DNA of 64,000 nt, taken from positions 26,729 to 90,728 of the forward strand of contig JBBRRY010000009.1 of assembly GCA_038245905.1 (NCBI GenBank), read 5' to 3'. The notes under the pieces are model-generated. The model was not told the origin of the DNA. It worked only from the letters and a program-made list of their open reading frames with translations, and did not search any database. Origin of the DNA: Thermoanaerobaculia bacterium. GTDB taxonomy: Bacteria > Acidobacteriota > Thermoanaerobaculia > UBA5066. Position 1 is the stretch's first letter. The number at the start of each line of letters is the position of its first letter. Positions 1 through 64,000 of this stretch are shown in pieces. Both the position numbers and the translations under genes were made by a program.

Positions 1-401
1 CGCGCATCGACGTGAGCGACCTCCCCGCCGCCGTGCGCGGCCGCGCTGCGGCTTCACCGGCCGGAACCGGTGCGGCCGTGAAGCCTCGCTCGGGTGAGTG
101 GTCCGCGGTCCGGCCTGTCCCCGTCGCGCTTTCAGAACCGGCCGCCACGGCTCCTGTCGCGGTCGTGGATGCGCCCGAGGAATCCGCCCCAGCGTCCGTC
201 GCGACGCTCGTCGGCAAGACGATGGCCGAAATCGAGCGCGAGGCCATCCTCACGGCCCTGCAGGTCACGGGCGGCAACCGCCGCCGCGCTGCGGAGTCGC
301 TCGGCATCGGCCTGCGCACTCTTCAGAGGAAGCTCAAGGAATATCACGGCGAGCCCGTGGGCGAAGACGACGAGGACCTCGGCGACGAAACGGGGCCCTG
401 A
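1..401 (+). CDS. Sigma-54-dependent transcriptional regulator, C-terminal Fis-type HTH (5'-partial)
   Basis: TMAEIEREAILTALQVTGGNRRRAAESLGIGLRTLQRKLKEY is a typical NtrC-family HTH_8 C-terminus. The ORF runs off the left edge. Confidence 0.85.
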   Translation, partial: RIDVSDLPAAVRGRAAASPAGTGAAVKPRSGEWSAVRPVPVALSEPAATAPVAVVDAPEESAPASVATLVGKTMAEIEREAILTALQVTGGNRRRAAESLGIGLRTLQRKLKEYHGEPVGEDDEDLGDETGP

Positions 402-404
402 GGG

Positions 405-941
405 TCAGCTCGACTTGAGGGCCGCGATGGCGGCCTGTCCCGCGTCGTAACTGCTCCGCATGACTCTCGAGATCATGGTCTCGAGCTGCGCCTTCTTTTC
501 CATCATCTGCTGCAGCAGAAGCGCGTCCTGCTTGCCCATCTCGTTGAGCGAGTCCTTGGAGTCTTTCAGGTGGTCTCGAATCACGAGCGTGCTCTCGAGA
601 TCCTTCGCGGTCTGGTAGAGGGCCATCGCCGCGAGAAGGTCCGCCTGCGCCGGAGTGAGCGTTGGAACGGCGGAGGTGAACCGCTGTCGCGCGTCCGCCG
701 CGACCATGAACAGGTCGATCTTCGGCATCGGTCGCAGCTTGCGAGCCTCCACGTCCACCCACTCCCTCACCGCGGGCGAGGCCTTCGCGAAGAGGGCGCT
801 CATCTTCGAGACGACGTCCGGAGACATCGGGTGAACGACCGGAGCGGGCCTGGCAGCGGCGGGCGCTGCTGCCACGGCTGACACGGCCACGAAAAAGCCG
901 GCGCCGAGGAGGAGTGAAGGAAGGAATCTCGTCGGCGTCAT
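405..941 (-). CDS. Secreted hypothetical protein with amphipathic helical C-terminus
   Basis: N-terminal signal peptide (MTPTRFLPSLLLGAGFFVAVSAVAAA), host-like codon usage, TAAGGT 5 nt before ATG. Confidence 0.75.
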   Translation of the reverse strand: MTPTRFLPSLLLGAGFFVAVSAVAAAPAAARPAPVVHPMSPDVVSKMSALFAKASPAVREWVDVEARKLRPMPKIDLFMVAADARQRFTSAVPTLTPAQADLLAAMALYQTAKDLESTLVIRDHLKDSKDSLNEMGKQDALLLQQMMEKKAQLETMISRVMRSSYDAGQAAIAALKSS

Positions 942-1049
942 GCAGAACCTTACAGGGTCTCATCGTCCCTCTTTGCCGCCCGGGCGTGTGTGACGGGCGA
1001 CACGCATCCGTTCCGGAAGTCGGTATCCTTGTCAGGACAGGAGGAGCCG

Positions 1050-1265
1050 ATGGACATCCCGATGAAGGTCTACGTGACCTGCCCGATGGCGGAGCTCAAG
1101 CAGGTTCCCGGGATGCTCATCTCCGTCTCGCCACACGGCTTTTACGAGATCAACCTGAATTACGGCTCGAATACCCACCTCATCCTGCTGCCGGTCGTCG
1201 CGACGACGCTGACCGCGCAGGAGCCCGTTCTCACGCCGCCGCCGAGCTTCGAGGTCGAGCGCTAG
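1050..1265 (+). CDS. Small hypothetical protein (71 aa)
   Basis: RBS AGGAGGAG before ATG 1050, TATCCT -10 upstream, high-GC3 codons. Confidence 0.75.
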   Translation: MDIPMKVYVTCPMAELKQVPGMLISVSPHGFYEINLNYGSNTHLILLPVVATTLTAQEPVLTPPPSFEVER

Positions 1266-1271
1266 GGAAGG

Positions 1272-3524
1272 TCATTCGGCTTCGGCCGCGACGGTTTCTT
1301 CGCTCTTCTCGAAGGCCTCGGCGCCGCGGCGCTCGAACGCGTCGACCGCCTTGAGGACCCGGCGGCGCGCATCGTCCACGAAAGTGGTTTGCGCGTCGAT
1401 CGGTGTCTCGCCCTCTGCGGGCCGGAGCCGCTCGTACGTTCCGCTTTCGTTCAGCACGCGCGCACGGACGTTGTCCTTGAGCATCGTGTCGATCACGTCG
1501 ACGACCTGCTGCGCAAGCGCGAGCTCCTCCACGGGAAAGGACGTCTCCACGCGGCGGAAGAAGTTACGCGGCATCCAGTCGGCCGAGGAGAGCCACACCT
1601 TCCGGTCGCCCCCGTTCTCGAAGACGAACGTGCGGCTGTGCTCGAGGAACCGGCCCAGAATGGACCGCACGCGGATCGTCTCCGAGACGCCCGGTACGCC
1701 GGGCTTCAGGCAGCAGATGCCGCGGACGATGAGGTCGATCGGCACGCCGGCCTGCGAGGCCTCGTAAAGGGCGGCGATGACCTTCGGGTCCACGAGGGCG
1801 TTCATCTTGGCCTTGATGCCCGAGGGGCGACCCGCGCGCGCGTGCGCCGTCTCGCGCCCGATCCATTCGAGGACCGTGCGGTGCATGTCCTTCGGCGCGG
1901 TCACGAGGCGCGCGTAGCTCGTCCGGCCCGCGAAACCCGTCAGGGCGTTGAAGAGGCGCGTCGCGTCCTCGCCGAACTCCGGGCGGCACGTCATGAGGCC
2001 GAAATCCGTATACAGGCGCGCCGTCGACGCGTTGTAGTTGCCGGTGCCGAGGTGTACGTAGCGGCGGATCTCGTCCTTCTCGCGGCGGACGACGAGCGCG
2101 ATCTTGCAGTGCGTCTTGAGGCCGACGACGCCGTAGACCACGTGGACGCCGGCCTGCTCGAGCGACTTCGCCCACTCGATGTTCTTCTCTTCGTCGAAGC
2201 GCGCCTTCAGCTCCACGAGGACCGCGACCTGCTTGCCATTCTCGGCCGCGCGGATGAGCGCGGGGAGGATGGCCGAGTCCGCGTTCGTGCGATAGAGAGT
2301 CATCTTGATCGCGACGGTCTTCGAGTCGACCGAGGCGCGCTCGATCATCTCCACGACCGGAGAGAAGGAGTCGTACGGGTGGTGAAGAAGGACGTCGCCG
2401 GCACGAATCGCGGCGAAGACCGACGTGTCGGGCTGGTTGAAGACCGCCGGCACAGCGGGCGAGAAGGGCGGATCCTTCAGCTCCTTCCGGTCGAGCCGGG
2501 TCAGCCACATGAGGTCGCCCGCGCCGAGCGGGCCGTCCACCTCGTAGACCTCGTTCTCGGTGATCTCGAGCTGCTTCAGGAGGAGCTTCCTCACCCTCTT
2601 GGGCGCCTTCGGAGCGACTTCGAGGCGCACGACCGCACCGAACCGCCGGCGGCGCACTTCCTGCTCGATCGTCGCGAGGAGGTCGGAGGCCTCGTCCTCC
2701 TGGATCTCGATGTCGGCGTCGCGCGTCACGCGAAAGAGATGCGACGACGCGATCTCGAGGCCGGGAAAGAGCTCCCCGAGGTTTGCCTGGATGAGCGATT
2801 CGAGGAGGAGGAACTCGGCCTTGTCGGGCTTGACCTTCTTCTTGCCCTCCACGAGCTCGCGAACCGCGAGCAGGCGCGGCATGGCCTGCGGCACCTTCAC
2901 GCGGGCGAATTTAGTCTCGCCGGTCTCGGGGTTCTTCACCTCGACCGCGAGGTTCAGGGAAAGGTTCGATAGAAACGGGAAAGGATGCCCCGGGTCTACC
3001 GCGAGCGGTGTGAGCACGGGCAGGACGTTCCGCCGGAAGTGGGCGCTGGCCGCCTCGCGCTGGATGTCGTTGAGGTCGCTCCAGGTGAGGATCGAGATTC
3101 CCGCCGCGGCGAGCTTCGGCAGGATGTCGCTGACGAGGCACGAGGTCTGCCGCAATTGCATTCCCTGGACGGCCGCACGGACGCGCACGAGGGCCTCCGC
3201 GGGAAGGAGGCCGTCGTCCGTCGGCTCCACGATCTCCGAGGAGAGCTGGTCGAGGAGGCCCGAGACGCGGATCATGAAGAACTCGTCGAGGTTCGTCTCG
3301 CTGATCGCGAGGAACTTGAGGCGCTCGAGGAGCGGCCAGCGTTCGTCGTAGGCTTCCTCGAGCACGCGCTCGTTGAAGGCGAGCCAGGAGAGCTCGCGGT
3401 TCAGGAGTGGAAGCGTGGGCGCAGCTTCGGCCGAGACCGTGGCCGGCTGCGGCGCAGCCGACTCGTCCAGGACGAGCCTCAACGGGCGTCTTTTTCTCGG
3501 TCTTTGCTCGTCTCGGCGAATCAT
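1272..3524 (-). CDS. ppk1: Polyphosphate kinase 1
   Basis: NRELSWLAFNERVL, NLDEFFMIRV, LHHPYDSF, KARFDE, HLGTGNYN, SADWMPRN motifs. Confidence 0.97.
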   Translation of the reverse strand: MIRRDEQRPRKRRPLRLVLDESAAPQPATVSAEAAPTLPLLNRELSWLAFNERVLEEAYDERWPLLERLKFLAISETNLDEFFMIRVSGLLDQLSSEIVEPTDDGLLPAEALVRVRAAVQGMQLRQTSCLVSDILPKLAAAGISILTWSDLNDIQREAASAHFRRNVLPVLTPLAVDPGHPFPFLSNLSLNLAVEVKNPETGETKFARVKVPQAMPRLLAVRELVEGKKKVKPDKAEFLLLESLIQANLGELFPGLEIASSHLFRVTRDADIEIQEDEASDLLATIEQEVRRRRFGAVVRLEVAPKAPKRVRKLLLKQLEITENEVYEVDGPLGAGDLMWLTRLDRKELKDPPFSPAVPAVFNQPDTSVFAAIRAGDVLLHHPYDSFSPVVEMIERASVDSKTVAIKMTLYRTNADSAILPALIRAAENGKQVAVLVELKARFDEEKNIEWAKSLEQAGVHVVYGVVGLKTHCKIALVVRREKDEIRRYVHLGTGNYNASTARLYTDFGLMTCRPEFGEDATRLFNALTGFAGRTSYARLVTAPKDMHRTVLEWIGRETAHARAGRPSGIKAKMNALVDPKVIAALYEASQAGVPIDLIVRGICCLKPGVPGVSETIRVRSILGRFLEHSRTFVFENGGDRKVWLSSADWMPRNFFRRVETSFPVEELALAQQVVDVIDTMLKDNVRARVLNESGTYERLRPAEGETPIDAQTTFVDDARRRVLKAVDAFERRGAEAFEKSEETVAAEAE

Positions 3525-3619
3525 GAGGGCGTCTCGGGCGGGGAGCGAGGATACGCTTCCGGAGCGCCGCGCGCGTCAAGAGGGTCTCGTGCTCCCGTAT
3601 CTCATTCCAGAAAAACGGC

Positions 3620-4903
3620 TTAGGAGCCATCTCCGTGGGACGGCTGATGCTCGGGGCGGAGGAGGTCGAGGATCGTCTTGACTGGCGCGAACGTCTCCCC
3701 GGGCACCTCGACGAAGACCGTCTCCCAGTGCGCCATGGCCCCGTTCCAGAGCCCGGGCCTCTCGAGAGCGAGGAGCGCCCGGCCCTCGTGGGTTTTTTTC
3801 GCGACGAAGACAGCCTTCTCGTCCACGAAGCGCGAGAGTTCGAACGGCCGGCCGGCCCCGTCGCGAATCGAGCAGACGAGGTCCACCGGGTTGAAGTGGG
3901 TCGCCCTGCCCCAGATCGCCGCCTGTCCTGAATCCGCGAGGTCCACCTGCGCCGACTCGACGATCTGCCGCGACTCTCCGTCTGGCCCGTCGACCCAGAA
4001 CGGCCCGCCGCCCGGCTCGCCCGTGTTGCGCACCACGCCCGCGATGCGGAGCGGACGGTCCCGCGGGCGCCGACGCTCGATCTTCACGAGAAGGCCGCTG
4101 AGGAGCCGCTTCCAGAGAATCGTCGGCGCGCGGAGGTGGTCGGGGACGACGTTGTCGATGTTCTTCACGAGCACGACGTCGCCGCCGGTCTCCTGCAGGT
4201 TCCGGAGGAGGGCGCCGTGGCCGCCGGGCCGCAAGAGGATCCGCCCCTCCGCATCCCGGAAGAGGCGCCCGGACTCGTCGAGCGCGACGGTGTCGGTGGA
4301 CGGCGACTGCTCGGAGAACCTGACGTCGAAACGCGCGCCCGTCTCGCGCTCGAGGCGCGGCCTCGCGCTCTCGAGAGCCGACGCGAACGCGGCGCGGTGG
4401 TCGGGAGAGACGGTGACGTGAAGGCGGCAGACGCCGTTCGCGTCGCGGACGGTCGCCGCGGCTTCGGCGAGGTGCTCCTCGAAAGGCGTCCGGGACGCTT
4501 CACCATAGCGATGGAAAGGCAGCAGGCCCTTGGGGAGCGCGGCGAGCGTATCCACGTTGTCCGCCGAAAATGCGAACCTGTGCCGGTTCTCCTCGAAACG
4601 GCGCACGTCCTCGTCGCCGGGGCCGGAGGACTTCAGGAACGCGAACATGCGGCTTGCGGCTCCGGACGCGGGCACGAACTTCGAGAGCCGTCCGGCGTGC
4701 GCCGCCTCGTCGGCGAGGGCGAGGAGCTCGGGGTATTCACTTTCGGCGATCCTCTCGACGCCCTCCGAGATCGTGCACGGACGCACGAGCCGAACGGCGG
4801 GCGGAGGGTCGCGAAGGAGAGCCGCCTGCCGCTCGACCTCATTGGTCGTCAGACCGCTCGCGGCGATCCGGTCCTGGTCGGCGGGAGAAAGCTCCACGTG
4901 CAT
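3620..4903 (-). CDS. DUF4301 family protein (nucleotidyltransferase-like)
   Basis: KFVPASGAASRMF, RPGGHGALL, KNIDNVV, GEPGGGPFWV, HFNPVDLVC, LERPGLWNGAM, FAPVKT, LLRPEHQ. Confidence 0.88.
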   Translation of the reverse strand: MHVELSPADQDRIAASGLTTNEVERQAALLRDPPPAVRLVRPCTISEGVERIAESEYPELLALADEAAHAGRLSKFVPASGAASRMFAFLKSSGPGDEDVRRFEENRHRFAFSADNVDTLAALPKGLLPFHRYGEASRTPFEEHLAEAAATVRDANGVCRLHVTVSPDHRAAFASALESARPRLERETGARFDVRFSEQSPSTDTVALDESGRLFRDAEGRILLRPGGHGALLRNLQETGGDVVLVKNIDNVVPDHLRAPTILWKRLLSGLLVKIERRRPRDRPLRIAGVVRNTGEPGGGPFWVDGPDGESRQIVESAQVDLADSGQAAIWGRATHFNPVDLVCSIRDGAGRPFELSRFVDEKAVFVAKKTHEGRALLALERPGLWNGAMAHWETVFVEVPGETFAPVKTILDLLRPEHQPSHGDGS

Positions 4904-4910
4904 CGCTCTC

Positions 4911-4920
4911 AGGATAACCT
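4911..4920. promoter_or_regulatory. Symmetric bidirectional -10 element (AGGATAACCT)
   Basis: TAACCT on + is 6 nt before the ppa ATG. TATCCT on - is 7 nt before the DUF4301 ATG. The 23-nt gap has no RBS. Confidence 0.6.
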
Positions 4921-4926
4921 TGCGTC

Positions 4927-5544
4927 ATGGACGTCCCGGCGCAGTTCGCGGCCCACCCGTGGCACGGCGTGGATCCCGGCCCCGATTTTCCCGGGGCGTT
5001 CACGGCCTTCATCGAGATCGTCCCGACGGACACGGTGAAGTACGAGCTCGACAAGGCGACCGGCATCCTCAAGGTCGACCGGCCGCAGCTTTTCTCGAAC
5101 GTGTGCCCAACGCTCTATGGTCTCGTCCCGCGAACGTTCTGCGGGCCCCGTGTCGCCAGGCTCTGCGAGGACAAGACGGGCCGCTCGGGTCTCAAGGGCG
5201 ACGGCGATCCGATGGACGTCTGCGTCCTTACGGAGAAGCCCATCACGCATGCGCAGATCCTCGTCCTGGCCGTTCCGATCGGCGGCCTCAGGATGCTCGA
5301 CAACGACGAGGTCGACGACAAGATCCTCGCGGTCCTGAAGGGCGATGCTGTGTACGGCGCCCTCACGGACGTCGCGGAGATGCCGGGGTCCCTCGTGGAC
5401 CGGCTGCGTCACTACTTCCTGACATACAAGCAGAAGCCCGGCGGGTCGACGCCGGCCGTCGAGATCACGCACGTCTACGGCCGCGACGAGGCTCTCTCGG
5501 TCCTCGAGGCCAGCCGCGACGACTACCGCGCCCGCTTCGGCTGA
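4927..5544 (+). CDS. ppa: Inorganic pyrophosphatase (family I)
   Basis: HPWHG, VKYELDK, DGDPMDV, DDKILAV motifs. Confidence 0.95.
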   Translation: MDVPAQFAAHPWHGVDPGPDFPGAFTAFIEIVPTDTVKYELDKATGILKVDRPQLFSNVCPTLYGLVPRTFCGPRVARLCEDKTGRSGLKGDGDPMDVCVLTEKPITHAQILVLAVPIGGLRMLDNDEVDDKILAVLKGDAVYGALTDVAEMPGSLVDRLRHYFLTYKQKPGGSTPAVEITHVYGRDEALSVLEASRDDYRARFG

Positions 5545-5565
5545 GAGGCGCGGAGGCTCAGGCCC

Positions 5566-6462
5566 TCAGAGGTGCGCCGCTTCCCACGCCGCGAAGTACG
5601 TCTCGACCTCGTCCTCGAAGCCGCCGTGCGTGGGCTGCCAGCCGAGCCTCGCGACGGCCTTCCTCGAGTCTACGTGCTGATCGAGCGCGAGCGCGTCGGC
5701 GAAGCCGCCCATCTTCTTCCGCGCCTCGTCGAGCGGGACCCAGCGGATCTCTCCCGTGAAGCCGGCCGCGCGGGCGGCGGCGACGGCGAGACGCCGGACG
5801 GGCGCGCGTGAGCGGTCCGTCACGTTGAAAATCTCGCCCCCGAGACCGCTCGACGCCGCCCGCACGTATGCGTCGGCGCAGTCGTCGGCATGCACGGTCG
5901 CCCAGCGGTTGTGGCCGTCACCGGGCATCTCGAGAGATCCCGCGGCGGCCCCACCGAACAACATCGCGGTGATGCTTCCGCCGTAGCCGTACACGCAGCC
6001 CGGGCGCAGAACGATGCCCTTCACGCCCGCGGCCGACAGAACGCGCTTTTCGATCTCCACGCGCGGCAGGCTCATCGCGAGCGGCGCGAGGGGAGTCGTC
6101 TCGTCGGCGAGGCGGTCGCCCGTCGGGCCGTAAACCCAGACGCCGCTCGTGTAGAGGAGCGTCTTGGGAGACGCGCCCTTGCCGGCGAGCGCGAGAAGGC
6201 CCTCGACGGCGTCGCGGTCCGCGGCCCACACGTCGGCCTTAGAGTCAGAAGCCACGTGGACGAGGACGGACGCGTCCTGGGCGCCCTTCCATGAGCCGGG
6301 ATCCTGGATGGTTCCGAGGACGGGCCGGATCTCGTGCCGGTCGAGGCGGGTCGCCCCCGCCTCAGACCGCGTCAGGCCCAGAACGTGATGTCCCGCGCGC
6401 CGGAAGGCGTGCGCGACGCGGAATCCGAGGTGGCCGGTGGCACCCGTGATGAAGATTCTCAT
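5566..6462 (-). CDS. NAD-dependent epimerase/dehydratase family (atypical SDR)
   Basis: IFITGATGHLG Rossmann motif, YTSGVWVYG, VHADD. Confidence 0.88.
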   Translation of the reverse strand: MRIFITGATGHLGFRVAHAFRRAGHHVLGLTRSEAGATRLDRHEIRPVLGTIQDPGSWKGAQDASVLVHVASDSKADVWAADRDAVEGLLALAGKGASPKTLLYTSGVWVYGPTGDRLADETTPLAPLAMSLPRVEIEKRVLSAAGVKGIVLRPGCVYGYGGSITAMLFGGAAAGSLEMPGDGHNRWATVHADDCADAYVRAASSGLGGEIFNVTDRSRAPVRRLAVAAARAAGFTGEIRWVPLDEARKKMGGFADALALDQHVDSRKAVARLGWQPTHGGFEDEVETYFAAWEAAHL

Positions 6463-6494
6463 GAAGGTGAGCTTATCCTTCCCGCGGAGGCTTC

Positions 6495-6899
6495 ATGGCC
6501 ACCGATTCCAGAGACGTGCCGCCGGACGACCTGCACGGGATCGCGGAGGATCTCGGCATCCCGAAGGGCGAGCGGCACATTTTTCTCTGCTGCGAGCAGA
6601 CGAAGCCCAAGTGCTGCGAGAGAGATCGTGCGAACGAGGCCTGGGCCTTCCTGAAAGGACGCCTCACGGAGCTGGGCCTTTCGACGAGCGGCCACGTGCA
6701 ACGCACGAAAGCGAACTGCCTCAGGATCTGCGCCGGCGGGCCCATCGCGGTGGTTTATCCCGAGGGTGTCTGGTACCGCGCCTGTGACCCGCCCGTTCTC
6801 GAGCGGATCATCCAGGAGCATCTCTTGGGCGGGCGGCCCGTCCTGGAATTCGTGATCGTGGCGCACCCGTTGACCGGAGGCGGAGGCACCGGCTCGTGA
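6495..6899 (+). CDS. Thioredoxin-like [2Fe-2S] ferredoxin
   Basis: HIFLCC...CC...[20 protein letters not shown]...IIQEHL; RBS GGAGG. Confidence 0.9.
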
Positions 6900-6900
6900 G

Positions 6901-7443
6901 CTACTTCGCGATGAACTTCATCGCGGTCCCGTTCATGCAGTAGCGCAGACCCGTGGGCTTCGGCCCGTCGTCGAAGACGTGGCCGAGGTGGGCGTCGCAG
7001 CGGCGGCACATCACCTCTGTGCGGACGCTGAAGAAGCTCCGGTCCTCTTCCGTCTTCACCGCGTTCGGCGCGATCGGCTGCCAGAAGCTGGGCCAGCCGG
7101 TGCCGGACTCGAATTTCGCGCCGGCGTCGAAGAGCGGCAGATCACAGCAAACGCAGGCGTACGTTCCCTTCGAATGGTTGTCCCAGTTCGGGCCCGTGAA
7201 CGCGCGCTCGGTGCCCTTCTTTCTGGTGACGTGGAACTGCTCGGGTGTGAGGAGCTTCTTCCACTCGGCTTCGGTCTTGACGACCCGATCGCCGGGGGCG
7301 GCGGTATCCGGCATGGCGGATCCTTTCTGGACTGGGCTCTTTTCGGCGCCCGACGAGCCGATCGCGGCGAGCACGCCGGCGCCGACGAGGATCGGGAGGG
7401 TGAGGGCGAGGAAATCGCGGCGTCTCATGGGGGTCATGCTCAC
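6901..7443 (-). CDS. msrB: Peptide-methionine (R)-S-oxide reductase with putative Tat signal
   Basis: [34 protein letters not shown]; two CxxC; N-terminal RRRDFL plus hydrophobic stretch. Confidence 0.95.
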
Positions 7444-7444
7444 A

Positions 7445-8908
7445 CTACGAAATGCGTTCCGCGCCCGGATTATTCCTTCCGGCGTCCGCGAGGATCTTCC
7501 GCGCCGCCTCCCGGAGGTCCTCGACGGCCATGCGGATGCGATCGGCGTGGGTCCGGAAGCTCAGGATGCACATGCGAATCGCGAAGTCCTCGCCGAGGAG
7601 CGTGCCCGTCAGGAGGACCCGCTGCCGGGCGTTCACTCGGTCCATGAGATCCCGGTTCATGCGATTCAGTTCGGCGCGCGAGGCGCCGGCGCCTGTGAGG
7701 CGGAACGCAAAGAGCGACAGCTGCGGCTCGGCCACGATCGTCATGCCGGGGATCCCCCGCACGCCTTCGGCCGCCTCCCTTGCGAGGTCGAGCTTCTCGT
7801 CGAGCGACGCGCGGAAGGCCGCGAGGCCGCACAACTTGATCGGGAGCCACACGCCGAGTCCCCGGAAGTTGCGCGAGAGCTCGGGCGAGATCTCGCAGAA
7901 GTCAACGGAGTCCGGGTCGTCCTGCATGCCAGGCATGTAGTGCGCGGAGACGCTGTGTGAGCGGCGGAGCGCGCCTGGGTCCTTCACGAGGAGACAGCCG
8001 GCTCCGTAAGGCATGAAGAGGCCCTTGTGCGGATCGAGCACGATCGAGTCGGCGCGCGCGAGGCCGAGGAGGGCCGCACGACCCCGCGTGGTCAGCGCGA
8101 AGAAACCTCCGTAGGCGGCATCGGCGTGCAGCCAGAGACCCTCGTCTTCCGCGAAGTCTGCGAGCGCGGCGAGATCGTCGACGGCGCCGGTGTTCGTCGT
8201 GCCCGCGCTCTCGACGACGAGGAACGGCGTGAACCCGGAGGCACGGTCCTCGGCCACTCGGTCCCGGAGGGCGTCGAGACGCATGCGGAACGCTGCATCG
8301 GACGGAATCTCGCGCACGTTCGCTGGGGGAAAGCCCGCGAGGAGCGCGGCCTTGCGGACGCAGTGGTGGCCCTGGTCGGACACGTAAAGCGTGCCCTTGA
8401 GAAAATTCTCGGGCAGCTTCTCGTGGCGGGCCGCGACGAGCGCGGAGAAGTTTGCAAGAGATCCGCCCGACGTCAGGAATCCGCCGGCGCTCTCTGGATA
8501 GCCCACGGCGCGCGCGAACCAGCGGATCACGTTCGTCTCGAGCTGGACGAGGGCCGGTGCCGGAGCGAAGACGCCCACGTAGCGGTTCACGGCCGACGAG
8601 ATGAGGTCCGCGGCCGCGGCGTAAGGCTGCCCGCCTCCGGGGATGTACGCGAGAAATCCCGGCCCGGCATTGTTGAAGCTCGCGGGAATCGCCTTCTCGA
8701 ACAGCAAGTCGAGGAGCGGTCCCGCGGGCGTGCCGTCCTCGGGTGGCTCCCGTTCGATCAGCGCACGTGCGAGGACCTCAGCCCCTGCGGTCCCGTCGGC
8801 GGGCTTGGAAGAAAGAGAGCCGACGTGAAGGACGACGCGCCGGACGGCCTCGTCGAGAACGGCGTGCAGCTCTTCGTCCGAGGGCTCGAGGGGGAAGAAC
8901 TGGGTCAT
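7445..8908 (-). CDS. Group II PLP-dependent decarboxylase (aromatic-amino-acid decarboxylase-like)
   Basis: [31 protein letters not shown] (PLP Lys). Start taken at ATG 8908 (MTQFF). Confidence 0.9.
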
Positions 8909-8912
8909 GGCG

Positions 8913-10226
8913 TCAGGTGCCGAGGCGCGCCCGGATCTGCGCGGCGAGATCCGAGGCGACGGCGTCGACGAGCACGCTGTCCGCACCCTCGACCATGACG
9001 CGTGCAAGGGCCTCGGTGCCCGAGTAGCGCAGGAGGATCCGCCCATTGCCCGACATCCGCTCCTCGGCCGCGCGCCGCGCGTCGGCGAAGCCCGGGATCT
9101 CGTCGAAGGGGAGGCGCTCTCGGACCCTCACGTTCACGAGGACCTGCGGCGTGTGGACGAAGCGGGGCTGCTCCGAGAGCTTCTTCCCCGAGGCGGCGAG
9201 CAGCGCCGCGAGATGCAGTCCCGTCAGCGTGCCATCGCCCGTCGTCGTGAGATCGGCCCGGATGAGGTGCCCCGATTGCTCGCCGCCCAGGATCGCGCCG
9301 GTCTTCTCCATCTCCTCGACGACGTAGCGGTCGCCGACGGCCGCGCGGATGAGGCGGACCCCCCGGCGTCTCAGCGCACTCTCGAGCCCCCAGTTCGACA
9401 TGACCGTGCCCACGACGGCCGCGGGCTTGCGGCCCTCGCGCTCGAGCTCGAGAGTCCAGAGATACAGGACGTCGTCGCCGTCGAGGAGCGTCCCTTTGTC
9501 GTCGGCCACGATGATGCGGTCCGCGTCGCCGTCGAGCGCGATCCCGAGATCGGCGCTCGTCTCGACGACGGCGCGCGCCATGCCCGCGGGATGCATCGCG
9601 CCGCAGCCTTCGTTGATGTTCCGCCCGTCGGGCGCGATGTTCCGCGTGACGACTTCGGCGCCCGAGGCGCGAAACGCGGCGGGCGCGACCTCGAAGGCAG
9701 CACCGTGCGCGGCGTCGACGACGACACGCAGGCCGTCGAGGCGGTGGGGAAGGCTGCCCGCGAGGTGTGTCACGTAGGCCGGAGCGAGGGTCGCCTCGCG
9801 GGCGGCGCCCGCGGGCGCCGCAGAGGCCGCGGCCTCGATCCGCCGCTCGATCGCGGCCTCGACGTCGTCGGGGAGCTTGCGGCCCTCGCCGGAAAAGATC
9901 TTGATCCCGTTGTCCCGCCAGGGATTGTGAGAGGCCGAGATCGAGACTCCGGCGTCGGCGCCGAGCTTTCGCGTCAGCCAGGCCACGGCCGGTGTCGGGA
10001 CAACGCCGGCGAAACGCACCGAGCCGCCTTCCGCGATGATCCCTCCTGTGAGGGCGGCCACGATGCCCTCGGAGGATTCCCGCGTATCACATCCGACGAG
10101 GACCGAGGCGCCATGCCGTCCGAGAGACGTTGAGAGCGCGGCTCCCACTTTCGAGACCGTGGCCGCGTCGAGCGGCGGAACGCCGGCTTCGCCGCGGATG
10201 CCGTCGGTGCCGAAGAGAGGGCGCAT
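8913..10226 (-). CDS. glmM: Phosphoglucosamine mutase
   Basis: LFGTDGIRG, SASHNP, DGDADR, GGEQSGH, RYSGTE. Confidence 0.96.
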   Translation of the reverse strand: MRPLFGTDGIRGEAGVPPLDAATVSKVGAALSTSLGRHGASVLVGCDTRESSEGIVAALTGGIIAEGGSVRFAGVVPTPAVAWLTRKLGADAGVSISASHNPWRDNGIKIFSGEGRKLPDDVEAAIERRIEAAASAAPAGAAREATLAPAYVTHLAGSLPHRLDGLRVVVDAAHGAAFEVAPAAFRASGAEVVTRNIAPDGRNINEGCGAMHPAGMARAVVETSADLGIALDGDADRIIVADDKGTLLDGDDVLYLWTLELEREGRKPAAVVGTVMSNWGLESALRRRGVRLIRAAVGDRYVVEEMEKTGAILGGEQSGHLIRADLTTTGDGTLTGLHLAALLAASGKKLSEQPRFVHTPQVLVNVRVRERLPFDEIPGFADARRAAEERMSGNGRILLRYSGTEALARVMVEGADSVLVDAVASDLAAQIRARLGT

Positions 10227-10238
10227 CGAGGGCCGATG

Positions 10239-11132
10239 TTACGTGACGCGGTGCCCCGCGGCTTCGCCGATTCTCGCGAGTGCCGCGAGGAACCGGAGCG
10301 TCTCTTCGACGTCGTGGACGCGGACGAGGACGGGGCGCGTCCGCGCCGATTCGGCACAGAGAGCCGCCGCCGCGAGCGACTCGGGCAGGCGTTCGTGCAC
10401 GGCCGCCCCCGCGATCGTCCCGAGGAACGCCTTGCGGGACGCACCGACGACGAGCGGGACGCCGGGAGACGCGAGTCGGTCCAGCGCGCCGAGGAGCGCA
10501 AAGTTCTGTTCGGGCGTCTTGCCGAATCCGAGACCCGGGTCGAGGAAGATTCTCTGCTCGGAAATTCCGGAAGAGATCGCGCGGGCGCGCGCCGTCTCCA
10601 GGTCCATGGCCGCTTCTCGTGTCACGTTCTGGAAAGAGGATTCTTTGAAGGTGGAAGAGGGAGTTCCGCGGCAATGGTTCAGCACGATCGCGGCGCCGCG
10701 GCTCGCAACGAGATCGAGGAGATCTGCGGAGACGTCGAGTCCGGTGACGACGTTGACCATGTCCGCGCCCGCGTCGAGCGCCGCGCGGGCCACCTCGACG
10801 CGCCGCGTGTCAATCGAGAGAGGAAGAGACGGAAGATTTCTTCGAAGGGAAGAGAGGATGGGAAGCACGCGGTCGATCTCTTCACTCGAGGAAATCTCTT
10901 TCGCGCCCTCTCCGTAAGCGCTGCCCCCGGGGCGTGTGCTCTCCCCCCCCACGTCTACGATTGCCGCGCCGAGGTCCGCGTATCGCGCGCCCTCTTCCGC
11001 CGCCTCCTCCGCGCTCGCGAAGCGGCCGCCGTCGCTGAAGGAGTCCGGCGTGACGTTCAGGATCGCCATGACGCCGGGGAGCGGCCCGAGGGCGAGCGTG
11101 CGGCCCGAGCCGAACTTCAGGACGGAGGTCAT
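10239..11132 (-). CDS. folP: Dihydropteroate synthase
   Basis: ILNVTPDSFSDGG, DVGGESTRPG, DPGLGFGK, GASRK, RVHDV. Start at ATG 11132. Confidence 0.95.
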   Translation of the reverse strand: MTSVLKFGSGRTLALGPLPGVMAILNVTPDSFSDGGRFASAEEAAEEGARYADLGAAIVDVGGESTRPGGSAYGEGAKEISSSEEIDRVLPILSSLRRNLPSLPLSIDTRRVEVARAALDAGADMVNVVTGLDVSADLLDLVASRGAAIVLNHCRGTPSSTFKESSFQNVTREAAMDLETARARAISSGISEQRIFLDPGLGFGKTPEQNFALLGALDRLASPGVPLVVGASRKAFLGTIAGAAVHERLPESLAAAALCAESARTRPVLVRVHDVEETLRFLAALARIGEAAGHRVT

Positions 11133-11149
11133 CCCGCTATTATCCGGGC

Positions 11150-12367
11150 ATGGAAGAACGCGACGTCGTCGTCGCGGGAGGCGGGATCGCGGGTCTCGCC
11201 TTCGCGCACCACGCGGCGGCGGCGGGCCGTTCCGTGCTCGTGTTCGAAGCGGGGACACGCGTCGGCGGCTGCCTGAACACGCGGCGCCTCGCGGACGGCT
11301 TCTGGTACGAGGCGGGTGCGCACACGGCCTACAACTCTTACGGGGCGTTTCTCGAGCTCGTCGAGGCCTGCGGTCTCATGGGCGGGATCCGCGCGCGCGG
11401 CGAGGCGCGTAAGCGCTTCGCCCTCCTGAAGGACGGCCGCATCTCGATGATGGGGCCCCTCTCCGTCTTCCTGAAGTTCGACCCCGTGGAGCTCCTTCTC
11501 ACGGCGCCGTTCGGACTCTTCCGCTCTAAGGACGGCCGGACGACGGCCGAGGCGTACGGCGGCATCGTCGGGAGGCGCAACTATGCGAACGTCCTCTCGC
11601 CATTTCTCGCGGCCGTTCCGTCGCAGAACGCTGACGGCTTCCCGGCGCACGGGCCGGGCTCGTTGTTCAAGACGCGCGCGCGGCGCAAGGACGTCGTGAA
11701 GAGCTTCACGCTGGAAGGCGGTCTCTCGGTGGTCGCCGACGCGCTCGCGCTAAGGCCGAACGTCGAGGTGCGGACGGGCGCGCCGGTGAAGAGCCTGCGC
11801 CGGGATGGCGCGGGATTCACCGTGACGCTCGAGGACGGCGCGGCCGTCACCGCGCGCACGGCCGCGCTCGCCGTGCCCCCGCCCGCGGCCGCGGCGCTCC
11901 TCGGGGACGGCAAGAGCGCGCTCGTGGCGGCGCTCTCGTCCATCGGCTCGGTACGCGTCGAGACCGTGGCGGTCGCGCTCCCGCGGGAGAAGACGGCTCT
12001 TCCCGAGATGGCGTTCCTCGTGCCGGTGAACGACCTCTTTCACTCGGCGGTCACGCGCGACCCCGTGCCCGGCGGGCGTCTGCGTGCCTTCGCGTTCCAC
12101 TTCAAGCCCGGCCACGCGCGGGAGGAGAAGCTCGCGCGCATCGAGCAGGTCCTCGGCGCCTCGCGCGAGGCCTTCGTCGACATCGCGGAGTCCGCCGTCG
12201 TCCTCCCCGCGCCTGCCCGCGCGCACGCGGAGTCCGTAGCCGCAATCGACCGCGCCGTCGCGGGCTCGCGCCTCGCCGTGACGGGCAACTTCTTCGACGG
12301 CCTCGCCATCGAGGACTGCGTCCTGCGCTCGAAGGCCGAGTGGGCACGGGTGTCGGCGCTCGTGTAG
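11150..12367 (+). CDS. FAD-dependent oxidoreductase, protoporphyrinogen oxidase (HemY)-like
   Basis: VVAGGGIAGL dinucleotide motif, RVGG, EAGAHT, C-terminal GNFFDGLAIEDCV. Confidence 0.75.
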   Translation: MEERDVVVAGGGIAGLAFAHHAAAAGRSVLVFEAGTRVGGCLNTRRLADGFWYEAGAHTAYNSYGAFLELVEACGLMGGIRARGEARKRFALLKDGRISMMGPLSVFLKFDPVELLLTAPFGLFRSKDGRTTAEAYGGIVGRRNYANVLSPFLAAVPSQNADGFPAHGPGSLFKTRARRKDVVKSFTLEGGLSVVADALALRPNVEVRTGAPVKSLRRDGAGFTVTLEDGAAVTARTAALAVPPPAAAALLGDGKSALVAALSSIGSVRVETVAVALPREKTALPEMAFLVPVNDLFHSAVTRDPVPGGRLRAFAFHFKPGHAREEKLARIEQVLGASREAFVDIAESAVVLPAPARAHAESVAAIDRAVAGSRLAVTGNFFDGLAIEDCVLRSKAEWARVSALV

Positions 12368-12383
12368 ACCGGATCGGCGCCCG

Positions 12384-12776
12384 TCAGGCGCGGGCGATGT
12401 CCACGGGAAGGACCGTCGCGATGCGGGTGAAGTCTGAGTCCCGCGTGAGGAGCGTGTGCCGGGACTCGGCGGCAGTCAGCGCGATCAGGAGGTCGACGAG
12501 CGCGGCCTGCGTGCCGCGGCGCGCGAGCGCGAAGCGCGCTTCGGCGATCCGCGGCCAGGAGTCCGGCGGGTCGGAGAGGACGTCGACACCCTCGAACGCG
12601 GCTTTGAGCCGCTCGAACTCGACGCGCGTACGCGCTCCTGAAAGGACCTCCGCGAGGATCGGCCCGCAGACGGCGACACGGTCGGTCTCGAGCGCCGCGT
12701 CGATCCGGGAGACGACGCGCGGGTTTCCCCTGAAGAACTCGACCCAGACCGAGGAGTCGACGAGGAGGTCGCTCAC
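12384..12776 (-). CDS. vapC: PIN-domain toxin (VapC family)
   Basis: LVDSSVWV, ILAEVL, DLLIA, LLTRDSDF; GTG start overlaps the antitoxin stop. Confidence 0.9.
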   Translation of the reverse strand: MSDLLVDSSVWVEFFRGNPRVVSRIDAALETDRVAVCGPILAEVLSGARTRVEFERLKAAFEGVDVLSDPPDSWPRIAEARFALARRGTQAALVDLLIALTAAESRHTLLTRDSDFTRIATVLPVDIARA

Positions 12777-12970
12777 GAAGGCCGCTGGCGCGCCTTCTTC
12801 AGGTCGATCTGAAGGTCCACGCGGCCCGCGAGGCGGCGCAGGTCTTCGCGCTTCGCTTTCCGGACGAGCTCGTGGAGGCCGGCGACGACGGTCTCGCGTT
12901 TCGTGGCGAGGCGCGCGGCCTTCCGCGCGTCTTCGAGGAGCTGCTCGGGGAGGTCAAAGGTCGTGCGCAT
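12773..12970 (-). CDS. vapB: VapB-type antitoxin (ribbon-helix-helix)
   Basis: MRTTFDLPEQLLEDARKAARLATKRETVVAGL; directly upstream of the PIN gene. Confidence 0.88.
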   Translation of the reverse strand: MRTTFDLPEQLLEDARKAARLATKRETVVAGLHELVRKAKREDLRRLAGRVDLQIDLKKARQRPS

Positions 12971-12976
12971 GCACAA

Positions 12977-13005
12977 AGCATAAGAAAGTGCTGCATTTTA
13001 TGCAA
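12977..13005 (-). promoter_or_regulatory. Sigma-70 promoter of vapBC with overlapping palindromic operator
   Basis: TTGCAT-17 nt-TATGCT, 6 nt before ATG 12970. Near-palindrome TGCATTTTATGCA (12992-13004) overlaps the -35. Confidence 0.7.
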
Positions 13006-13044
13006 CACGCTGAACGAAAAGGACCGCCGACGCCCGTCGGACGG

Positions 13045-13962
13045 CTACGCCACCAGGATCGGGTTTCTCAGGACGCCGATACCCTCGATCTCCGACTCGA
13101 GCACGTCCCCGGGCTTGAGATATTCGGGCGGTTTGCGGGCGTGACCGATGCCCGGAGGCGTTCCCGTCGAGAGGATGTCCCCGGACTCGAGCGTCAGGCC
13201 GAGCGAAAGCTCGGCGAGGAGACGCGGAACCTTGAAGTACATCTGGCTCGTGTTTCCGTCCTGCTTCACGACGTCGTTAACCCGCGAGACGAGGCGGCGC
13301 GAGGACCAGTCGAAGCCGTCCGCCGTGACGATCCAGGGCCCCATTGGCGCGTGCCCGTCCAGGCTCTTGCCCTTCCACCACTGACCGCCGTGCTTTTTCT
13401 GCTGTATGTCGCGGGCAGTAGTGTCGTTGAGGACGCAGTATCCGAATACGTGATCCATCGCCTCTTCCTCGGAGAGGTTTTTCCCGCGCCGGCCGACGAT
13501 GACCGCAAGCTCGACTTCCCAGTCGATCGCCGTCGACACTCGGGGGTCGTACGGAATGGGGTCGTACGGGCCATTGACGGCGTTCGTCCCCTTCGTGAAG
13601 AAGACGGGATGCTCGGGGAGAGCCTGGCCGGAATCCCGGAGCGATTTCCCTTCTTCGAAGTGCTCGACGTAGTTCCACCCGACGCAATGGACGTTGCGGC
13701 GGGGGACGGGGATCGGTGCGGTGAGGTGAACGTCCTCGACGCGTGGCCCGTCGCCGTCGGAGCGGCCGACGAGAGCCTGGACCTCGACGAGAGATTTCTC
13801 TTCCGCCGCGATCAGCGAAAGCATGTCGAGAGGATCGAACGACAGAGGACTGTTCTGCCGGCGCGCCTCCGCTCCGAGATCGACGACCCGGCCTTCGTCG
13901 GAGAGCACCCCGACGCGGATCCGTTCGCCGGCGAAGGGAACGAAGCTGAAAAGTCGCATCAC
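13045..13962 (-). CDS. Fumarylacetoacetate hydrolase family protein
   Basis: CVGWNYVEH, DWEVELAVIVG, NDTTARD, GKSLD, GDILSTGTPPG. Confidence 0.92.
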   Translation of the reverse strand: MMRLFSFVPFAGERIRVGVLSDEGRVVDLGAEARRQNSPLSFDPLDMLSLIAAEEKSLVEVQALVGRSDGDGPRVEDVHLTAPIPVPRRNVHCVGWNYVEHFEEGKSLRDSGQALPEHPVFFTKGTNAVNGPYDPIPYDPRVSTAIDWEVELAVIVGRRGKNLSEEEAMDHVFGYCVLNDTTARDIQQKKHGGQWWKGKSLDGHAPMGPWIVTADGFDWSSRRLVSRVNDVVKQDGNTSQMYFKVPRLLAELSLGLTLESGDILSTGTPPGIGHARKPPEYLKPGDVLESEIEGIGVLRNPILVA

Positions 13963-14040
13963 TACCTCTCCTCTCGCACATGTTTCAACCGGGGGTCTCC
14001 CGACCCATTCAGGCCGGCTTCGGGCTCAAGATCAAAGATG

Positions 14041-14613
14041 TTAAAGGTCCGCCCGAAATGTCTCGACTTGATAAACCGCCAGGCGCAGGTCACCGGCCCG
14101 GAGGTTGGCGGGAAGCCCGGCCTTTCTCTTGAGATGCGCCATGAAGTCGTGTGGCTCCGGCAGTTGTTCCCAGACCTGCGGCAGAAAGGTGGCGCGCTGC
14201 GTGCCGTATTGAATGATGACACCGTCGATGCCGGGACGAAGGCGGAGCAGGGCATCGGCCTCGCTGCTGAACTCGAGCGGCTGCGGCGGGGTCAGCACGG
14301 AAACCTCGACGCATACGGCGGGTAATTCGTCGGCCGCCAGGGGTGGAAAGCGCGGGTCGCCAAAGGCGGCGGCATGGGCGTTGTGGGTCACGTCGTCGTA
14401 CAGGGAGCGATGCGCTTCGAGTGAGCCGATGCAGCCGCGCAGCTGCCCGTGAAGGGTAAGGGTGACGAAGGTGGCCGCCGGTGCGTCGAGCCAGACCGGA
14501 CGGAGCAGGAAGGGCCAGGACGCGCCGAATTCGGCGGCAATCGCAGCGCGTGCCAGTGCGGTGAGGAGCCGGCCTTTGGTCTGATGTTCCGCCGCCACGA
14601 TGACTGTCTTCAT
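14041..14613 (-). CDS. amrA: AmmeMemoRadiSam system protein A (AMMECR1 domain)
   Basis: ATFVTL...LRGCIGS...AAFGDPRF...EVSVLT...ATFLPQVW...LKRKAG. Start ATG 14613, the tail of the 14041-16227 ORF. Confidence 0.9.
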   Translation of the reverse strand: MKTVIVAAEHQTKGRLLTALARAAIAAEFGASWPFLLRPVWLDAPAATFVTLTLHGQLRGCIGSLEAHRSLYDDVTHNAHAAAFGDPRFPPLAADELPAVCVEVSVLTPPQPLEFSSEADALLRLRPGIDGVIIQYGTQRATFLPQVWEQLPEPHDFMAHLKRKAGLPANLRAGDLRLAVYQVETFRADL

Positions 14614-14633
14614 CGGTCGCCGCGAGCGAGGCC

Positions 14634-16559
<1,926 letters not shown>

Positions 16560-16601
16560 CTTGTGCCCTCGACTCTCATACGCCGGTTTGGAGGATGTGG
16601 T

Positions 16602-17165
16602 TCATCTCGTGGGGGCGGGTCGGTCCGCTGCGGACTCGAACGGCGCCTCGCCTTCGGTTCGGACCTGGGCGATGAACGGGAGGTTCCCGCCCTCGCCTTC
16701 GAATTCCATGCCATATCCGACGAGGACGCTTTCCTCGGCGGGGAAAAGGACGTAGTCCGCGCGGAGCGGGCTCTTCCGGTCCTGCGGGTGGTCCACCACA
16801 CAGGCGAAACGGATCGAGCGGGGCTTTTCTTCCCGAAGCTGGTTCTGGAGCCAGCTTTCCACGACCCCGCTCCTCACGACGTCCTTGAGGACGATGAGAT
16901 GGGAGTGAGCGACGTCGAACGGCGCCAGGAAGTGATAATTGACCACCTTCTCGTGTGCGCCCTCCCGGAGGACGTCGATGTACTCGCAGCGCACCTTCCG
17001 GGGGACGGCCCGGGCCAGGTCCGCCACGAAGAAACCCGCGCCCTTGAGGACCGCGATGAGGACGATGTCTCCGTCCGGATAGTCCTGGGCGATCCTCCGG
17101 CCCACGTCCGCGACGCGCCGGGCGATCTCCTGGGGGCCGTAGAGCTCGTCGTAGATCAGAGCCAC
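16602..17165 (-). CDS. hpt: Hypoxanthine phosphoribosyltransferase (divergent)
   Basis: IAVLKGAGFFVADLAR, VLVGYGM..GNLPFI; sits between tilS and ftsH. The PRPP loop reads VLKDVVRSG instead of VEDIxDTG. Confidence 0.75.
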   Translation of the reverse strand: MALIYDELYGPQEIARRVADVGRRIAQDYPDGDIVLIAVLKGAGFFVADLARAVPRKVRCEYIDVLREGAHEKVVNYHFLAPFDVAHSHLIVLKDVVRSGVVESWLQNQLREEKPRSIRFACVVDHPQDRKSPLRADYVLFPAEESVLVGYGMEFEGEGGNLPFIAQVRTEGEAPFESAADRPAPTR

Positions 17166-17209
17166 AGGCGTGGAAGTCTAGCAGGGGGCTGCCCCGGGAA
17201 CGGGGAGGA

Positions 17210-18685
17210 TCAGGGCCGCGAATACTCGTCGATGACGCGCCCGATGGCCCGCCGGCAGACGGGGCAGAAGCCCCCGGGGTCGCGCGTGAACATGATGCAG
17301 TCGGCCGATGGCCGGTAGAGTCCCTTCGCCTCGTAGGAGGCACCCTCGAATGCGCCAACCTTGCCGGACCAGGGCATCGAGGACAGCAGCTTCGAGTCGA
17401 GACCCATCTGCCGGCGGAAGAGATCGTCGAGCGCCGATGGGGGCGCGCCCGATGCGATGAGACGCTTGCGCTCGGCCTGAATGCCGCGCGTCTGTTTCTC
17501 GAAGGCGTCCTTCTCCCACGGCGTCGGCCGCGGCGTCCCCTTCTCGACGAGATCCGCCCATTTGAATGCCGCCGGGTCCGCCGTCACGTTCGGCTCCCAG
17601 GGCTCCGGCTTCGGGCCGCCGGTCTCGTAGGCCACGTCCGAGCCGTAGTACTCGTCGGCGAGGCCCGCGAAGTGATGGCCGAACTCGTGCACGAAGACGT
17701 ATTCCGAAAAGCCCGTGTCCACCGAAGCTGTCGCCTGGAAGTTGTAGATGCCGCCGCCGCCGTACCGCGCGTCGTTCACGAGAATCTCGAGGAAGTCGTA
17801 CGGCGCCGCCGATGCCGCTTCGCGAAGGGCGCGGTCGTCGTACGTGAGCATGTAGCGCTCCGAGCCGAAGATGCCGTACTGGACGGACAGCGGCGTCCGC
17901 CGGAAGATGCGAGAGTCCGGGCGGAAAACGCCGCTCTCGCTCGCGGCGAGATCGAGCGCACGGACGTTGAAGTCGGCCCTGCGGCTCTTGAAAGGCTCGT
18001 ACGTGAAGAGAATGTCCACGAGCCTCTTCACGTCGGCGTGGAACTTCGTCAGGTCTTTCTCGGCGTAGCCCTCGCCGAGGATCAGGAGGTCGAGCTTCGA
18101 GGCGGCGGGCCCGTTCTCGAAGACGGTCCAGACCTTCCCGAGGGGCGGGCGGGGCGCGGGGTTCGATTCCGGCCCGGCGGGGTCGATCACGGCCTGGAAC
18201 AGCTCGTGGAAGACGTTGTCCTTGTCGCGGCGCTCGAGGACGACCCGGACTTTCTCCCGCGGCCATGGGATCCGGAGAGACTCCGGGAACGTGCGGGCGA
18301 CTCGCCGGGCCTCTTCCGTCTGCTCCCATTCGCTGTAGAGCGAGGAGTAGCCGCGCGAGAAGACGACGCGATTCGTCCGGAGGTCCCGCGCCTCGACGAA
18401 ATGGCTGCCGAGATTCGTCTCGTCGAGGAGGCGCGTGCGGCTTCCCGGCCACGGCCCGTCGTCGACGGCGCGGTCGAGCGCCACGATCTCTCCCTTTGGA
18501 CCGCCCGTGTGGAAGAGGTCGACGCGCATCGTGCGTCCGGTGAAACGGGTGTCGAATATCGAGGAAGAGGAAGAGATTTCTGCTGAAGAGGGAGAAGAAA
18601 GAAAGATTTCTTTGAAAAGGAAGAGAGAGGGGAGGGCCGCAGCAATCAACGAGAGGCGGCGCAGGGCGAGTCGGTGGGGCTTCAT
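17210..18685 (-). CDS. Secreted peptidase M64 (IgA peptidase family)
   Basis: Signal peptide, TMRVDLFHTG N-domain, YGGGGIYN, HEFGH..GLADEY, CIM..FCPVC. Start ATG 18685. Confidence 0.9.
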   Translation of the reverse strand: MKPHRLALRRLSLIAAALPSLFLFKEIFLSSPSSAEISSSSSIFDTRFTGRTMRVDLFHTGGPKGEIVALDRAVDDGPWPGSRTRLLDETNLGSHFVEARDLRTNRVVFSRGYSSLYSEWEQTEEARRVARTFPESLRIPWPREKVRVVLERRDKDNVFHELFQAVIDPAGPESNPAPRPPLGKVWTVFENGPAASKLDLLILGEGYAEKDLTKFHADVKRLVDILFTYEPFKSRRADFNVRALDLAASESGVFRPDSRIFRRTPLSVQYGIFGSERYMLTYDDRALREAASAAPYDFLEILVNDARYGGGGIYNFQATASVDTGFSEYVFVHEFGHHFAGLADEYYGSDVAYETGGPKPEPWEPNVTADPAAFKWADLVEKGTPRPTPWEKDAFEKQTRGIQAERKRLIASGAPPSALDDLFRRQMGLDSKLLSSMPWSGKVGAFEGASYEAKGLYRPSADCIMFTRDPGGFCPVCRRAIGRVIDEYSRP

Positions 18686-18689
18686 GGGG

Positions 18690-19661
18690 TCATCGTAAGC
18701 CCGGAACGAATCGCACGCGACGCGGGTCGACCTGGATGCGTCCCCCGGCAAACTCCTCCCCGAAGGTCTTGTCGCCTTTCTCGAGACGGAGCAGGACCTT
18801 CGTGATCTGGGCTTTTCCAGGGACCCTTCCGCCCGCTCCTGCGGCGCGGACGAGCAGCCGGCCGGCCTCCTCGCGCGAGAGGCGGGTGAAAAACGCACGC
18901 GGCCAATTACCATTCGAAGAAATCTTCTCTTCCGCCATCTTTTCGTCCAGACGCAGGTCGAGCGCGTCGAGGTGGCGCGTGACGGCCTCTCCGGCGCGGG
19001 CGAGCCTCCGGGAGGTTCCCGGGAACTTCCGTTCGAGGTCCGGAAGCACCGTGCGGCGGATGCGGTTGCGCGCGAACCCCTCGTTTTCGTTCGTTTCGTC
19101 CTCGCGGAACGGCGAACCGCGCTCTTCGAGGAATTGCCGGAGCTCGGCGCGCGAGAACGGGAGCAGCGGCCGGATCACGCCGTCTTCGCGCCGCGCCCGG
19201 ATGCCGCCTCGCCCTCGGCCCAGCTTCCGCTCGAGATGGAGGAGGACGGTTTCGGCCTGGTCGTCGCGCGTGTGGCCCGTGAGGACCGGGGCGTCTTCGA
19301 GGTCGTGGGAGAGCGCGAGAAGTGCCGCATACCGAAGACGCCGCGCGGCGGCCTCGAGGCTCTCGCCCTTCTTTCGCGAAGTCGGCACGTCCACGGGGCG
19401 AAACGCGAATGGGATCTCGAGCGCGGCCGCGAAACGCGCGCAGAAGCGGGCGTCCTCGTCGCCGGCCGTGCCCCTCAGGCCGTGCGCAACGTGCGCCGAC
19501 ACGACCGCGACGCCGCGCGGCAGGGCCCACTCAGAGACGAGGATGAGGAGCGCCGTCGAATCGCCGCCGCCCGAATGCGCCACGAGAAGCGTCGAGGAGC
19601 CCGGCAGGAGGCGCTCCTCCTCGACGTGGCGGGCGAATCGTTCCTCGAGCGGCTCCTGCAT
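18690..19661 (-). CDS. tilS: tRNA(Ile)-lysidine synthase (short form)
   Basis: AHSGGGDS, HGLR, EAAARRLRY, GHTRDDQAET, RPLL, DETN, RNRIR. Confidence 0.93.
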   Translation of the reverse strand: MQEPLEERFARHVEEERLLPGSSTLLVAHSGGGDSTALLILVSEWALPRGVAVVSAHVAHGLRGTAGDEDARFCARFAAALEIPFAFRPVDVPTSRKKGESLEAAARRLRYAALLALSHDLEDAPVLTGHTRDDQAETVLLHLERKLGRGRGGIRARREDGVIRPLLPFSRAELRQFLEERGSPFREDETNENEGFARNRIRRTVLPDLERKFPGTSRRLARAGEAVTRHLDALDLRLDEKMAEEKISSNGNWPRAFFTRLSREEAGRLLVRAAGAGGRVPGKAQITKVLLRLEKGDKTFGEEFAGGRIQVDPRRVRFVPGLR

Positions 19662-19712
19662 CCTGCGCTATCATCCGCCCTCCGCCCGGGCCCCCGGGCG
19701 AGCCTTTTTCGG

Positions 19713-19790
19713 GGCGGCGTAGCTCAGATTGGCCAGAGCAGGGGTCTCATAAGCCCTTTGTCGGCGGTTCGATTCCGCCCGCCGCCACCA
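19713..19790 (+). tRNA. tRNA with CAU anticodon (probably elongator Met; Ile2 not excluded)
   Basis: GGCGGCG/CGCCGCC acceptor stem, TAGCTCAG D-arm, CTCATAA loop, GGTTCGATTCC T-arm, encoded CCA. The G1:C72 pair argues against initiator. Confidence 0.93.
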
Positions 19791-19818
19791 GCCTTCTCAC
19801 GGGGCCTATGATTCCTCC

Positions 19819-20052
19819 GTGCGCCGGCGCGAGCAGGACGAGGACCCTTCACCTTACGTCTTCTGCGAAAGATGTCAGCAGATGTCCGAGCGGATGCTCA
19901 TCCAGGACTGCCCTTACTGCTCCAAGGAATTTTGCAGGTCCTGCGCCGTTCGCTCTGGAAGCCTCGCGTTCTGCAGCAAGGCTTGCGCGGACGCGTGGTT
20001 CTTCGCCGAGGCCGACGAAGATGAAGACGCCGAGGACAGGAAGAAGGACTGA
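19819..20052 (+). CDS. Small Cys-rich putative zinc-finger protein
   Basis: CERC, CPYC, CRSC, CSKAC and an acidic tail; TATGAT 6 nt before GTG. Confidence 0.7.
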   Translation: MRRREQDEDPSPYVFCERCQQMSERMLIQDCPYCSKEFCRSCAVRSGSLAFCSKACADAWFFAEADEDEDAEDRKKD

Positions 20053-20119
20053 CCGTGGGTCTCTCCTCCGGCGCGGACGCTGAGCGCCGTAGACTCTCCC
20101 GTCCCCTTCAGGAGGAGAA

Positions 20120-20968
20120 ATGTCGTGTGACCCGGAAGAGCTCGGGGGAATCGATCTCTTCGCGCACCTGAGCGCCGGGGACCGCGCGGGTCTCGCGGAG
20201 CTCGTCGACCGGAGAGCCCTGGAGGCCGGCGAGACGCTTTTTTCCATCGGAGACCCCGGCGAATCCCTCTTCGTCGTGAGAAGCGGCCGGGTCGAGCTGT
20301 TCCTCAAGGACACGGCCGGCCAGAAGATCGTGCTGTCGGTGGCGGACCCCGGCGACATCTTCGGCGAGCTGGCGCTCCTCGACGGCGGCGCGCGCTCTGC
20401 GAGCGTGGTGGCCCTCGCGGAAACGGAGCTCCTCGAGCTCAGCCGCGCGCACCTTCTCCCGCTGTTTCAGCGGAGCCCCGAAGTCGCACTGCGTCTCTTC
20501 GCCGGGATGGGTCAGATGACGCGCAAGGCGGACGATCTTCTGAAGGCCCGCGTGTCCCGCAACGCGAACATCGAGGCCGAGGCGAACCTCAGCCGCTTGC
20601 AGAAGGTCGCGGACTGGATCAGCGACTTCAGCGGCCGGATGCCCTTCCTGATCCTGAACGCGCTCTGGTTCCTCGTGTGGATCGCGGTCAACACGCTTCC
20701 GCTGGGCGTAGAGGCGTTCGACCCGTACCCCTTCGGCCTCCTCACGATGATCGTCTCGCTCGAAGCGATCTTCCTGTCCTGCTTCGTGCTCATCAGTCAG
20801 AACCGCCAGGCGGAGAAGGACCACGTGCGATCGGACATCGAGTACGAGGTGAACATCAAGGCGGAGCTCGAGATCGCGCACCTGCACGAGAAGACGGACC
20901 GGATCCAGACCGAGATGCTCGAGCATTTCAGGCGCCTCGAGAAAGCGCTCGCCGCCGCACGCGGCTGA
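20120..20968 (+). CDS. cNMP-binding domain plus DUF1003 membrane protein
   Basis: FGELALLDGGARSASV; FDPYPFGLLT..LEAIFLS..LISQNRQ; RBS AGGAGG. Confidence 0.9.
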   Translation: MSCDPEELGGIDLFAHLSAGDRAGLAELVDRRALEAGETLFSIGDPGESLFVVRSGRVELFLKDTAGQKIVLSVADPGDIFGELALLDGGARSASVVALAETELLELSRAHLLPLFQRSPEVALRLFAGMGQMTRKADDLLKARVSRNANIEAEANLSRLQKVADWISDFSGRMPFLILNALWFLVWIAVNTLPLGVEAFDPYPFGLLTMIVSLEAIFLSCFVLISQNRQAEKDHVRSDIEYEVNIKAELEIAHLHEKTDRIQTEMLEHFRRLEKALAAARG

Positions 20969-20984
20969 TAGAGTTCGAGGAAAC

Positions 20985-22874
20985 GTGCCCGCGACCGAGC
21001 GCATCTCGCCCGTCGAGGAATCTCTCCCCGAGTTCACGGCGAAGGCCGTGGTCACGGGCATCGTCCTCGGTCTCGTGTTCGGCGCCGCGAACGCGTACCT
21101 CGGCCTCCGGGTCGGGCTCACCGTGTCGGCCTCGATTCCGGCCGCCGTGCTCACGGTCGCCGTCTTCCGCCTCCTTGGCCGGAAGGGCTCGATCCTCGAG
21201 GCGAACATCTCGCAGACGATCGGCTCGGCGTCGACGTCGCTCGCGACCGGGACGATCTTCACGATTCCCGCACTTTTCCTCTGGGGCGTCGCGCCCCCGT
21301 ATCTGCAGGTCGTCGCGCTGTGTTTCCTCGGCGCTGTGCTCGGCCTCTCCGCCATGATTCCTCTCCGCCGGCTCCTCATCGTCGACGCCCACGACGAGCT
21401 GCCGTATCCCGAGGGGACCGCGTGCGCGGAGGTGCTGCGCGCGACGGTGGCGGATTCGAGCGGTAGCGTATGGATCTTTCGGGGCATGGCCGTGGGTGCG
21501 CTCGTGAAGATCGTGATCGCGCTCTTCTTCGTGATGCCGGGCGAGGTCGGAATGGCCCTTCCCTTCCTGCCGAAGGCGGAGCTCGCCGTGGAGCTCGCCC
21601 CGGCGCTGCTCGCGGTCGGGTACATCCTCGGTTACCGGCAGTCTGGGGTCCTCGTCGCCGGCTCGATCGTCTCGTCGCTCGTCCTCATTCCGCTCATCGC
21701 GTTCCTCGGACAGGGGCTCACGGCTCCTCTCTTTCCCGAGACCGTGAAGCTCGTGTCCGCGATGTCGACGGGGGAGATCTGGTCGCGCTACGTGCGGTAC
21801 ATCGGCGCGGGAGCGGTCGCGGCGGCCGGCATCCTGACGGTCCTCCGAAACTTCCCGACGATGGCGGGTGCGTTCCTGGCGGTCGTGAAGGGCGTGCGCC
21901 GGAAGGGTGGAGGCGCGGGCCCCGTCGTCCGCACCGATCGCGACCTGCCCGGAGGCTTCGTCTTCGGGGGCATCGCGTTCGTCATCCTCGCGGCCGCGCT
22001 CGTGCCGGGTATCTTCTCGGGCGGCATGGGTCCGCTGCCGCGCGCCGTGTGCGCCGCGGGTGTCGGTGTCTTCGGCGTCCTGTTCGTCGCGGTCGCGGCC
22101 CGCATCGTCGGGATCGTGGGCGTGTCCTCGCAGCCCACGTCGGGTATCACGCTCGTCACGCTCATCGCCGTGGCGTCGCTCTTCGCAGCGGCAGGCTGGA
22201 CGGACGGGAACGCCCGAGCGGCCGTCCTCACGGTCGGCACGATCGTCGCGATCGCGGCGTCGAAGGCGGGCGACATCTCGCAGGATCTCAAGACAGGCTG
22301 GCTCGTGGGTGCGACGCCCGCCAAGCAGCAGCTCGGGCAGCTCATCGGCGCGTCTTTCGCCTGCTGGGGCGTCGCGGCGACCGTGCTGCTGCTCGGAAGC
22401 GCCTACACGTTCGGGACGAAGGAGATTCCCGCTCCCCAGGCCACGCTCATGAAGACGATCATCGAGGGCGTCCTGTCGGGCGCGCTTCCGTGGGGCCTCG
22501 TCCTGTCGGGCGCCGGGCTCTCCGTCGCGGTCATCCTCTGCGGGATCTCGGGACTCGCGTTCGCGATCGGCGTTTACCTGCCGCTCGCCTCCATGGCGCC
22601 GATCTTCGTCGGCGGCTGCGCGCGGGGCCTCGTCGAGAGGGCCCGCAAGGGCCTGCCGCCGTCGGACAGCGACGCGGGGGTCCTCGCGGCGTCCGGCCTC
22701 GTCGCGGGCGAAGGCCTCGCGGGGGTTCTCGTGGCGGCGCTCGTGGCGCTGCGCATCGCGCCGAAGGGCCGCCCGCCGCTCGTCGCGGGTTTCCCGGGCG
22801 AGGCGCTGACCCTCCTCGCGATCCTCGCCGTCTGCGCGTTTCTCGTTCGCGCTGGCGCGAAGCGCAGAACGTGA
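20985..22874 (+). CDS. OPT-family oligopeptide transporter
   Basis: NAYLGLRVGLTVSASIPAAV, LPYPEGTACA, QDLKTG, PAPQATLM. Confidence 0.92.
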   Translation: MPATERISPVEESLPEFTAKAVVTGIVLGLVFGAANAYLGLRVGLTVSASIPAAVLTVAVFRLLGRKGSILEANISQTIGSASTSLATGTIFTIPALFLWGVAPPYLQVVALCFLGAVLGLSAMIPLRRLLIVDAHDELPYPEGTACAEVLRATVADSSGSVWIFRGMAVGALVKIVIALFFVMPGEVGMALPFLPKAELAVELAPALLAVGYILGYRQSGVLVAGSIVSSLVLIPLIAFLGQGLTAPLFPETVKLVSAMSTGEIWSRYVRYIGAGAVAAAGILTVLRNFPTMAGAFLAVVKGVRRKGGGAGPVVRTDRDLPGGFVFGGIAFVILAAALVPGIFSGGMGPLPRAVCAAGVGVFGVLFVAVAARIVGIVGVSSQPTSGITLVTLIAVASLFAAAGWTDGNARAAVLTVGTIVAIAASKAGDISQDLKTGWLVGATPAKQQLGQLIGASFACWGVAATVLLLGSAYTFGTKEIPAPQATLMKTIIEGVLSGALPWGLVLSGAGLSVAVILCGISGLAFAIGVYLPLASMAPIFVGGCARGLVERARKGLPPSDSDAGVLAASGLVAGEGLAGVLVAALVALRIAPKGRPPLVAGFPGEALTLLAILAVCAFLVRAGAKRRT

Positions 22875-22899
22875 AGGGCTGACACGGCGTCGGTGAGGC

Positions 22900-22934
22900 A
22901 AAAAAAGATCGGGGCCGGCCCAAAGGCCGGCCCC
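22900..22934 (-). terminator. Rho-independent terminator
   Basis: GGGGCCGGCC-CAAA-GGCCGGCCCC perfect 10-bp stem followed by a T-run on the minus strand, between convergent genes. Confidence 0.75.
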
Positions 22935-22972
22935 ACGCAATGGAGAACGGAGGCGTTACCTCCAGAGGATCG

Positions 22973-24718
22973 TCACTTTGCCTTGGCGGCGCAGCTCTGG
23001 ATGGCGCCCTTCTGGTTGCCGTTGATGATCCCGGCGCTCTTGAGGTCGTTGGTCAGATGCGCCACGCAGCTGACGAAGCCGCCGTGATTCTTGGCGTCCG
23101 CCGCGCAGTGCTGGACCAGGTCCGAGATCGTGCAGCCGGTCGTGAAGAACGTGTTGGGAACGCCCGAGTCGCAGCCGTCGATGACGACGGTAGGCGCGAA
23201 GTTCGAATTGGGCTCGCAGTCGACGTTATCGGGCACACCGTCGAGGTCGGCGTCCGGGAACCAGCCAATGTCGCGGAGCAGCGGCAGCGTCAGGTCCTGC
23301 GGGGGTTTCACGGAGTGCGTCAGGTCGCTGTTGATCGAGGGCTCCATGAGCTGGTTCGGAAACGCGCTCGTGTCCCAGTGCGAGATCGTGGATCCCGGCT
23401 GCACCGGGTTCGGCGTGTAGAGGAGCGCGCGCCCCCCGACCGGATCCGTGCCCGCCCGTACCGAGAGGTCGAGCAGAAGCGTCGCGTTGAGCCCGGCGAG
23501 GTTGGCCTTGAGCGTGTTGCCGTCGGCCAGGGTGATCCGCACCGAAGGAATCGTGATCGTCGGGTCCGCCCCGCCAAGACCCGCCGGCGGAGCGCCCGCG
23601 GCGTTGTCCGCCACGATGACCGCGATGGCGCCGGCGTTCTGGGCGTTCTTGACCTTGACGACGAATCCGCACGTCCCGCGGTCCACGAGCGCGATGTTGC
23701 CGGCGACGGCCGCCGCGTTCGTCATCGGCGAGCAGGCGTCAAACGTCGTGGGCCCGGCGCCGTCGGCCGGGTCGAGAGCCTGGACCACGTTGCCCGTGAC
23801 GCCGGCGCCCGTGAGGGCTGCTCCGAAAGAGGCCGTGCCCACGTCGTAGGCGCCCGCGATGCCGGCTGGCGAGTTGACGCGCAGGAACGGCACGCCCAGG
23901 GAAAGCACGCCCGGGACGGCCGCGGTGACGGTCGCGCCGTTCCAGACGACCTTGCGCGAGTTGATGGCCGAGGCTTTGCGCTCCGCGTCCGTCATCTCGG
24001 GCCAGGTCTTGCCGCTCGTGAGGTCGAGGATTCTCTTTTCGTAGACGTCGTCAAAGCCGGCTAACAAGGCTCCGGTCGAGACGTTTGCAAACGACTGGAA
24101 GTTGAGACCGTGGGCGAACTCGTGCAGGAGCACGGTCACGAGGTCGATGTTGGACCCGTGGTTGAGGTCGAATCCGTAGTACCAGTTAACGCCCGTCAGA
24201 CACCCCGGCAAACCGATGTTGCTGTTGAACCTGGCCCGGATGTCGTCGGCGTTCGTACCGGTGGGCCCCGGGATGGCGTCGAAGCCGAGGCGCTTGTTGG
24301 CCAGGGCGGTTCCATAGAGGGTGTTCGCCTCGAGGCCCGGGAAGGGCGGGACACCTCCGCCGCCGCTGTCAAGAACGACCTGGATCGCCCCCGCCGAGCC
24401 AAGCACGGCCGAGGTCGCAGTGCAAGTCAGCGGGACGAAGCTCGCCTGAATGAAGATCTCCACGTTGCTGTCGAGCGTCGAGCCCCAGATGCCGGCCGCG
24501 AACGTGAATGCGTTGAGACGCTGTGCGCCAAGGGTCGTCCCCGGGTTGCCGCCGACGGCGGGAAGCGGCGTCGGATCGTTGAACCCCACGCCGGGCCCGT
24601 TGACGTTCACGATCGTGATCGTCGCGGCTGCGGAGGCGATCGGCGCGGGAACGAGAACGAGGGCGAAGCACGCCAGCGCGAGAAGTGCGAGGAAGAGACC
24701 ATTCTTCGGGTTTTTCAT
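22973..24718 (-). CDS. Secreted PA-domain zinc metallopeptidase
   Basis: Signal peptide, LHEFAHGL, PA domain (IALVDRGTCGFVVKVKNAQNAGA), SHWD..LMEP, Cys-containing C-terminal tail. Confidence 0.85.
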   Translation of the reverse strand: MKNPKNGLFLALLALACFALVLVPAPIASAAATITIVNVNGPGVGFNDPTPLPAVGGNPGTTLGAQRLNAFTFAAGIWGSTLDSNVEIFIQASFVPLTCTATSAVLGSAGAIQVVLDSGGGGVPPFPGLEANTLYGTALANKRLGFDAIPGPTGTNADDIRARFNSNIGLPGCLTGVNWYYGFDLNHGSNIDLVTVLLHEFAHGLNFQSFANVSTGALLAGFDDVYEKRILDLTSGKTWPEMTDAERKASAINSRKVVWNGATVTAAVPGVLSLGVPFLRVNSPAGIAGAYDVGTASFGAALTGAGVTGNVVQALDPADGAGPTTFDACSPMTNAAAVAGNIALVDRGTCGFVVKVKNAQNAGAIAVIVADNAAGAPPAGLGGADPTITIPSVRITLADGNTLKANLAGLNATLLLDLSVRAGTDPVGGRALLYTPNPVQPGSTISHWDTSAFPNQLMEPSINSDLTHSVKPPQDLTLPLLRDIGWFPDADLDGVPDNVDCEPNSNFAPTVVIDGCDSGVPNTFFTTGCTISDLVQHCAADAKNHGGFVSCVAHLTNDLKSAGIINGNQKGAIQSCAAKAK

Positions 24719-24721
24719 GGC

Positions 24722-25282
24722 CTACTTCTCCTCTTTCGACATTTCGCTCTTTTTCGGAGCCAGCGGATGCATGAGCGCCTTGGGCGTCTCGGAACGGGGC
24801 GTGCAGAGGAATACCGCCTTTCCGTCGGCGCCGGTGCGCACGATGACGTCCTGCATTCCGTCCTCGCCGAGTTCGTAGCTCACGATGCCGTTGCCGAGGA
24901 CCAAGGGCTCCCTCGCGGCCTGGGCTTGGCGCACACCCCGTGGCGCGATCGCGCGGGACAGCGCTGCAGCCTCTTCAGCCGTGGGCGCGCGCAGCTCGCC
25001 CGTGGCCGGGTCGATGAAGGCCTTCATGGCGTTCAGCCCCTCGTTGTCGTCCGCGGGACATTCCTCCGGGAGCGGGATGGAAACGACGCGCACTTTCACT
25101 TGCGGACGAGCGGTCGGAGCTGCGATGGGCGCCGCGGCCTTCTCCGCGGGACATTTCGCCGGGATGAAGCGGGCGTCCTCGGCCGCCATCGATGGAGGTC
25201 CAGCGACCAGAACCGTCGCGACCGCGAGCGGTCCGGCGGACATCCAGAGAAAACGCTTCACAAGACATGGTTTGAGTCGCAT
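24722..25282 (-). CDS. Secreted protein, post-PEP-CTERM-1-like domain
   Basis: RBS AGGAGG before ATG 25282, signal peptide, AFIDPATGELRAPTAEEAAAL motif; 3 nt upstream of the PA peptidase. Confidence 0.65.
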   Translation of the reverse strand: MRLKPCLVKRFLWMSAGPLAVATVLVAGPPSMAAEDARFIPAKCPAEKAAAPIAAPTARPQVKVRVVSIPLPEECPADDNEGLNAMKAFIDPATGELRAPTAEEAAALSRAIAPRGVRQAQAAREPLVLGNGIVSYELGEDGMQDVIVRTGADGKAVFLCTPRSETPKALMHPLAPKKSEMSKEEK

Positions 25283-25440
25283 GTGTGCCTCCTGTTGCCT
25301 GAGACTGGCTCTCGGAATCTGTATCAGGAAGTGCCAGCGCGCAAGCAGAAAAACTGGTTCGACGGCTCGGGTGACGTCCGATGTTCGGAGGGGATTTCTT
25401 GGAAGCAACCTTCCCGCCGCGTGATCGTATCCTTCCCGCG

Positions 25441-28400
25441 ATGAACAACCGCTTGCGCCTCTTCGTAGTGCCGCTGTTCGTGTGCTTCGTCGCCGCCTCC
25501 TCCGTCCGCGCGGACGGCCCCCCCGAGGCCCGACTCCTCCGTTACCCAGATGCCTGGGGCGACTTCGTCGCCTTCACGTACGCGGGGGATCTCTGGCGCG
25601 CGCCGATTGCGGGCGGCCCGGCTCTTCGCCTGACGTCGCACATCGGGCAGGAGGTCTTCCCGAAGATCTCGCCGGACGGTAAGTGGATCGCCTTCTCGGG
25701 CGAGTACTCCGGGACGCGGCAGGTCTACGTCATGCCGTCCTGGGGCGGCGAGCCGAGACAGCTGACGTTCTACAACGACGTCGGTCCGATGCCGCCGCGC
25801 GGCGGCTTCGACGACTGGGTTCTCGGATGGACGAAGGACGGGAAGATCCTCGTCCGGATGAACCGCGTCCCGTGGAACAACCGGATGGGCCGGTACTTCG
25901 TCGTCGACCCGAAGGGCGGCCTCGAGACGCCTCTCGAGATCCCGGAAGGTGGCTCGGCCTCCTTCTCACCCGACGGGATGAAGTTGGCCTATTGCCCCGT
26001 GGACCGCGAGTTCCGGACGTGGAAGCGGACAATCGGCGGCCGCGCGCAGGACGTGTACGTCTACGACTTCGCGTCGAAGGCCTCGACGCGCATCACGGAC
26101 TGGAAGGGCACCGACAACTTCCCGATGTGGAACGGGGAGACGATCTTCTTCACGTCGGACCGTGACCGCACGCTCAACCTGTTCGGGTACGACGTGAAGT
26201 CGAGGAAGACGCGGAAGGTGACGAGCTTCACCGACTTCGACGTCCTCTGGCCGTCACTCGCTTCGGACGGGAGCGCGATCGTCTTCATGAACGGCGGGTA
26301 CGTCTGGCGCCTCGACCTGAAGTCCGAGAAGGCCGTGAAGATCCCGATCGCGCTCGCGTCGGACCGCGCTCCCCTCGGGACGGCGTGGAAGGACGTGAAG
26401 GAGAACGTGTCGGGGGCGAGCCTGTCGCCGAGCGGCGCCCGCGTGATTTTCGAGGCGCGCGGCGACCTTTTCAGCGTGCCGGCGAAAGACGGTCAGACCC
26501 GCGCTCTGACGGACACCGCGGGCGTGCGCGAGCGCGCGCCCGCGTGGTCGCCCGACGGGAGGAGCGTCGCGTACCTGTCGGACACGACAGGTGAGTACGA
26601 GATCTACGTCCGGGCCGCCGACGGTTCGGGCGTGCCGAAGCAGCTCACGCGGGACGGCGCGCCCTGGAAGTTCACCCCGGCGTGGAGCCCGGACGGGAAG
26701 AAGCTCGTGTACGGCGATCGGAAGCACCGGCTGCGCGTCCTCGACGTCGAGATGGGCGCGGCGATCGATGTCGATACGGGCACGCGGGAGGACCTCGACA
26801 CGTACACGTGGTCGCCCGACTCGAAGTGGCTCGCCTACGAGAAGAGCCATCCGACGCGCCTCCCCGGGATCGCCCTGTGGTCACTCGAATCGAGGAAGTC
26901 GTTCCTCCTCGGCGACGGGCTGACGCCCGACCACGCGCCCACGTTCTCGGCCGACGGCAAGTACCTCTTCTTCCTCTCCGAGCGCGACTTCCCGCTCGTG
27001 TTTTCCGCCTACGAATTCAACTACGTGTACCCACGGGCGACTCGCGTCTTCGTCGCGGCGCTCGCCTCCGGCACGCCGTCCCTTTTCCCGCCGAAGAACG
27101 ACGAGGAGAAGGGCGTCGAGTCGAAGGAAAAGGAAAAGGCCGAGAAGGACAAGGCCGACAAGGCCGACAAAAAGGACGTTCCGGTGACGGCGGTCGACGC
27201 CGCGGGCTTTGCGCTTCGCACACAGGCGCTGCCCGGGATCAACCCTGGCAGTGTTCCGGATCTCGCCGCGGCGGCGGACTCGGTCTGGTACGTGCGCGGC
27301 GGGGACGGCGACGGAGCCGGCGACGGACCCGGCGCCGCCGCCGGCGCCGGACGCGCCCTCTACCGCTACGACCTCAAGGAGCGGAAGGAGGAGAAGGCCA
27401 TCGACGGCGTCCTCCGCTGGGAGCTCTCCCGCGACGGCAAGAAGGTCCTCTATCGCGCCGGCTCCGACTGGTTCGTGACGGACGCGAAGGCGCCGTTGAA
27501 GGCGGGTGACGGGAAGCTCGACCTCTCGGGCCTGAGGATGAAGCTCGACGCCGCCGCCGAGACGAAGCAGATGTGGGACGACGGCCTCAGGATCGTGCGC
27601 GACTGGTTCTACGACGAGAAGATGCACGGGGTGGACTGGGCCGCGATGAAGAAGCGGTATGGCGCGCTCGTCCCGTACGTCGCGCACCGGGCGGACCTCG
27701 ACTTCCTGTTCGGGGAGATCATGGGCGAGCTGGAGTCCGGGCACACGTACGTGGCCGCGGGTGACGAGCCGAAGGTCCCGCGCGTCGCGGGTGGCATGCT
27801 CGGCGCCGAGCTCGCGTCCGACGCGTCGGGCCGGTACCGGATCGCGAAGGTCTTTCCAGGCGAGAACTGGGATGACGGCTGGCGTTCGCCGCTCACGGAG
27901 CCCGGCGTCGAGGTGAAGGAAGGGAGCTTCCTCCTCGGGATCGACGGGCACGACCTGACGACCATGGACAATGCATACAGGCTCCTGGAGGGCAAAGGCA
28001 ACCGCCTTGTCTCGCTTCTCGTGTCGGACAAGCCGTCGAAGGAGGGCGCGCGGACGGTCGTGGTCCGGACGATCACGTCCGAGCAGAATCTCCGCTACCT
28101 CGACTGGGTGAAGAGCCGGATGGCGATGGTCGACAAGCTCTCGGGCGGACGCGTCGGCTACATCCATCTCCCGGACACCGCGGTCTCCGGAAACAGGATG
28201 CTGCAGAAGCTCTTCTACTCGCAGGCGTCGAAGCCCGCGCTCCTGATCGACGACCGCTACAACGGCGGCGGCTTCATCCCCGACCGCATGATCGAGTACT
28301 TCTCGCGCAAGACGCTCGCCTTCTGGGCGCGACGCGGCCTCGAGAGCGCCCGCACGCCCGGCTTCGCGCACGACGGCCCGAAGGCGATGCTCGTCAACAG

Positions 28401-28764
28401 CTACTCCGCCTCGGGCGGCGACGCGCTGCCGTACTTCTTCCGCGTGAACGCCCTCGGCCCGATCATCGGCAAGCGCACGTGGGGCGGTCTCATCGGCCTC
28501 TCGGGAAATCCGGCGCTCATGGATGGCGGGGCCGTGCAGGTGCCGACGTTCCGGCTCTACGACCGCGATGGCCAGTGGGCCGTCGAGAACGAGGGCGTCG
28601 CACCCGACATCGAGGTCTTCGACGACGCGGGCTCGCGGGTGAAGGGCGGCGATCCGTCGCTCGAGAAGGGCGTCGAGGTTCTCGTCAAGGAGCTCGAGAA
28701 GCCGGGCGCGTGGAAGGAGCAGAAGACGCCCGTGCCGCCGGACATGACGAGGCAGAAGCCGTAG
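25441..28764 (+). CDS. Tricorn-like S41 protease
   Basis: PD40 propeller repeats (WSPDG), PDZ region, GYIHLPDT, RYNGGG, SASGGD, RTWGG, ENEGVAPD. Start ATG 25441. Confidence 0.93.
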   Translation: MNNRLRLFVVPLFVCFVAASSVRADGPPEARLLRYPDAWGDFVAFTYAGDLWRAPIAGGPALRLTSHIGQEVFPKISPDGKWIAFSGEYSGTRQVYVMPSWGGEPRQLTFYNDVGPMPPRGGFDDWVLGWTKDGKILVRMNRVPWNNRMGRYFVVDPKGGLETPLEIPEGGSASFSPDGMKLAYCPVDREFRTWKRTIGGRAQDVYVYDFASKASTRITDWKGTDNFPMWNGETIFFTSDRDRTLNLFGYDVKSRKTRKVTSFTDFDVLWPSLASDGSAIVFMNGGYVWRLDLKSEKAVKIPIALASDRAPLGTAWKDVKENVSGASLSPSGARVIFEARGDLFSVPAKDGQTRALTDTAGVRERAPAWSPDGRSVAYLSDTTGEYEIYVRAADGSGVPKQLTRDGAPWKFTPAWSPDGKKLVYGDRKHRLRVLDVEMGAAIDVDTGTREDLDTYTWSPDSKWLAYEKSHPTRLPGIALWSLESRKSFLLGDGLTPDHAPTFSADGKYLFFLSERDFPLVFSAYEFNYVYPRATRVFVAALASGTPSLFPPKNDEEKGVESKEKEKAEKDKADKADKKDVPVTAVDAAGFALRTQALPGINPGSVPDLAAAADSVWYVRGGDGDGAGDGPGAAAGAGRALYRYDLKERKEEKAIDGVLRWELSRDGKKVLYRAGSDWFVTDAKAPLKAGDGKLDLSGLRMKLDAAAETKQMWDDGLRIVRDWFYDEKMHGVDWAAMKKRYGALVPYVAHRADLDFLFGEIMGELESGHTYVAAGDEPKVPRVAGGMLGAELASDASGRYRIAKVFPGENWDDGWRSPLTEPGVEVKEGSFLLGIDGHDLTTMDNAYRLLEGKGNRLVSLLVSDKPSKEGARTVVVRTITSEQNLRYLDWVKSRMAMVDKLSGGRVGYIHLPDTAVSGNRMLQKLFYSQASKPALLIDDRYNGGGFIPDRMIEYFSRKTLAFWARRGLESARTPGFAHDGPKAMLVNSYSASGGDALPYFFRVNALGPIIGKRTWGGLIGLSGNPALMDGGAVQVPTFRLYDRDGQWAVENEGVAPDIEVFDDAGSRVKGGDPSLEKGVEVLVKELEKPGAWKEQKTPVPPDMTRQKP

Positions 28765-28767
28765 GCG

Positions 28768-30456
28768 TCAGGTGTCCTCGTCGTAGGCGGGGAACCACTG
28801 GCGGAGGGCGATCCGATCACGGAGCTCTTCGGGCGAAGCGGCCGGCGCGAGTCCCTCGCGGACGGCCGCCTCCGCAACGACGACGGCCACTTCGACGGCG
28901 ACAGAACGCAGGTCGCCGAGCGGGGGCAGGAGCGACGCGGCGGGGTCCTTCAGCGCCGGAGACATCTCCGAAAGGCGCCGGGCCGCGGCGATCAGCATCC
29001 CGTCCGACACGCGCCTCGCGCCTGCGGCGACGATGCCGAGACCGACCGCCGGGAAGATGAAGATGTTGTTGCACTGGGAGATGATCCAGGCGCGCCCGCC
29101 GAGGACGGCGGGGGGGCAGGGCGAGCCGGTGGCCACGAGCGCGCGCCCGTCGGTCCACCGGATCAGGTCTTCGGGTCTGGCCTCCGCCCGCGCGGTCGGG
29201 TTCGAGAGCGGAAAGATGACGGGTCGCGGCGTCTTCCGGGCCATCTCGCGGACGATCGCCTCGGTGAACGCGCCGGCGGCGGTGGAGAGGCCGATGAGAG
29301 TCGTTGCCTCGACCCTCTGGATCACGTCCGCTAGACCGACCGAGCCACTGTGCGTGCGCGGCCAGCCCGCGGCGTCCTCGGCGGCGCGCGCGTAGACGCG
29401 CTGCTCGGGTGCGAGGTCGGTCCGCGTGTCCACGAGGAGCCCCGCGAGGTCGACGATCCAGAAGCGGCGGCGCGCTTCCGTGTCCGACAGGCCCTCGGAC
29501 ACCATCGCGGCCCGGAGGTAGTCGGCGACGCCGATCGCGGCCGACCCACCCCCCAGAAAAACGATCGTCTGGTCGCGGAGGTTGCGGCCCGCGACGCGAG
29601 CCCCCGCGAGGAGCGCCCCGAGCGCGACGGCTGCCGTGCCCTGGATGTCGTCGTTGAACGTGAGGAGCGAGTCGCGGTACCGGTTCAGAAGCGGCCGCGC
29701 GTTCGGCGTCGCGAAGTCCTCCCACTGGAGGAGCGCGCCGGGCAGCTCCCGGCGGATGCCTTCGACGAAGCGGTCCACGAACTCCACGTAGGCCTCGCCC
29801 GTCACGCGCTTCTGGCGGTAGCCGAGGTACTGCGGGTCGCGCAGCAGCACCTCGTTGTTCGTGCCCACGTCGAGGACGATCGGAAGCGTCCGCGCCGGCG
29901 GGACGCCGCCGATGAGCGTGTAGAGCGTCAGCTTTCCGATCGGGATGCCGAGGCCGCCGACCCCCTGGTCTCCGATGCCGAGGATGCGCTCGCCGTCCGT
30001 CACGACGACGACGTCGACGTCCGGATTCGGCCGGTTCCGGAGGAGCTCGGGAATCGAGCCGCGGAGCTCGAACGGGACGAAGAGGCCGCGTGGGCGGCGG
30101 TAGATATGGCTGAACTGCTGGCACGCCTCGGCGACGACCGGCGTGTAGACGATCGGCATCATCTCCTCGATGTGGGCGAGGAGGAGCCGGTAGAAGAGGA
30201 TTTCGTTCGTGTCCTGAAGGGCCCGGAGCTGGATGTGCCGTCCGAGGGGCGTGCGCTTCTCGAGATAGGCCTCGTAGGCGCGAACGAGCTGCTCGTCGAT
30301 CGTCTCGATCTGGTGCGGGAGCAGGCCATGGAGGCCGAGCCGCGTCCGCTCGGCGGCCGTGAAGGCCGTCCCCTTGTTCCATGCCGGGGACTGGAGGAGC
30401 TGCATGCCCCGCAGTCCGGCGGGGCGACTTTGGGGCAATGCGGTCGGCGGCGTCAT
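28768..30456 (-). CDS. maeA: NAD-dependent malic enzyme
   Basis: NKGTAFT, VTDGERILGIGD, GIPIGKL, FNDDIQGT, FPLSNPT, QCNN. Confidence 0.93.
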   Translation of the reverse strand: MTPPTALPQSRPAGLRGMQLLQSPAWNKGTAFTAAERTRLGLHGLLPHQIETIDEQLVRAYEAYLEKRTPLGRHIQLRALQDTNEILFYRLLLAHIEEMMPIVYTPVVAEACQQFSHIYRRPRGLFVPFELRGSIPELLRNRPNPDVDVVVVTDGERILGIGDQGVGGLGIPIGKLTLYTLIGGVPPARTLPIVLDVGTNNEVLLRDPQYLGYRQKRVTGEAYVEFVDRFVEGIRRELPGALLQWEDFATPNARPLLNRYRDSLLTFNDDIQGTAAVALGALLAGARVAGRNLRDQTIVFLGGGSAAIGVADYLRAAMVSEGLSDTEARRRFWIVDLAGLLVDTRTDLAPEQRVYARAAEDAAGWPRTHSGSVGLADVIQRVEATTLIGLSTAAGAFTEAIVREMARKTPRPVIFPLSNPTARAEARPEDLIRWTDGRALVATGSPCPPAVLGGRAWIISQCNNIFIFPAVGLGIVAAGARRVSDGMLIAAARRLSEMSPALKDPAASLLPPLGDLRSVAVEVAVVVAEAAVREGLAPAASPEELRDRIALRQWFPAYDEDT

Positions 30457-30468
30457 TCGACCCTTACC

Positions 30469-31593
30469 TTAACCCCGATGCGGGCCGACGGCCCGGACCG
30501 CCCAGCGCAGCTTGGCGGCGGAGGAGCGGGGGTTCGCGCGGCGCTCTTCGGGCGCCGCGCGGACGACTTCGTCCGCGACGCGCGCGTAGAGGCCGCTTTC
30601 GAGGCCCGCCTTGAACGCCTTTTTCACGAGCCGGTCCTCGCCCGAGTGGAACGTCACGATCGCGACGCGCCCGCCGAGAGCGAGGCAGTGGGGCAGGTCG
30701 CGGAGGAACGCCTCGAGCGCCGTCAGCTCGTCGTTGACGAGGATGCGGATCGCCTGGAAGGTCCGCTGAAGGGAGGATTTCTTTGCTTCGGACGCGTCAC
30801 GCGAGGTCGTTCCTCGGTAGGCGAGCTCGACGGCAGCCGCAACGTCCGAAGTTCGGAGAAGAGGGGGATTTTTTAGAAGGTGAATAGGGCCGGAGCCGCG
30901 GCGCGCTTCATTCGTCTCATGCAATGCTGCGGCGATTCCCGCCGCTTTGGGCTCGTCTCCCAACCTTCTAAGAAAATCTTCTATCTCTTCTCTCTTCATC
31001 CGAAGCAGAAGAGCTCCGGCGGGGAGGCCGCGCGTGGGGTTCATCCGGAGGTCGAGCGGCGCGTCGTGCTTCCACGAGAAGCCGCGGCTCGGGTCGTCGA
31101 GCTGCATCGAGGAGACGCCGAGGTCGGCGAGGATGACGTCGGCGCCGGCCGCGCCACGAGCGTCTTCGGCGAGGAGCTTGCGGAGGCCTGCGTAGTTCCG
31201 CCTCACGCAGCGCACTGCGTCGGTCTCTCCGCGCTCCCTCGCGAGGGCCTTCAGCCGCGCCTCGGCCCTCGGCAGCTCGATGGGGTCGACGTCGAGGCCG
31301 AGGAGCCGGCCGCCGGGCAGGATCCTCTTCAAAAGCTCCGAAGCGTGGCCGCCATATCCGAGCGTCGCGTCCACGGCCACGTCGCCGGGGGCGGGGGCGA
31401 GCGCCTCGAGAACCTCGGCGACGAGGACGGGAACGTGGCTGCCGGCGGGCGTCTTCCCGGAGGCGATCACTTTCGTGCGCGCGTCCGGATACCGCGCCGC
31501 GTCGTGTTCCTTGTACTTCTCCTCGAATTTCTTCGGGTGGGTGCCCGCGTAGCGCGGACGCCTCTTGTGCTCTGGCGGTGGGTCGAAGTTCAC
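30469..31593 (-). CDS. rsmH: 16S rRNA m4C1402 methyltransferase RsmH family (long-N-terminus form)
   Basis: HVPVL, DATLGYGGHA, DLGVSSMQ, PLDLRM, FQAIRI.VNDEL, FHSGEDR, NPRSSAAKLR. Confidence 0.9.
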   Translation of the reverse strand: MNFDPPPEHKRRPRYAGTHPKKFEEKYKEHDAARYPDARTKVIASGKTPAGSHVPVLVAEVLEALAPAPGDVAVDATLGYGGHASELLKRILPGGRLLGLDVDPIELPRAEARLKALARERGETDAVRCVRRNYAGLRKLLAEDARGAAGADVILADLGVSSMQLDDPSRGFSWKHDAPLDLRMNPTRGLPAGALLLRMKREEIEDFLRRLGDEPKAAGIAAALHETNEARRGSGPIHLLKNPPLLRTSDVAAAVELAYRGTTSRDASEAKKSSLQRTFQAIRILVNDELTALEAFLRDLPHCLALGGRVAIVTFHSGEDRLVKKAFKAGLESGLYARVADEVVRAAPEERRANPRSSAAKLRWAVRAVGPHRG

Positions 31594-33344
31594 CTGGGGA
31601 GGTCGAGCGGCTTGCCGACGGCGTCGGGGAGCGTCACACCGAGCCAGCGTCCGACCGTAGGCGCGAGGTCGTAGGGCGTCGCCGGAGCGTCGGAGGCTCC
31701 GGCCGTGACGCCTGCGCCCCAGAACACGAGCGGCACGTGGATGTCGTACTCGTACTGCGTGCCATGCATCGCGCCCCGGCCGGGGTTGTACGAGTTCATG
31801 ACGCCCCAGCGCGGGATCACGAAGGCGTCGCCCGAACGCTCACGGTCGAAGTCGTTGCGCACGAACGATGCCGCGGGCGTCGCCGGCCACGAGGCCTGCT
31901 GGGAGACGAGGAGCACGTCTTCGACTTCTTCGTCCCATACGTACCGGATGATCTTCGGAAGAACGCGGTCGACGTCCGCGGCGGTCACGGGCGCTCCGGC
32001 GGGCCCGCAAGCCCCCACGACGGTCTTGTAGGGGAACGCGGCGCGGCTGTAGAAGAGGTTCCAGCCGTCCATGCCGCCGACGACCCTCGCGGAGCGGTCG
32101 AGACAGAGCGTGTCGTCCAAGAGGCGGTTCAGGCGCTCGCGATCGTTGTGGAGCGTGTCGCGGCCCGTCTCGAGGCGGCCGCCGGTCGCCGTCTTGTCGA
32201 GCGCCTTCGCGACTTCCGGCATCACGGGGAAGCCGTGGTCCGCCGAAAGGGCGACGAGGACGGTGCCTTTCGGAAAGGCCGCGTCGAGCGCATCGAGGAC
32301 GCGGCCGATCTGGAGGTCGAGCCGGCGCAGGGAATCGCGCGACTCCTCGCTCTCGTCTCCGTAGTCGTGCGCGATGGGGTCGTGGCCCGAGAACGAGATC
32401 GCGAGGAGGTCCGGGACGTCGCCGTGCCCGAGTCCGTAGCCGGGGTCGTTGAGAAAGGCGAGCGCGAGGTCGGCCGTCAAGACGTCGATCAGGGGGCTGC
32501 GGTAGATCCCGCCGAAGTACCCGCTCGGACCGCCGGCCGGGACTCGCCCATACCCCGAAAGGTCGTGGCCGAAGCCCAGGCCGAGCGTCGGGACCTGAAA
32601 GCGCGCGATCACGTTCACGGGCGCGGCCGTCGGGACGGGCTTGGCGCCGTGCACGGGCGCCGGCTCGGGCAGCTTCTCCCAGACGAGGCCGAAGCGGGCC
32701 GGAAGCACGCCGCCCGCTCGTGTGTCGTTGAACTTTTTCACGATCGCCGCCGCCGCGGACGGCGGGCGGTACGCGGCGGACGTCTGGAAGCGCCCGGTAT
32801 CGCCGTCCCACCAGTAAACGGCGTGCGCGGGGTTCTTCCCGGCGAGGAAGATCGCGCCGCGGTCCTTCGCGGAGACGGACACGACGCGCGCTCCCTTGAC
32901 GCCCTCGACGAGCCGGTCGCCGAGCGTCGGAACGCGCAGATTGCCGGGGCCCGCGATTTTTCGTCCCGAAGCGGCGTCCTTCTGGTCCGTGCAGTAGACG
33001 TTCTGAAGCGCGCCGTCCGGCCCGTATTCGAACCAGCTGTTCAGGACTATGCCCGTCACGCGCGGAGGCGCACCGGTGCCGAGCGAAGCATGGCCGGGCC
33101 CGGTCTCGGTGTTGAGGTGCTGGTAGCGCGCGCCGCGAAGCGCAAAGCCCTCGTCGAGGAGGCGCTTGAGGCCCGCCGTGTAGAGCGGCCGGTAGCCTTC
33201 GAGGCGCGCCCAGCCGAGTCCGTCGACGGAGATCACGACAGCGAGCTTCGGTTTCGGGGGCCGTGCTGGCGTGGGCGCCCGGCCCGTGAGGAGTGTGGGG
33301 GCGGCGAGGACAAGGGCGAGAAGTGTCCGGGCGGGTCGCGTCAT
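31590..33344 (-). CDS. Alkaline phosphatase family protein (PafA-like)
   Basis: Signal peptide, ISVDG, TETGPGHA (Thr nucleophile), KDRGAI, DPIAH, SADHG, HGT..YDIHVPL. Start ATG 33344. Confidence 0.9.
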   Translation of the reverse strand: MTRPARTLLALVLAAPTLLTGRAPTPARPPKPKLAVVISVDGLGWARLEGYRPLYTAGLKRLLDEGFALRGARYQHLNTETGPGHASLGTGAPPRVTGIVLNSWFEYGPDGALQNVYCTDQKDAASGRKIAGPGNLRVPTLGDRLVEGVKGARVVSVSAKDRGAIFLAGKNPAHAVYWWDGDTGRFQTSAAYRPPSAAAAIVKKFNDTRAGGVLPARFGLVWEKLPEPAPVHGAKPVPTAAPVNVIARFQVPTLGLGFGHDLSGYGRVPAGGPSGYFGGIYRSPLIDVLTADLALAFLNDPGYGLGHGDVPDLLAISFSGHDPIAHDYGDESEESRDSLRRLDLQIGRVLDALDAAFPKGTVLVALSADHGFPVMPEVAKALDKTATGGRLETGRDTLHNDRERLNRLLDDTLCLDRSARVVGGMDGWNLFYSRAAFPYKTVVGACGPAGAPVTAADVDRVLPKIIRYVWDEEVEDVLLVSQQASWPATPAASFVRNDFDRERSGDAFVIPRWGVMNSYNPGRGAMHGTQYEYDIHVPLVFWGAGVTAGASDAPATPYDLAPTVGRWLGVTLPDAVGKPLDLPR

Positions 33345-33369
33345 GCGCCCATCCTGCCACGGAGTCCGA

Positions 33370-33397
33370 TGTAAAGGAGACGTGAAATCGGCGTAAA
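33370..33397 (-). promoter_or_regulatory. Pho-box-like triple direct repeat
   Basis: Minus strand TTTACG-N5-TTCACG-N5-TTTACA with exact 11-bp period, between the phosphatase and DUF47/Pit genes. Confidence 0.65.
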
Positions 33398-33423
33398 TTC
33401 CGTCTGATATTCTCTGCCGCGCC

Positions 33424-34047
33424 ATGTTTCAGCTGTTCCCCCGCGAGGAGACTTTCCTTCCGCAGTTCGCTCGTGCCGCCGAGATCATCCTCGAAGCGGC
33501 GACCGCGCTCGACGAGCTCGCCGCGGATTTCACCGACGTGGAGCTGAAGGTCGCGCACATCAAGCACCTCGAGCACGAAGGCGATCAGGTCGCGCACCAG
33601 ACGTTCGGGCTGCTCTCGCGCACGTGGATCACGCCGATCGACCGGGAGGACATTCACGCGCTCGTGAAGGCTCTCGACGACGTGCTGGACTTCATCGACG
33701 CGGCGGCGAACCGCTTCGTGCTCTACAAGATTCCGGGGCCGCGTCCGGGCCTCAAACAGGCGACCGAAATTCTGGTCCAGTCGGCGATCGCGATCCGGCG
33801 CGCGATGGGGATGCTCGGCGATCTGAAGCATTCCGCGGCGATTCTCGAGATCTGCGTCGAGATCAATCGCCTGGAAAACGAGGCCGACACGCTGAACCGC
33901 ATCTCGATCGGCCGGCTTTTCGACACCGAGAAGGATCCGATCACCCTCCTGAAGTGGAAGGAGATCTACGAGGTCCTCGAAGAAGCCACCGACCGCTGCG
34001 AAGACGTCGCGAACGTCTTCGAGCAGATCGTCCTGAAGTCCGCCTGA
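33424..34047 (+). CDS. DUF47 (PhoU-like) phosphate transport regulator
   Basis: LEHEGD, ITPIDREDI, LDDVLD, ENEAD, LEEATDRCEDVA; upstream of pit. Confidence 0.92.
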   Translation: MFQLFPREETFLPQFARAAEIILEAATALDELAADFTDVELKVAHIKHLEHEGDQVAHQTFGLLSRTWITPIDREDIHALVKALDDVLDFIDAAANRFVLYKIPGPRPGLKQATEILVQSAIAIRRAMGMLGDLKHSAAILEICVEINRLENEADTLNRISIGRLFDTEKDPITLLKWKEIYEVLEEATDRCEDVANVFEQIVLKSA

Positions 34048-34063
34048 GCCTCGCGCGACGCCG

Positions 34064-35050
34064 ATGAGCTTCGTTCTCTTCGTCGTATTCGTCGCGCTCG
34101 CCTTCGACTTCATCAACGGCTTCCACGACGCGGCGAACTCCATCGCGACCGTCGTCGGAACGCGCGTCCTGACGCCGAAGAAGGCCGTGGCCTGGGCGGC
34201 TTTTTTCAATTTCGTGGCGGCCTTCTCGCTCGAGACGCGCGTCGCCAAGACGATCGGCAAGGACATCGTGAATCCTGCCGTCGTCGACCCCGTTCTCGTT
34301 TTCGCGGCTCTCGTCGGCGCGATCGTCTGGAACCTTCTCACGTGGTGGTGGGGACTGCCCTCGTCCTCCTCTCACGCCCTCATCGGGGGCTTCGCCGGCG
34401 CTGCCGTCATGAAGGCGGGGCTGGGAGCGCTGATGCCTCACGGGCTCGTGAAGACGCTGATCTTCATCATCCTATCGCCCGTCCTCGGCTTCCTGCTCGG
34501 ATTCGTCTTCTTCCTGATCGTCGCCTGGGCGTTTCGGCGGGCGCGGCCGGAGCCGCTGGACCGAGGTTTTCGAAAGGTCCAGCTCGTGTCGGCGGCCGCC
34601 TTCTCGTTCGGCCACGGTATGAACGACGCCCAGAAGACGATGGGGATCATCGCCGCGCTTCTCTTCTCGTCGGGCTACCTGAAAGTGATGGAGATTCCCT
34701 TCTGGATCGTCCTCATCTGCCACGCGGCCATCGGTCTCGGGACGCTTACGGGCGGCTGGCGCATCGTGCGCACGATGGGAATGCGCATCACGACGCTGAA
34801 GCCGATCGGCGGCTCGTGCGCCGAATTCGCGGGGGCGGTGACGCTCATCGGGGCCTCGCTCGGAGGCGTGCCCGTCTCGACGACGCACACGATCACCGGC
34901 GCGATCATGGGCGTCGGGTCGGTACGTCGCTTCTCGGCGGTGCGCTGGGGCGTCGCCCGCTCCATCGTGATCGCGTGGATCCTGACGATCCCCGCGTCCG
35001 CGATCGTGGCGGCCCTCGTGTGGCTCTGCATCTCGGCCGTGAAGCGCTGA
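34064..35050 (+). CDS. pit: Inorganic phosphate transporter, Pit family
   Basis: NGFHDAANSIAT, PSSSSH, HGMNDAQK, PVSTTH. Confidence 0.94.
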   Translation: MSFVLFVVFVALAFDFINGFHDAANSIATVVGTRVLTPKKAVAWAAFFNFVAAFSLETRVAKTIGKDIVNPAVVDPVLVFAALVGAIVWNLLTWWWGLPSSSSHALIGGFAGAAVMKAGLGALMPHGLVKTLIFIILSPVLGFLLGFVFFLIVAWAFRRARPEPLDRGFRKVQLVSAAAFSFGHGMNDAQKTMGIIAALLFSSGYLKVMEIPFWIVLICHAAIGLGTLTGGWRIVRTMGMRITTLKPIGGSCAEFAGAVTLIGASLGGVPVSTTHTITGAIMGVGSVRRFSAVRWGVARSIVIAWILTIPASAIVAALVWLCISAVKR

Positions 35051-35066
35051 CGCTTCGACGGAGGGC

Positions 35067-35708
35067 TCAGCGCTTCGGCTTGTCCGGATCGGGAGCCGAG
35101 TCGCCCACGGGCCGCCGCACGCCGAGCTTCGGGCCGGCCCGCTTTGCCCGGCGGCGAGGGTGAATGATTTTTCCAAGCTCCTTGTTGAGCGGGTTGTCGC
35201 GGCGGAGGAACGGGATCGCCGGTGCGGACCGGACGCCGATCTCGTCCTGGAAGGCGAGCAGGATCGCGCTCCTCGGGCTCTCCTTGAGGCCTCTCTCGAG
35301 GGCCGACACCATCATCGAGCGCACACGGGCGGCCTGCCAGATCTTCGCGAGATTCAGATAGTGCTCGCCCTTGTGGGGCTCGAGCTGGATCGCGACCTCG
35401 CAGAAGCGCGCGCCCTCGTCCGTCTGCGAGGACGTCGTCAGGGCAAGACAGAGTCCGTAATACGAAAAACACACGGCGGGTGTCCTCTTGCGGGCTCCCA
35501 GCTGTTCGATGCCGCGCGCGGCTTTGACCTCCTCGCTCAGGACCTCGGTCTCCAAGGAGAACAGCTTGTAGGCTTCGGCGAGGAGTACGAGGCCGCGGGC
35601 GTAGCGCTCGGCCCGGGCGGCGTCGATCCCCAGGCGCATCAGCTCCATCGGATCGTCTGTCGCGGCCTCCGCGAGCACCTGCGCGGGGACCACGCTTCGT
35701 TCGCGCAT
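35067..35708 (-). CDS. TPR-like hypothetical protein
   Basis: Helical repeats (SYYGLCLA, AIQLEP..HYLNLA), C-terminal PFLRRDNPLNKELG. Confidence 0.7.
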   Translation of the reverse strand: MRERSVVPAQVLAEAATDDPMELMRLGIDAARAERYARGLVLLAEAYKLFSLETEVLSEEVKAARGIEQLGARKRTPAVCFSYYGLCLALTTSSQTDEGARFCEVAIQLEPHKGEHYLNLAKIWQAARVRSMMVSALERGLKESPRSAILLAFQDEIGVRSAPAIPFLRRDNPLNKELGKIIHPRRRAKRAGPKLGVRRPVGDSAPDPDKPKR

Positions 35709-35795
35709 TTCGTTCCTCTTCCCGGAGGCCAGTCTCGGTCGTGAGTGGGCGCCGCGTCAAGCCGGTCGCGCGGGCGTGTCGGGTATCGTCACGTG

Positions 35796-36983
35796 ATGCG
35801 GACACTCACCCTCGCGAAGGGGCGCGACGCGGCGACGCGGCGGCGCCACCCATGGCTGTTCTCGGGCGCGGTCGCGCGGGAGGAAGGGTCTTCGCCCGAC
35901 GGAGTCGTCGAGGCGCGGGACGCTTCGGGTGTCTTTCTCGCGCGCGGATTCGCATCGCCCTCCGCGTCGATCGTCGCGCGCTTCTGGACGTTCGAGGACC
36001 GTCCGCTGGACGCCGGCTTCATCGCGGAGCGGGTGCTTGAAGCGGTCGAGCTCAGGCAGCGCCTCGTCGCGCCCGGGACGGATGGCTACCGGGTCGTGAA
36101 CGCCGAGGGCGACTTCCTGCCCGGCCTGGTCGTGGACCGGTTCGGCGGGGTTCTCGTCGTCCAGTCCTCGACGGAAGGGACCGACCGCGCACGCTCGCTC
36201 TGGCTGCCTCCGCTCCTCGCGGCTTTTCCTGGGGCGTCCGTCGTCCAGAAGAACAATTTGCCGTCCCGGAAGGGAGAAGGGCTTTCGCAGGACGACGAGC
36301 TTCTCGCGGGCGACGGGATTCCCGAACGGGCGGAATTCCTCGAGCATGGACTCTCGTTCGTGGCCGAAGTCTCCGCGGGCCAGAAAACAGGGTTCTTCCT
36401 CGACCAGCGCGAGAACCGCAATCTCGTGCGCTCCCTCGCGGCGGGTCGGAGCGTCCTCAATCTGTTTTCCTACTCGGGAGCGTTCGGCGTCGCGGCTCTC
36501 GCCGGCGGCGCTGCGCGGGTGGCCCACGTCGACGTCTCCAGCGCCGCGCTCGAGCTGGCCCGGGAGAATCACCGGCGGAACGGCCAGCCCGTCGACGGCG
36601 CCGAGTCCCGGGTGGAGACGCGCGAGGCAGACGTCTTCGACGACCTCCGGGCGCGCGTCCAGGCCGGCGAGCGCTGGGACTTCATCGTGACCGACCCGCC
36701 GGCCTTCGCGAAGAGGAAGGCCGACGTGGACAAGGCGTGCCGCGGTTACAAGGACATCAACCGCTTGGCGTTTCAGCTTCTCGCGCCGGGAGGGCTCCTC
36801 CTCGCGTGCTCCTGCTCGGGCCGCATCTCGCCGGACCTCTTCCAGAAGGTCATCTTCGCGGCGGCCCTGGATGCGCGGCGTCCCGCGCGCCTTCTGGAAC
36901 GGCGCGGGGCGGGCCCAGACCATCCCGTCTCGATCGACTGCCCCGAGGGCGACTATCTCAAGGCGTTCCTCCTCTCCGTGTGA
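35796..36983 (+). CDS. rlmI: RlmI-like class I SAM-dependent rRNA methyltransferase
   Basis: HPWLFSG PUA domain, EGDFLPGLVVD, GQKTGFFLDQR, DPPAF, CSCS, YLK. Confidence 0.88.
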   Translation: MRTLTLAKGRDAATRRRHPWLFSGAVAREEGSSPDGVVEARDASGVFLARGFASPSASIVARFWTFEDRPLDAGFIAERVLEAVELRQRLVAPGTDGYRVVNAEGDFLPGLVVDRFGGVLVVQSSTEGTDRARSLWLPPLLAAFPGASVVQKNNLPSRKGEGLSQDDELLAGDGIPERAEFLEHGLSFVAEVSAGQKTGFFLDQRENRNLVRSLAAGRSVLNLFSYSGAFGVAALAGGAARVAHVDVSSAALELARENHRRNGQPVDGAESRVETREADVFDDLRARVQAGERWDFIVTDPPAFAKRKADVDKACRGYKDINRLAFQLLAPGGLLLACSCSGRISPDLFQKVIFAAALDARRPARLLERRGAGPDHPVSIDCPEGDYLKAFLLSV

Positions 36984-36992
36984 CGTTTCGAC

Positions 36993-37008
36993 TGGCACGG
37001 GCCCTGCT
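36993..37008 (+). promoter_or_regulatory. Putative sigma-54 (-24/-12) promoter
   Basis: TGGCACGGGCCCTGCT: GG-N10-GC, matching TGGCACG-N4-YTGCW, 9 nt before the VWA gene ATG. Confidence 0.55.
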
Positions 37009-37017
37009 GAGGGGCCG

Positions 37018-38742
37018 ATGATGTCCCGAGTGAAAGCCGGATTTCGGGGTCTTCTGCTCGCTGCGCTCGTGTCCGGGCACGCCGCTGTCGCCCAGACACC
37101 CGCGGACGCCCCCCGCGTCTCCGGGTCGGTCGAGACGTCCGTCCTCGAGCTCGATGTCGTCGTGACCGACAGGGACGGAAACCCGGTCTCCGGCCTCGGA
37201 CCCTCCGATTTCGAGGTACGCATCGGCAAGAAGCCCGTGGAGATCACGAATTTCTACGAAGGGAGGCCGGCTTCCCGTCCGCGTCCCGCCCCCGGTGCCG
37301 CGCCCGAAGGGGGAATCCCGCCGGCCCGGGTATCACCGCTCCTCGCGGCCGACAGACCGCCCCGGCATCTCGTCTTTTTTCTCGACAGGCTGGAGCTTCT
37401 CGAAAAGTGGAAGAGCCAGGGCACGTTCGGGCCCCTCAGGACTCTCCTTCGGACGGCCCTCGGGCCCGGTGACGACGCGATGATCGTGACCTGGAATCGC
37501 TCGGTGAGGTCCGTGCTTCCGTTCACGACCGATCTCGCCGCACTCGAACGAGTGCTCGACCAGCAGGAAGCGCTAAGCCGCAGGTTGTCCGGGGAAGCGA
37601 TCGCCGTCGACCAGCTCTCGGACGACGCCGCGTGGTTCAAGTCGCTCCCGCCCGAGAGCAATTCCGGCGGCATCGAGATGAGCGAGCGCACGCTGGCCGC
37701 CGAGGCGTACGCCGAAATGAAAGCGAAAGCCTCCGCCCTCAAGGCTCTCCTCGCGACGCTCGGAGGCCTTTCGGGACGGAAGATCCTCGTCTTCACGAGC
37801 CACCGTTTCTCCGATCTGGCGGGACTCGAGTTCCTCCTCGGTGAGCGGGCGCAGTACGCCGACCTTCCCAGCGGCGCGAACGAATTCAGCGGACGGACGC
37901 TCGTCGAATCGGTGGCGGCGGCCGCGAACGCGAACGGCGTGACCCTTTATCCGGTCTATCCAGCCGGGTGGCCGGACGCAGCAAAAGGCGAGATCTCGGC
38001 CGCGAATCGCCCGTCCGCGAATCCCACTCTCAACGCCGCCGTCGGCGGCGCCCGCGGAGACATGATCGTGATGAACGAACGGGTCGCGCTCGACACCCTG
38101 GCCGACAGGACCGGCGGACGCCTCGCCGTCGGCTTCCGGGAAATCGGAGAGCTCGTTCCGCACATTCTCAACGATCTCGATTTCTCCTATTCGATCGGCG
38201 TCGCCGCGACTCCCGGTAAACCGGGGCGCGACCTTGCCGTGGACGTGAAGACGACGGACCGGCGGCTCACGGTCCGCGCGCGCCGTTTCGTCGTGGAAAA
38301 GTCTCCCGAGACCCGGATCCGGGATCGCGTTCTCTCGAATCTGTTCCGCCCGGACGCCTCGTCGCGTCTCGGGATTTCTCTCGCGAAGACCACGTCGGAG
38401 ACGAAGAAGGGCCGCACGACCGTATCCCTGCCGATCCGCGTTCCGATCGGCGGGCTCGTGCTCGCGCCGTCGGCGGGTGGGGAGAGCGGCGTATTTTCCG
38501 TGTTCGTCGCTTCCGCCGCCGCGGATGGAAGCTTTTCGGACGTCGTGCAACAGAGGCGGCCCTTCGAGATCCCGCGCGCCGAGCTCGCGAAGGCGAAGGG
38601 AGGTCACTTCACCTACGACGTTCCCGTCGTTCTCGGCTCCCCGGAGGGGCGCGTGTCGGTCGGCGTGTATGACGAGATCGGACGGGACGCGGGATTCCTT
38701 CTCGTGGACGTCTCTGGCGGGATCGTGACCGTCCGTCGATAA
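37018..38742 (+). CDS. Secreted VWFA-related acidobacterial-type domain protein
   Basis: Signal peptide, ELDVVVTDRDGNPVSGLGPSDFEV, LSGRKILVFTS, LADRTGG, YSIG. Confidence 0.85.
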   Translation: MMSRVKAGFRGLLLAALVSGHAAVAQTPADAPRVSGSVETSVLELDVVVTDRDGNPVSGLGPSDFEVRIGKKPVEITNFYEGRPASRPRPAPGAAPEGGIPPARVSPLLAADRPPRHLVFFLDRLELLEKWKSQGTFGPLRTLLRTALGPGDDAMIVTWNRSVRSVLPFTTDLAALERVLDQQEALSRRLSGEAIAVDQLSDDAAWFKSLPPESNSGGIEMSERTLAAEAYAEMKAKASALKALLATLGGLSGRKILVFTSHRFSDLAGLEFLLGERAQYADLPSGANEFSGRTLVESVAAAANANGVTLYPVYPAGWPDAAKGEISAANRPSANPTLNAAVGGARGDMIVMNERVALDTLADRTGGRLAVGFREIGELVPHILNDLDFSYSIGVAATPGKPGRDLAVDVKTTDRRLTVRARRFVVEKSPETRIRDRVLSNLFRPDASSRLGISLAKTTSETKKGRTTVSLPIRVPIGGLVLAPSAGGESGVFSVFVASAAADGSFSDVVQQRRPFEIPRAELAKAKGGHFTYDVPVVLGSPEGRVSVGVYDEIGRDAGFLLVDVSGGIVTVRR

Positions 38743-38753
38743 TCGCGGCGTCC

Positions 38754-39914
38754 ATGCCGCCTCCTGTCGTAGCCCTCGTCGGCCCGATTCCTCCCTGGCG
38801 GAGCGGGATCGCGGACCAGACTCAGCGCCTTGCGGTCGCCATGAAGGCGCTCGGAGTCGTTCCGCTGGTGTTCACGTTTCGAAGGATGTATCCGGGGTTC
38901 TTTTATCCAGGGAAGAGAACCGAGAATTTCTTTGAAGAGGAAGAGGGAACGGGGGAGCAGCTTCCGGCGGGGCTGTCTCTGCCCGCGCGCCCCGTCCTCG
39001 ACGGCCTCAATCCTCTCTCCTTCTATTCAGCTTCAAAGCAAATCCTCCTCTCCGGATGTTCCCTCGTCGTCGTCCCATGGTGGACAGCGTATTTCGCACC
39101 GCACGTGCTCCTCCTCTTCGCCGGGTTGTCTCGCGGGAGCGGCCGCGTGACGACGCTTCTCCTCTGTCACAACGTGTTCGACCACGAGCCGCATCTGTTC
39201 GCGGACGCGCTCACGCGCGCGGTCCTCGGGCGCGCCGACCGGTACGTGGTCCAGAACGCGCGAAACGCGGGCGAGATCGTGCGGGTGCGCCCCGATGCTG
39301 CCGTCTCGATCGTGCCGCATCCCTCGGAGCCCCGGGCCGTGATTCCGGACCGCGCGACCGCGCGCGCCCGGCTTGGAGTGCCGATCGACGTTCCGGTCTT
39401 CCTTTTCAGCGGGCTCCTCAGGCCTTACAAGGGCTGGGAGGTCCTCCTCGACGCCTTTCGCGCCGTCCGGACGGAAATCCCCACCGCGCTCCTCGTGTTC
39501 GCGGGCGAGCCCTGGGGCGAAGCGTGCGACCTGCCGGTCCGGGCTCCGGAGGGCGTCCGGCTCGAGCTCCGGTACCAGCCGGAGGAGGAGCGCGCCCAGT
39601 GGTTCGCCGCGTGCGACGCCGTCGTCTGTCCCTACCGTCACGCGACCGGATCGGGAATCGCCGCCGACGCGCTGGCGTTCTCGCGGCCCGTGATCGGCAC
39701 GGCGGTGGACGGGCTTCTTGGCATCGTCGAGGACGGCAGGAGCGGCCTCCTCGTTCCGCCCGGCGACGCGGACGCCCTTGCCGCCGCGATGATCCGCTTC
39801 GTCCGGGAAGCCCTGGGCCCGCGCCTCTCGGCCGGAGCCGCGCATCGCCGCTCGGTCTTCACGCCGGAGGAGCACGCGCGCCGGGTCCTCGCGGCGGGAG
39901 GCCTCGACGTATGA
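38754..39914 (+). CDS. Glycosyltransferase family 4
   Basis: GPIPPWRSGIA, CHNV, RPYKG, PYRHATGSG, GLLVPPGD. Confidence 0.88.
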   Translation: MPPPVVALVGPIPPWRSGIADQTQRLAVAMKALGVVPLVFTFRRMYPGFFYPGKRTENFFEEEEGTGEQLPAGLSLPARPVLDGLNPLSFYSASKQILLSGCSLVVVPWWTAYFAPHVLLLFAGLSRGSGRVTTLLLCHNVFDHEPHLFADALTRAVLGRADRYVVQNARNAGEIVRVRPDAAVSIVPHPSEPRAVIPDRATARARLGVPIDVPVFLFSGLLRPYKGWEVLLDAFRAVRTEIPTALLVFAGEPWGEACDLPVRAPEGVRLELRYQPEEERAQWFAACDAVVCPYRHATGSGIAADALAFSRPVIGTAVDGLLGIVEDGRSGLLVPPGDADALAAAMIRFVREALGPRLSAGAAHRRSVFTPEEHARRVLAAGGLDV

Positions 39915-39927
39915 GATCCTCTCCGCG

Positions 39928-40812
39928 ATGGGCTCCGTACGCATGTTCCGCGACCGCGTCGTCTCGATGGAGCAGACGCAGGAAATCGGCGAGAAACATA
40001 TCGACCTCCTGAGCGCCCTGGTTACCGAGGCCCTGCCGGGCTTCGCCGTCGCCTCTCACGGCCTCGAGCACGAGCGCGACCATTACTGGCTCTCTCTTTC
40101 CAATGCCGAAATCGGCGCGACGTGCCGGGTCGCCTTCACGCGGATGTTTCTCTCGGATGCGAGCCGCCTTCCCGCCGTCGTCGCCGACGCGAAGGCCGAA
40201 GTGCGGGAGCAGATCGTCGCATGCATCCGCGGCCAGGCGGGGCGCGCCGAGATTCTCGTCACGGTTGCGCACCTCCTGACCGAGGAGGAGCGCGCGGAGA
40301 GCGAAGAAATCGAATCCGAATGGCGGAAGAAGCACGAGGCCGCCCTCGCGGCCAAGCGCGTCGAGGACGAGCGCCGGGCACGCGAGCGGCAGCGCCAGAA
40401 GCAACAGGAAGAAGCGCGCCGCCAGGCCCAGCGCGAGCGGGAGCGCCGCGAGCGGGCGGCGGCCGGAAACCCACCGGGACAGCCCCCGCAAGGCGAGGCC
40501 GTTCGGGCGGGCCGTAGGCGCCGGCGCGGCCGCGGCGGAGCGGTGAGCAGCGTGGCGAACCAGACGGGAGGAAACGCGAGCGGGGGCCGGATGCAGCAGC
40601 CCCAGGCGGCACGTGCGGCGGGCACGCCGGCGGGGCCTCGCCCCCAGCAGAATCCACCGCGCCCCACGCAGCCCGCCGGCGGCCCGCCTTCCGAGGGCGC
40701 GCGCGTCGAGGGCGGGGGCGGGCGGCGCAGGAGGCGCAGGGGGCGCGGCCGCGGCAGCTCCGGCGGCGGAAAGACTCCTTCGGCCCCCTCAGGCGGATCG
40801 AGCCAGGCTTAG
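39928..40812 (+). CDS. Hypothetical protein with coiled coil and Arg-rich disordered tail
   Basis: Host-like codons; E/R/Q coiled coil; two RRRRRGRG tracts. Confidence 0.7.
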   Translation: MGSVRMFRDRVVSMEQTQEIGEKHIDLLSALVTEALPGFAVASHGLEHERDHYWLSLSNAEIGATCRVAFTRMFLSDASRLPAVVADAKAEVREQIVACIRGQAGRAEILVTVAHLLTEEERAESEEIESEWRKKHEAALAAKRVEDERRARERQRQKQQEEARRQAQRERERRERAAAGNPPGQPPQGEAVRAGRRRRRGRGGAVSSVANQTGGNASGGRMQQPQAARAAGTPAGPRPQQNPPRPTQPAGGPPSEGARVEGGGGRRRRRRGRGRGSSGGGKTPSAPSGGSSQA

Positions 40813-40828
40813 CCGCAAGAGCCGGGCG

Positions 40829-41785
40829 TCAGAGGACGTCGCCGCAGTGCGGGCAAAACACGAACCCTTCCGTGTTCTCGTGCCGGCAGGAGACGTCGAC
40901 CGCCTTTGGGAGCCGCGCGTTCACGGTCTCCTCGAAGGGGTGCAACCGGACGCGTACGCCGTGGGTGTCCGCGGCCAGGAGCTCGATGCGGCGCCACATG
41001 GGGCCTTCCGGTCCATTCGCTTCGATGACGAAACCCTCGGTGCGGCGGCAGCATTCCTGGAACCAGGCGGCGAGAGGACTGAGAAAAGCGGCCGAGAGCC
41101 GGCGGGTGATGGCAGGGTGATCGGCGTCGAACGTGCGGAGAAACGCGCCGTGCGTGTTCGTCCCGAGCTCGAATTCTGTCGCGCCGAAGCGCAGGGACTC
41201 GGCGAGGAGCGCGCGGCCGAGGCGGTCGATGGAATCGTCGAGAACCGCTCTCGGCGCCGCTGGGTCGCTCGCCGGAGCGCTCGGCACGAGCGAGACGGAG
41301 GCGACGCCAGAGGAGGAAGCGGTCACCGGGGGGACCGGCGCGGCTCCCGCCGCCCGACCCTCGAAGCTCTCGATCAGGTCTTCGAGAACCGGGTCCGGCG
41401 TCACGTGGAGGTCCACGTCGAAGCCCGTGGAGGCCGCGAGATTCTTCAGGAGCACGAGATTGCGCGGATCGCAGGTGGCGACCCTGAGGCGCTTACCCGA
41501 GAGGGCGAACGGGAACGCGCGAAAGCGTCTCCTCTCCTTCGCGGGAAGGCAGTCGACGATGTCGGGGTCCGAGCTCGCGAGCGTCGCGCGCGAAACCCCG
41601 GGGAGGCCGTAGGCTTGCGAGAGCGCTGCCGTGAGGACTTCCTCGGTCACGGCGCCTGTCGAAAGGAGGGCCCTCTCGATCGTGCCGCCGTATGTCTTCT
41701 GCCATGTCGAAGCGCGACTCAGCCGGCGGACCGTCAGGTCGCCGGCTTCCGCGAGGACGTCTCCGACTCCGAGAGGTACCGCCAT
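40829..41785 (-). CDS. GspE/PilB N-terminal (MshEN-like) protein without ATPase domain
   Basis: VGDVLAEAG...Q...GG...LLSTG...ALSQAYGLP; AFPF..LRVATCDP; C-terminal CxH..FCPHCG. Confidence 0.72.
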   Translation of the reverse strand: MAVPLGVGDVLAEAGDLTVRRLSRASTWQKTYGGTIERALLSTGAVTEEVLTAALSQAYGLPGVSRATLASSDPDIVDCLPAKERRRFRAFPFALSGKRLRVATCDPRNLVLLKNLAASTGFDVDLHVTPDPVLEDLIESFEGRAAGAAPVPPVTASSSGVASVSLVPSAPASDPAAPRAVLDDSIDRLGRALLAESLRFGATEFELGTNTHGAFLRTFDADHPAITRRLSAAFLSPLAAWFQECCRRTEGFVIEANGPEGPMWRRIELLAADTHGVRVRLHPFEETVNARLPKAVDVSCRHENTEGFVFCPHCGDVL

Positions 41786-41812
41786 CGTCTCTACGGCAAG
41801 TGTACCTTTCGG

Positions 41813-43588
41813 TCAGCGGCCCGGGAAATACTCGCGCCAGCGCTTGTCGACAAGGGCCACGGTGCCGGGATCCGCCTCCACGACCTTCGGCATCCACGGT
41901 TTGGTCCGGGCGTCGATCACGACGGGTGGCGTAAAGGCGACGTGATTCCGAACGAGGCTTCGGCGGCCGTGCACGTCCGCCGCGGGCTCGAATCGCGTGA
42001 AGACGTGCCACAGGAACGAACGGTCGTCCTTCGCGGCCGCCGCCGCATCGTCCGCGAGGACGACGAGAGGCCATTCCCCGATCGAAGGGTCGGTGCTGAG
42101 GCGCTCGGCGAAGGAGCGGTCGTCGGCGAAAGACGGTCCGTCGACGACGAGGACACCGGCGCAGAAGATCACCGCCGCGCGCGCCCCCGCGGGCAGCGCG
42201 CCGCGGAATTCCCGCGGCAGATCGCGGATCGCGTCCCCGAGGCCGAGGAGAACGCCCTTGCTGCCTTCGTTCACCTTCGGGCCCGTGTAGTCGAGTGTGT
42301 CCATCGCGAGGTTGCCGAAAAGGAAGAGGTCCGATTCGAACCGGCAGCGCGCGAGCACGTGCTCGAGGAGGCCGCGGAAGTCGCGCAGGTCGCGGCGAGT
42401 GTCGGTCACGAGGAGAAACTTCGTCAGCGCGAGCTGGCCTTCGCCGAGGATCCGGAAGGCCGAGCTCATCGCTTCGCGGCGATAGCGGTCTCTCACGACG
42501 GCGGCCGCGAGCGAGTGGAATCCTGTGTCCCCGTAGCTCCAGAGATCGACGACCGAGGGCATCACGAGAGGAAACAGCGGGGAGAGAAGCTCCTGGAGGA
42601 AGTCGCCGATGTAGAAATCCTCCTGCCGGGGCTTGCCGACGACCGTGGCCGGAAAGATCGCATCGCGCCGCCTGTAAGCGCGCGCCACGTCGAAGACCGG
42701 ATAATCGTGTTTCAGCGAGTAGTAGCCGTAGTGGTCGCCGAAGGGGCCCTCGGGCATCCGGGTTCCCGGAGCCACGGATCCGGTGAAGGCGAATTCCGCG
42801 TCCGCCACGAGCCGGTGCGCGTGGCCCGCCACCCTGGTCATCGGGAGCTTCTTCCCGAGGAGGAGCGACGCGACGAGCAGCTCGGAGAGCCCTTCGGGCA
42901 GCGGCGCGATCGCCGCGAGGATGAGGGCCGGCGGGCCTCCCAGGAAAATCGTGACGGGCAGCGCTTCGCCGCGCGCCTCGGCCTCGTGGTAGTGGAATCC
43001 GCCGCCCTTCCCGATTTGCCAGTGGATGCCCGTCGTCCTCGGGCCGTGGATCTGGATGCGGTACATCCCGAGATTCGACTGCCCGTCGTGACGGCGGCCT
43101 GCCGGGCCATCCGAAGGAAGTTCCGTGTAGACGAGGGGCAGCGTCAGGAAGGGCCCGCCGTCTTCCGGCCACTGCGTGAGCGCGGGAAGCCGTGTGAGGT
43201 CCGGCTGGTCCTCGACGACGTCGGTCACGGGCGCGCGGGTCGCGCGCGTCGTCCCGACGCGGAGGGCGCTTCCGATAAACGAGCGGAACGCCCAGAGCTT
43301 CTCTGGAGTTGGAGGCAGAAGCTCCGTGGCGGCGCGGGCCGCCGTCTCGACGAATTGCCGCGGCTTTCTTCCGAACGCGAGCTCGAGACGCTTCGCCGTG
43401 CCGAAGAGGTTCGTCACGACGGGAAAGTTCGCGCCCTTCGGACGCTTGAAGAGGAGGGCGGGCCCGCCCTCCTCGATCACGCGGCGGTGGATTTCGGGAA
43501 TCTCGAGGTACGGGTCCGCCTCGGCCTCGACGACGGCGAGGTCGTTCTCCCTCCGGAGGACGTCGAGGAAGGCGCGCAGGTCTTTCAG
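41813..43588 (-). CDS. ubiD: UbiD-family prFMN-dependent decarboxylase
   Basis: VVTNLFGT, DGGPFLTLP, NLGMYR, PEGPFGDHYGYY, GKPRQED, DTLDY. The start appears to be CTG overlapping the pip stop. Confidence 0.9.
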   Translation of the reverse strand: MKDLRAFLDVLRRENDLAVVEAEADPYLEIPEIHRRVIEEGGPALLFKRPKGANFPVVTNLFGTAKRLELAFGRKPRQFVETAARAATELLPPTPEKLWAFRSFIGSALRVGTTRATRAPVTDVVEDQPDLTRLPALTQWPEDGGPFLTLPLVYTELPSDGPAGRRHDGQSNLGMYRIQIHGPRTTGIHWQIGKGGGFHYHEAEARGEALPVTIFLGGPPALILAAIAPLPEGLSELLVASLLLGKKLPMTRVAGHAHRLVADAEFAFTGSVAPGTRMPEGPFGDHYGYYSLKHDYPVFDVARAYRRRDAIFPATVVGKPRQEDFYIGDFLQELLSPLFPLVMPSVVDLWSYGDTGFHSLAAAVVRDRYRREAMSSAFRILGEGQLALTKFLLVTDTRRDLRDFRGLLEHVLARCRFESDLFLFGNLAMDTLDYTGPKVNEGSKGVLLGLGDAIRDLPREFRGALPAGARAAVIFCAGVLVVDGPSFADDRSFAERLSTDPSIGEWPLVVLADDAAAAAKDDRSFLWHVFTRFEPAADVHGRRSLVRNHVAFTPPVVIDARTKPWMPKVVEADPGTVALVDKRWREYFPGR

Positions 43589-44550
43589 GCGAACTTGTCC
43601 GTCGCGGCGACGAGCGCGCGCGTGTTCGGCGGCTCCCAGGCGCTGTGGCCCGCGTCGGGCGAGACGACGAAGTCCGCCTCGGGCCACGTGCGGTGGAGCG
43701 CCCAGGCGCTGAAGATCGGACAGACGACGTCGTAGCGCCCCTGCACGATCACGCCCGGGATGTGCCGGATCTTTCCGGCGTCGCGGAGGAGCTGGCCGTC
43801 CGCCTCCAAGAAACCCTTGTTCGCGAAGTAGTGGGCCTCGATGCGCGCAAAAGCGAGCGCGAACTCGTCCTCTTCGTAGTGCCCCGCGAACGAGGCGTCC
43901 GGAAGGAGCTTCGACGTCGCGCCCTCCCAGCCGCTCCATGTCTTCGCGGCGGCGAGCCTCACGGCGTGGTCCGCGTGCGTGAGCCTCTTGTGGTACGCGG
44001 TGACGAGGTCGCCGCGCTCGGCCTCGGGAATGTGCGCGAGATACGGCTCCCACGCGTCCGGGAAGATGATCGACGCGCCTTCCTGGTAAAACCAGTCGAT
44101 CTCCTTTTTGCGCAGGAGAAAGATCCCGCGGAGGACGAGCTCCGTCACGCGGTCCGGGTGCTTCTCGGCGTATGCGAGCGCGAGGGTCGAGCCCCACGAG
44201 CCGCCGAAGACCTGCCAGCTCGCGATCCCGAGATGGGTGCGGAGCTTCTCGATGTCGGAGACGAGGTCCCACGTCGTGTTCGCCTCGAGACTCGCGTACG
44301 GTGTCGACTTGCCGCAGCCGCGCTGGTCGAAGGCGACGATGCGGTACTTCCCGGGGTGGAAGAAGCGGCGCACTTTCGGGTCCGAACCGCCGCCCGGGCC
44401 GCCATGGAGGAACACGGCGGGCTTGCCCTTCGGGTTTCCGCTCTCTTCCCAGTACAGCGTGTGGACGTCCGAGACCTCGAGCATTCCCGTGCGGTTCGGA
44501 TCGATCGGGGGGTAGAGCCAGTTGACGGGGTCCTTGACCGGATGTGACAT
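43585..44550 (-). CDS. pip: Proline iminopeptidase
   Basis: LHGGPGGG, DQRGCGKS, FGGSWGSTL, QGRYD, AGHS. Confidence 0.95.
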   Translation of the reverse strand: MSHPVKDPVNWLYPPIDPNRTGMLEVSDVHTLYWEESGNPKGKPAVFLHGGPGGGSDPKVRRFFHPGKYRIVAFDQRGCGKSTPYASLEANTTWDLVSDIEKLRTHLGIASWQVFGGSWGSTLALAYAEKHPDRVTELVLRGIFLLRKKEIDWFYQEGASIIFPDAWEPYLAHIPEAERGDLVTAYHKRLTHADHAVRLAAAKTWSGWEGATSKLLPDASFAGHYEEDEFALAFARIEAHYFANKGFLEADGQLLRDAGKIRHIPGVIVQGRYDVVCPIFSAWALHRTWPEADFVVSPDAGHSAWEPPNTRALVAATDKFA

Positions 44551-44597
44551 GAGAACCTCTTCCCTCATCCTGCCAGAGTCGGCGGCGGGCCGCTTCG

Positions 44598-44993
44598 TCA
44601 GTCCCGGGCGGAGGGTGCGGCGAGGTCCCCGAGGCGCGTCGTGCGCAGGCGTTCGAGGAACTCGCGGCGGACGGACGCGAGGAGGCGGGCCGCCTCGCCC
44701 GGCGGCTCTGGGAAGGCCGTCTCGAGGTCGCCCTTCTTCTCGAGGGCGAGGACGAGGTCCGCGAGCGTGATCTCCGAGGCCGGCCGGCCGAGGACGAAAC
44801 CGCCTCCCCGCCCGCGACGGCTCCTGAGGAGACCCCGGTCCACGAGGCGGCCGAGGACCTTCGAGAGAAACGGCGCCGGGACACCCGCAGCGGCAGCGAG
44901 CTCCTTCACGCCGCGGCCTTCGCCGGCCGGGCCGCGCCGGTCGAGGAGAGGCAGCGCCGCGAGGGCGACCTCCTGCGCGCGCGAAAAAAACAT
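44598..44993 (-). CDS. Rrf2-family transcriptional regulator (no Cys)
   Basis: ELAAAAGVPAPFLSKVL..L...GLLRSRRGRGGGF.L....EITLAD. Start ATG 44993. Confidence 0.85.
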   Translation of the reverse strand: MFFSRAQEVALAALPLLDRRGPAGEGRGVKELAAAAGVPAPFLSKVLGRLVDRGLLRSRRGRGGGFVLGRPASEITLADLVLALEKKGDLETAFPEPPGEAARLLASVRREFLERLRTTRLGDLAAPSARD

Positions 44994-45382
44994 CAGCGCT
45001 TCGCGAGGAACGCGAACTGAGCGGGCGTGAGGGGGACGACAGAAAGCCGGCCGATCCGGACGAGGGGGGAGTCGGAGAAGAGGGGACAAGACTTGATTTC
45101 TTTGAGTGAAAGAGGACGGGGGAGGGGTCTCCCCGCGCGAAGGACGACTCGCGGTTCCGCCGGGTTCTTCGGATCTTCTTCGAAGGCGGAGACGGCGGCC
45201 TCGCCGACCGCGGACTTCTCGTTGCCCGTGTGGTAGACGATCACGCGGTCGCCCTTCTTCATCGAGCGGAGATGTCTCAGCGCGACGGGGTTTTTCACGC
45301 CCGTCCAGACCGTCTCGTTCTCCTTTCGGAGATCTTCAAAAGAAAAATCCCCGGGTTCTGTCTTTACCAGCCAGTCCGCCAT
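44993..45382 (-). CDS. EVE-domain protein
   Basis: WLVKTEP, WTGVKN, GDRVIVYHT, RLSVVP. RBS GAGGAGG before ATG 45382. Confidence 0.9.
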   Translation of the reverse strand: MADWLVKTEPGDFSFEDLRKENETVWTGVKNPVALRHLRSMKKGDRVIVYHTGNEKSAVGEAAVSAFEEDPKNPAEPRVVLRAGRPLPRPLSLKEIKSCPLFSDSPLVRIGRLSVVPLTPAQFAFLAKR

Positions 45383-45392
45383 TCGAGCCTCC

Positions 45393-46571
45393 TCAACCCA
45401 CCTGCCGGAGTGCATTCGTGATCTTCGTGAACGCGGCCCGGCTCGCGGGGAAGAGGCCGCCGAAGAAGCCCATGACGAGCGAGAAGCCGATGCCGGTCAC
45501 GAGGAGCGCGGGCGTGAGCCGAAACGCGAAGACGACCTCCGAGAACGTCGCGAAGTTCGTCGTTCCCGTGACGCCTGATAAGGCGAGCTTCACGGCGAGC
45601 CATCCGAGAGCGCATCCGAGAATGCCTCCGAGGAGCGCGAGGCACAGGGACTCGAAGACGAACGACAGCATCACGGAGAGCCGGGAGAAGCCAAGGGCGC
45701 GGAGGGTCGCAATTTCGCGCGTCCGGGCGGCCACGGCCGCGTACATCGTGTTCATCGCACCGAAGCACGCCCCGATCGCCATGACGATTCCGACGAAGAA
45801 CCCCAGAAACTTGATCGGTGCGGCGGTCGAGGTCTGGTCGTCGTAGTACTTGCGCTCGACCTTGCCCTCGAGAGCGAGGCGCGCGTCGCCGGCGAGGCCC
45901 GCCTGGAACTGGTCGCGCGCCGCGCGGCCAGCGGTCCGCGCGAGAACGGACGAATAGCCGTTGCGCTTGAAGTCCGTGATCATCCCCTCGACGTCCGTCC
46001 AGATCTCGCTGTCGGGGGCGGTGCCGCCGGCGTCGAAGAGGCCCACGACGGTCCAGCGGTACGCGCCGAACTTGATCGTCTGGCCCATCGTGCAGTTCTT
46101 GAAGCGGCTCGAGACGCTGCGTGAGGCGACGACCTCGGACTGTCCGGGAGTGAACCAGCGGCCCTCGACGAGCGTGAGACCCGGCCGGAGCTTCATGCCC
46201 TTCTCGCCGATGCCGCGAATCGTCACGTTCGAGGATCCGCCCTCACGCTTCTCGAGGTTCAGGACGACCACGAGCTCGGCCGACGCCAGCGGCTTGCCGT
46301 CCGCATCGGGCGCAATCCCCGGGAGCGTGAGAATGAGCGGCATCTGGTCGCGCGAAATCCCGGACTGCAGCTCCGACTGCGAGTTCTGGCGGAGCACGAG
46401 GACATTGTTCTCCGAACCCGAGGCCGTGAAGACGCGCGTGAGGCCCTCGCCGAGCGCCATGACGCAGAGAAAGACCGCGACGACGAGACCGATGCCGAGC
46501 ACGGTGAGGCCCGTCGTGACTTTCCTCACGAAGAGATTCCGGATGTTGTACTTCAAGGGGATTCCGAGCAT
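45393..46571 (-). CDS. ABC transporter permease (MacB/FtsX family)
   Basis: NTMYAAVAARTREIATLRALGF, GGLFPA.RA. Confidence 0.9.
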   Translation of the reverse strand: MLGIPLKYNIRNLFVRKVTTGLTVLGIGLVVAVFLCVMALGEGLTRVFTASGSENNVLVLRQNSQSELQSGISRDQMPLILTLPGIAPDADGKPLASAELVVVLNLEKREGGSSNVTIRGIGEKGMKLRPGLTLVEGRWFTPGQSEVVASRSVSSRFKNCTMGQTIKFGAYRWTVVGLFDAGGTAPDSEIWTDVEGMITDFKRNGYSSVLARTAGRAARDQFQAGLAGDARLALEGKVERKYYDDQTSTAAPIKFLGFFVGIVMAIGACFGAMNTMYAAVAARTREIATLRALGFSRLSVMLSFVFESLCLALLGGILGCALGWLAVKLALSGVTGTTNFATFSEVVFAFRLTPALLVTGIGFSLVMGFFGGLFPASRAAFTKITNALRQVG

Positions 46572-46583
46572 CGGTGCTCCTTC

Positions 46584-47741
46584 TTACGCGACGAGCCTGA
46601 GACCGTCCGCGATCGGGCGTCGGACGGAGCGGATGGCGGGCACGAGCCCGGCGAGGATCCCGACGAGGACCGTGACGAGGAAAGCGGCGGCGAGGACGTC
46701 GGGGTAGATCCTGAGGGCGGACGCGAGGCCCGCGAGCGGCGAGTAGAGGACGACGGCGCGGAGCTTCGGAAAAAGAAGGAGATAGAGGGCGAGGCCGGCG
46801 ACGGCACCGAAGATCGCGAGGAGCATGCTCTCGCCGAGGAGGAGGCCGAAGATCGTCCGCCTCGGGAAGCCGATCGCGCGCAGGACGGCGAGCTCCGTCA
46901 CCCTCTCCCGCGTCGCCATCGCCATCGTGTTCGCCGCGATCAGGAGGACCACCGATGCGATGACCGCGGTGAGGCTCCGGAAGAAAAGCTTCACGTTTCC
47001 GAGGAGGGCGATGTAGTTGTTCTGGAACTCCTTCTCGGTCTCCCCGCGCGCCGGGGAGGAGGAGTTCTCGAAGAGCGCGTTGATGCGCGGAATGAGGTCG
47101 CGCGTCGCCGCCGCATCCACGGCCTTCACCCAGATCATCGTGTAGCGGCCCGCGCGGGCGGGCAAGGCTTCGTCGATGACCTTCTGGTCGAAGAAGACGG
47201 ATGCCTCGTTCTGGCCCCGGTAGACGGCGCGGATCGTGAACGTGTAGACGCCCGGCCAGATGTCCCCGACGAGCGTGATCTGCTGGCCGAGCCGCCAGCC
47301 GTACTTCTTCATGAGGAGGTCCCCCACGAGAAGTCCGCTTCGGTCGCCCTTCCAGGCCGCGATCGAGCCGTCGACGACTCCGGAGGCGTCGAAGACGTCG
47401 AAGAAGACCTCCGGGTCGACCGCGAAGCGCTGGAAGATGTTGAAGGACGAGAAGTCCACGTACCGGCCGCCGAACCAGTTGAAGGGCGTCACGGCCTTCA
47501 CGCCGGGCAGCTCGCGGATCTTCAGGAGGTGCGAAGCGGGCAGGACGTTCGCGATCGAGACCTTGTGCCGCACGGCGAGGCGGTACATCCCGCGGCCCTG
47601 AGAGGGGTCCGCGTCGAGCATCGCGACGAACGTCCCGAGGAGACAGATCACGAAAAAGGGGAGCAGGATCGAGCCCACCGTCAGACCCGAGCGCGTCTTC
47701 TTGCGCAGGAGGTTCTTGAGGACGAGGGGCAGGAAGCGCAT
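46584..47741 (-). CDS. ABC transporter permease (MacB/FtsX family)
   Basis: KNLLRKKTRS, WFGG, NTMAMATRERVTELAVLRAIGF. Start ATG 47741 overlaps the upstream stop. Confidence 0.9.
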   Translation of the reverse strand: MRFLPLVLKNLLRKKTRSGLTVGSILLPFFVICLLGTFVAMLDADPSQGRGMYRLAVRHKVSIANVLPASHLLKIRELPGVKAVTPFNWFGGRYVDFSSFNIFQRFAVDPEVFFDVFDASGVVDGSIAAWKGDRSGLLVGDLLMKKYGWRLGQQITLVGDIWPGVYTFTIRAVYRGQNEASVFFDQKVIDEALPARAGRYTMIWVKAVDAAATRDLIPRINALFENSSSPARGETEKEFQNNYIALLGNVKLFFRSLTAVIASVVLLIAANTMAMATRERVTELAVLRAIGFPRRTIFGLLLGESMLLAIFGAVAGLALYLLLFPKLRAVVLYSPLAGLASALRIYPDVLAAAFLVTVLVGILAGLVPAIRSVRRPIADGLRLVA

Positions 47742-48901
47742 CAGCCGACCTGCCTCAGTCCGTCCGTGATCGAGCGCTGCGCGGAACGGATCGCCGGGAC
47801 GAGGCCCGCGAGGATTCCCACGAGGACCGAGATTCCGAACGCGAGCCCGACGATCTCCGGGAAGAGGCGCATCCCTGCCGCAAATCCGCCCATCGGCGAA
47901 TAGAGCAGACCCTGGCGGAATCCGGGAAAGAGGCCGACGAAGAGGAGCGCTCCGAGTGTCCCGCCGACCAGAGCGAGAAGGACACTCTCGCCGAGCATCA
48001 GCGCGAGAATCGTTCCTTTCGGGTAGCCGAGCGTCCGGAGCACGGCGATCTCCGTGACGCGCTCGCGCGCCGTCATCGCCATCGTGTTTCCCGCGATGAG
48101 GAGGATGACGAAGACGATGACGACTGAGATCCCCGTGATCATGAGCTTCACGTTCCCGAGCATCGAGACGAAGCCGTTCTGCATCTCCTTCTCCGTCTCC
48201 GTGTGCGTCGGGACGGAGCTGTTGTCGAACATCGCGTCGACTTCTTTCGGCAGGCGCTCGACGGCGGCGAGGGAGCCGGCCTTGACCCAGTACCAGCCCA
48301 CGAAGCCCTTGACCCGGGGGAGCGCCTCTTCGATGTACTGGTGGTGGAAGTAGACGCCCGTCTCGTCCGGCCCTTTGTACGAGGCGCGGATCGTGAGCTC
48401 GAGGTTGACGGGGTAGATGTCGCCCTTGAGGGTGATCTTCTGGCCGAGCTTCCATCCGTACTTCTTCATGAGGAGCTCGCCCGCGAGGAGCCCCGTGCGG
48501 TCGGCGATCCAGTCCTCCGCCGAGCCCTGGACGATCGAGGCCTCGTCGAACACCTTCAGGAGCGTCTCGGGGTCCGACGTCGAGAAGCGCGCGAACATGT
48601 TCTCGGGCTTCTGGTCGACGTACGCCCCCCCGAACCAGTTCATCCGCACCACGTCCGTCACGCCGGGCAGCTGCGCGATCTTCGGCATGTAGGACTCGAG
48701 GACCCAGTTCGTGAGCGAGACCTTGTGCCGGACGATGAGCCGGAACATCCCCTTGCCGCCCGTCGGGTCACTTTCGAGAGTCCTGAGAAGCGTCCCCATG
48801 ATGCAGATCACGAGGAGGGGAAGGACGATCGAACCCACGGTGAGCAGCGAACGCGTTTTCTTCCGGAAAAGGTTTTTGAAGACGAACGGGAAGAACTTCA
48901 T
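47741..48901 (-). CDS. ABC transporter permease (MacB/FtsX family)
   Basis: KNLFRKKTRS, WFGG, NTMAMTARERVTEIAVLRTLGY. Confidence 0.9.
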   Translation of the reverse strand: MKFFPFVFKNLFRKKTRSLLTVGSIVLPLLVICIMGTLLRTLESDPTGGKGMFRLIVRHKVSLTNWVLESYMPKIAQLPGVTDVVRMNWFGGAYVDQKPENMFARFSTSDPETLLKVFDEASIVQGSAEDWIADRTGLLAGELLMKKYGWKLGQKITLKGDIYPVNLELTIRASYKGPDETGVYFHHQYIEEALPRVKGFVGWYWVKAGSLAAVERLPKEVDAMFDNSSVPTHTETEKEMQNGFVSMLGNVKLMITGISVVIVFVILLIAGNTMAMTARERVTEIAVLRTLGYPKGTILALMLGESVLLALVGGTLGALLFVGLFPGFRQGLLYSPMGGFAAGMRLFPEIVGLAFGISVLVGILAGLVPAIRSAQRSITDGLRQVG

Positions 48902-48920
48902 CTGCCTGGCCTCCGGCGTC

Positions 48921-49694
48921 TCAGGTGGACGAGGCCGAAATCGCCGCCGCCATTCCCACGGCCTTCCCGCGCTCGGCGTGAACGTCTTCTTTCAGGACGC
49001 CTTTGTCGAGGTGCACGAGGCGGTGGGCGCGCGACGCGGCCTTCGGGTCGTGCGTGACCATGACGATCGTCTTCTTGAATTCGGAGTTGAGGCGCTCCAT
49101 GAGAATGAGGATCTCCTCCCCGTTCCGGGAGTCGAGGTCGCCCGTCGGCTCGTCCGCCACGAGGAGCTTCGGATCGGTCGCGATCGCGCGCGCGATCGCG
49201 ACGCGCTGCTCCTGCCCGCCCGAGAGCTGTCGCGGATAGTGGTCCATGCGGTCCGCAAGACCCACGACCGAGAGCGCGAGCTCGGCCTGCCTTCGGCGGC
49301 GGGCCCGGTTCAGGTTCGTGAGGAGGAGCGGCAGCTCCACGTTCTCGAACGCCGTGAGAACCGGCACGAGATTGTAGAGCTGGAAGATGAATCCGACGTT
49401 CGCGCTCCGCCATTTCGCGAGCGCGGCTTCGCTCATCGAGGAGACCTGCTGGTCCCCGACGAGGATCGTGCCCGACGTGGGGCGGTCAATCCCCGCGATC
49501 AGGTTGAGGAGCGTGGTCTTGCCCGAGCCCGAGGGGCCCATGAGCGCCACGAAATCGCCCTCGTCCACCGTGAGCGACAAATTGTCGAGCACGGTGAGAA
49601 CCTGCGTGTCGCGCGTGTACTGCTTCACGAGCGCGTCGATGCGAATGAGAGTCGTTCCGGTTGTTGCGGTTGTGCCAGACGAAACGGAGCTCAT
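48921..49694 (-). CDS. ABC transporter ATP-binding protein (LolD/MacB-like)
   Basis: [23 protein letters not shown]. Start ATG 49694. Confidence 0.94.
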
Positions 49695-49711
49695 GATTCT
49701 CCTTCCCGGGA

Positions 49712-50917
49712 TCAGTCTTTCTTCGTGCGGATTTTCTGCTCGGCGCGCCAGGCGTGTCCGGCAGACGCGGCGTCCGCGACGATCTCCTCGCCGCCCGAAA
49801 GGCCCGACGTCACCGTCACCTGCGCGCCCACGGCGGGTCCGAACGCGAGCGGTTTGAACGTGGCCTTTTCGTTTGCGACGAGGAGGACGCCCTTCACCCC
49901 GTCGATCTCGACGACGGAAGGCCCGGGCACCATGACTTTCGCCTTCGCGGTCTCGTCGACCTTCGCCTGCGGATTCAGGAAGACGACGCGGCACGACATT
50001 TCGGGGAGGACCTTCGCGTCCCTGCCCTGGATCTCGATCTTGACCTTGACCGAGCCCTTCTGGCGGTCGGCCGTCGGCACGATCTGGCGGAGACGCGCCT
50101 TGTAGGGCTTGTCCGGATACGCGTCGAGAGCGACTTCGGCGGGTTGTCCGAGAACCAGCTTGCCCACGTTCTGCTCGTTGATGTCGGCTTCCATCTCCAA
50201 CGAGGAGAGGTCGACGATGACGGCGAACGTAGCGCCCGCCGATCCTGCTCCCCCGAAGCCCTGCGGTGCGACGGTCTCGCCGAGGAACGCCTTCTTGACC
50301 GTGACGACGCCGTCGATCGGCGCGCGGATCTCGGCGTTCTTGATCTGCTCCTCGTAGTAGCGCGCCTGGGCCTCGAAAGACGAGACCTGCGCTTCGAAAG
50401 CCTTCACCTGCGAGTCCGCCGTGTCGAACGCCTGTTCGGTTCCGATCTTCTCGTCGAGCATCTGGCGGGCGCGCTTGCGATCGCGGCGGGCGTTCTGAAG
50501 CTGGGCGAGCGTCTGGTCCCGCTGCGCCAGTGAGGAGCGCTTCTGCGCGTCCAGCTCCTGCGCCTCGAGCCGCGCGACGAGCTCGCCCTTTTTCACCCGT
50601 TGGCCTTCCTCGAGGTTGATCCAGGCGATGCGGCCGACGGATTTTGGGGAGATCTCGGCCTTCGAACGCGCGACGATATAGCCGGACGCCGTGAGGACGG
50701 TCGAGGCCTGCGTCGGCGTCACGACGGACGCGCGAGTCGTCGTGACCTCCGGGGGCCGGAGCGCCACGCCGCCACGCGACTTGACGACGAACGCGATGGC
50801 CACGAGCCCGACGCACAGGGTCGCGAGTGCGGGGTAGAGGAAACGCCGCCCTCCGGGCCCGCTCTCACGTTCGATACGGAGGGCGGACAGGTCGGCGGAT
50901 TTGTTTAGGGGTTCCAT
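49712..50917 (-). CDS. Efflux periplasmic adaptor subunit (MacA-like)
   Basis: N-terminal TM, ASGY, VKKGELVARL, IRAPIDGVV, PTADRQK. Confidence 0.9.
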   Translation of the reverse strand: MEPLNKSADLSALRIERESGPGGRRFLYPALATLCVGLVAIAFVVKSRGGVALRPPEVTTTRASVVTPTQASTVLTASGYIVARSKAEISPKSVGRIAWINLEEGQRVKKGELVARLEAQELDAQKRSSLAQRDQTLAQLQNARRDRKRARQMLDEKIGTEQAFDTADSQVKAFEAQVSSFEAQARYYEEQIKNAEIRAPIDGVVTVKKAFLGETVAPQGFGGAGSAGATFAVIVDLSSLEMEADINEQNVGKLVLGQPAEVALDAYPDKPYKARLRQIVPTADRQKGSVKVKIEIQGRDAKVLPEMSCRVVFLNPQAKVDETAKAKVMVPGPSVVEIDGVKGVLLVANEKATFKPLAFGPAVGAQVTVTSGLSGGEEIVADAASAGHAWRAEQKIRTKKD

Positions 50918-50959
50918 GGAGGCGACACTTTACCGAATCCCTCTACGAGCGGTGTGACG

Positions 50960-52414
50960 TCACGGTTTTCGCGAGAGTTCGGCGGCCACGGCCTCCCGGA
51001 AGACCTGGAGAAACGTCTGGAGGTGGCGGCGTTCCGTGCGGACGTTGCCGATGGCGACGCGGAGGGTATAGCGGCCGGAGACGATCGCATGCGAGATGAA
51101 GGCGCGGCCGTCTTCGTTGATCCGCGTGAGGATCCGCGCGTTCGCCGCATCGGACTCCGCGGGCGACATTTCCCCCGATGCCCAGCGGAAGGCGACCACC
51201 GAGAACGGGGTGGGCGCCGCGATCGTGACGCCGGGCTCGCGCTCGAGGACGCCGCGAAGCGCCCGCGCGAGGACGAGGTGGGCGCGCAGGCGGGCCCTCA
51301 CGCCCGAGGCGCCGAAGGCGCGGAGCGTCATCCACATCTTGAGGGCGCGGAACCTGCGGCCGAGCTGGATGCCGTAGTCCATGTATTCGCGCACCGTCTG
51401 TCCCTCGGGCGTCTCGAGATAGCTCGGCACGACAGAGAAGGCGCGCCGCACGCGTTCCATCCGGCGGAAGAACAGCCCGGTGCATTCGAGCGGTACGAGC
51501 ATCCACTTGTGCGGGTTGAAGAGGACCGAATCCGCGCGCTCCCACCCCGCGAACAGGGAGCGCATCTCCGGCAGCGCGGCGGCCGAGCCCGCGTAGGCCG
51601 CGTCCACGTGAAGCCAGACGTTTTCGCGTTCGCAGATTTCGACGAGCGCGAGAAGCGGATCGACCGACGTCACGGTGGTCGTGCCGGCCGTCGCGACGAC
51701 GGCCACGGGAACGCGCCCCGCCGCCCGATCCTTCGCGATCTCGATCTCGAGAGCCGCTGCATCCAACCGGAATTCGGCGTCAACGGGAATTCTCCGGAGG
51801 CCGGCGGTGCCGAAGCCGAGGACCACGCACGCCTTGTCGATCGAGGAATGGGCCAGCTCCGAGCAATAGACGACGCCCGCGGGCCGGCCCGCGAGGCCCG
51901 TCTTGCGGACGTCCGGATACGCCTCCTCGCGGGCCGCCGTGAGCGCGATCAGAGACGCCGTCGAGGCCGTGTCGGCAAGCTGGCCGTCGAAGCCCTCGGG
52001 CCCCCACGGCAGCCCGACGAGGTCGAGCAGCCACCGGACGACGACCTGCTCGAGCTCCGTGAGGACGGGAGACGTGCGCCAGAGGATGCCGACCTGGTTG
52101 TACCCCGCCGCCAGGAAGTCCCCCACGATCCCCGGAGCCGTGCCCGTGTTCGCAAAGTAGGCGAGGTAGCCCGGATGCTGCCAGTGCGTGAGGTTTGGTT
52201 CGACGAGCCGGTCCAGGTCCCGCTCGATGGCCTCCCACGACTCGGGATCCTCGGGCGCGCGGCGGGGCAGCTGCGCGAGGACCTCGCCCGGCTTCGTCCG
52301 CGCGAGGACGGGCCGCTTCTCGAGCGTCTCGAAGTACTTCGCGAGCCGCTCGACGGCGGCGTGCCCCATCTCGCGGAACGTGTCGGGCGGGAAGTCGCCG
52401 AGGGGCTCGTCCAT
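50960..52414 (-). CDS. Group II PLP-dependent decarboxylase (aromatic L-amino acid decarboxylase-like)
   Basis: THWQHPGYLAYF, AHSSIDKA, WLHVDAAYAG, FNPHKW, GRRFRALK. Start ATG 52414. Confidence 0.92.
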   Translation of the reverse strand: MDEPLGDFPPDTFREMGHAAVERLAKYFETLEKRPVLARTKPGEVLAQLPRRAPEDPESWEAIERDLDRLVEPNLTHWQHPGYLAYFANTGTAPGIVGDFLAAGYNQVGILWRTSPVLTELEQVVVRWLLDLVGLPWGPEGFDGQLADTASTASLIALTAAREEAYPDVRKTGLAGRPAGVVYCSELAHSSIDKACVVLGFGTAGLRRIPVDAEFRLDAAALEIEIAKDRAAGRVPVAVVATAGTTTVTSVDPLLALVEICERENVWLHVDAAYAGSAAALPEMRSLFAGWERADSVLFNPHKWMLVPLECTGLFFRRMERVRRAFSVVPSYLETPEGQTVREYMDYGIQLGRRFRALKMWMTLRAFGASGVRARLRAHLVLARALRGVLEREPGVTIAAPTPFSVVAFRWASGEMSPAESDAANARILTRINEDGRAFISHAIVSGRYTLRVAIGNVRTERRHLQTFLQVFREAVAAELSRKP

Positions 52415-52446
52415 GGGGACGAAGTCTACGGGATCGACGGGGCGTG

Positions 52447-52764
52447 TCAGCCCTTCGACTTCGGCTTTCCGGGCTTGTCCACACGCAGCTCGGCGGGGAT
52501 TTGAAGAGGTCCCGTCTGCCGGAGGTCTTCCTTGATGATGAGGTCGAGGAACATCTCGCGCACGCCGTCCTGACCGCGATCCTTGAAAACGGCGCGCACC
52601 TGCTTTGGCTTCAGCTCGACGCCGGTCATCGCCTTGAGGTACTGGCAGAACACGATGGCGCGGGACCGGAACGAGATGACGAGAATGAAGAGCAAGACGC
52701 CGGCGAACGCGAGCAGCGACATGCCCGTAACGCTCTGAACCTCGAAGAGGGACGAGGGATTCAT
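52447..52764 (-). CDS. Small membrane-anchored hypothetical protein
   Basis: One TM helix (LLAFAGVLLFILVIS), host-like codon usage. Confidence 0.72.
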   Translation of the reverse strand: MNPSSLFEVQSVTGMSLLAFAGVLLFILVISFRSRAIVFCQYLKAMTGVELKPKQVRAVFKDRGQDGVREMFLDLIIKEDLRQTGPLQIPAELRVDKPGKPKSKG

Positions 52765-52939
52765 GCGCGTTCTCGCCCGAATCGGCTGTCAGGACGCATC
52801 GCGGACTCCTTTTTCGAGAGGTCGATGATAGCGCGTCCGCGAGCGCGTCGACCGGACGCCTGGCCGCGCGAGCGACACTATCGGCGTTCGACCTTTTCCT
52901 CATGCCCTCCCGTTCCTCCCCCGCATAATCCCTTCCCGC

Positions 52940-53584
52940 ATGACCCTCATCGAAGACACCCCGCCCGCCCGGCTGCCGCGACCGCTCGATCCGGTTGAGA
53001 TTCGGGTCCTCGGAGCGCTCCTCGAGAAGCAGCAGGCGACGCCGGAGTACTACCCGCTCACTCTCCACGCGCTCGTCGCCGCCTGCAACCAGAAGTCGAA
53101 CCGCGATCCCGTCATGGAGCTCTCGGCGGCCGACGTCGAGGCCGCGCTCGATCGCCTGCGCGAACAGGTCTTCGTCTGGAAGACCGGTTTTTCGCGGGCC
53201 GAGAAGTGGGAGCAGAATGTGGACAGACGGTGGCAGCTCGACGCGCCCGCGAAGGCGGTCATGACACTCCTCCTCCTGCGAGGCGAGCAGACGCCGGGTG
53301 AGCTGCGGGGACGCAGCGACCGCCTGCACCCGTTCGCGACGACGGGCGAGGTCGAATCCGCCCTCCAGAAGCTGGCCGCAGGACTCGAGCCGCTCGTGGC
53401 CGAGCTGCCGAGGAGGCCGGGCCAGAAGGAGACGCGTTGGACGCATCTCGTGGCCGGGCCCGTCGAGGGGGCTCGACCGCCTTCGGCGCCCGACACGCTC
53501 GCGTCGCGCATCGCCGCGCTCGAGGAGCGGCTGGCCGCGATTTCGGGCGAGCTTTCGGACCTGAAGAGGACGCTCGGAGTCTGA
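52940..53584 (+). CDS. YceH / DUF480 family protein
   Basis: RVLGALLEK..TPEYYPLT...ACNQKSNRDPVM, LLLRGEQTPGELR, ETRW.HL. Confidence 0.92.
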   Translation: MTLIEDTPPARLPRPLDPVEIRVLGALLEKQQATPEYYPLTLHALVAACNQKSNRDPVMELSAADVEAALDRLREQVFVWKTGFSRAEKWEQNVDRRWQLDAPAKAVMTLLLLRGEQTPGELRGRSDRLHPFATTGEVESALQKLAAGLEPLVAELPRRPGQKETRWTHLVAGPVEGARPPSAPDTLASRIAALEERLAAISGELSDLKRTLGV

Positions 53585-53610
53585 CAAGATCCCGCCCTGC
53601 CGGAGGACAG

Positions 53611-55608
53611 ATGGACGCACCCGAATCGAAGTCGCTGCCCGAGAACGCCTACGAGCCGCTCGAGCCGGGCGAGACGTACGCACCTGTCGTCCCCTCCACC
53701 GAGGCGCCGCCCGAGATCACATGGCGCTCGGTCGCGTGGGGCCTCTTCTTCTGCGTCGTCTTCACGGTCGCGTCTGCGTACTCGGGCCTCAAAGTCGGGC
53801 AGGTCATGGAGGCCGCGATCCCGATCTCGATCCTCGCGATCGGCCTCGCGCGCGTCTACACGCGCCGCTCGCACCTTCTCGAGAACGTGATCGTCACGAC
53901 GATCGGCGGCGTCGCGGGCGGAATCGTCGCGGGCGCGATCTTCACGCTCCCCGCGCTCTACACGCTCAAGCTCAACCCGCACCCGGCCCAGACGATCTTC
54001 ATCTGCCTCGCGGGCGGGTGCCTCGGGATCCTCTTCATCATCCCGCTCCGCCGCTACTTCGTGCGCGAGATGCACGGGAAGTTCCCGTTCCCGGAAGCCA
54101 CCGCGATCACGGAAGTCCTCGTGACGGGCGAGAAGGGCGGCGCGCAGGCGAAGCTGCTCCTGCAGGCGACGGTCATCTCGGGTGTCTACGACTTCTTCGT
54201 GACGACGTTCCACGTCTGGAAGGAGTACGTCGACTTCCAGTTTCTGCCGGTCATGAAGGACGCCGCCGAGAAGGCGAAGGTCGTCGTGAAGTTCGACGCG
54301 ATCGCTTTCATCCTCGGCCTCGGCTACGTCATGGGGCTGCGCTCGTCGCTCATTCTCTGCGCGGGCGGCGTCGTCGCGAACTTCGTCCTCGTGCCCCTCA
54401 TCTGGATGGTCGGGCGGCACCTGCCGGACGCCGTGTACCCCGCCATCAAGCCGATCGCGCAGATGACCGCCGAACAGATCTACAGGGGCTACGTCCGGTA
54501 CGTGGGCGTTGGTGCGATCGCGACGGCCGGAATCTTCGGGATCCTGAAGTCGCTGAAGATCGTCGCGGGCTCGTTCTCGATTGCCGCGAAGGCGTTCCGG
54601 AGCGGCGGGAGCGCAGCGGGCGAGCGGACGGATCGGGATATCCCGCTGATGGCGATCCTCCTCGGGACGATCGTCTCGGCCGTGGCCGTCGGAGTGTTTT
54701 TCGGCTCTCTCGGCTCGACGCTCGCGGCGGCCCTGATCGCCCTCGCCCTCGCGCTCGTCTTCTCCTTCTTCTTCGCCTCGGTCGCCGCGAACGCGATCGC
54801 GACGACGGCCCGCAACCCCGTCTCGGGGATGACGATGCTCACGATCATCGTGTCGTCCGTCATCCTCCTGCGCTTCGGCGTCTCGGGCACGACGGGCATG
54901 TTCTTCGTGATGGCGCTTGCCGGCATGGTCTGCACGGCCCTCTCCGTGTCCGGGCAGATGATCACGGACCTCAAGACGGGCTACTGGCTCGGCTCGACGC
55001 CCGCCGCGCAGGAGCGCGTGAAATTCTGGGGAGTCCTCGCATCCGCGATCGCGGTGGGCATCACGATCGTCCTCCTCGCGAAGGTCTACCAGTTCGGCGA
55101 GGCGGCGCCGGGTGATTTGCGCGAGGTCCTCGCGGCGCCGCAGGCCTCGATCATGAAGGCCATCGTCGAGACGTTCATGAACCGCCAGCCGATCGCGTGG
55201 TTCCTGTTCGGGACGGGCGCCGCGATCGCGGTCGTCATGGAGATGCTGCGCGTGCCGGCCCTGATCTTCGCGCTCGGGATGTACCTGCCCCTCGAGCTGA
55301 ACACGCCCGCGCTCGTGGGCGGGATGATCTCGCACTTCGTGATCCGGAAGTCCGAGAGGGCCGGCGGCGCCACCGGACGCACGATGCGTGAGCGGGCCGT
55401 GATCATCGCGTCCGGGCTCATGGCGGGCGGCGCACTCGGCGGCGTCCTCGGCGCATCCTTCAGACTCTTCTCCTGGTACGGCGAGGACAACGTGCGGACG
55501 CCGTTCTACGGGAACGAGGCCGTCTCGCAGACGGTTTCGATCCTGTTCTTCGTCGGTCTCTGCCTCTACCTCTGGATCGACTCGACCCGAAAGGTCCGGG
55601 AGAACTGA
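53611..55608 (+). CDS. OPT-family oligopeptide transporter
   Basis: LPENAY, AYSGLKVGQVMEAAIPI, FPEATA, NPVSGMT, TDLKTG, APQASIM. RBS GGAGG before ATG 53611. Confidence 0.92.
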   Translation: MDAPESKSLPENAYEPLEPGETYAPVVPSTEAPPEITWRSVAWGLFFCVVFTVASAYSGLKVGQVMEAAIPISILAIGLARVYTRRSHLLENVIVTTIGGVAGGIVAGAIFTLPALYTLKLNPHPAQTIFICLAGGCLGILFIIPLRRYFVREMHGKFPFPEATAITEVLVTGEKGGAQAKLLLQATVISGVYDFFVTTFHVWKEYVDFQFLPVMKDAAEKAKVVVKFDAIAFILGLGYVMGLRSSLILCAGGVVANFVLVPLIWMVGRHLPDAVYPAIKPIAQMTAEQIYRGYVRYVGVGAIATAGIFGILKSLKIVAGSFSIAAKAFRSGGSAAGERTDRDIPLMAILLGTIVSAVAVGVFFGSLGSTLAAALIALALALVFSFFFASVAANAIATTARNPVSGMTMLTIIVSSVILLRFGVSGTTGMFFVMALAGMVCTALSVSGQMITDLKTGYWLGSTPAAQERVKFWGVLASAIAVGITIVLLAKVYQFGEAAPGDLREVLAAPQASIMKAIVETFMNRQPIAWFLFGTGAAIAVVMEMLRVPALIFALGMYLPLELNTPALVGGMISHFVIRKSERAGGATGRTMRERAVIIASGLMAGGALGGVLGASFRLFSWYGEDNVRTPFYGNEAVSQTVSILFFVGLCLYLWIDSTRKVREN

Positions 55609-55610
55609 AC

Positions 55611-56963
55611 ATGCCTCTCAGTGGACTCGACGCCGCGACCGCCGAAGCGCTCATCGGAATCGACACGCTCTGGGGCGGCGACGTCATGAACCCGTCCGGG
55701 ACGGGCCGCTTCATCGCGGACTGCTGGTTCTCGGATGAGCCGCTGCCGGACGCATACACGCACGCCTCCGCCGCTCCGCTCCGCGCGAATGGCGGGGTGG
55801 GCGCAAAGACGCCCGACAAGGCTTCGATCGAGGCTTACCTCGGGGCCGTGGACGTGAAGGGCGCGATCAAGCGCGTGATCGAGGGCGCCCGCAAGGCCGG
55901 CGGCCCGCGCGGCGCATACCTCGAGGGCCTCGGCCTGTGCAGCGAGGTCATGTGGGACCTCGGGATGGAGATCCTCGGCAAGGGGCCCGAGGTGCCATAC
56001 GAGCGCTGCGTCAAGACAATCACTGGCGCGCCGCCCGAGCCGTCGAAGCCGGAAGAGAAGCGCCGCCGCGTGGCGGACCTGCTCAAGCACGCGGGGCACG
56101 CCTCGAGCGATTCCGACTCGCTCCTCAAGGCCGTGGATGGATGGCGCGGCGAGCGCCTCGTCCCGGGCAAGTCGATCCCGGCGCTCGGCGACGCCTTCAT
56201 CGCCCACTACGACGCGCTTTCGGCGAAGAACCTCCTGCCGTACCTCCCGAAAGAGCTGCACCGCGTTCCGCGAGCAAACGTGAAGTTCCTCGCGATCGAG
56301 AACGCGTGGTTCTCGGGCTCGATGAACTACCTCGGCCACGCGCGGAAGGCCGACGGCTCGCCCGAGTACGAGGCGACGTACGAGCTGAACGCGTCGCTCC
56401 AGATCTCGGTGCCCGAGTTCCAGCAGCTCGTGAGCCACGAGGTCGTGCCGGGTCACGTCACGACGTTCGCGTACCTGCAGGACCTCTTCGTGCGCGGGCT
56501 CGTCGGATTCGAGGCGTCGGTCCTCACGATGAACACGCGCGCGGCGGTCCTCTTCGAGGGCATCGCGAACAACGGCGTCCTCGTCGCGCACGGCATCACG
56601 GCGCCGGAGCAGCTCCCCGACCGCGACCTCGAGCTCGGCCTCCTCCTCGCGCTCCTGCAGGACGACGCGAAGAACCACTCCTCGTACCTCACGTGGAAGG
56701 AGAAGCTGCCGCAGACGGACGTCGCCGAGACTCTGCGCCGCGAGTGCCTCGTGTCGAAAGAGCGCGCGGACAAGCTCTCGGGCGCGTGGGGACGGCATCC
56801 GCTGCTCGGGCGGATGTACCTTCCGGCTTACCGCGCGGGGACGGAGCTCGTCGCGCGGCTGCGGCGCGCGCACCCGCCCGAGAAAATCCTGCCCGCGATG
56901 TACGGCGTGAAGGGCCTCGTCGACTCCGCGACGCTGCCGGGGATGCTGGAGGGGGCGGCCTGA
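55611..56963 (+). CDS. Hypothetical zincin-like protein (DUF885-like)
   Basis: SHEVVPGH motif plus downstream FEGIA; 2 nt after the OPT stop. Confidence 0.65.
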   Translation: MPLSGLDAATAEALIGIDTLWGGDVMNPSGTGRFIADCWFSDEPLPDAYTHASAAPLRANGGVGAKTPDKASIEAYLGAVDVKGAIKRVIEGARKAGGPRGAYLEGLGLCSEVMWDLGMEILGKGPEVPYERCVKTITGAPPEPSKPEEKRRRVADLLKHAGHASSDSDSLLKAVDGWRGERLVPGKSIPALGDAFIAHYDALSAKNLLPYLPKELHRVPRANVKFLAIENAWFSGSMNYLGHARKADGSPEYEATYELNASLQISVPEFQQLVSHEVVPGHVTTFAYLQDLFVRGLVGFEASVLTMNTRAAVLFEGIANNGVLVAHGITAPEQLPDRDLELGLLLALLQDDAKNHSSYLTWKEKLPQTDVAETLRRECLVSKERADKLSGAWGRHPLLGRMYLPAYRAGTELVARLRRAHPPEKILPAMYGVKGLVDSATLPGMLEGAA

Positions 56964-56989
56964 CGGCCTTCCCGCGCCAGGATGGCGGG

Positions 56990-57307
56990 ATGCGGCTCGC
57001 TGGCGGCATCCTCCTCGGCGTCTTCCTCTCGGACGGCGCTCGCCGGATCGCACTCGCGCTCGACGCGAGGGCATGGATGGTCGCGGCCGCGTGCCTCGCG
57101 CTCGGCCTCGGCCTCGAGGTCACTTGGAGACGCCAGCTCCCGTTCTACGCCACGAAGGGCGGCGGCGAGGGAACGGGGACCTCCTACGGTAGCGCGCCCG
57201 TCTGGCTGCTCCCGATGGGCGTTCTCGCGGTCGCGCTCCTCGTGGTGGGCGGCTTCTACCTTCTAACCGTCGTCTTCTCGCTCGGAGCCACGCTTGCCGT
57301 CGGGTGA
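56990..57307 (+). CDS. Small membrane protein
   Basis: MRLAGGILLGVFL..., three hydrophobic segments; CAGGAT 6 nt before ATG. Confidence 0.55.
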   Translation: MRLAGGILLGVFLSDGARRIALALDARAWMVAAACLALGLGLEVTWRRQLPFYATKGGGEGTGTSYGSAPVWLLPMGVLAVALLVVGGFYLLTVVFSLGATLAVG

Positions 57308-57335
57308 TGCAAGAGCACCGCGTAGCGGCGCGCGG

Positions 57336-57692
57336 TCACGCCCGGGGGCGCCAGCGGAACTTCTCCAGCGCGATGACGCCCTTGCGGGTGAAGCTCACGC
57401 GCTCCCGCTTGAGGAGGAGGCGCTGGAGGACGTCCATCCCGGAGCCCGCGGAGCGCATGCTGATCCGCCCCTGCGCGTTGACGACGCGGTGCCACGGCAG
57501 CCGGCTTCCCTCGGGGAGAGCGCTCAGCGCGTAGCCGACGAGTCGCGCGTGGCCGGGAAGACCCGCCAGCCGCGCGACCTGCCCGTACGTCGCGACGCGC
57601 CCGGGGGGAATGCGCGCGACGACCGCGTGGATCCTCCCGTGCGTCGTTTCCGGGGCCGGCTCCCTCCCGGCGCGCGAGATGCGCGAGGTCAC
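57336..57692 (-). CDS. MGMT-family alkyltransferase-like protein (ATL/YbaZ type)
   Basis: IPPGRVATYGQVA, ARLVG, PWHRVVN (Trp in place of the catalytic Cys). Confidence 0.88.
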   Translation of the reverse strand: MTSRISRAGREPAPETTHGRIHAVVARIPPGRVATYGQVARLAGLPGHARLVGYALSALPEGSRLPWHRVVNAQGRISMRSAGSGMDVLQRLLLKRERVSFTRKGVIALEKFRWRPRA

Positions 57693-57861
57693 TTCCGCGC
57701 CGAATCCGTGCTCGTCAGCGACGGCAGGAGGACGATCCACGGCTGTTGCTTGCGCGCGGGGTCGGAGCACACCGCGAACGTCTTGCCGCCACGGACGACC
57801 GGGCTGGAGAGAGGAGGGACGCGGCGACGAGCAGGAGTGGCAGGGCGCCGAGGACGCGCAT
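57689..57861 (-). pseudogene. Frameshifted or internally deleted secreted-protein gene remnant
   Basis: Signal peptide in one frame. A coding-like C-terminus in another frame ends at the GTGA overlap with the ATL gene. 173 nt is not a multiple of 3. Confidence 0.5.
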
Positions 57862-57865
57862 CGCG

Positions 57866-59401
57866 CTACCTCGTTCTCCCGAACGTGTCGAGGGCGGCGA
57901 GATCTTCGCGCTCGAACGCAAGCTCGGCCTCGAGACCGATCCGGTCGCGTCCGATCGTGACAACCGCGAGTGTACGTTCGTTTTCTCGGTAAGCGAGCGT
58001 GGCGTCCTTCGCGGCGAGACTGCCGTGGACGTCAATCCTGTCCCACTTCTCGGCGTGACCGACGTAGGCGAGAAAAACGTCGTAGTGCGCGCTCCAGAAG
58101 AAGGGCACGTCGCGGAAAGCCCCGGGCTTTCCGAGGATGGAGCGCGCGGCGGCCGCCCCCATCCGTTCAGCCACGACCCAATGTTCGACGCGAAGGGTCC
58201 CGCCGAATCTCGAATCGGGCCAGCGCGCGACGTCCCCGGCCGCGAAGATGCCCTTCGTGCTCGTCTCGAGCCGCTCGTCGACGAGGATTCCCCGGTCCGT
58301 GCGGAGCCCTGCTTCTTCCGCGAGGCCGGTCGCGGGGCGGACTCCGATGCCGACGACGACGAGGTCGGCCGGAAGCTCCATGCCGCTCTTCAGGCGGACG
58401 GCGGTTGGCGAGATCGAGTCGAGGCGCTCCCCGAGGTGAAAGACGACGCCGTGCTCCTCGTGGAGGCGCATGAGGAACGCCCCGACTTCCGGCCCGAGGA
58501 CTTTCTGAAACGGAGGAGCCGGTGCGACGACGTCCACGGAGACTCCGAGCTTGCGGAGCGACGACGCCGCCTCGAGGCCGATGAACCCGGCCCCGACGAC
58601 GACCGCGCGCCTCGCCTTCGCGGCGTCCGCGATGATCGCCTTGCTGTCGGCGAGGGTCCTGAGCGTATGGACGTGCGGAAGATCCGACCCGGGGATGTCG
58701 AGCCTCACGACTTCGACGCCCGTCGCGAGGAGAAGCGCGTCCCAGGAAACGGCCGAGCCGTCCGCGAGATGGGCGCGCCGCCCCGTGACGTCGATTTCCA
58801 CGACCCGCGTTCCCGTCTGCACTTCGAGCCCGGCGGGCATTGCGAGCGGCATCCACTCCTCGGGCGCGTCTCCCGTGAGGTACTCCTTCGAGAGATTCGG
58901 GCGATCGACAGGCCCCGTTTCCTCCGCCCCGAGGAGCCGGACCGTTCCGCGAAATCCTTCCCTCAGAAGCGTGTCCGCCGCCGCGTAGGCCGCGGCGCCC
59001 GCGCCGACGATCACGACGGAGGCCAGTCCCTCCTCCGCAAGGGTCCGGGCCGCCGGCTCCGGCTTGCGCGGCCCGACCCTCACGCGCTCACCCACGACCT
59101 CCACCCGGTAACACGCGACCGGCGCGAAGGCGGGCGCGCGCACGGCTTCTCCTGTTGAGAGGTCGAAACACGCGTGGTGGAGCGGGCAGCGGAGCGTGCC
59201 GTCCGTGACGATGCCACCTGCGAGCGACGTCGAGTAGTGGGTACAGGTCGCGCCCACCGCGAAGAAATCTGCGCCGCTCCGGACGAGGACGATGGCCTCT
59301 CCCGCGGCGTGTCCGAGAAGCGGAACGCCCTCCCGGAGGTCCTCGCTCGGAACTCCTTTCCCGAAGTCTGGTCCCTGAAGCTCGCCTTCGTCGTGCGCCA
59401 A
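57866..59401 (-). CDS. Rieske [2Fe-2S] plus FAD-dependent reductase fusion
   Basis: CTHY...CPLHHACF, IVGAGAA, VVGAGFIGLE, AAGD, VPFFWS. TTG start at 59401 is approximate. Confidence 0.9.
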   Translation of the reverse strand: MAHDEGELQGPDFGKGVPSEDLREGVPLLGHAAGEAIVLVRSGADFFAVGATCTHYSTSLAGGIVTDGTLRCPLHHACFDLSTGEAVRAPAFAPVACYRVEVVGERVRVGPRKPEPAARTLAEEGLASVVIVGAGAAAYAAADTLLREGFRGTVRLLGAEETGPVDRPNLSKEYLTGDAPEEWMPLAMPAGLEVQTGTRVVEIDVTGRRAHLADGSAVSWDALLLATGVEVVRLDIPGSDLPHVHTLRTLADSKAIIADAAKARRAVVVGAGFIGLEAASSLRKLGVSVDVVAPAPPFQKVLGPEVGAFLMRLHEEHGVVFHLGERLDSISPTAVRLKSGMELPADLVVVGIGVRPATGLAEEAGLRTDRGILVDERLETSTKGIFAAGDVARWPDSRFGGTLRVEHWVVAERMGAAAARSILGKPGAFRDVPFFWSAHYDVFLAYVGHAEKWDRIDVHGSLAAKDATLAYRENERTLAVVTIGRDRIGLEAELAFEREDLAALDTFGRTR

Positions 59402-59424
59402 GACGAGAAATACTATCCGAAGGA

Positions 59425-60765
59425 TCAGTCGGGCAGAAATTCCCGCGTCAGGTTGCGGTTCACGTCCCCGCCGACGAACACGTTGTCCTCGATCCGGATG
59501 CCGCCCGACGGGATGAGGCGGTCCACGAGGGTCCAATCGAACGCCGCGCGGTGGGGCCCCTCGCGGAAGGGCTCGAGGAGCATCGGGATGAAGTAGAGCC
59601 CCGGCTCGATCGTGAAGACCATGCGCTCCTCGATGACACGCGTCGTGCGAAGCGCCGGGTGGCGCGCGGGCGGCGGCGCGATCGTGCCTTCCCGGTCGAC
59701 CTGGCGTCCCGCGACGTCGTGGACCTGGATGCCGAGGAGGTGGCCGAGGCCGTGCGGCAGGAACGGGACCGTGAGGCCCTTCTCGAATGCTTCCTCGGCC
59801 GGGATCCGGAGGACGCCGGTTTCTTCAAGGAGCGCCCCGACGCCGCGGTGGGACTCGAGGTGCAGGTCGACATACGACCTGCCCGGCCGGCTCGCCCGGC
59901 ACAGGCTCGCCTGCAACGTCTTCATGCCGTCGAGGAGGCGGACGAAAGCAAGATCGGCGCCGGGCGCGACGTACGTGCGCGTGATGTCGGACGCGTAGCC
60001 GCGCGCGGTCGCCCCCGCGTCGATGAGGAACACACGGGCCTTCGTGGACGCGCGCCCGCTCTTGCCGTGGTAGTGGAGCGTCGCCGCGTGGTGGTCGAGG
60101 CCGACGATCGAGGTGTAGGGGAGCGCCTCTTCCACGTCGCCGAGAGCGGCGAGGTAGGCGTGGTGGATCTCGATCTCAGGAGCCCCCGCGCGGAATGCAG
60201 CCTCGGCCGCGCGATGCGCGGGGGCGGCCTTCGCCGTGGCCGCGAGCAGCGCGTCGACCTCCCAGTCGCTCTTGTACGTCCGTTCCCAGTCGAGGCGCGC
60301 GACGAGCGCCTTCGGATTCAAGCCGGAAGGAACGATCCCGTGCTCCTGGGCCTCTTCGGCTGCCGCGCCCACGAATGCGGCATGCGGGCCAGGAGCGCCG
60401 ATTTCCTTCCACGCCGCGGCGGGCGTCGCGACCTCGACGACGTCGAACTCGGCACGGACGAAGTCCGGCGCGGGGGCGGGAGGCGCGTACCAGAAGTCGC
60501 GAAGCTGGACCCTCACGAGGCGCGGTCGCCGGCCCGGCGCGACGTCGAGAATGTGATTCGGGCCCTCCACGGGCGCCCAGTGCGTGAACGCCGGCGTGGA
60601 GTGAAAGGGCGCGTCGTTGTCGTCCGCGAAATACGTGAAGGGAGTCCCCGAGTGAATCAGGAGCCGGTCGAAGCCTGTTTCCTGGAGGGCGCGGGCCGTC
60701 GTCGCCGCGCGCGCGGCGACGTGTGCGGAGTAGGCGGCGAAGGGGCTGGTCGCGAGGGCGCTCAC
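59425..60765 (-). CDS. pepQ: Xaa-Pro dipeptidase (prolidase)
   Basis: LIDAGA..YASDITRT, PHGLGHLLGIQVHD, TIEPGLYF, GGIRIED. Confidence 0.92.
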   Translation of the reverse strand: MSALATSPFAAYSAHVAARAATTARALQETGFDRLLIHSGTPFTYFADDNDAPFHSTPAFTHWAPVEGPNHILDVAPGRRPRLVRVQLRDFWYAPPAPAPDFVRAEFDVVEVATPAAAWKEIGAPGPHAAFVGAAAEEAQEHGIVPSGLNPKALVARLDWERTYKSDWEVDALLAATAKAAPAHRAAEAAFRAGAPEIEIHHAYLAALGDVEEALPYTSIVGLDHHAATLHYHGKSGRASTKARVFLIDAGATARGYASDITRTYVAPGADLAFVRLLDGMKTLQASLCRASRPGRSYVDLHLESHRGVGALLEETGVLRIPAEEAFEKGLTVPFLPHGLGHLLGIQVHDVAGRQVDREGTIAPPPARHPALRTTRVIEERMVFTIEPGLYFIPMLLEPFREGPHRAAFDWTLVDRLIPSGGIRIEDNVFVGGDVNRNLTREFLPD

Positions 60766-60775
60766 TCGGGTGGCT

Positions 60776-61975
60776 TTAGGCGGGAACGGCGGCGGTCAGG
60801 CCGAGGCTCTCGGCGGCCTCGACGAGGTGCACCAGCGTTTCGTGGAGCTCGCGGCGCGTATTCTCGATCTCCACCCGGAGCTCGAGAAGGCGATGGGAGG
60901 CGGCGGCTTCCGCGCGCGTACGCGCCGCGGCGTAGTCGGCCTGCAGGACTTCGAGGCGCTGCACCGCACGGAGGCGCGCGGCCTCGAGATCGGCAAACGC
61001 CTGGTGGGCCGTGACGCGGGCCGCGTCCCGGATTCCGTCCCACCGGGCCGCGAGCTGATCGAGCGGATCGTCGCTCATTGACTGGGTGACGGTCTGGACG
61101 GTCGCGTCGAGCTTCGTGCGGGCGAGCGCCAAAGCTTCCATGACGGCGACCGAAGGCGCGCGGCGGAGACCCTTGACGAGGCCGATCTTCTCGCCGAGCC
61201 AGAGGAGGGAGAAGCTCATGTCCACCTGCCACCACGTGAAACCCTGCGCGGCCGAGCTCGGGTAGAAGTGATGATTGTTGTGCCAGCCCTCGCCCATCGT
61301 GACGAGCGCGAAGATCATGCTGTTGCGGCTCTGATCCGCGGTTGGAAACACGCGGCGCCCGAACAGGTGCATGACCGAGTTGATCGTGAACGTGCCGTGC
61401 CACAGGAGGACCGTCGACAGGAAGTAACCGTACACGAGGCCCGTCCAGCCGAAGGTCAGGTACAGGACGGTCGCGTAGACCATCGTCGCGAAGTATTGGT
61501 TCCGATCCAGCCAGCGCAGCTCGGGAAACTTCGCGAGGTCCGGAATTCGCGAATAGTCGGTCTCGTCGTACTGGCCCGACAGGATCCAGCCGATGTGGCT
61601 CCACCAGAAACCGTTCTGGACGGGGCTGTGAATGTCCTCGGGCCGGTCGGAGTACTTGTGGTGGTGCCGGTGGTTCGAGGCCCACCAGAGGACGCCCTTT
61701 TGCGCGGACGTCTGTCCGAGGAGGGCCAGCAGGAATTGCGGCACGCGCGAAAGGCGATACGCGCGGTGCGAGAAGTAGCGATGGAAGCCCGCCGTGATCG
61801 CGAACATCCGGAGGTAATACGACGCAACGCAGAGCGCGATACCCGTCCAGGAGAAGCCGAGGAGGACGACGCCGAGGACGGCCGCGACGTGGACGAGGAG
61901 AAAACCGGCGACCGCGGACGGACGCACGACATGCGGCGGGAGGGGGGCGGTCGAGGGTTCGGCCGTCTGAATCAT
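60776..61975 (-). CDS. Acyl-CoA / fatty-acid delta-9 desaturase with helical C-terminal extension
   Basis: His boxes HRYFSH, HRHHH, WHNNHH; GFWWSHIGW. Confidence 0.9.
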   Translation of the reverse strand: MIQTAEPSTAPLPPHVVRPSAVAGFLLVHVAAVLGVVLLGFSWTGIALCVASYYLRMFAITAGFHRYFSHRAYRLSRVPQFLLALLGQTSAQKGVLWWASNHRHHHKYSDRPEDIHSPVQNGFWWSHIGWILSGQYDETDYSRIPDLAKFPELRWLDRNQYFATMVYATVLYLTFGWTGLVYGYFLSTVLLWHGTFTINSVMHLFGRRVFPTADQSRNSMIFALVTMGEGWHNNHHFYPSSAAQGFTWWQVDMSFSLLWLGEKIGLVKGLRRAPSVAVMEALALARTKLDATVQTVTQSMSDDPLDQLAARWDGIRDAARVTAHQAFADLEAARLRAVQRLEVLQADYAAARTRAEAAASHRLLELRVEIENTRRELHETLVHLVEAAESLGLTAAVPA

Positions 61976-62006
61976 GCGGAATCCTAAGCTTTTGGGAGCG
62001 AAGGCG

Positions 62007-62645
62007 CTACTTCGTGGCGGGAGCCGCGGGAGCGGGGGAGGGAGACTCGGCCTTCTTCCTGTTGGCCTCCACGGTGATCAGAATGTCGACGTCGTCCGAG
62101 AGCATCGCGTTCCCGTCGACGAGGCTGTTCCAGTTCACGCCGAAATCCTTGCGGTTGACCTTTCCGACGACGTCGAATCCGACCTTCTGACCGCCGCGGC
62201 CGTCGCTCGCGAATCCGTTCGCCGTGACCGTGAGGACGACCGGCTTCGTGACGCCTCTCATCGTGAGATCGCCCGTTACGTCGTACGCATCCTTGTCCTT
62301 CGCGACGACCTTCGTCGACTTGAAGGTGATCTCCGGGAACTTCGCCGTGTCGAAGAAGTCCGGCGAGTTGAGGTGCTTGTCGCGGGTCGGGTTTCCTGTG
62401 TCGAGGCTTGCGGCGTCGATTTTCAGGTTCACCGCGCTCTCGGCCGGCTTGGCGCGGTCGAGGACGATCGTACCGTCGAATTTCGTGAAGCGGCCGCCGA
62501 CCTTCGAGACGAAGTGGCGCACCTTGAAGCCGAACTCGGTGTGAGGCTTGTCGAATGTGAATGTCTCCTTCTCGGCCCGCGCGGCAGGGGCGAGGGCGAG
62601 AACGGCGAGCGCGACGACGGGTGCGAAGCGGCGGAGTCGGGACAT
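62007..62645 (-). CDS. yceI: YceI-family secreted protein
   Basis: Signal peptide, FKVRH, RDKHL.SPDFF, GDLTMRGVTKPV, RKDFGV. Confidence 0.92.
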   Translation of the reverse strand: MSRLRRFAPVVALAVLALAPAARAEKETFTFDKPHTEFGFKVRHFVSKVGGRFTKFDGTIVLDRAKPAESAVNLKIDAASLDTGNPTRDKHLNSPDFFDTAKFPEITFKSTKVVAKDKDAYDVTGDLTMRGVTKPVVLTVTANGFASDGRGGQKVGFDVVGKVNRKDFGVNWNSLVDGNAMLSDDVDILITVEANRKKAESPSPAPAAPATK

Positions 62646-62748
62646 GGGGGACGGTCTCCTTCTTCCGGTAGATTGAGGGGGCTCGAGGCCGTTGCCTCGG
62701 CACTAGATAGTCTAGACGAGTAACCTCCCGAGGGGAAAAGAGGAGCTC

Positions 62749-63198
62749 ATGGCCGAAAAAAGTGTTCAGGTATACGCGACCCATCGCCGTTTCGACCCGT
62801 GGTATCACTTCTTCGCGTTTCCGGTGGTCGCGATCTCGTTCTTCGTCGCGCTGTGGGGCTTCATCAAGAGCTTGTCGGGAGGCTTCTCGGCATGGGCGGC
62901 CTGGAACGTAATCGTCTGGGCCGCGGCGATCGCCCTCACGTTGCTTGTGCGGACGTATCCGCTGAAGGTCCAGGACCGCATCATCCGTTTGGAGGAGCGG
63001 CTCCGCCTCGCGACGCTGCTCGACGGCCCGCTCCGTGCGCGCATCGAGGAGCTGGAGGTCCGCCAGCTCGTCGGCCTCCGCTTCGCCTCGGACGCCGAGG
63101 TGCCGGTGCTCGTGAAGGCGGCGCTCGACGAGAGACTCTCGGGCGAGGAGATCAAGAAGCGGATCCAGACCTGGAGGCCGGACTTCTTCCGCGTCTGA
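62749..63198 (+). CDS. DUF6526-like membrane protein
   Basis: H.RFDPWYHF, LKVQDRIIRLEERLR, LRFASD.E, IK..IQTWRPDFFRV; RBS AGAGGAG. Confidence 0.8.
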   Translation: MAEKSVQVYATHRRFDPWYHFFAFPVVAISFFVALWGFIKSLSGGFSAWAAWNVIVWAAAIALTLLVRTYPLKVQDRIIRLEERLRLATLLDGPLRARIEELEVRQLVGLRFASDAEVPVLVKAALDERLSGEEIKKRIQTWRPDFFRV

Positions 63199-63204
63199 CT
63201 CAGG

Positions 63205-63423
63205 GCGCGGGGACGGCGAGATTCCCACCTGCGGCCAGATCCCCAGGTTGAGGGCCGGGTAGAAAATCTGCAGCTCCTTGAAGGCCAGGTCCGGCACAGG
63301 CGCCGCCGTTGGCGCCACTCCGCGGGGCATCATCTTGGCGCTTTGTCCGAGCGCCGCGCCGGACAGAGCCAGCCCTGCGGCGCCCACGAACACCAAACAC
63401 GTTGGCCACGCGGCGTTCTTCAT
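63205..63423 (-). pseudogene. Orphan N-terminal 73 codons (RBS plus signal peptide) of a secreted protein, inverted relative to the gene body
   Basis: AGGAGG RBS, MKNAAWPTCLVFVGAAGLALSGAALG signal; beyond 63205 the frame runs antisense into the 62749-63198 gene. Confidence 0.6.
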
Positions 63424-63477
63424 CGTCGGCCTCCTGTGCTCTTTTTCGTTCTCGCGCAAGCGACCGCGACCCCGCGC
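63205..63477. repeat. Segment bounded by 8-bp inverted repeats GCGCGGGG (63205-63212) / CCCCGCGC (63470-63477)
   Basis: Perfect 8-bp IR, 10/11 when extended inward, in the same codon phase on both sides. Confidence 0.55.
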
Positions 63478-64000
63478 AACCTCGCCGGCCTCGGCGTCAA
63501 GAGCCAGGTCGAGACGTGCCTCCGCAACGGACAGCCGGTGTCTTTCATCAGCACCGTGAACGGGAAGAAAGGCGCCACGTTCACGCCGGGCGGACGGTAC
63601 GAGATCACGGGGTGCGGGTTCGGGGCGGCCCCCGGGCAGCTCTACCTCGGCGCCTACGTTTCCGGACGAGGCGGGTTCAGGATCCCGCTCGTCGTCGACT
63701 CCTGGGGTGAGCGGAACGTGAGGGCGCATCTCGACGATGCACAGAACTCGAACCCCGACGTTCCGGGGGTGACCGTGAACCTCCTACCGTCGGGGGCTGT
63801 GGACTCCAATACGATCGGATCGACCGACCCGTTGAACATGTTCGAGACGGTCAAGGAGGCCCGTTGGGTCCGTCCCGAACCGGGGTACGCCAAGGTCAGT
63901 TCGGCTTGGGGAATGCCGGCTTTCTCGGTGGACGGATCAGGCGAGAGAACACGCGTGGCGCGCAAGCTCAGGGTTAACGGGTTCTGCCCGAACATCAACA
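63478..64000 (+). CDS. Body of an IPT/TIG-like domain protein lacking its own start (3'-partial)
   Basis: Open frame NLAGLGVKSQ...YEITGCGFGAAPGQLYL...VDSWGERNV... to the window end; coding-like GC3; no RBS or promoter space upstream. Confidence 0.65.

Follow-up and report, generated by a model that had tools for sequence, protein, structure and literature searches.

A head-to-head DNA word lying mostly inside ordinary genes in one genus of Thermoanaerobaculia

The window analysed here, a 64-kb stretch of DNA, belongs to a metagenome-assembled genome of the Thermoanaerobaculia (Acidobacteriota) of 3.8 Mb and 68% GC (G000). The bacteria carrying the word described below form one genus, uncultured, from sediment and soil. 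In the window the word lies in the following genes:

10239..11258, minus strand: folP, dihydropteroate synthase (Pfam Pterin_bind, 6.8e-64; PDB DHPS, 7.5e-47)
17210..18685, minus strand: peptidase M64 (Pfam M64_N and Peptidase_M64), with the start revised to 18685 from the N-terminal translation
18690..19661, minus strand: tilS-like PP-loop gene (Pfam ATP_bind_3, 5.9e-43)
30469..31593, minus strand: rsmH/MraW-family methyltransferase paralog (Pfam Methyltransf_5, 7.3e-68)
38754..39914, plus strand: GT4 glycosyltransferase (Pfam Glyco_trans_1_4 and Glycos_transf_1)
44993..45415, minus strand: EVE-domain gene (Pfam EVE, 1.3e-28)

A second rsmH/MraW copy, with 44% identity, is present in every genus genome searched. 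The gene map comes from a rough caller, in which some starts are misplaced and some genes are missed (a DNA ligase, the M64 start and apparently a kinase).

The motif is purine-rich, asymmetric and about 40 nt long, and consists of an R-tract of about 16 nt followed by ATTTCTT[A/T/C]GAAGG and then KGAARRGG; the single arms are not palindromic and do not fold on themselves. A position weight matrix (PWM) trained on the whole genome, used at thresholds of 18 and 24 with a lowest listed cut-off of 14 bits, places 609 motif sites in G000, grouped in 344 clusters. The words TTTCTTAGAA, TTTCTTTGAA and TTTCTTCGAA occur 109, 86 and 82 times, where composition predicts 0.4–0.8.

A reading of the window from its letters alone had proposed a dispersed motif in five clusters, and all 16 of the strings that it quoted were found in place. 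Allowing up to two mismatches, the window contains 11 occurrences of GATTTCTTYGAAG where 1.87 are expected, a count that none of 100 shuffles reaches. Eleven copies score at least 18 (10640+, 10837+, 10885-, 18577+, 18607+, 18913-, 30869+, 30966-, 38927+, 39032- and 45097+). Five of the proposed copies are weak: scores stay under 14 bits at 30776+ and at the supposed singletons 25393+ and 37249+, and are about 13 around 45172+ and about 8 around 45334-. These five could be chance matches or copies in decay. The scored copies are as follows:

10628..10661, plus strand: extra left arm in folP, antisense, encoding PSSTFKESSF; PWM 29.5
10825..10858, plus strand: left arm of the folP pair, antisense, encoding LSSLRRNLPS; PWM 37.7
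10873..10906, minus strand: right arm of the folP pair, sense, encoding KEISSSEEI; PWM 20.1
18565..18598, plus strand: extra left arm, weaker, located in the linker that follows the M64 signal peptide; PWM 22.5
18595..18628, plus strand: left arm of the M64/tilS pair, in the M64 N-terminal linker; PWM 42.2
18901..18934, minus strand: right arm of the M64/tilS pair, within the 3' part of tilS; PWM 33.4
30857..30890, plus strand (window strand): left arm in the rsmH-like gene, whose own strand encodes PIHLLKN; PWM 38.6
30954..30987, minus strand (window strand): right arm in the rsmH-like gene, encoding EEIEDFLRR within a conserved helix; PWM 36.1
38915..38948, plus strand: left arm in the GT4 gene, encoding NFFEEEEG; PWM 36.4
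39020..39053, minus strand: right arm in the GT4 gene; PWM 27.3
45085..45118, plus strand: left copy in the EVE gene, with weak partners at 45172+ and 45334-; PWM 23.2

The intragenic placement that had been claimed is borne out by Pfam domain ranges, by the alignment of folP to PDB entries, by translations of rsmH-like orthologs and by the M64 N-terminus. The M64 gene starts at 18685 with the signal-peptide-like MKPHRLALRRLSLIAAALP, and the copies at 18577 and 18607 are therefore coding; the M64/tilS pair spans both the tilS stop and the M64 start, and its left arm forms an inverted repeat with 18913–18926 that is 93% complementary. Genome-wide, 172 of 234 strict matches fall in called genes, 78 of them sense to the gene and 94 antisense and spread over six frame classes, and the 62 'intergenic' ones are an overestimate because the rough caller misses genes and misplaces starts. 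The sites lie mostly at tolerant places of ordinary genes, in any strand or frame.

The arrangement with plus copies on the left and the minus copy on the right, first noticed in the window, is true of all five clusters there, and an independent inverted-repeat search recovered the arm pairs in four of them. Among neighbours no more than 500 bp apart in G000, the order is (+,-) in 185 cases and (-,+) in 20, with 30 each of (+,+) and (-,-). The convergent pairs, with their copies pointing inward, are 40–300 bp apart with a median spacing of 117 bp, and neighbour distances of 50–200 bp number 177 against 13 expected. Of the sites that count as unpaired, 35% are accompanied by a weak partner in the convergent position and 2% by one in the divergent position. 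In the genus, with 29 of 29 genomes represented, pairs with a gap of 60–90 nt amount to 1201 convergent and 41 divergent loci (29:1). Both the head-to-head pair as the genome-wide unit and the specificity for the genus go beyond what had been noticed in the window. Of 177 pairs, 127 fall inside one called gene. Of 185 pairs, 80 have the same base in both partners at the variable core position (about 35% expected) and 105 have different ones. The spacing shows no codon phase and no 10.5-bp periodicity (power 1.1 against a null of about 1; 176 pairs with 1–2 nt of anchor noise, hence of limited power).

The suggested recurrence every 6–12 kb did not hold, as the distances from one of the 344 clusters to the next have a coefficient of variation of 1.18 against 1.12 ± 0.08 under random placement, and motif-free stretches of normal composition reach 78 kb. 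Such placement makes a role requiring regular domain boundaries unlikely. No replication-strand bias was found, the unpaired copies being without relation to GC skew.

The copies were written in place by point substitutions, both synonymous and non-synonymous, and not inserted. Against solved DHPS structures and outgroup folP sequences the folP arms align without insertion (10825..10858 included), and the outgroup codons there are GC-rich; among eight pair regions alignable to outgroup homologs, seven have 0–5 gap positions and one has a 17-residue insertion. The stretches enclosed by the arms show no relationship to one another, with one cluster of three among 184.

Once written, the copies are kept. 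Site positions are conserved between species, with 36 of 48 aligned ortholog cells scoring at least 18. In folP the orthologous sites score 17–30 at 10628..10661, which is codon-aligned against outgroups, and 25–33 at 10873..10906, each in four of four aligned relatives; in other species the motif of this right arm encodes ILLESE or ISANEE. At M64/tilS the left arm scores 24–40 in four of four aligned relatives and the right arm 20–38 in five of five, and the weaker copy at 18565..18598 is retained in two of four. Of 25 orthologs of the rsmH-like gene, most have the left arm in the equivalent position, a T>C change at 30872 in related populations giving the consensus core, and all 25 keep the right arm (30–33 in five of five relatives) with synonymous variation. 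The GT4 left arm is duplicated in G008 and degenerate in G003, and the right arm is shifted by about 15 nt further on in G021, G014 and G020, so that an arm has been re-created in one clade and duplicated in another species. The EVE copy scores 20–25 in three of five relatives, with stronger partners at orthologous places in G021.

The sequence-only reading had held that selection acts on the DNA, and had named amino-acid-preserving shuffles as the comparison against which the excess could fail. The excess survives, at 7- to 16-fold: coding sites number 440 at threshold 18 against 53–70 in ten synonymous shuffles, and 314 at threshold 24 against 14–29. Identity to five relatives at codon positions 1, 2 and 3 is 0.82, 0.82 and 0.76 in the motif cores, 0.81, 0.86 and 0.61 in the 60-nt flanks, and 0.88, 0.905 and 0.68 over all coding sequence. 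This flattened third-position conservation, the excess over codon shuffles, the re-created arm and the motif kept under differing amino acids support selection on the DNA.

The word is confined to the genus. Exact cores number 46–186 in each of 25 tabulated genus genomes (G000 and 24 relatives), with 10–110 perfect pairs per genus genome at a gap of 60–90 nt, whereas 16 genomes of two other families have 0–3 cores and five sister genera 0–1. Copy number differs 4- to 11-fold across species, a pattern more suggestive of a population that drifts or is driven than of a fixed architectural need.

The best reading, tentative at a probability of roughly 0.3, is a lineage-specific signal that would be read as duplex DNA by a putative protein acting on head-to-head pairs. 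Each copy would be bound by this sequence-specific, lineage-specific protein, and two inward-facing bound copies would cooperate across the intervening DNA, either by bridging or by inward-directed oligomerization, so that the chromosome would be marked or shaped at several hundred randomly placed points. We infer the protein nature of the reader, duplex binding and the action of the complex from the sequence patterns. Inward-facing pairs have an analogy in oriC, which is flanked by oppositely oriented high-affinity DnaA boxes. The arms behave as independent matches to one consensus, as a sequence reader would predict: the duplex energy of true partners is -25.4 kcal/mol against -24.7 kcal/mol for permuted ones (p = 0.08), and of 34 positions 17.68 are identical between true partners and 17.44 between permuted ones. 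Helical phasing would be the mark of rigid looping over about 100 bp, and its lack in the spacing, within the limited power of the 176 pairs, argues against it. The functions first put forward, a protein that organizes the nucleoid or forms loops, or a signal for uptake or architecture, stay candidates, although their simple versions are disfavoured by the missing phasing, the random placement, the variation in copy number and the convergent excess.

The alternative that survives best, though improbable, is that the competence machinery prefers DNA carrying the motif, so that substitutions toward it spread by transformation and accumulate in place, the mode of origin suggested for USS and DUS. 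The uptake sequences USS (Pasteurellaceae) and DUS (Neisseriaceae), as described in sections of PMC2817400, are likewise lineage-specific and hyper-abundant, with hundreds of copies; they are made by substitution, overlap coding sequence in several frames and change the local peptide at poorly conserved residues. The several-fold differences in copy number between species also fit such a drive. A search for ComEC found it in G000 and in 18 of the 19 genus genomes covered, but it is equally common in sister genera without the motif and thus does not discriminate; a VirB4-type secretion system was found in 0 of 41 searched. A single-site uptake signal does not predict the 29:1 convergent excess or the mostly paired sites. 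Unlike USS and DUS, the motif here is an obligate head-to-head pair of words of about 40 nt, 40–300 bp apart, at a roughly 5-fold lower density (about one site per 6 kb, against 765–1892 sites in three genomes treated in those sections of PMC2817400). DUS/USS, parS, matS and IHF had been set aside at the outset, rightly so as judged by architecture and strand bias only.

Slightly less probable is a hairpin signal in RNA or single-stranded DNA, in which the arms form a stem of 20–35 bp enclosing 40–250 nt that a structure- and sequence-specific factor binds or cuts. Because the arms are an inverted repeat, a transcript of either strand carries the purine-rich arm on its 5' side and the pyrimidine-rich one on its 3' side, an arrangement that would account for the polarity as well as for the lack of any dependence on gene strand. 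Pairing as RNA or single-stranded DNA is open to any two inverted copies. The minimum-free-energy fold joins left to right arm in the three pair regions folded (z = -3.69, -1.52 and -0.74), the two arms pair with a mean duplex energy of -25 kcal/mol, the spacing lacks helical or codon phase as a loop would have it, and most pairs lie inside one called gene. However, permuted partners pair as well as true ones, partners agree little beyond expectation at the variable core position, and the sense transcript has no G·U-compatible asymmetry (527 versus 495, p = 0.33). Furthermore, about five of the 25 intergenic pairs listed sit between divergent genes, by the rough calls, where a shared transcript is unlikely; single arms do not fold; and structure alone leaves one sequence at several hundred loci unexplained. 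Y1/HUH transposases, which read DNA hairpins, were found in only two of 15 genus genomes, G000 not among them.

It is very unlikely that the arms are sites of one master invertase that flips the short interiors, with several hundred proteins recoded or truncated in part of the population as a result. Intragenic invertons, described down to 57 bp in a portion of bioRxiv 10.1101/2023.03.11.532203, share the architecture of short in-gene segments between inverted repeats, which here have a common consensus. However, flipping is not seen here, and the several hundred loci of one consensus include essential genes, with folP, tilS and other housekeeping genes among the hosts. After in silico inversion 56 of 126 genes stay open, compared with 52 and 43 for phase-shifted controls and 60–80 for random same-gene segments, so that no selection for a readable flipped form appears. 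Orientation and frame of the rsmH-like gene are identical in 25 of 25 orthologs, inversion does not predict the convergent excess, partners mostly differ at the variable core position, and no strand-switch joint at the arms is listed in contig-level data, in which rare forms drop out.

Least likely, and already largely refuted, is the insertion in frame of mobile elements, the pairs then being decayed MITEs or REPIN-like doublets like the Rickettsia RPEs: the terminal inverted repeats of common consensus, the MITE-like length distribution and the one 17-residue insertion fit, but seven of the eight regions, folP and the rsmH-like gene align insertion-free to homologs, the interiors are unrelated and the arms non-palindromic. 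Y1_Tnp/RAYT genes are absent from G000 and present in two of 15 genus genomes, but in 12 of 12 genomes from the family's other genera, and TnpB was found in 0 of 20 searched. REP, BIME and REPIN sequences resemble the present motif in their several hundred species-specific copies, commonly in inverted doublets (passages of PMC3116915, PMC3337134 and PMC3733652), and head-to-head dimers predominate in REP families, of which intragenic members exist (passages of PMC3733652). REPs are, however, individually palindromic, extragenic and spread by RAYT through insertion, with a conserved spacer in REPINs, whereas here the arms do not fold, are mostly intragenic and enclose native coding sequence, and RAYT-type genes are missing.

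Among other over-represented words, Chi and KOPS are oligomers tolerated inside genes; they are of 5–8 nt and co-oriented with replication, whereas unpaired copies here ignore GC skew and pairs are symmetric by construction. HIP1 of cyanobacteria (GCGATCGC) is likewise hyper-abundant within and between genes and held to be selected, and its function stayed unresolved for decades (parts of PMC5861425, PMC4390886 and PMC13756078). It is an 8-bp palindrome linked to orphan methyltransferases and found about once per gene, whereas the word here is long, asymmetric and paired.

In conclusion, the motif is very probably a DNA word of about 40 nt, purine-rich, asymmetric and peculiar to the genus, with the head-to-head pair as its functional unit, made by substitution and kept throughout the genus. 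A paired word of DNA lying mostly inside ordinary genes points to a putative reader of the DNA itself.

The source genome is a 3.80 Mb assembly of 113 contigs (67.8% GC, 96% complete) in which the window occupies C9:26729-90728, and the closest named records to its folP are metagenome-assembled genomes (MAGs) labelled Thermoanaerobaculia (Acidobacteriota), with 76–80% protein identity. The most over-represented AT-rich 10-mers genome-wide are all fragments of one word: TTTCTTAGAA, TTTCTTTGAA and TTTCTTCGAA occur 109, 86 and 82 times, respectively, against 0.4–0.8 expected from composition. In 285 aligned TTTCTTNGAA sites the variable position is A in 109, T in 86, C in 82 and G in eight, and conserved flanks extend from about −16 to +20. 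The resulting motif of about 40 nt consists of a purine tract, the core ATTTCTT[A/T/C]GAAGG and KGAARRGG, and its strand carries 75–90% purines over the conserved span, the TTTCTT block excepted. The inner half (+7 to +15, for example window 30876-30884), AGAAGGTGA, is what we take to be a Shine–Dalgarno-like sequence, and its complement presumably resembles the 3′ tail of 16S rRNA, a gene that is missing from this assembly. Species 'dialects' were considered and rejected, as the core with G at the variable position is a minor variant in every genome (3–27 copies each). At window position 30872, related populations from three other metagenome runs carry C for T, by which GATTTTTTAG becomes the consensus GATTTCTTAG.

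An iterated position weight matrix (PWM) with a threshold of at least 18 bits yields 609 non-overlapping sites genome-wide, 11 of them in the window. The strings quoted in the sequence-only reading are all present where it had placed them, and its core is enriched in the window, with 11 occurrences at two or fewer mismatches against 1.87 expected, a count reached by none of 100 shuffles. Five of the copies it listed are weak: those at 30776+, 25393+ and 37249+ do not reach 14 bits, and scores of about 13 and 8 are found where it had 45172+ and 45334−, respectively. The gene map comes from a rough codon-usage caller (3204 genes, 93% coding) that sets some starts wrongly and overlooks some genes, and the window genes were therefore taken from Pfam, PDB and ortholog evidence. 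Each of the 11 window sites falls within a gene backed by Pfam or homology. Genome-wide, 172 of 234 strict matches fall inside called genes (78 sense and 94 antisense, distributed among the frames), and the 62 outside are an overestimate because the caller misses genes. The following genes were also noted.

Window 19713-19787, + strand: tRNA (Rfam, 63.7 bits), directly upstream of tilS and the sole Rfam match in the window
Window 30469-31593, − strand: MraW/RsmH-family gene of 374 aa, one of two such genes in every genus genome searched
Source genome, G000:C2:216648-217409: MraW/RsmH-family gene of 325 aa, about 44% identical to the 374-aa form

The window MraW/RsmH copy is probably the divergent paralog. 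The start of the M64 peptidase most likely lies at 18685, 4 nt past the tilS stop (18690), which gives it a signal-peptide-like N-terminus; the longer 567-aa reading frame from 18913, which overlaps tilS, is probably unused.

The unit of the motif is a head-to-head pair, with a + copy (arm) on the left and a − copy on the right. This convergent order, described in the sequence-only reading for five clusters, proved to be general: neighbours less than 500 bp apart are (+,−) in 185 cases, (−,+) in 20, (+,+) in 30 and (−,−) in 30. Neighbour distances of 50–200 bp number 177 against 13 expected under a Poisson model, and the pair spacing ranges from 40 to 300 bp with a median of 117 bp (10–90% range 66–202). 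Among 245 unpaired sites, a sub-threshold partner lies on the convergent side in 35% and on the divergent side in 2%. Summed over per-genome tables, the pattern TTCTTHGAA-N60-90-TTCDAAGAA occurs at 1201 loci (10–110 per genome, in all 29 genus genomes), whereas the divergent arrangement occurs at 41 loci in the same genomes. A separate repeat search recovered the arm pairs in four of the five window clusters.

The spacing within pairs shows neither helical nor codon periodicity, including no 10.5-bp period, which excludes or weakens rigid looping. The regular chromosomal spacing that had been claimed for the clusters was not borne out: the gaps match random placement, and motif-free stretches of normal composition reach 78 kb, which together exclude or weaken regular domain anchors. 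A polar word of the Chi or KOPS type is likewise excluded or weakened, as the unpaired sites show no strand bias co-oriented with replication, being independent of GC skew (+ strand, 45 in positive and 49 in negative skew; − strand, 46 and 36). H-DNA was rejected, site-specific mirror symmetry being absent (z of −0.6 to +0.6 at five offsets).

Constraint acts on the nucleotide sequence. The codon-shuffled comparison proposed in the sequence-only reading, run as ten within-gene synonymous shuffles, gave 440 real sites versus 53–70 at threshold 18 and 314 versus 14–29 at threshold 24. At three motif places in folP, outgroups encode similar residues with GC-rich codons, and within the genus rare codons together with altered residues spell the motif; the proteins vary there, the same DNA word being read as the species-specific peptides EISSSEE, EISANEE and EILLESE. 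For the window against five congeners, the identities at the first, second and third codon positions are 0.82, 0.82 and 0.76 in the 15-nt core, 0.81, 0.86 and 0.61 in the 60-nt flanks, and 0.88, 0.905 and 0.68 for coding sequence as a whole, values that come from 11 sites and five related, non-independent genomes. Over-representation beyond codon usage and synonymous-site conservation are shared with HIP1, which, however, is a short palindrome targeted by orphan methyltransferases, whereas the present word is asymmetric and spans about 40 nt.

Aligned relatives score at least 18 in 36 of 48 site-by-relative cells. Some sites of the relatives have no counterpart in this genome (such as one at window position 4580-4590), the right arm in GT4 lies about 15 nt apart between two clades, and one species has two copies of the GT4 left arm. 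In the rsmH-like orthologs L020, L022, L024 and L025 (genomes G018, G012, G042 and G043, respectively) a segment of about 25 residues (HLLxxSD..AVES) is tandemly duplicated and brings an extra right-arm copy. The exact core occurs 46–186 times per genome in all 25 genus genomes tabulated (the source genome and 24 relatives), zero or one time in five sister genera of the same family, and zero to three times in 16 genomes of two other families, where two genomes are unpublished (G025, one match; G030, two matches) and the claim rests on the remaining 14. No analogue of the motif was seen in 200 kb of each of the outgroup genomes G027 and G028. The latter (G028:C1:1000001-1200000; L131-L140) has its own AT-rich repeats, runs of TTCGGATTT / AAATCCGAA (for example at 58.9k, 60.8k and 72.9k), apparently intergenic and in inverted blocks about 100–160 bp apart; they constitute another word and probably a distinct phenomenon. 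A phage link was rejected: 34 exact 18-mer matches in viral contigs all lie in DNA of 31–46% GC and are attributed to chance.

The pairs formed in situ; they are not mobile. The folP product aligns to solved dihydropteroate synthase (DHPS) chains across both arms, and a seven-residue insertion near them is present in outgroups too. In the rsmH-like gene the arms sit on a conserved helix and on a loop, and the DNA between them varies in length among 25 orthologs, always by multiples of three and in one orientation throughout. Indels that preserve the frame occur between the GT4 arms as well. Alignment to homologs in 400 kb from two outgroup genomes was possible for eight of the 126 same-gene pairs: 0–5 gap positions occur in seven of these regions and an insertion of 17 residues in the other, and four of the eight are paralogous Ser/Thr kinases compared with one outgroup gene. 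The interiors of 184 pairs are mutually unrelated, with a cluster of three kinases as the sole exception. In arrays of paralogous Ser/Thr protein kinases (G021:C19:282791-336961; C11, C24 and C25 of the source genome) the pair stands at the same place in each, flanking RFEREARLLAxLNHPGIA, and part of the copy number thus reflects gene-family expansion.

A drive resembling that of DNA-uptake signals (USS/DUS) would account for the in-place origin and for the variation in copy number, and two of its hallmarks are present: the motif is lineage-specific and hyper-abundant, and it has built up within coding regions through substitutions at weakly constrained residues and in several frames. The motif colonizes coding sequence in the manner of USS/DUS (PMC2817400) and HIP1. 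Such a drive is nevertheless unlikely, as it does not account for the pairing: the USS/DUS unit is a single copy with no obligatory partner, against the present 185 versus 20 neighbours and the genus-wide excess of convergent loci. ComEC is present, but equally so in sister genera without the motif, and type IV secretion VirB4 (PF03135) was found in none of 41 genomes.

Recognition of a hairpin, in RNA or in single-stranded DNA, would explain the polarity, and the arms would pair if single-stranded; we consider it quite improbable, however, since true partners show no greater complementarity than random arms (−25.4 versus −24.7 kcal/mol, p=0.08), no covariation and no wobble-compatible asymmetry (527 versus 495), and a hairpin alone does not explain the common sequence. 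A search of the whole window for known RNA families (Rfam) gave the tRNA only. Intragenic invertons fit poorly and are very unlikely: inverted repeats do flank intragenic segments, but 56 of 126 frames remain open after inversion versus 43–80 in controls, with the flipped frame unfavoured. The 25 rsmH-like orthologs share one orientation and no joint lies at the arms among the listed contig joints, which cover contigs, in which rare inversions would be invisible.

Mobile elements also fit poorly and are scarcely credible, as insertion of a MITE- or RPE-like element relative to homologs fails in seven of the eight alignable regions, in folP and in the rsmH-like gene. REP doublets are alike in copy number and head-to-head form (PMC3733652), but REP/REPIN units are extragenic, self-folding imperfect palindromes that are copied as a doublet with a conserved spacer and have a cognate RAYT in the genome, whereas the motif is mostly intragenic, its pairs have spacings of 40–300 bp and unrelated interiors, and single arms do not fold (three arms, −3.4 to −6.7 kcal/mol, z of −0.15 to −1.6). 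Y1_Tnp/RAYT (PF01797) has no match in the source genome and is found in two of 15 genus genomes, in all 12 genomes from the family's other genera and in 24 of 26 of another family, f2; one row of this table, G025, is unpublished, and the claim is independent of it. Loss of Y1_Tnp (IS200/RAYT-type) coincides with the motif-gaining lineage. A TnpB/Cas12f-type RNA-guided reader (PF07282) was found in none of 20 genus genomes. One gene exactly flanked by a pair (C1:64528-65085) resembles a Nudix-type hydrolase by eye and not a transposase.

A more far-reaching reading, given a probability of roughly 0.4, is a novel genome-wide signal of several hundred head-to-head pairs laid over coding sequence and served by a dedicated lineage-specific factor, with a function distinct from uptake, transposition and replication polarity. 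Such a signal might, for example, mark the chromosome as self versus foreign DNA or nucleate short protein-covered segments. Each arm independently matches one asymmetric consensus, so that a reader of the sequence itself is required. This putative reader would be sensitive to relative polarity and indifferent to exact distance, frame, gene strand, replication direction and genomic position. The simplest model, which we put forward tentatively, is a lineage-specific DNA-binding protein for which two inward-facing sites would cooperate across the intervening 60–200 bp; the main objections to it are that phasing is absent, that copy number varies several-fold from species to species and that a candidate protein is lacking. 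The probability left over from the named readings falls to a mechanism of another kind.

USS/DUS, HIP1, Chi and KOPS are hyper-abundant words in coding sequence and clear cases of non-protein forces shaping genes, and each such class of word has led, or may lead, to DNA-handling machinery. The present motif is a lineage-specific word of this kind that lacks defining features of each system compared; its new feature is a head-to-head pair that is obligate and polar but free in its spacing, an architecture unreported for those four. A search of the open-access literature (main texts without supplements) found no published description for Thermoanaerobaculia or as intragenic overrepresented inverted repeats.

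In conclusion, the pair is made in place and kept across some 29 species of a single uncultured genus of Acidobacteriota, and sister genera are without it. Given this sharp phyletic boundary, the gene for the putative reader, if the reading is true, would be identifiable by phyletic profiling against the motif-free sister genera. Both protein sequences and codon usage are visibly distorted by the motif, a point of consequence for annotation, for analyses of codons and selection, and for evolutionary rates derived from MAGs in this group.
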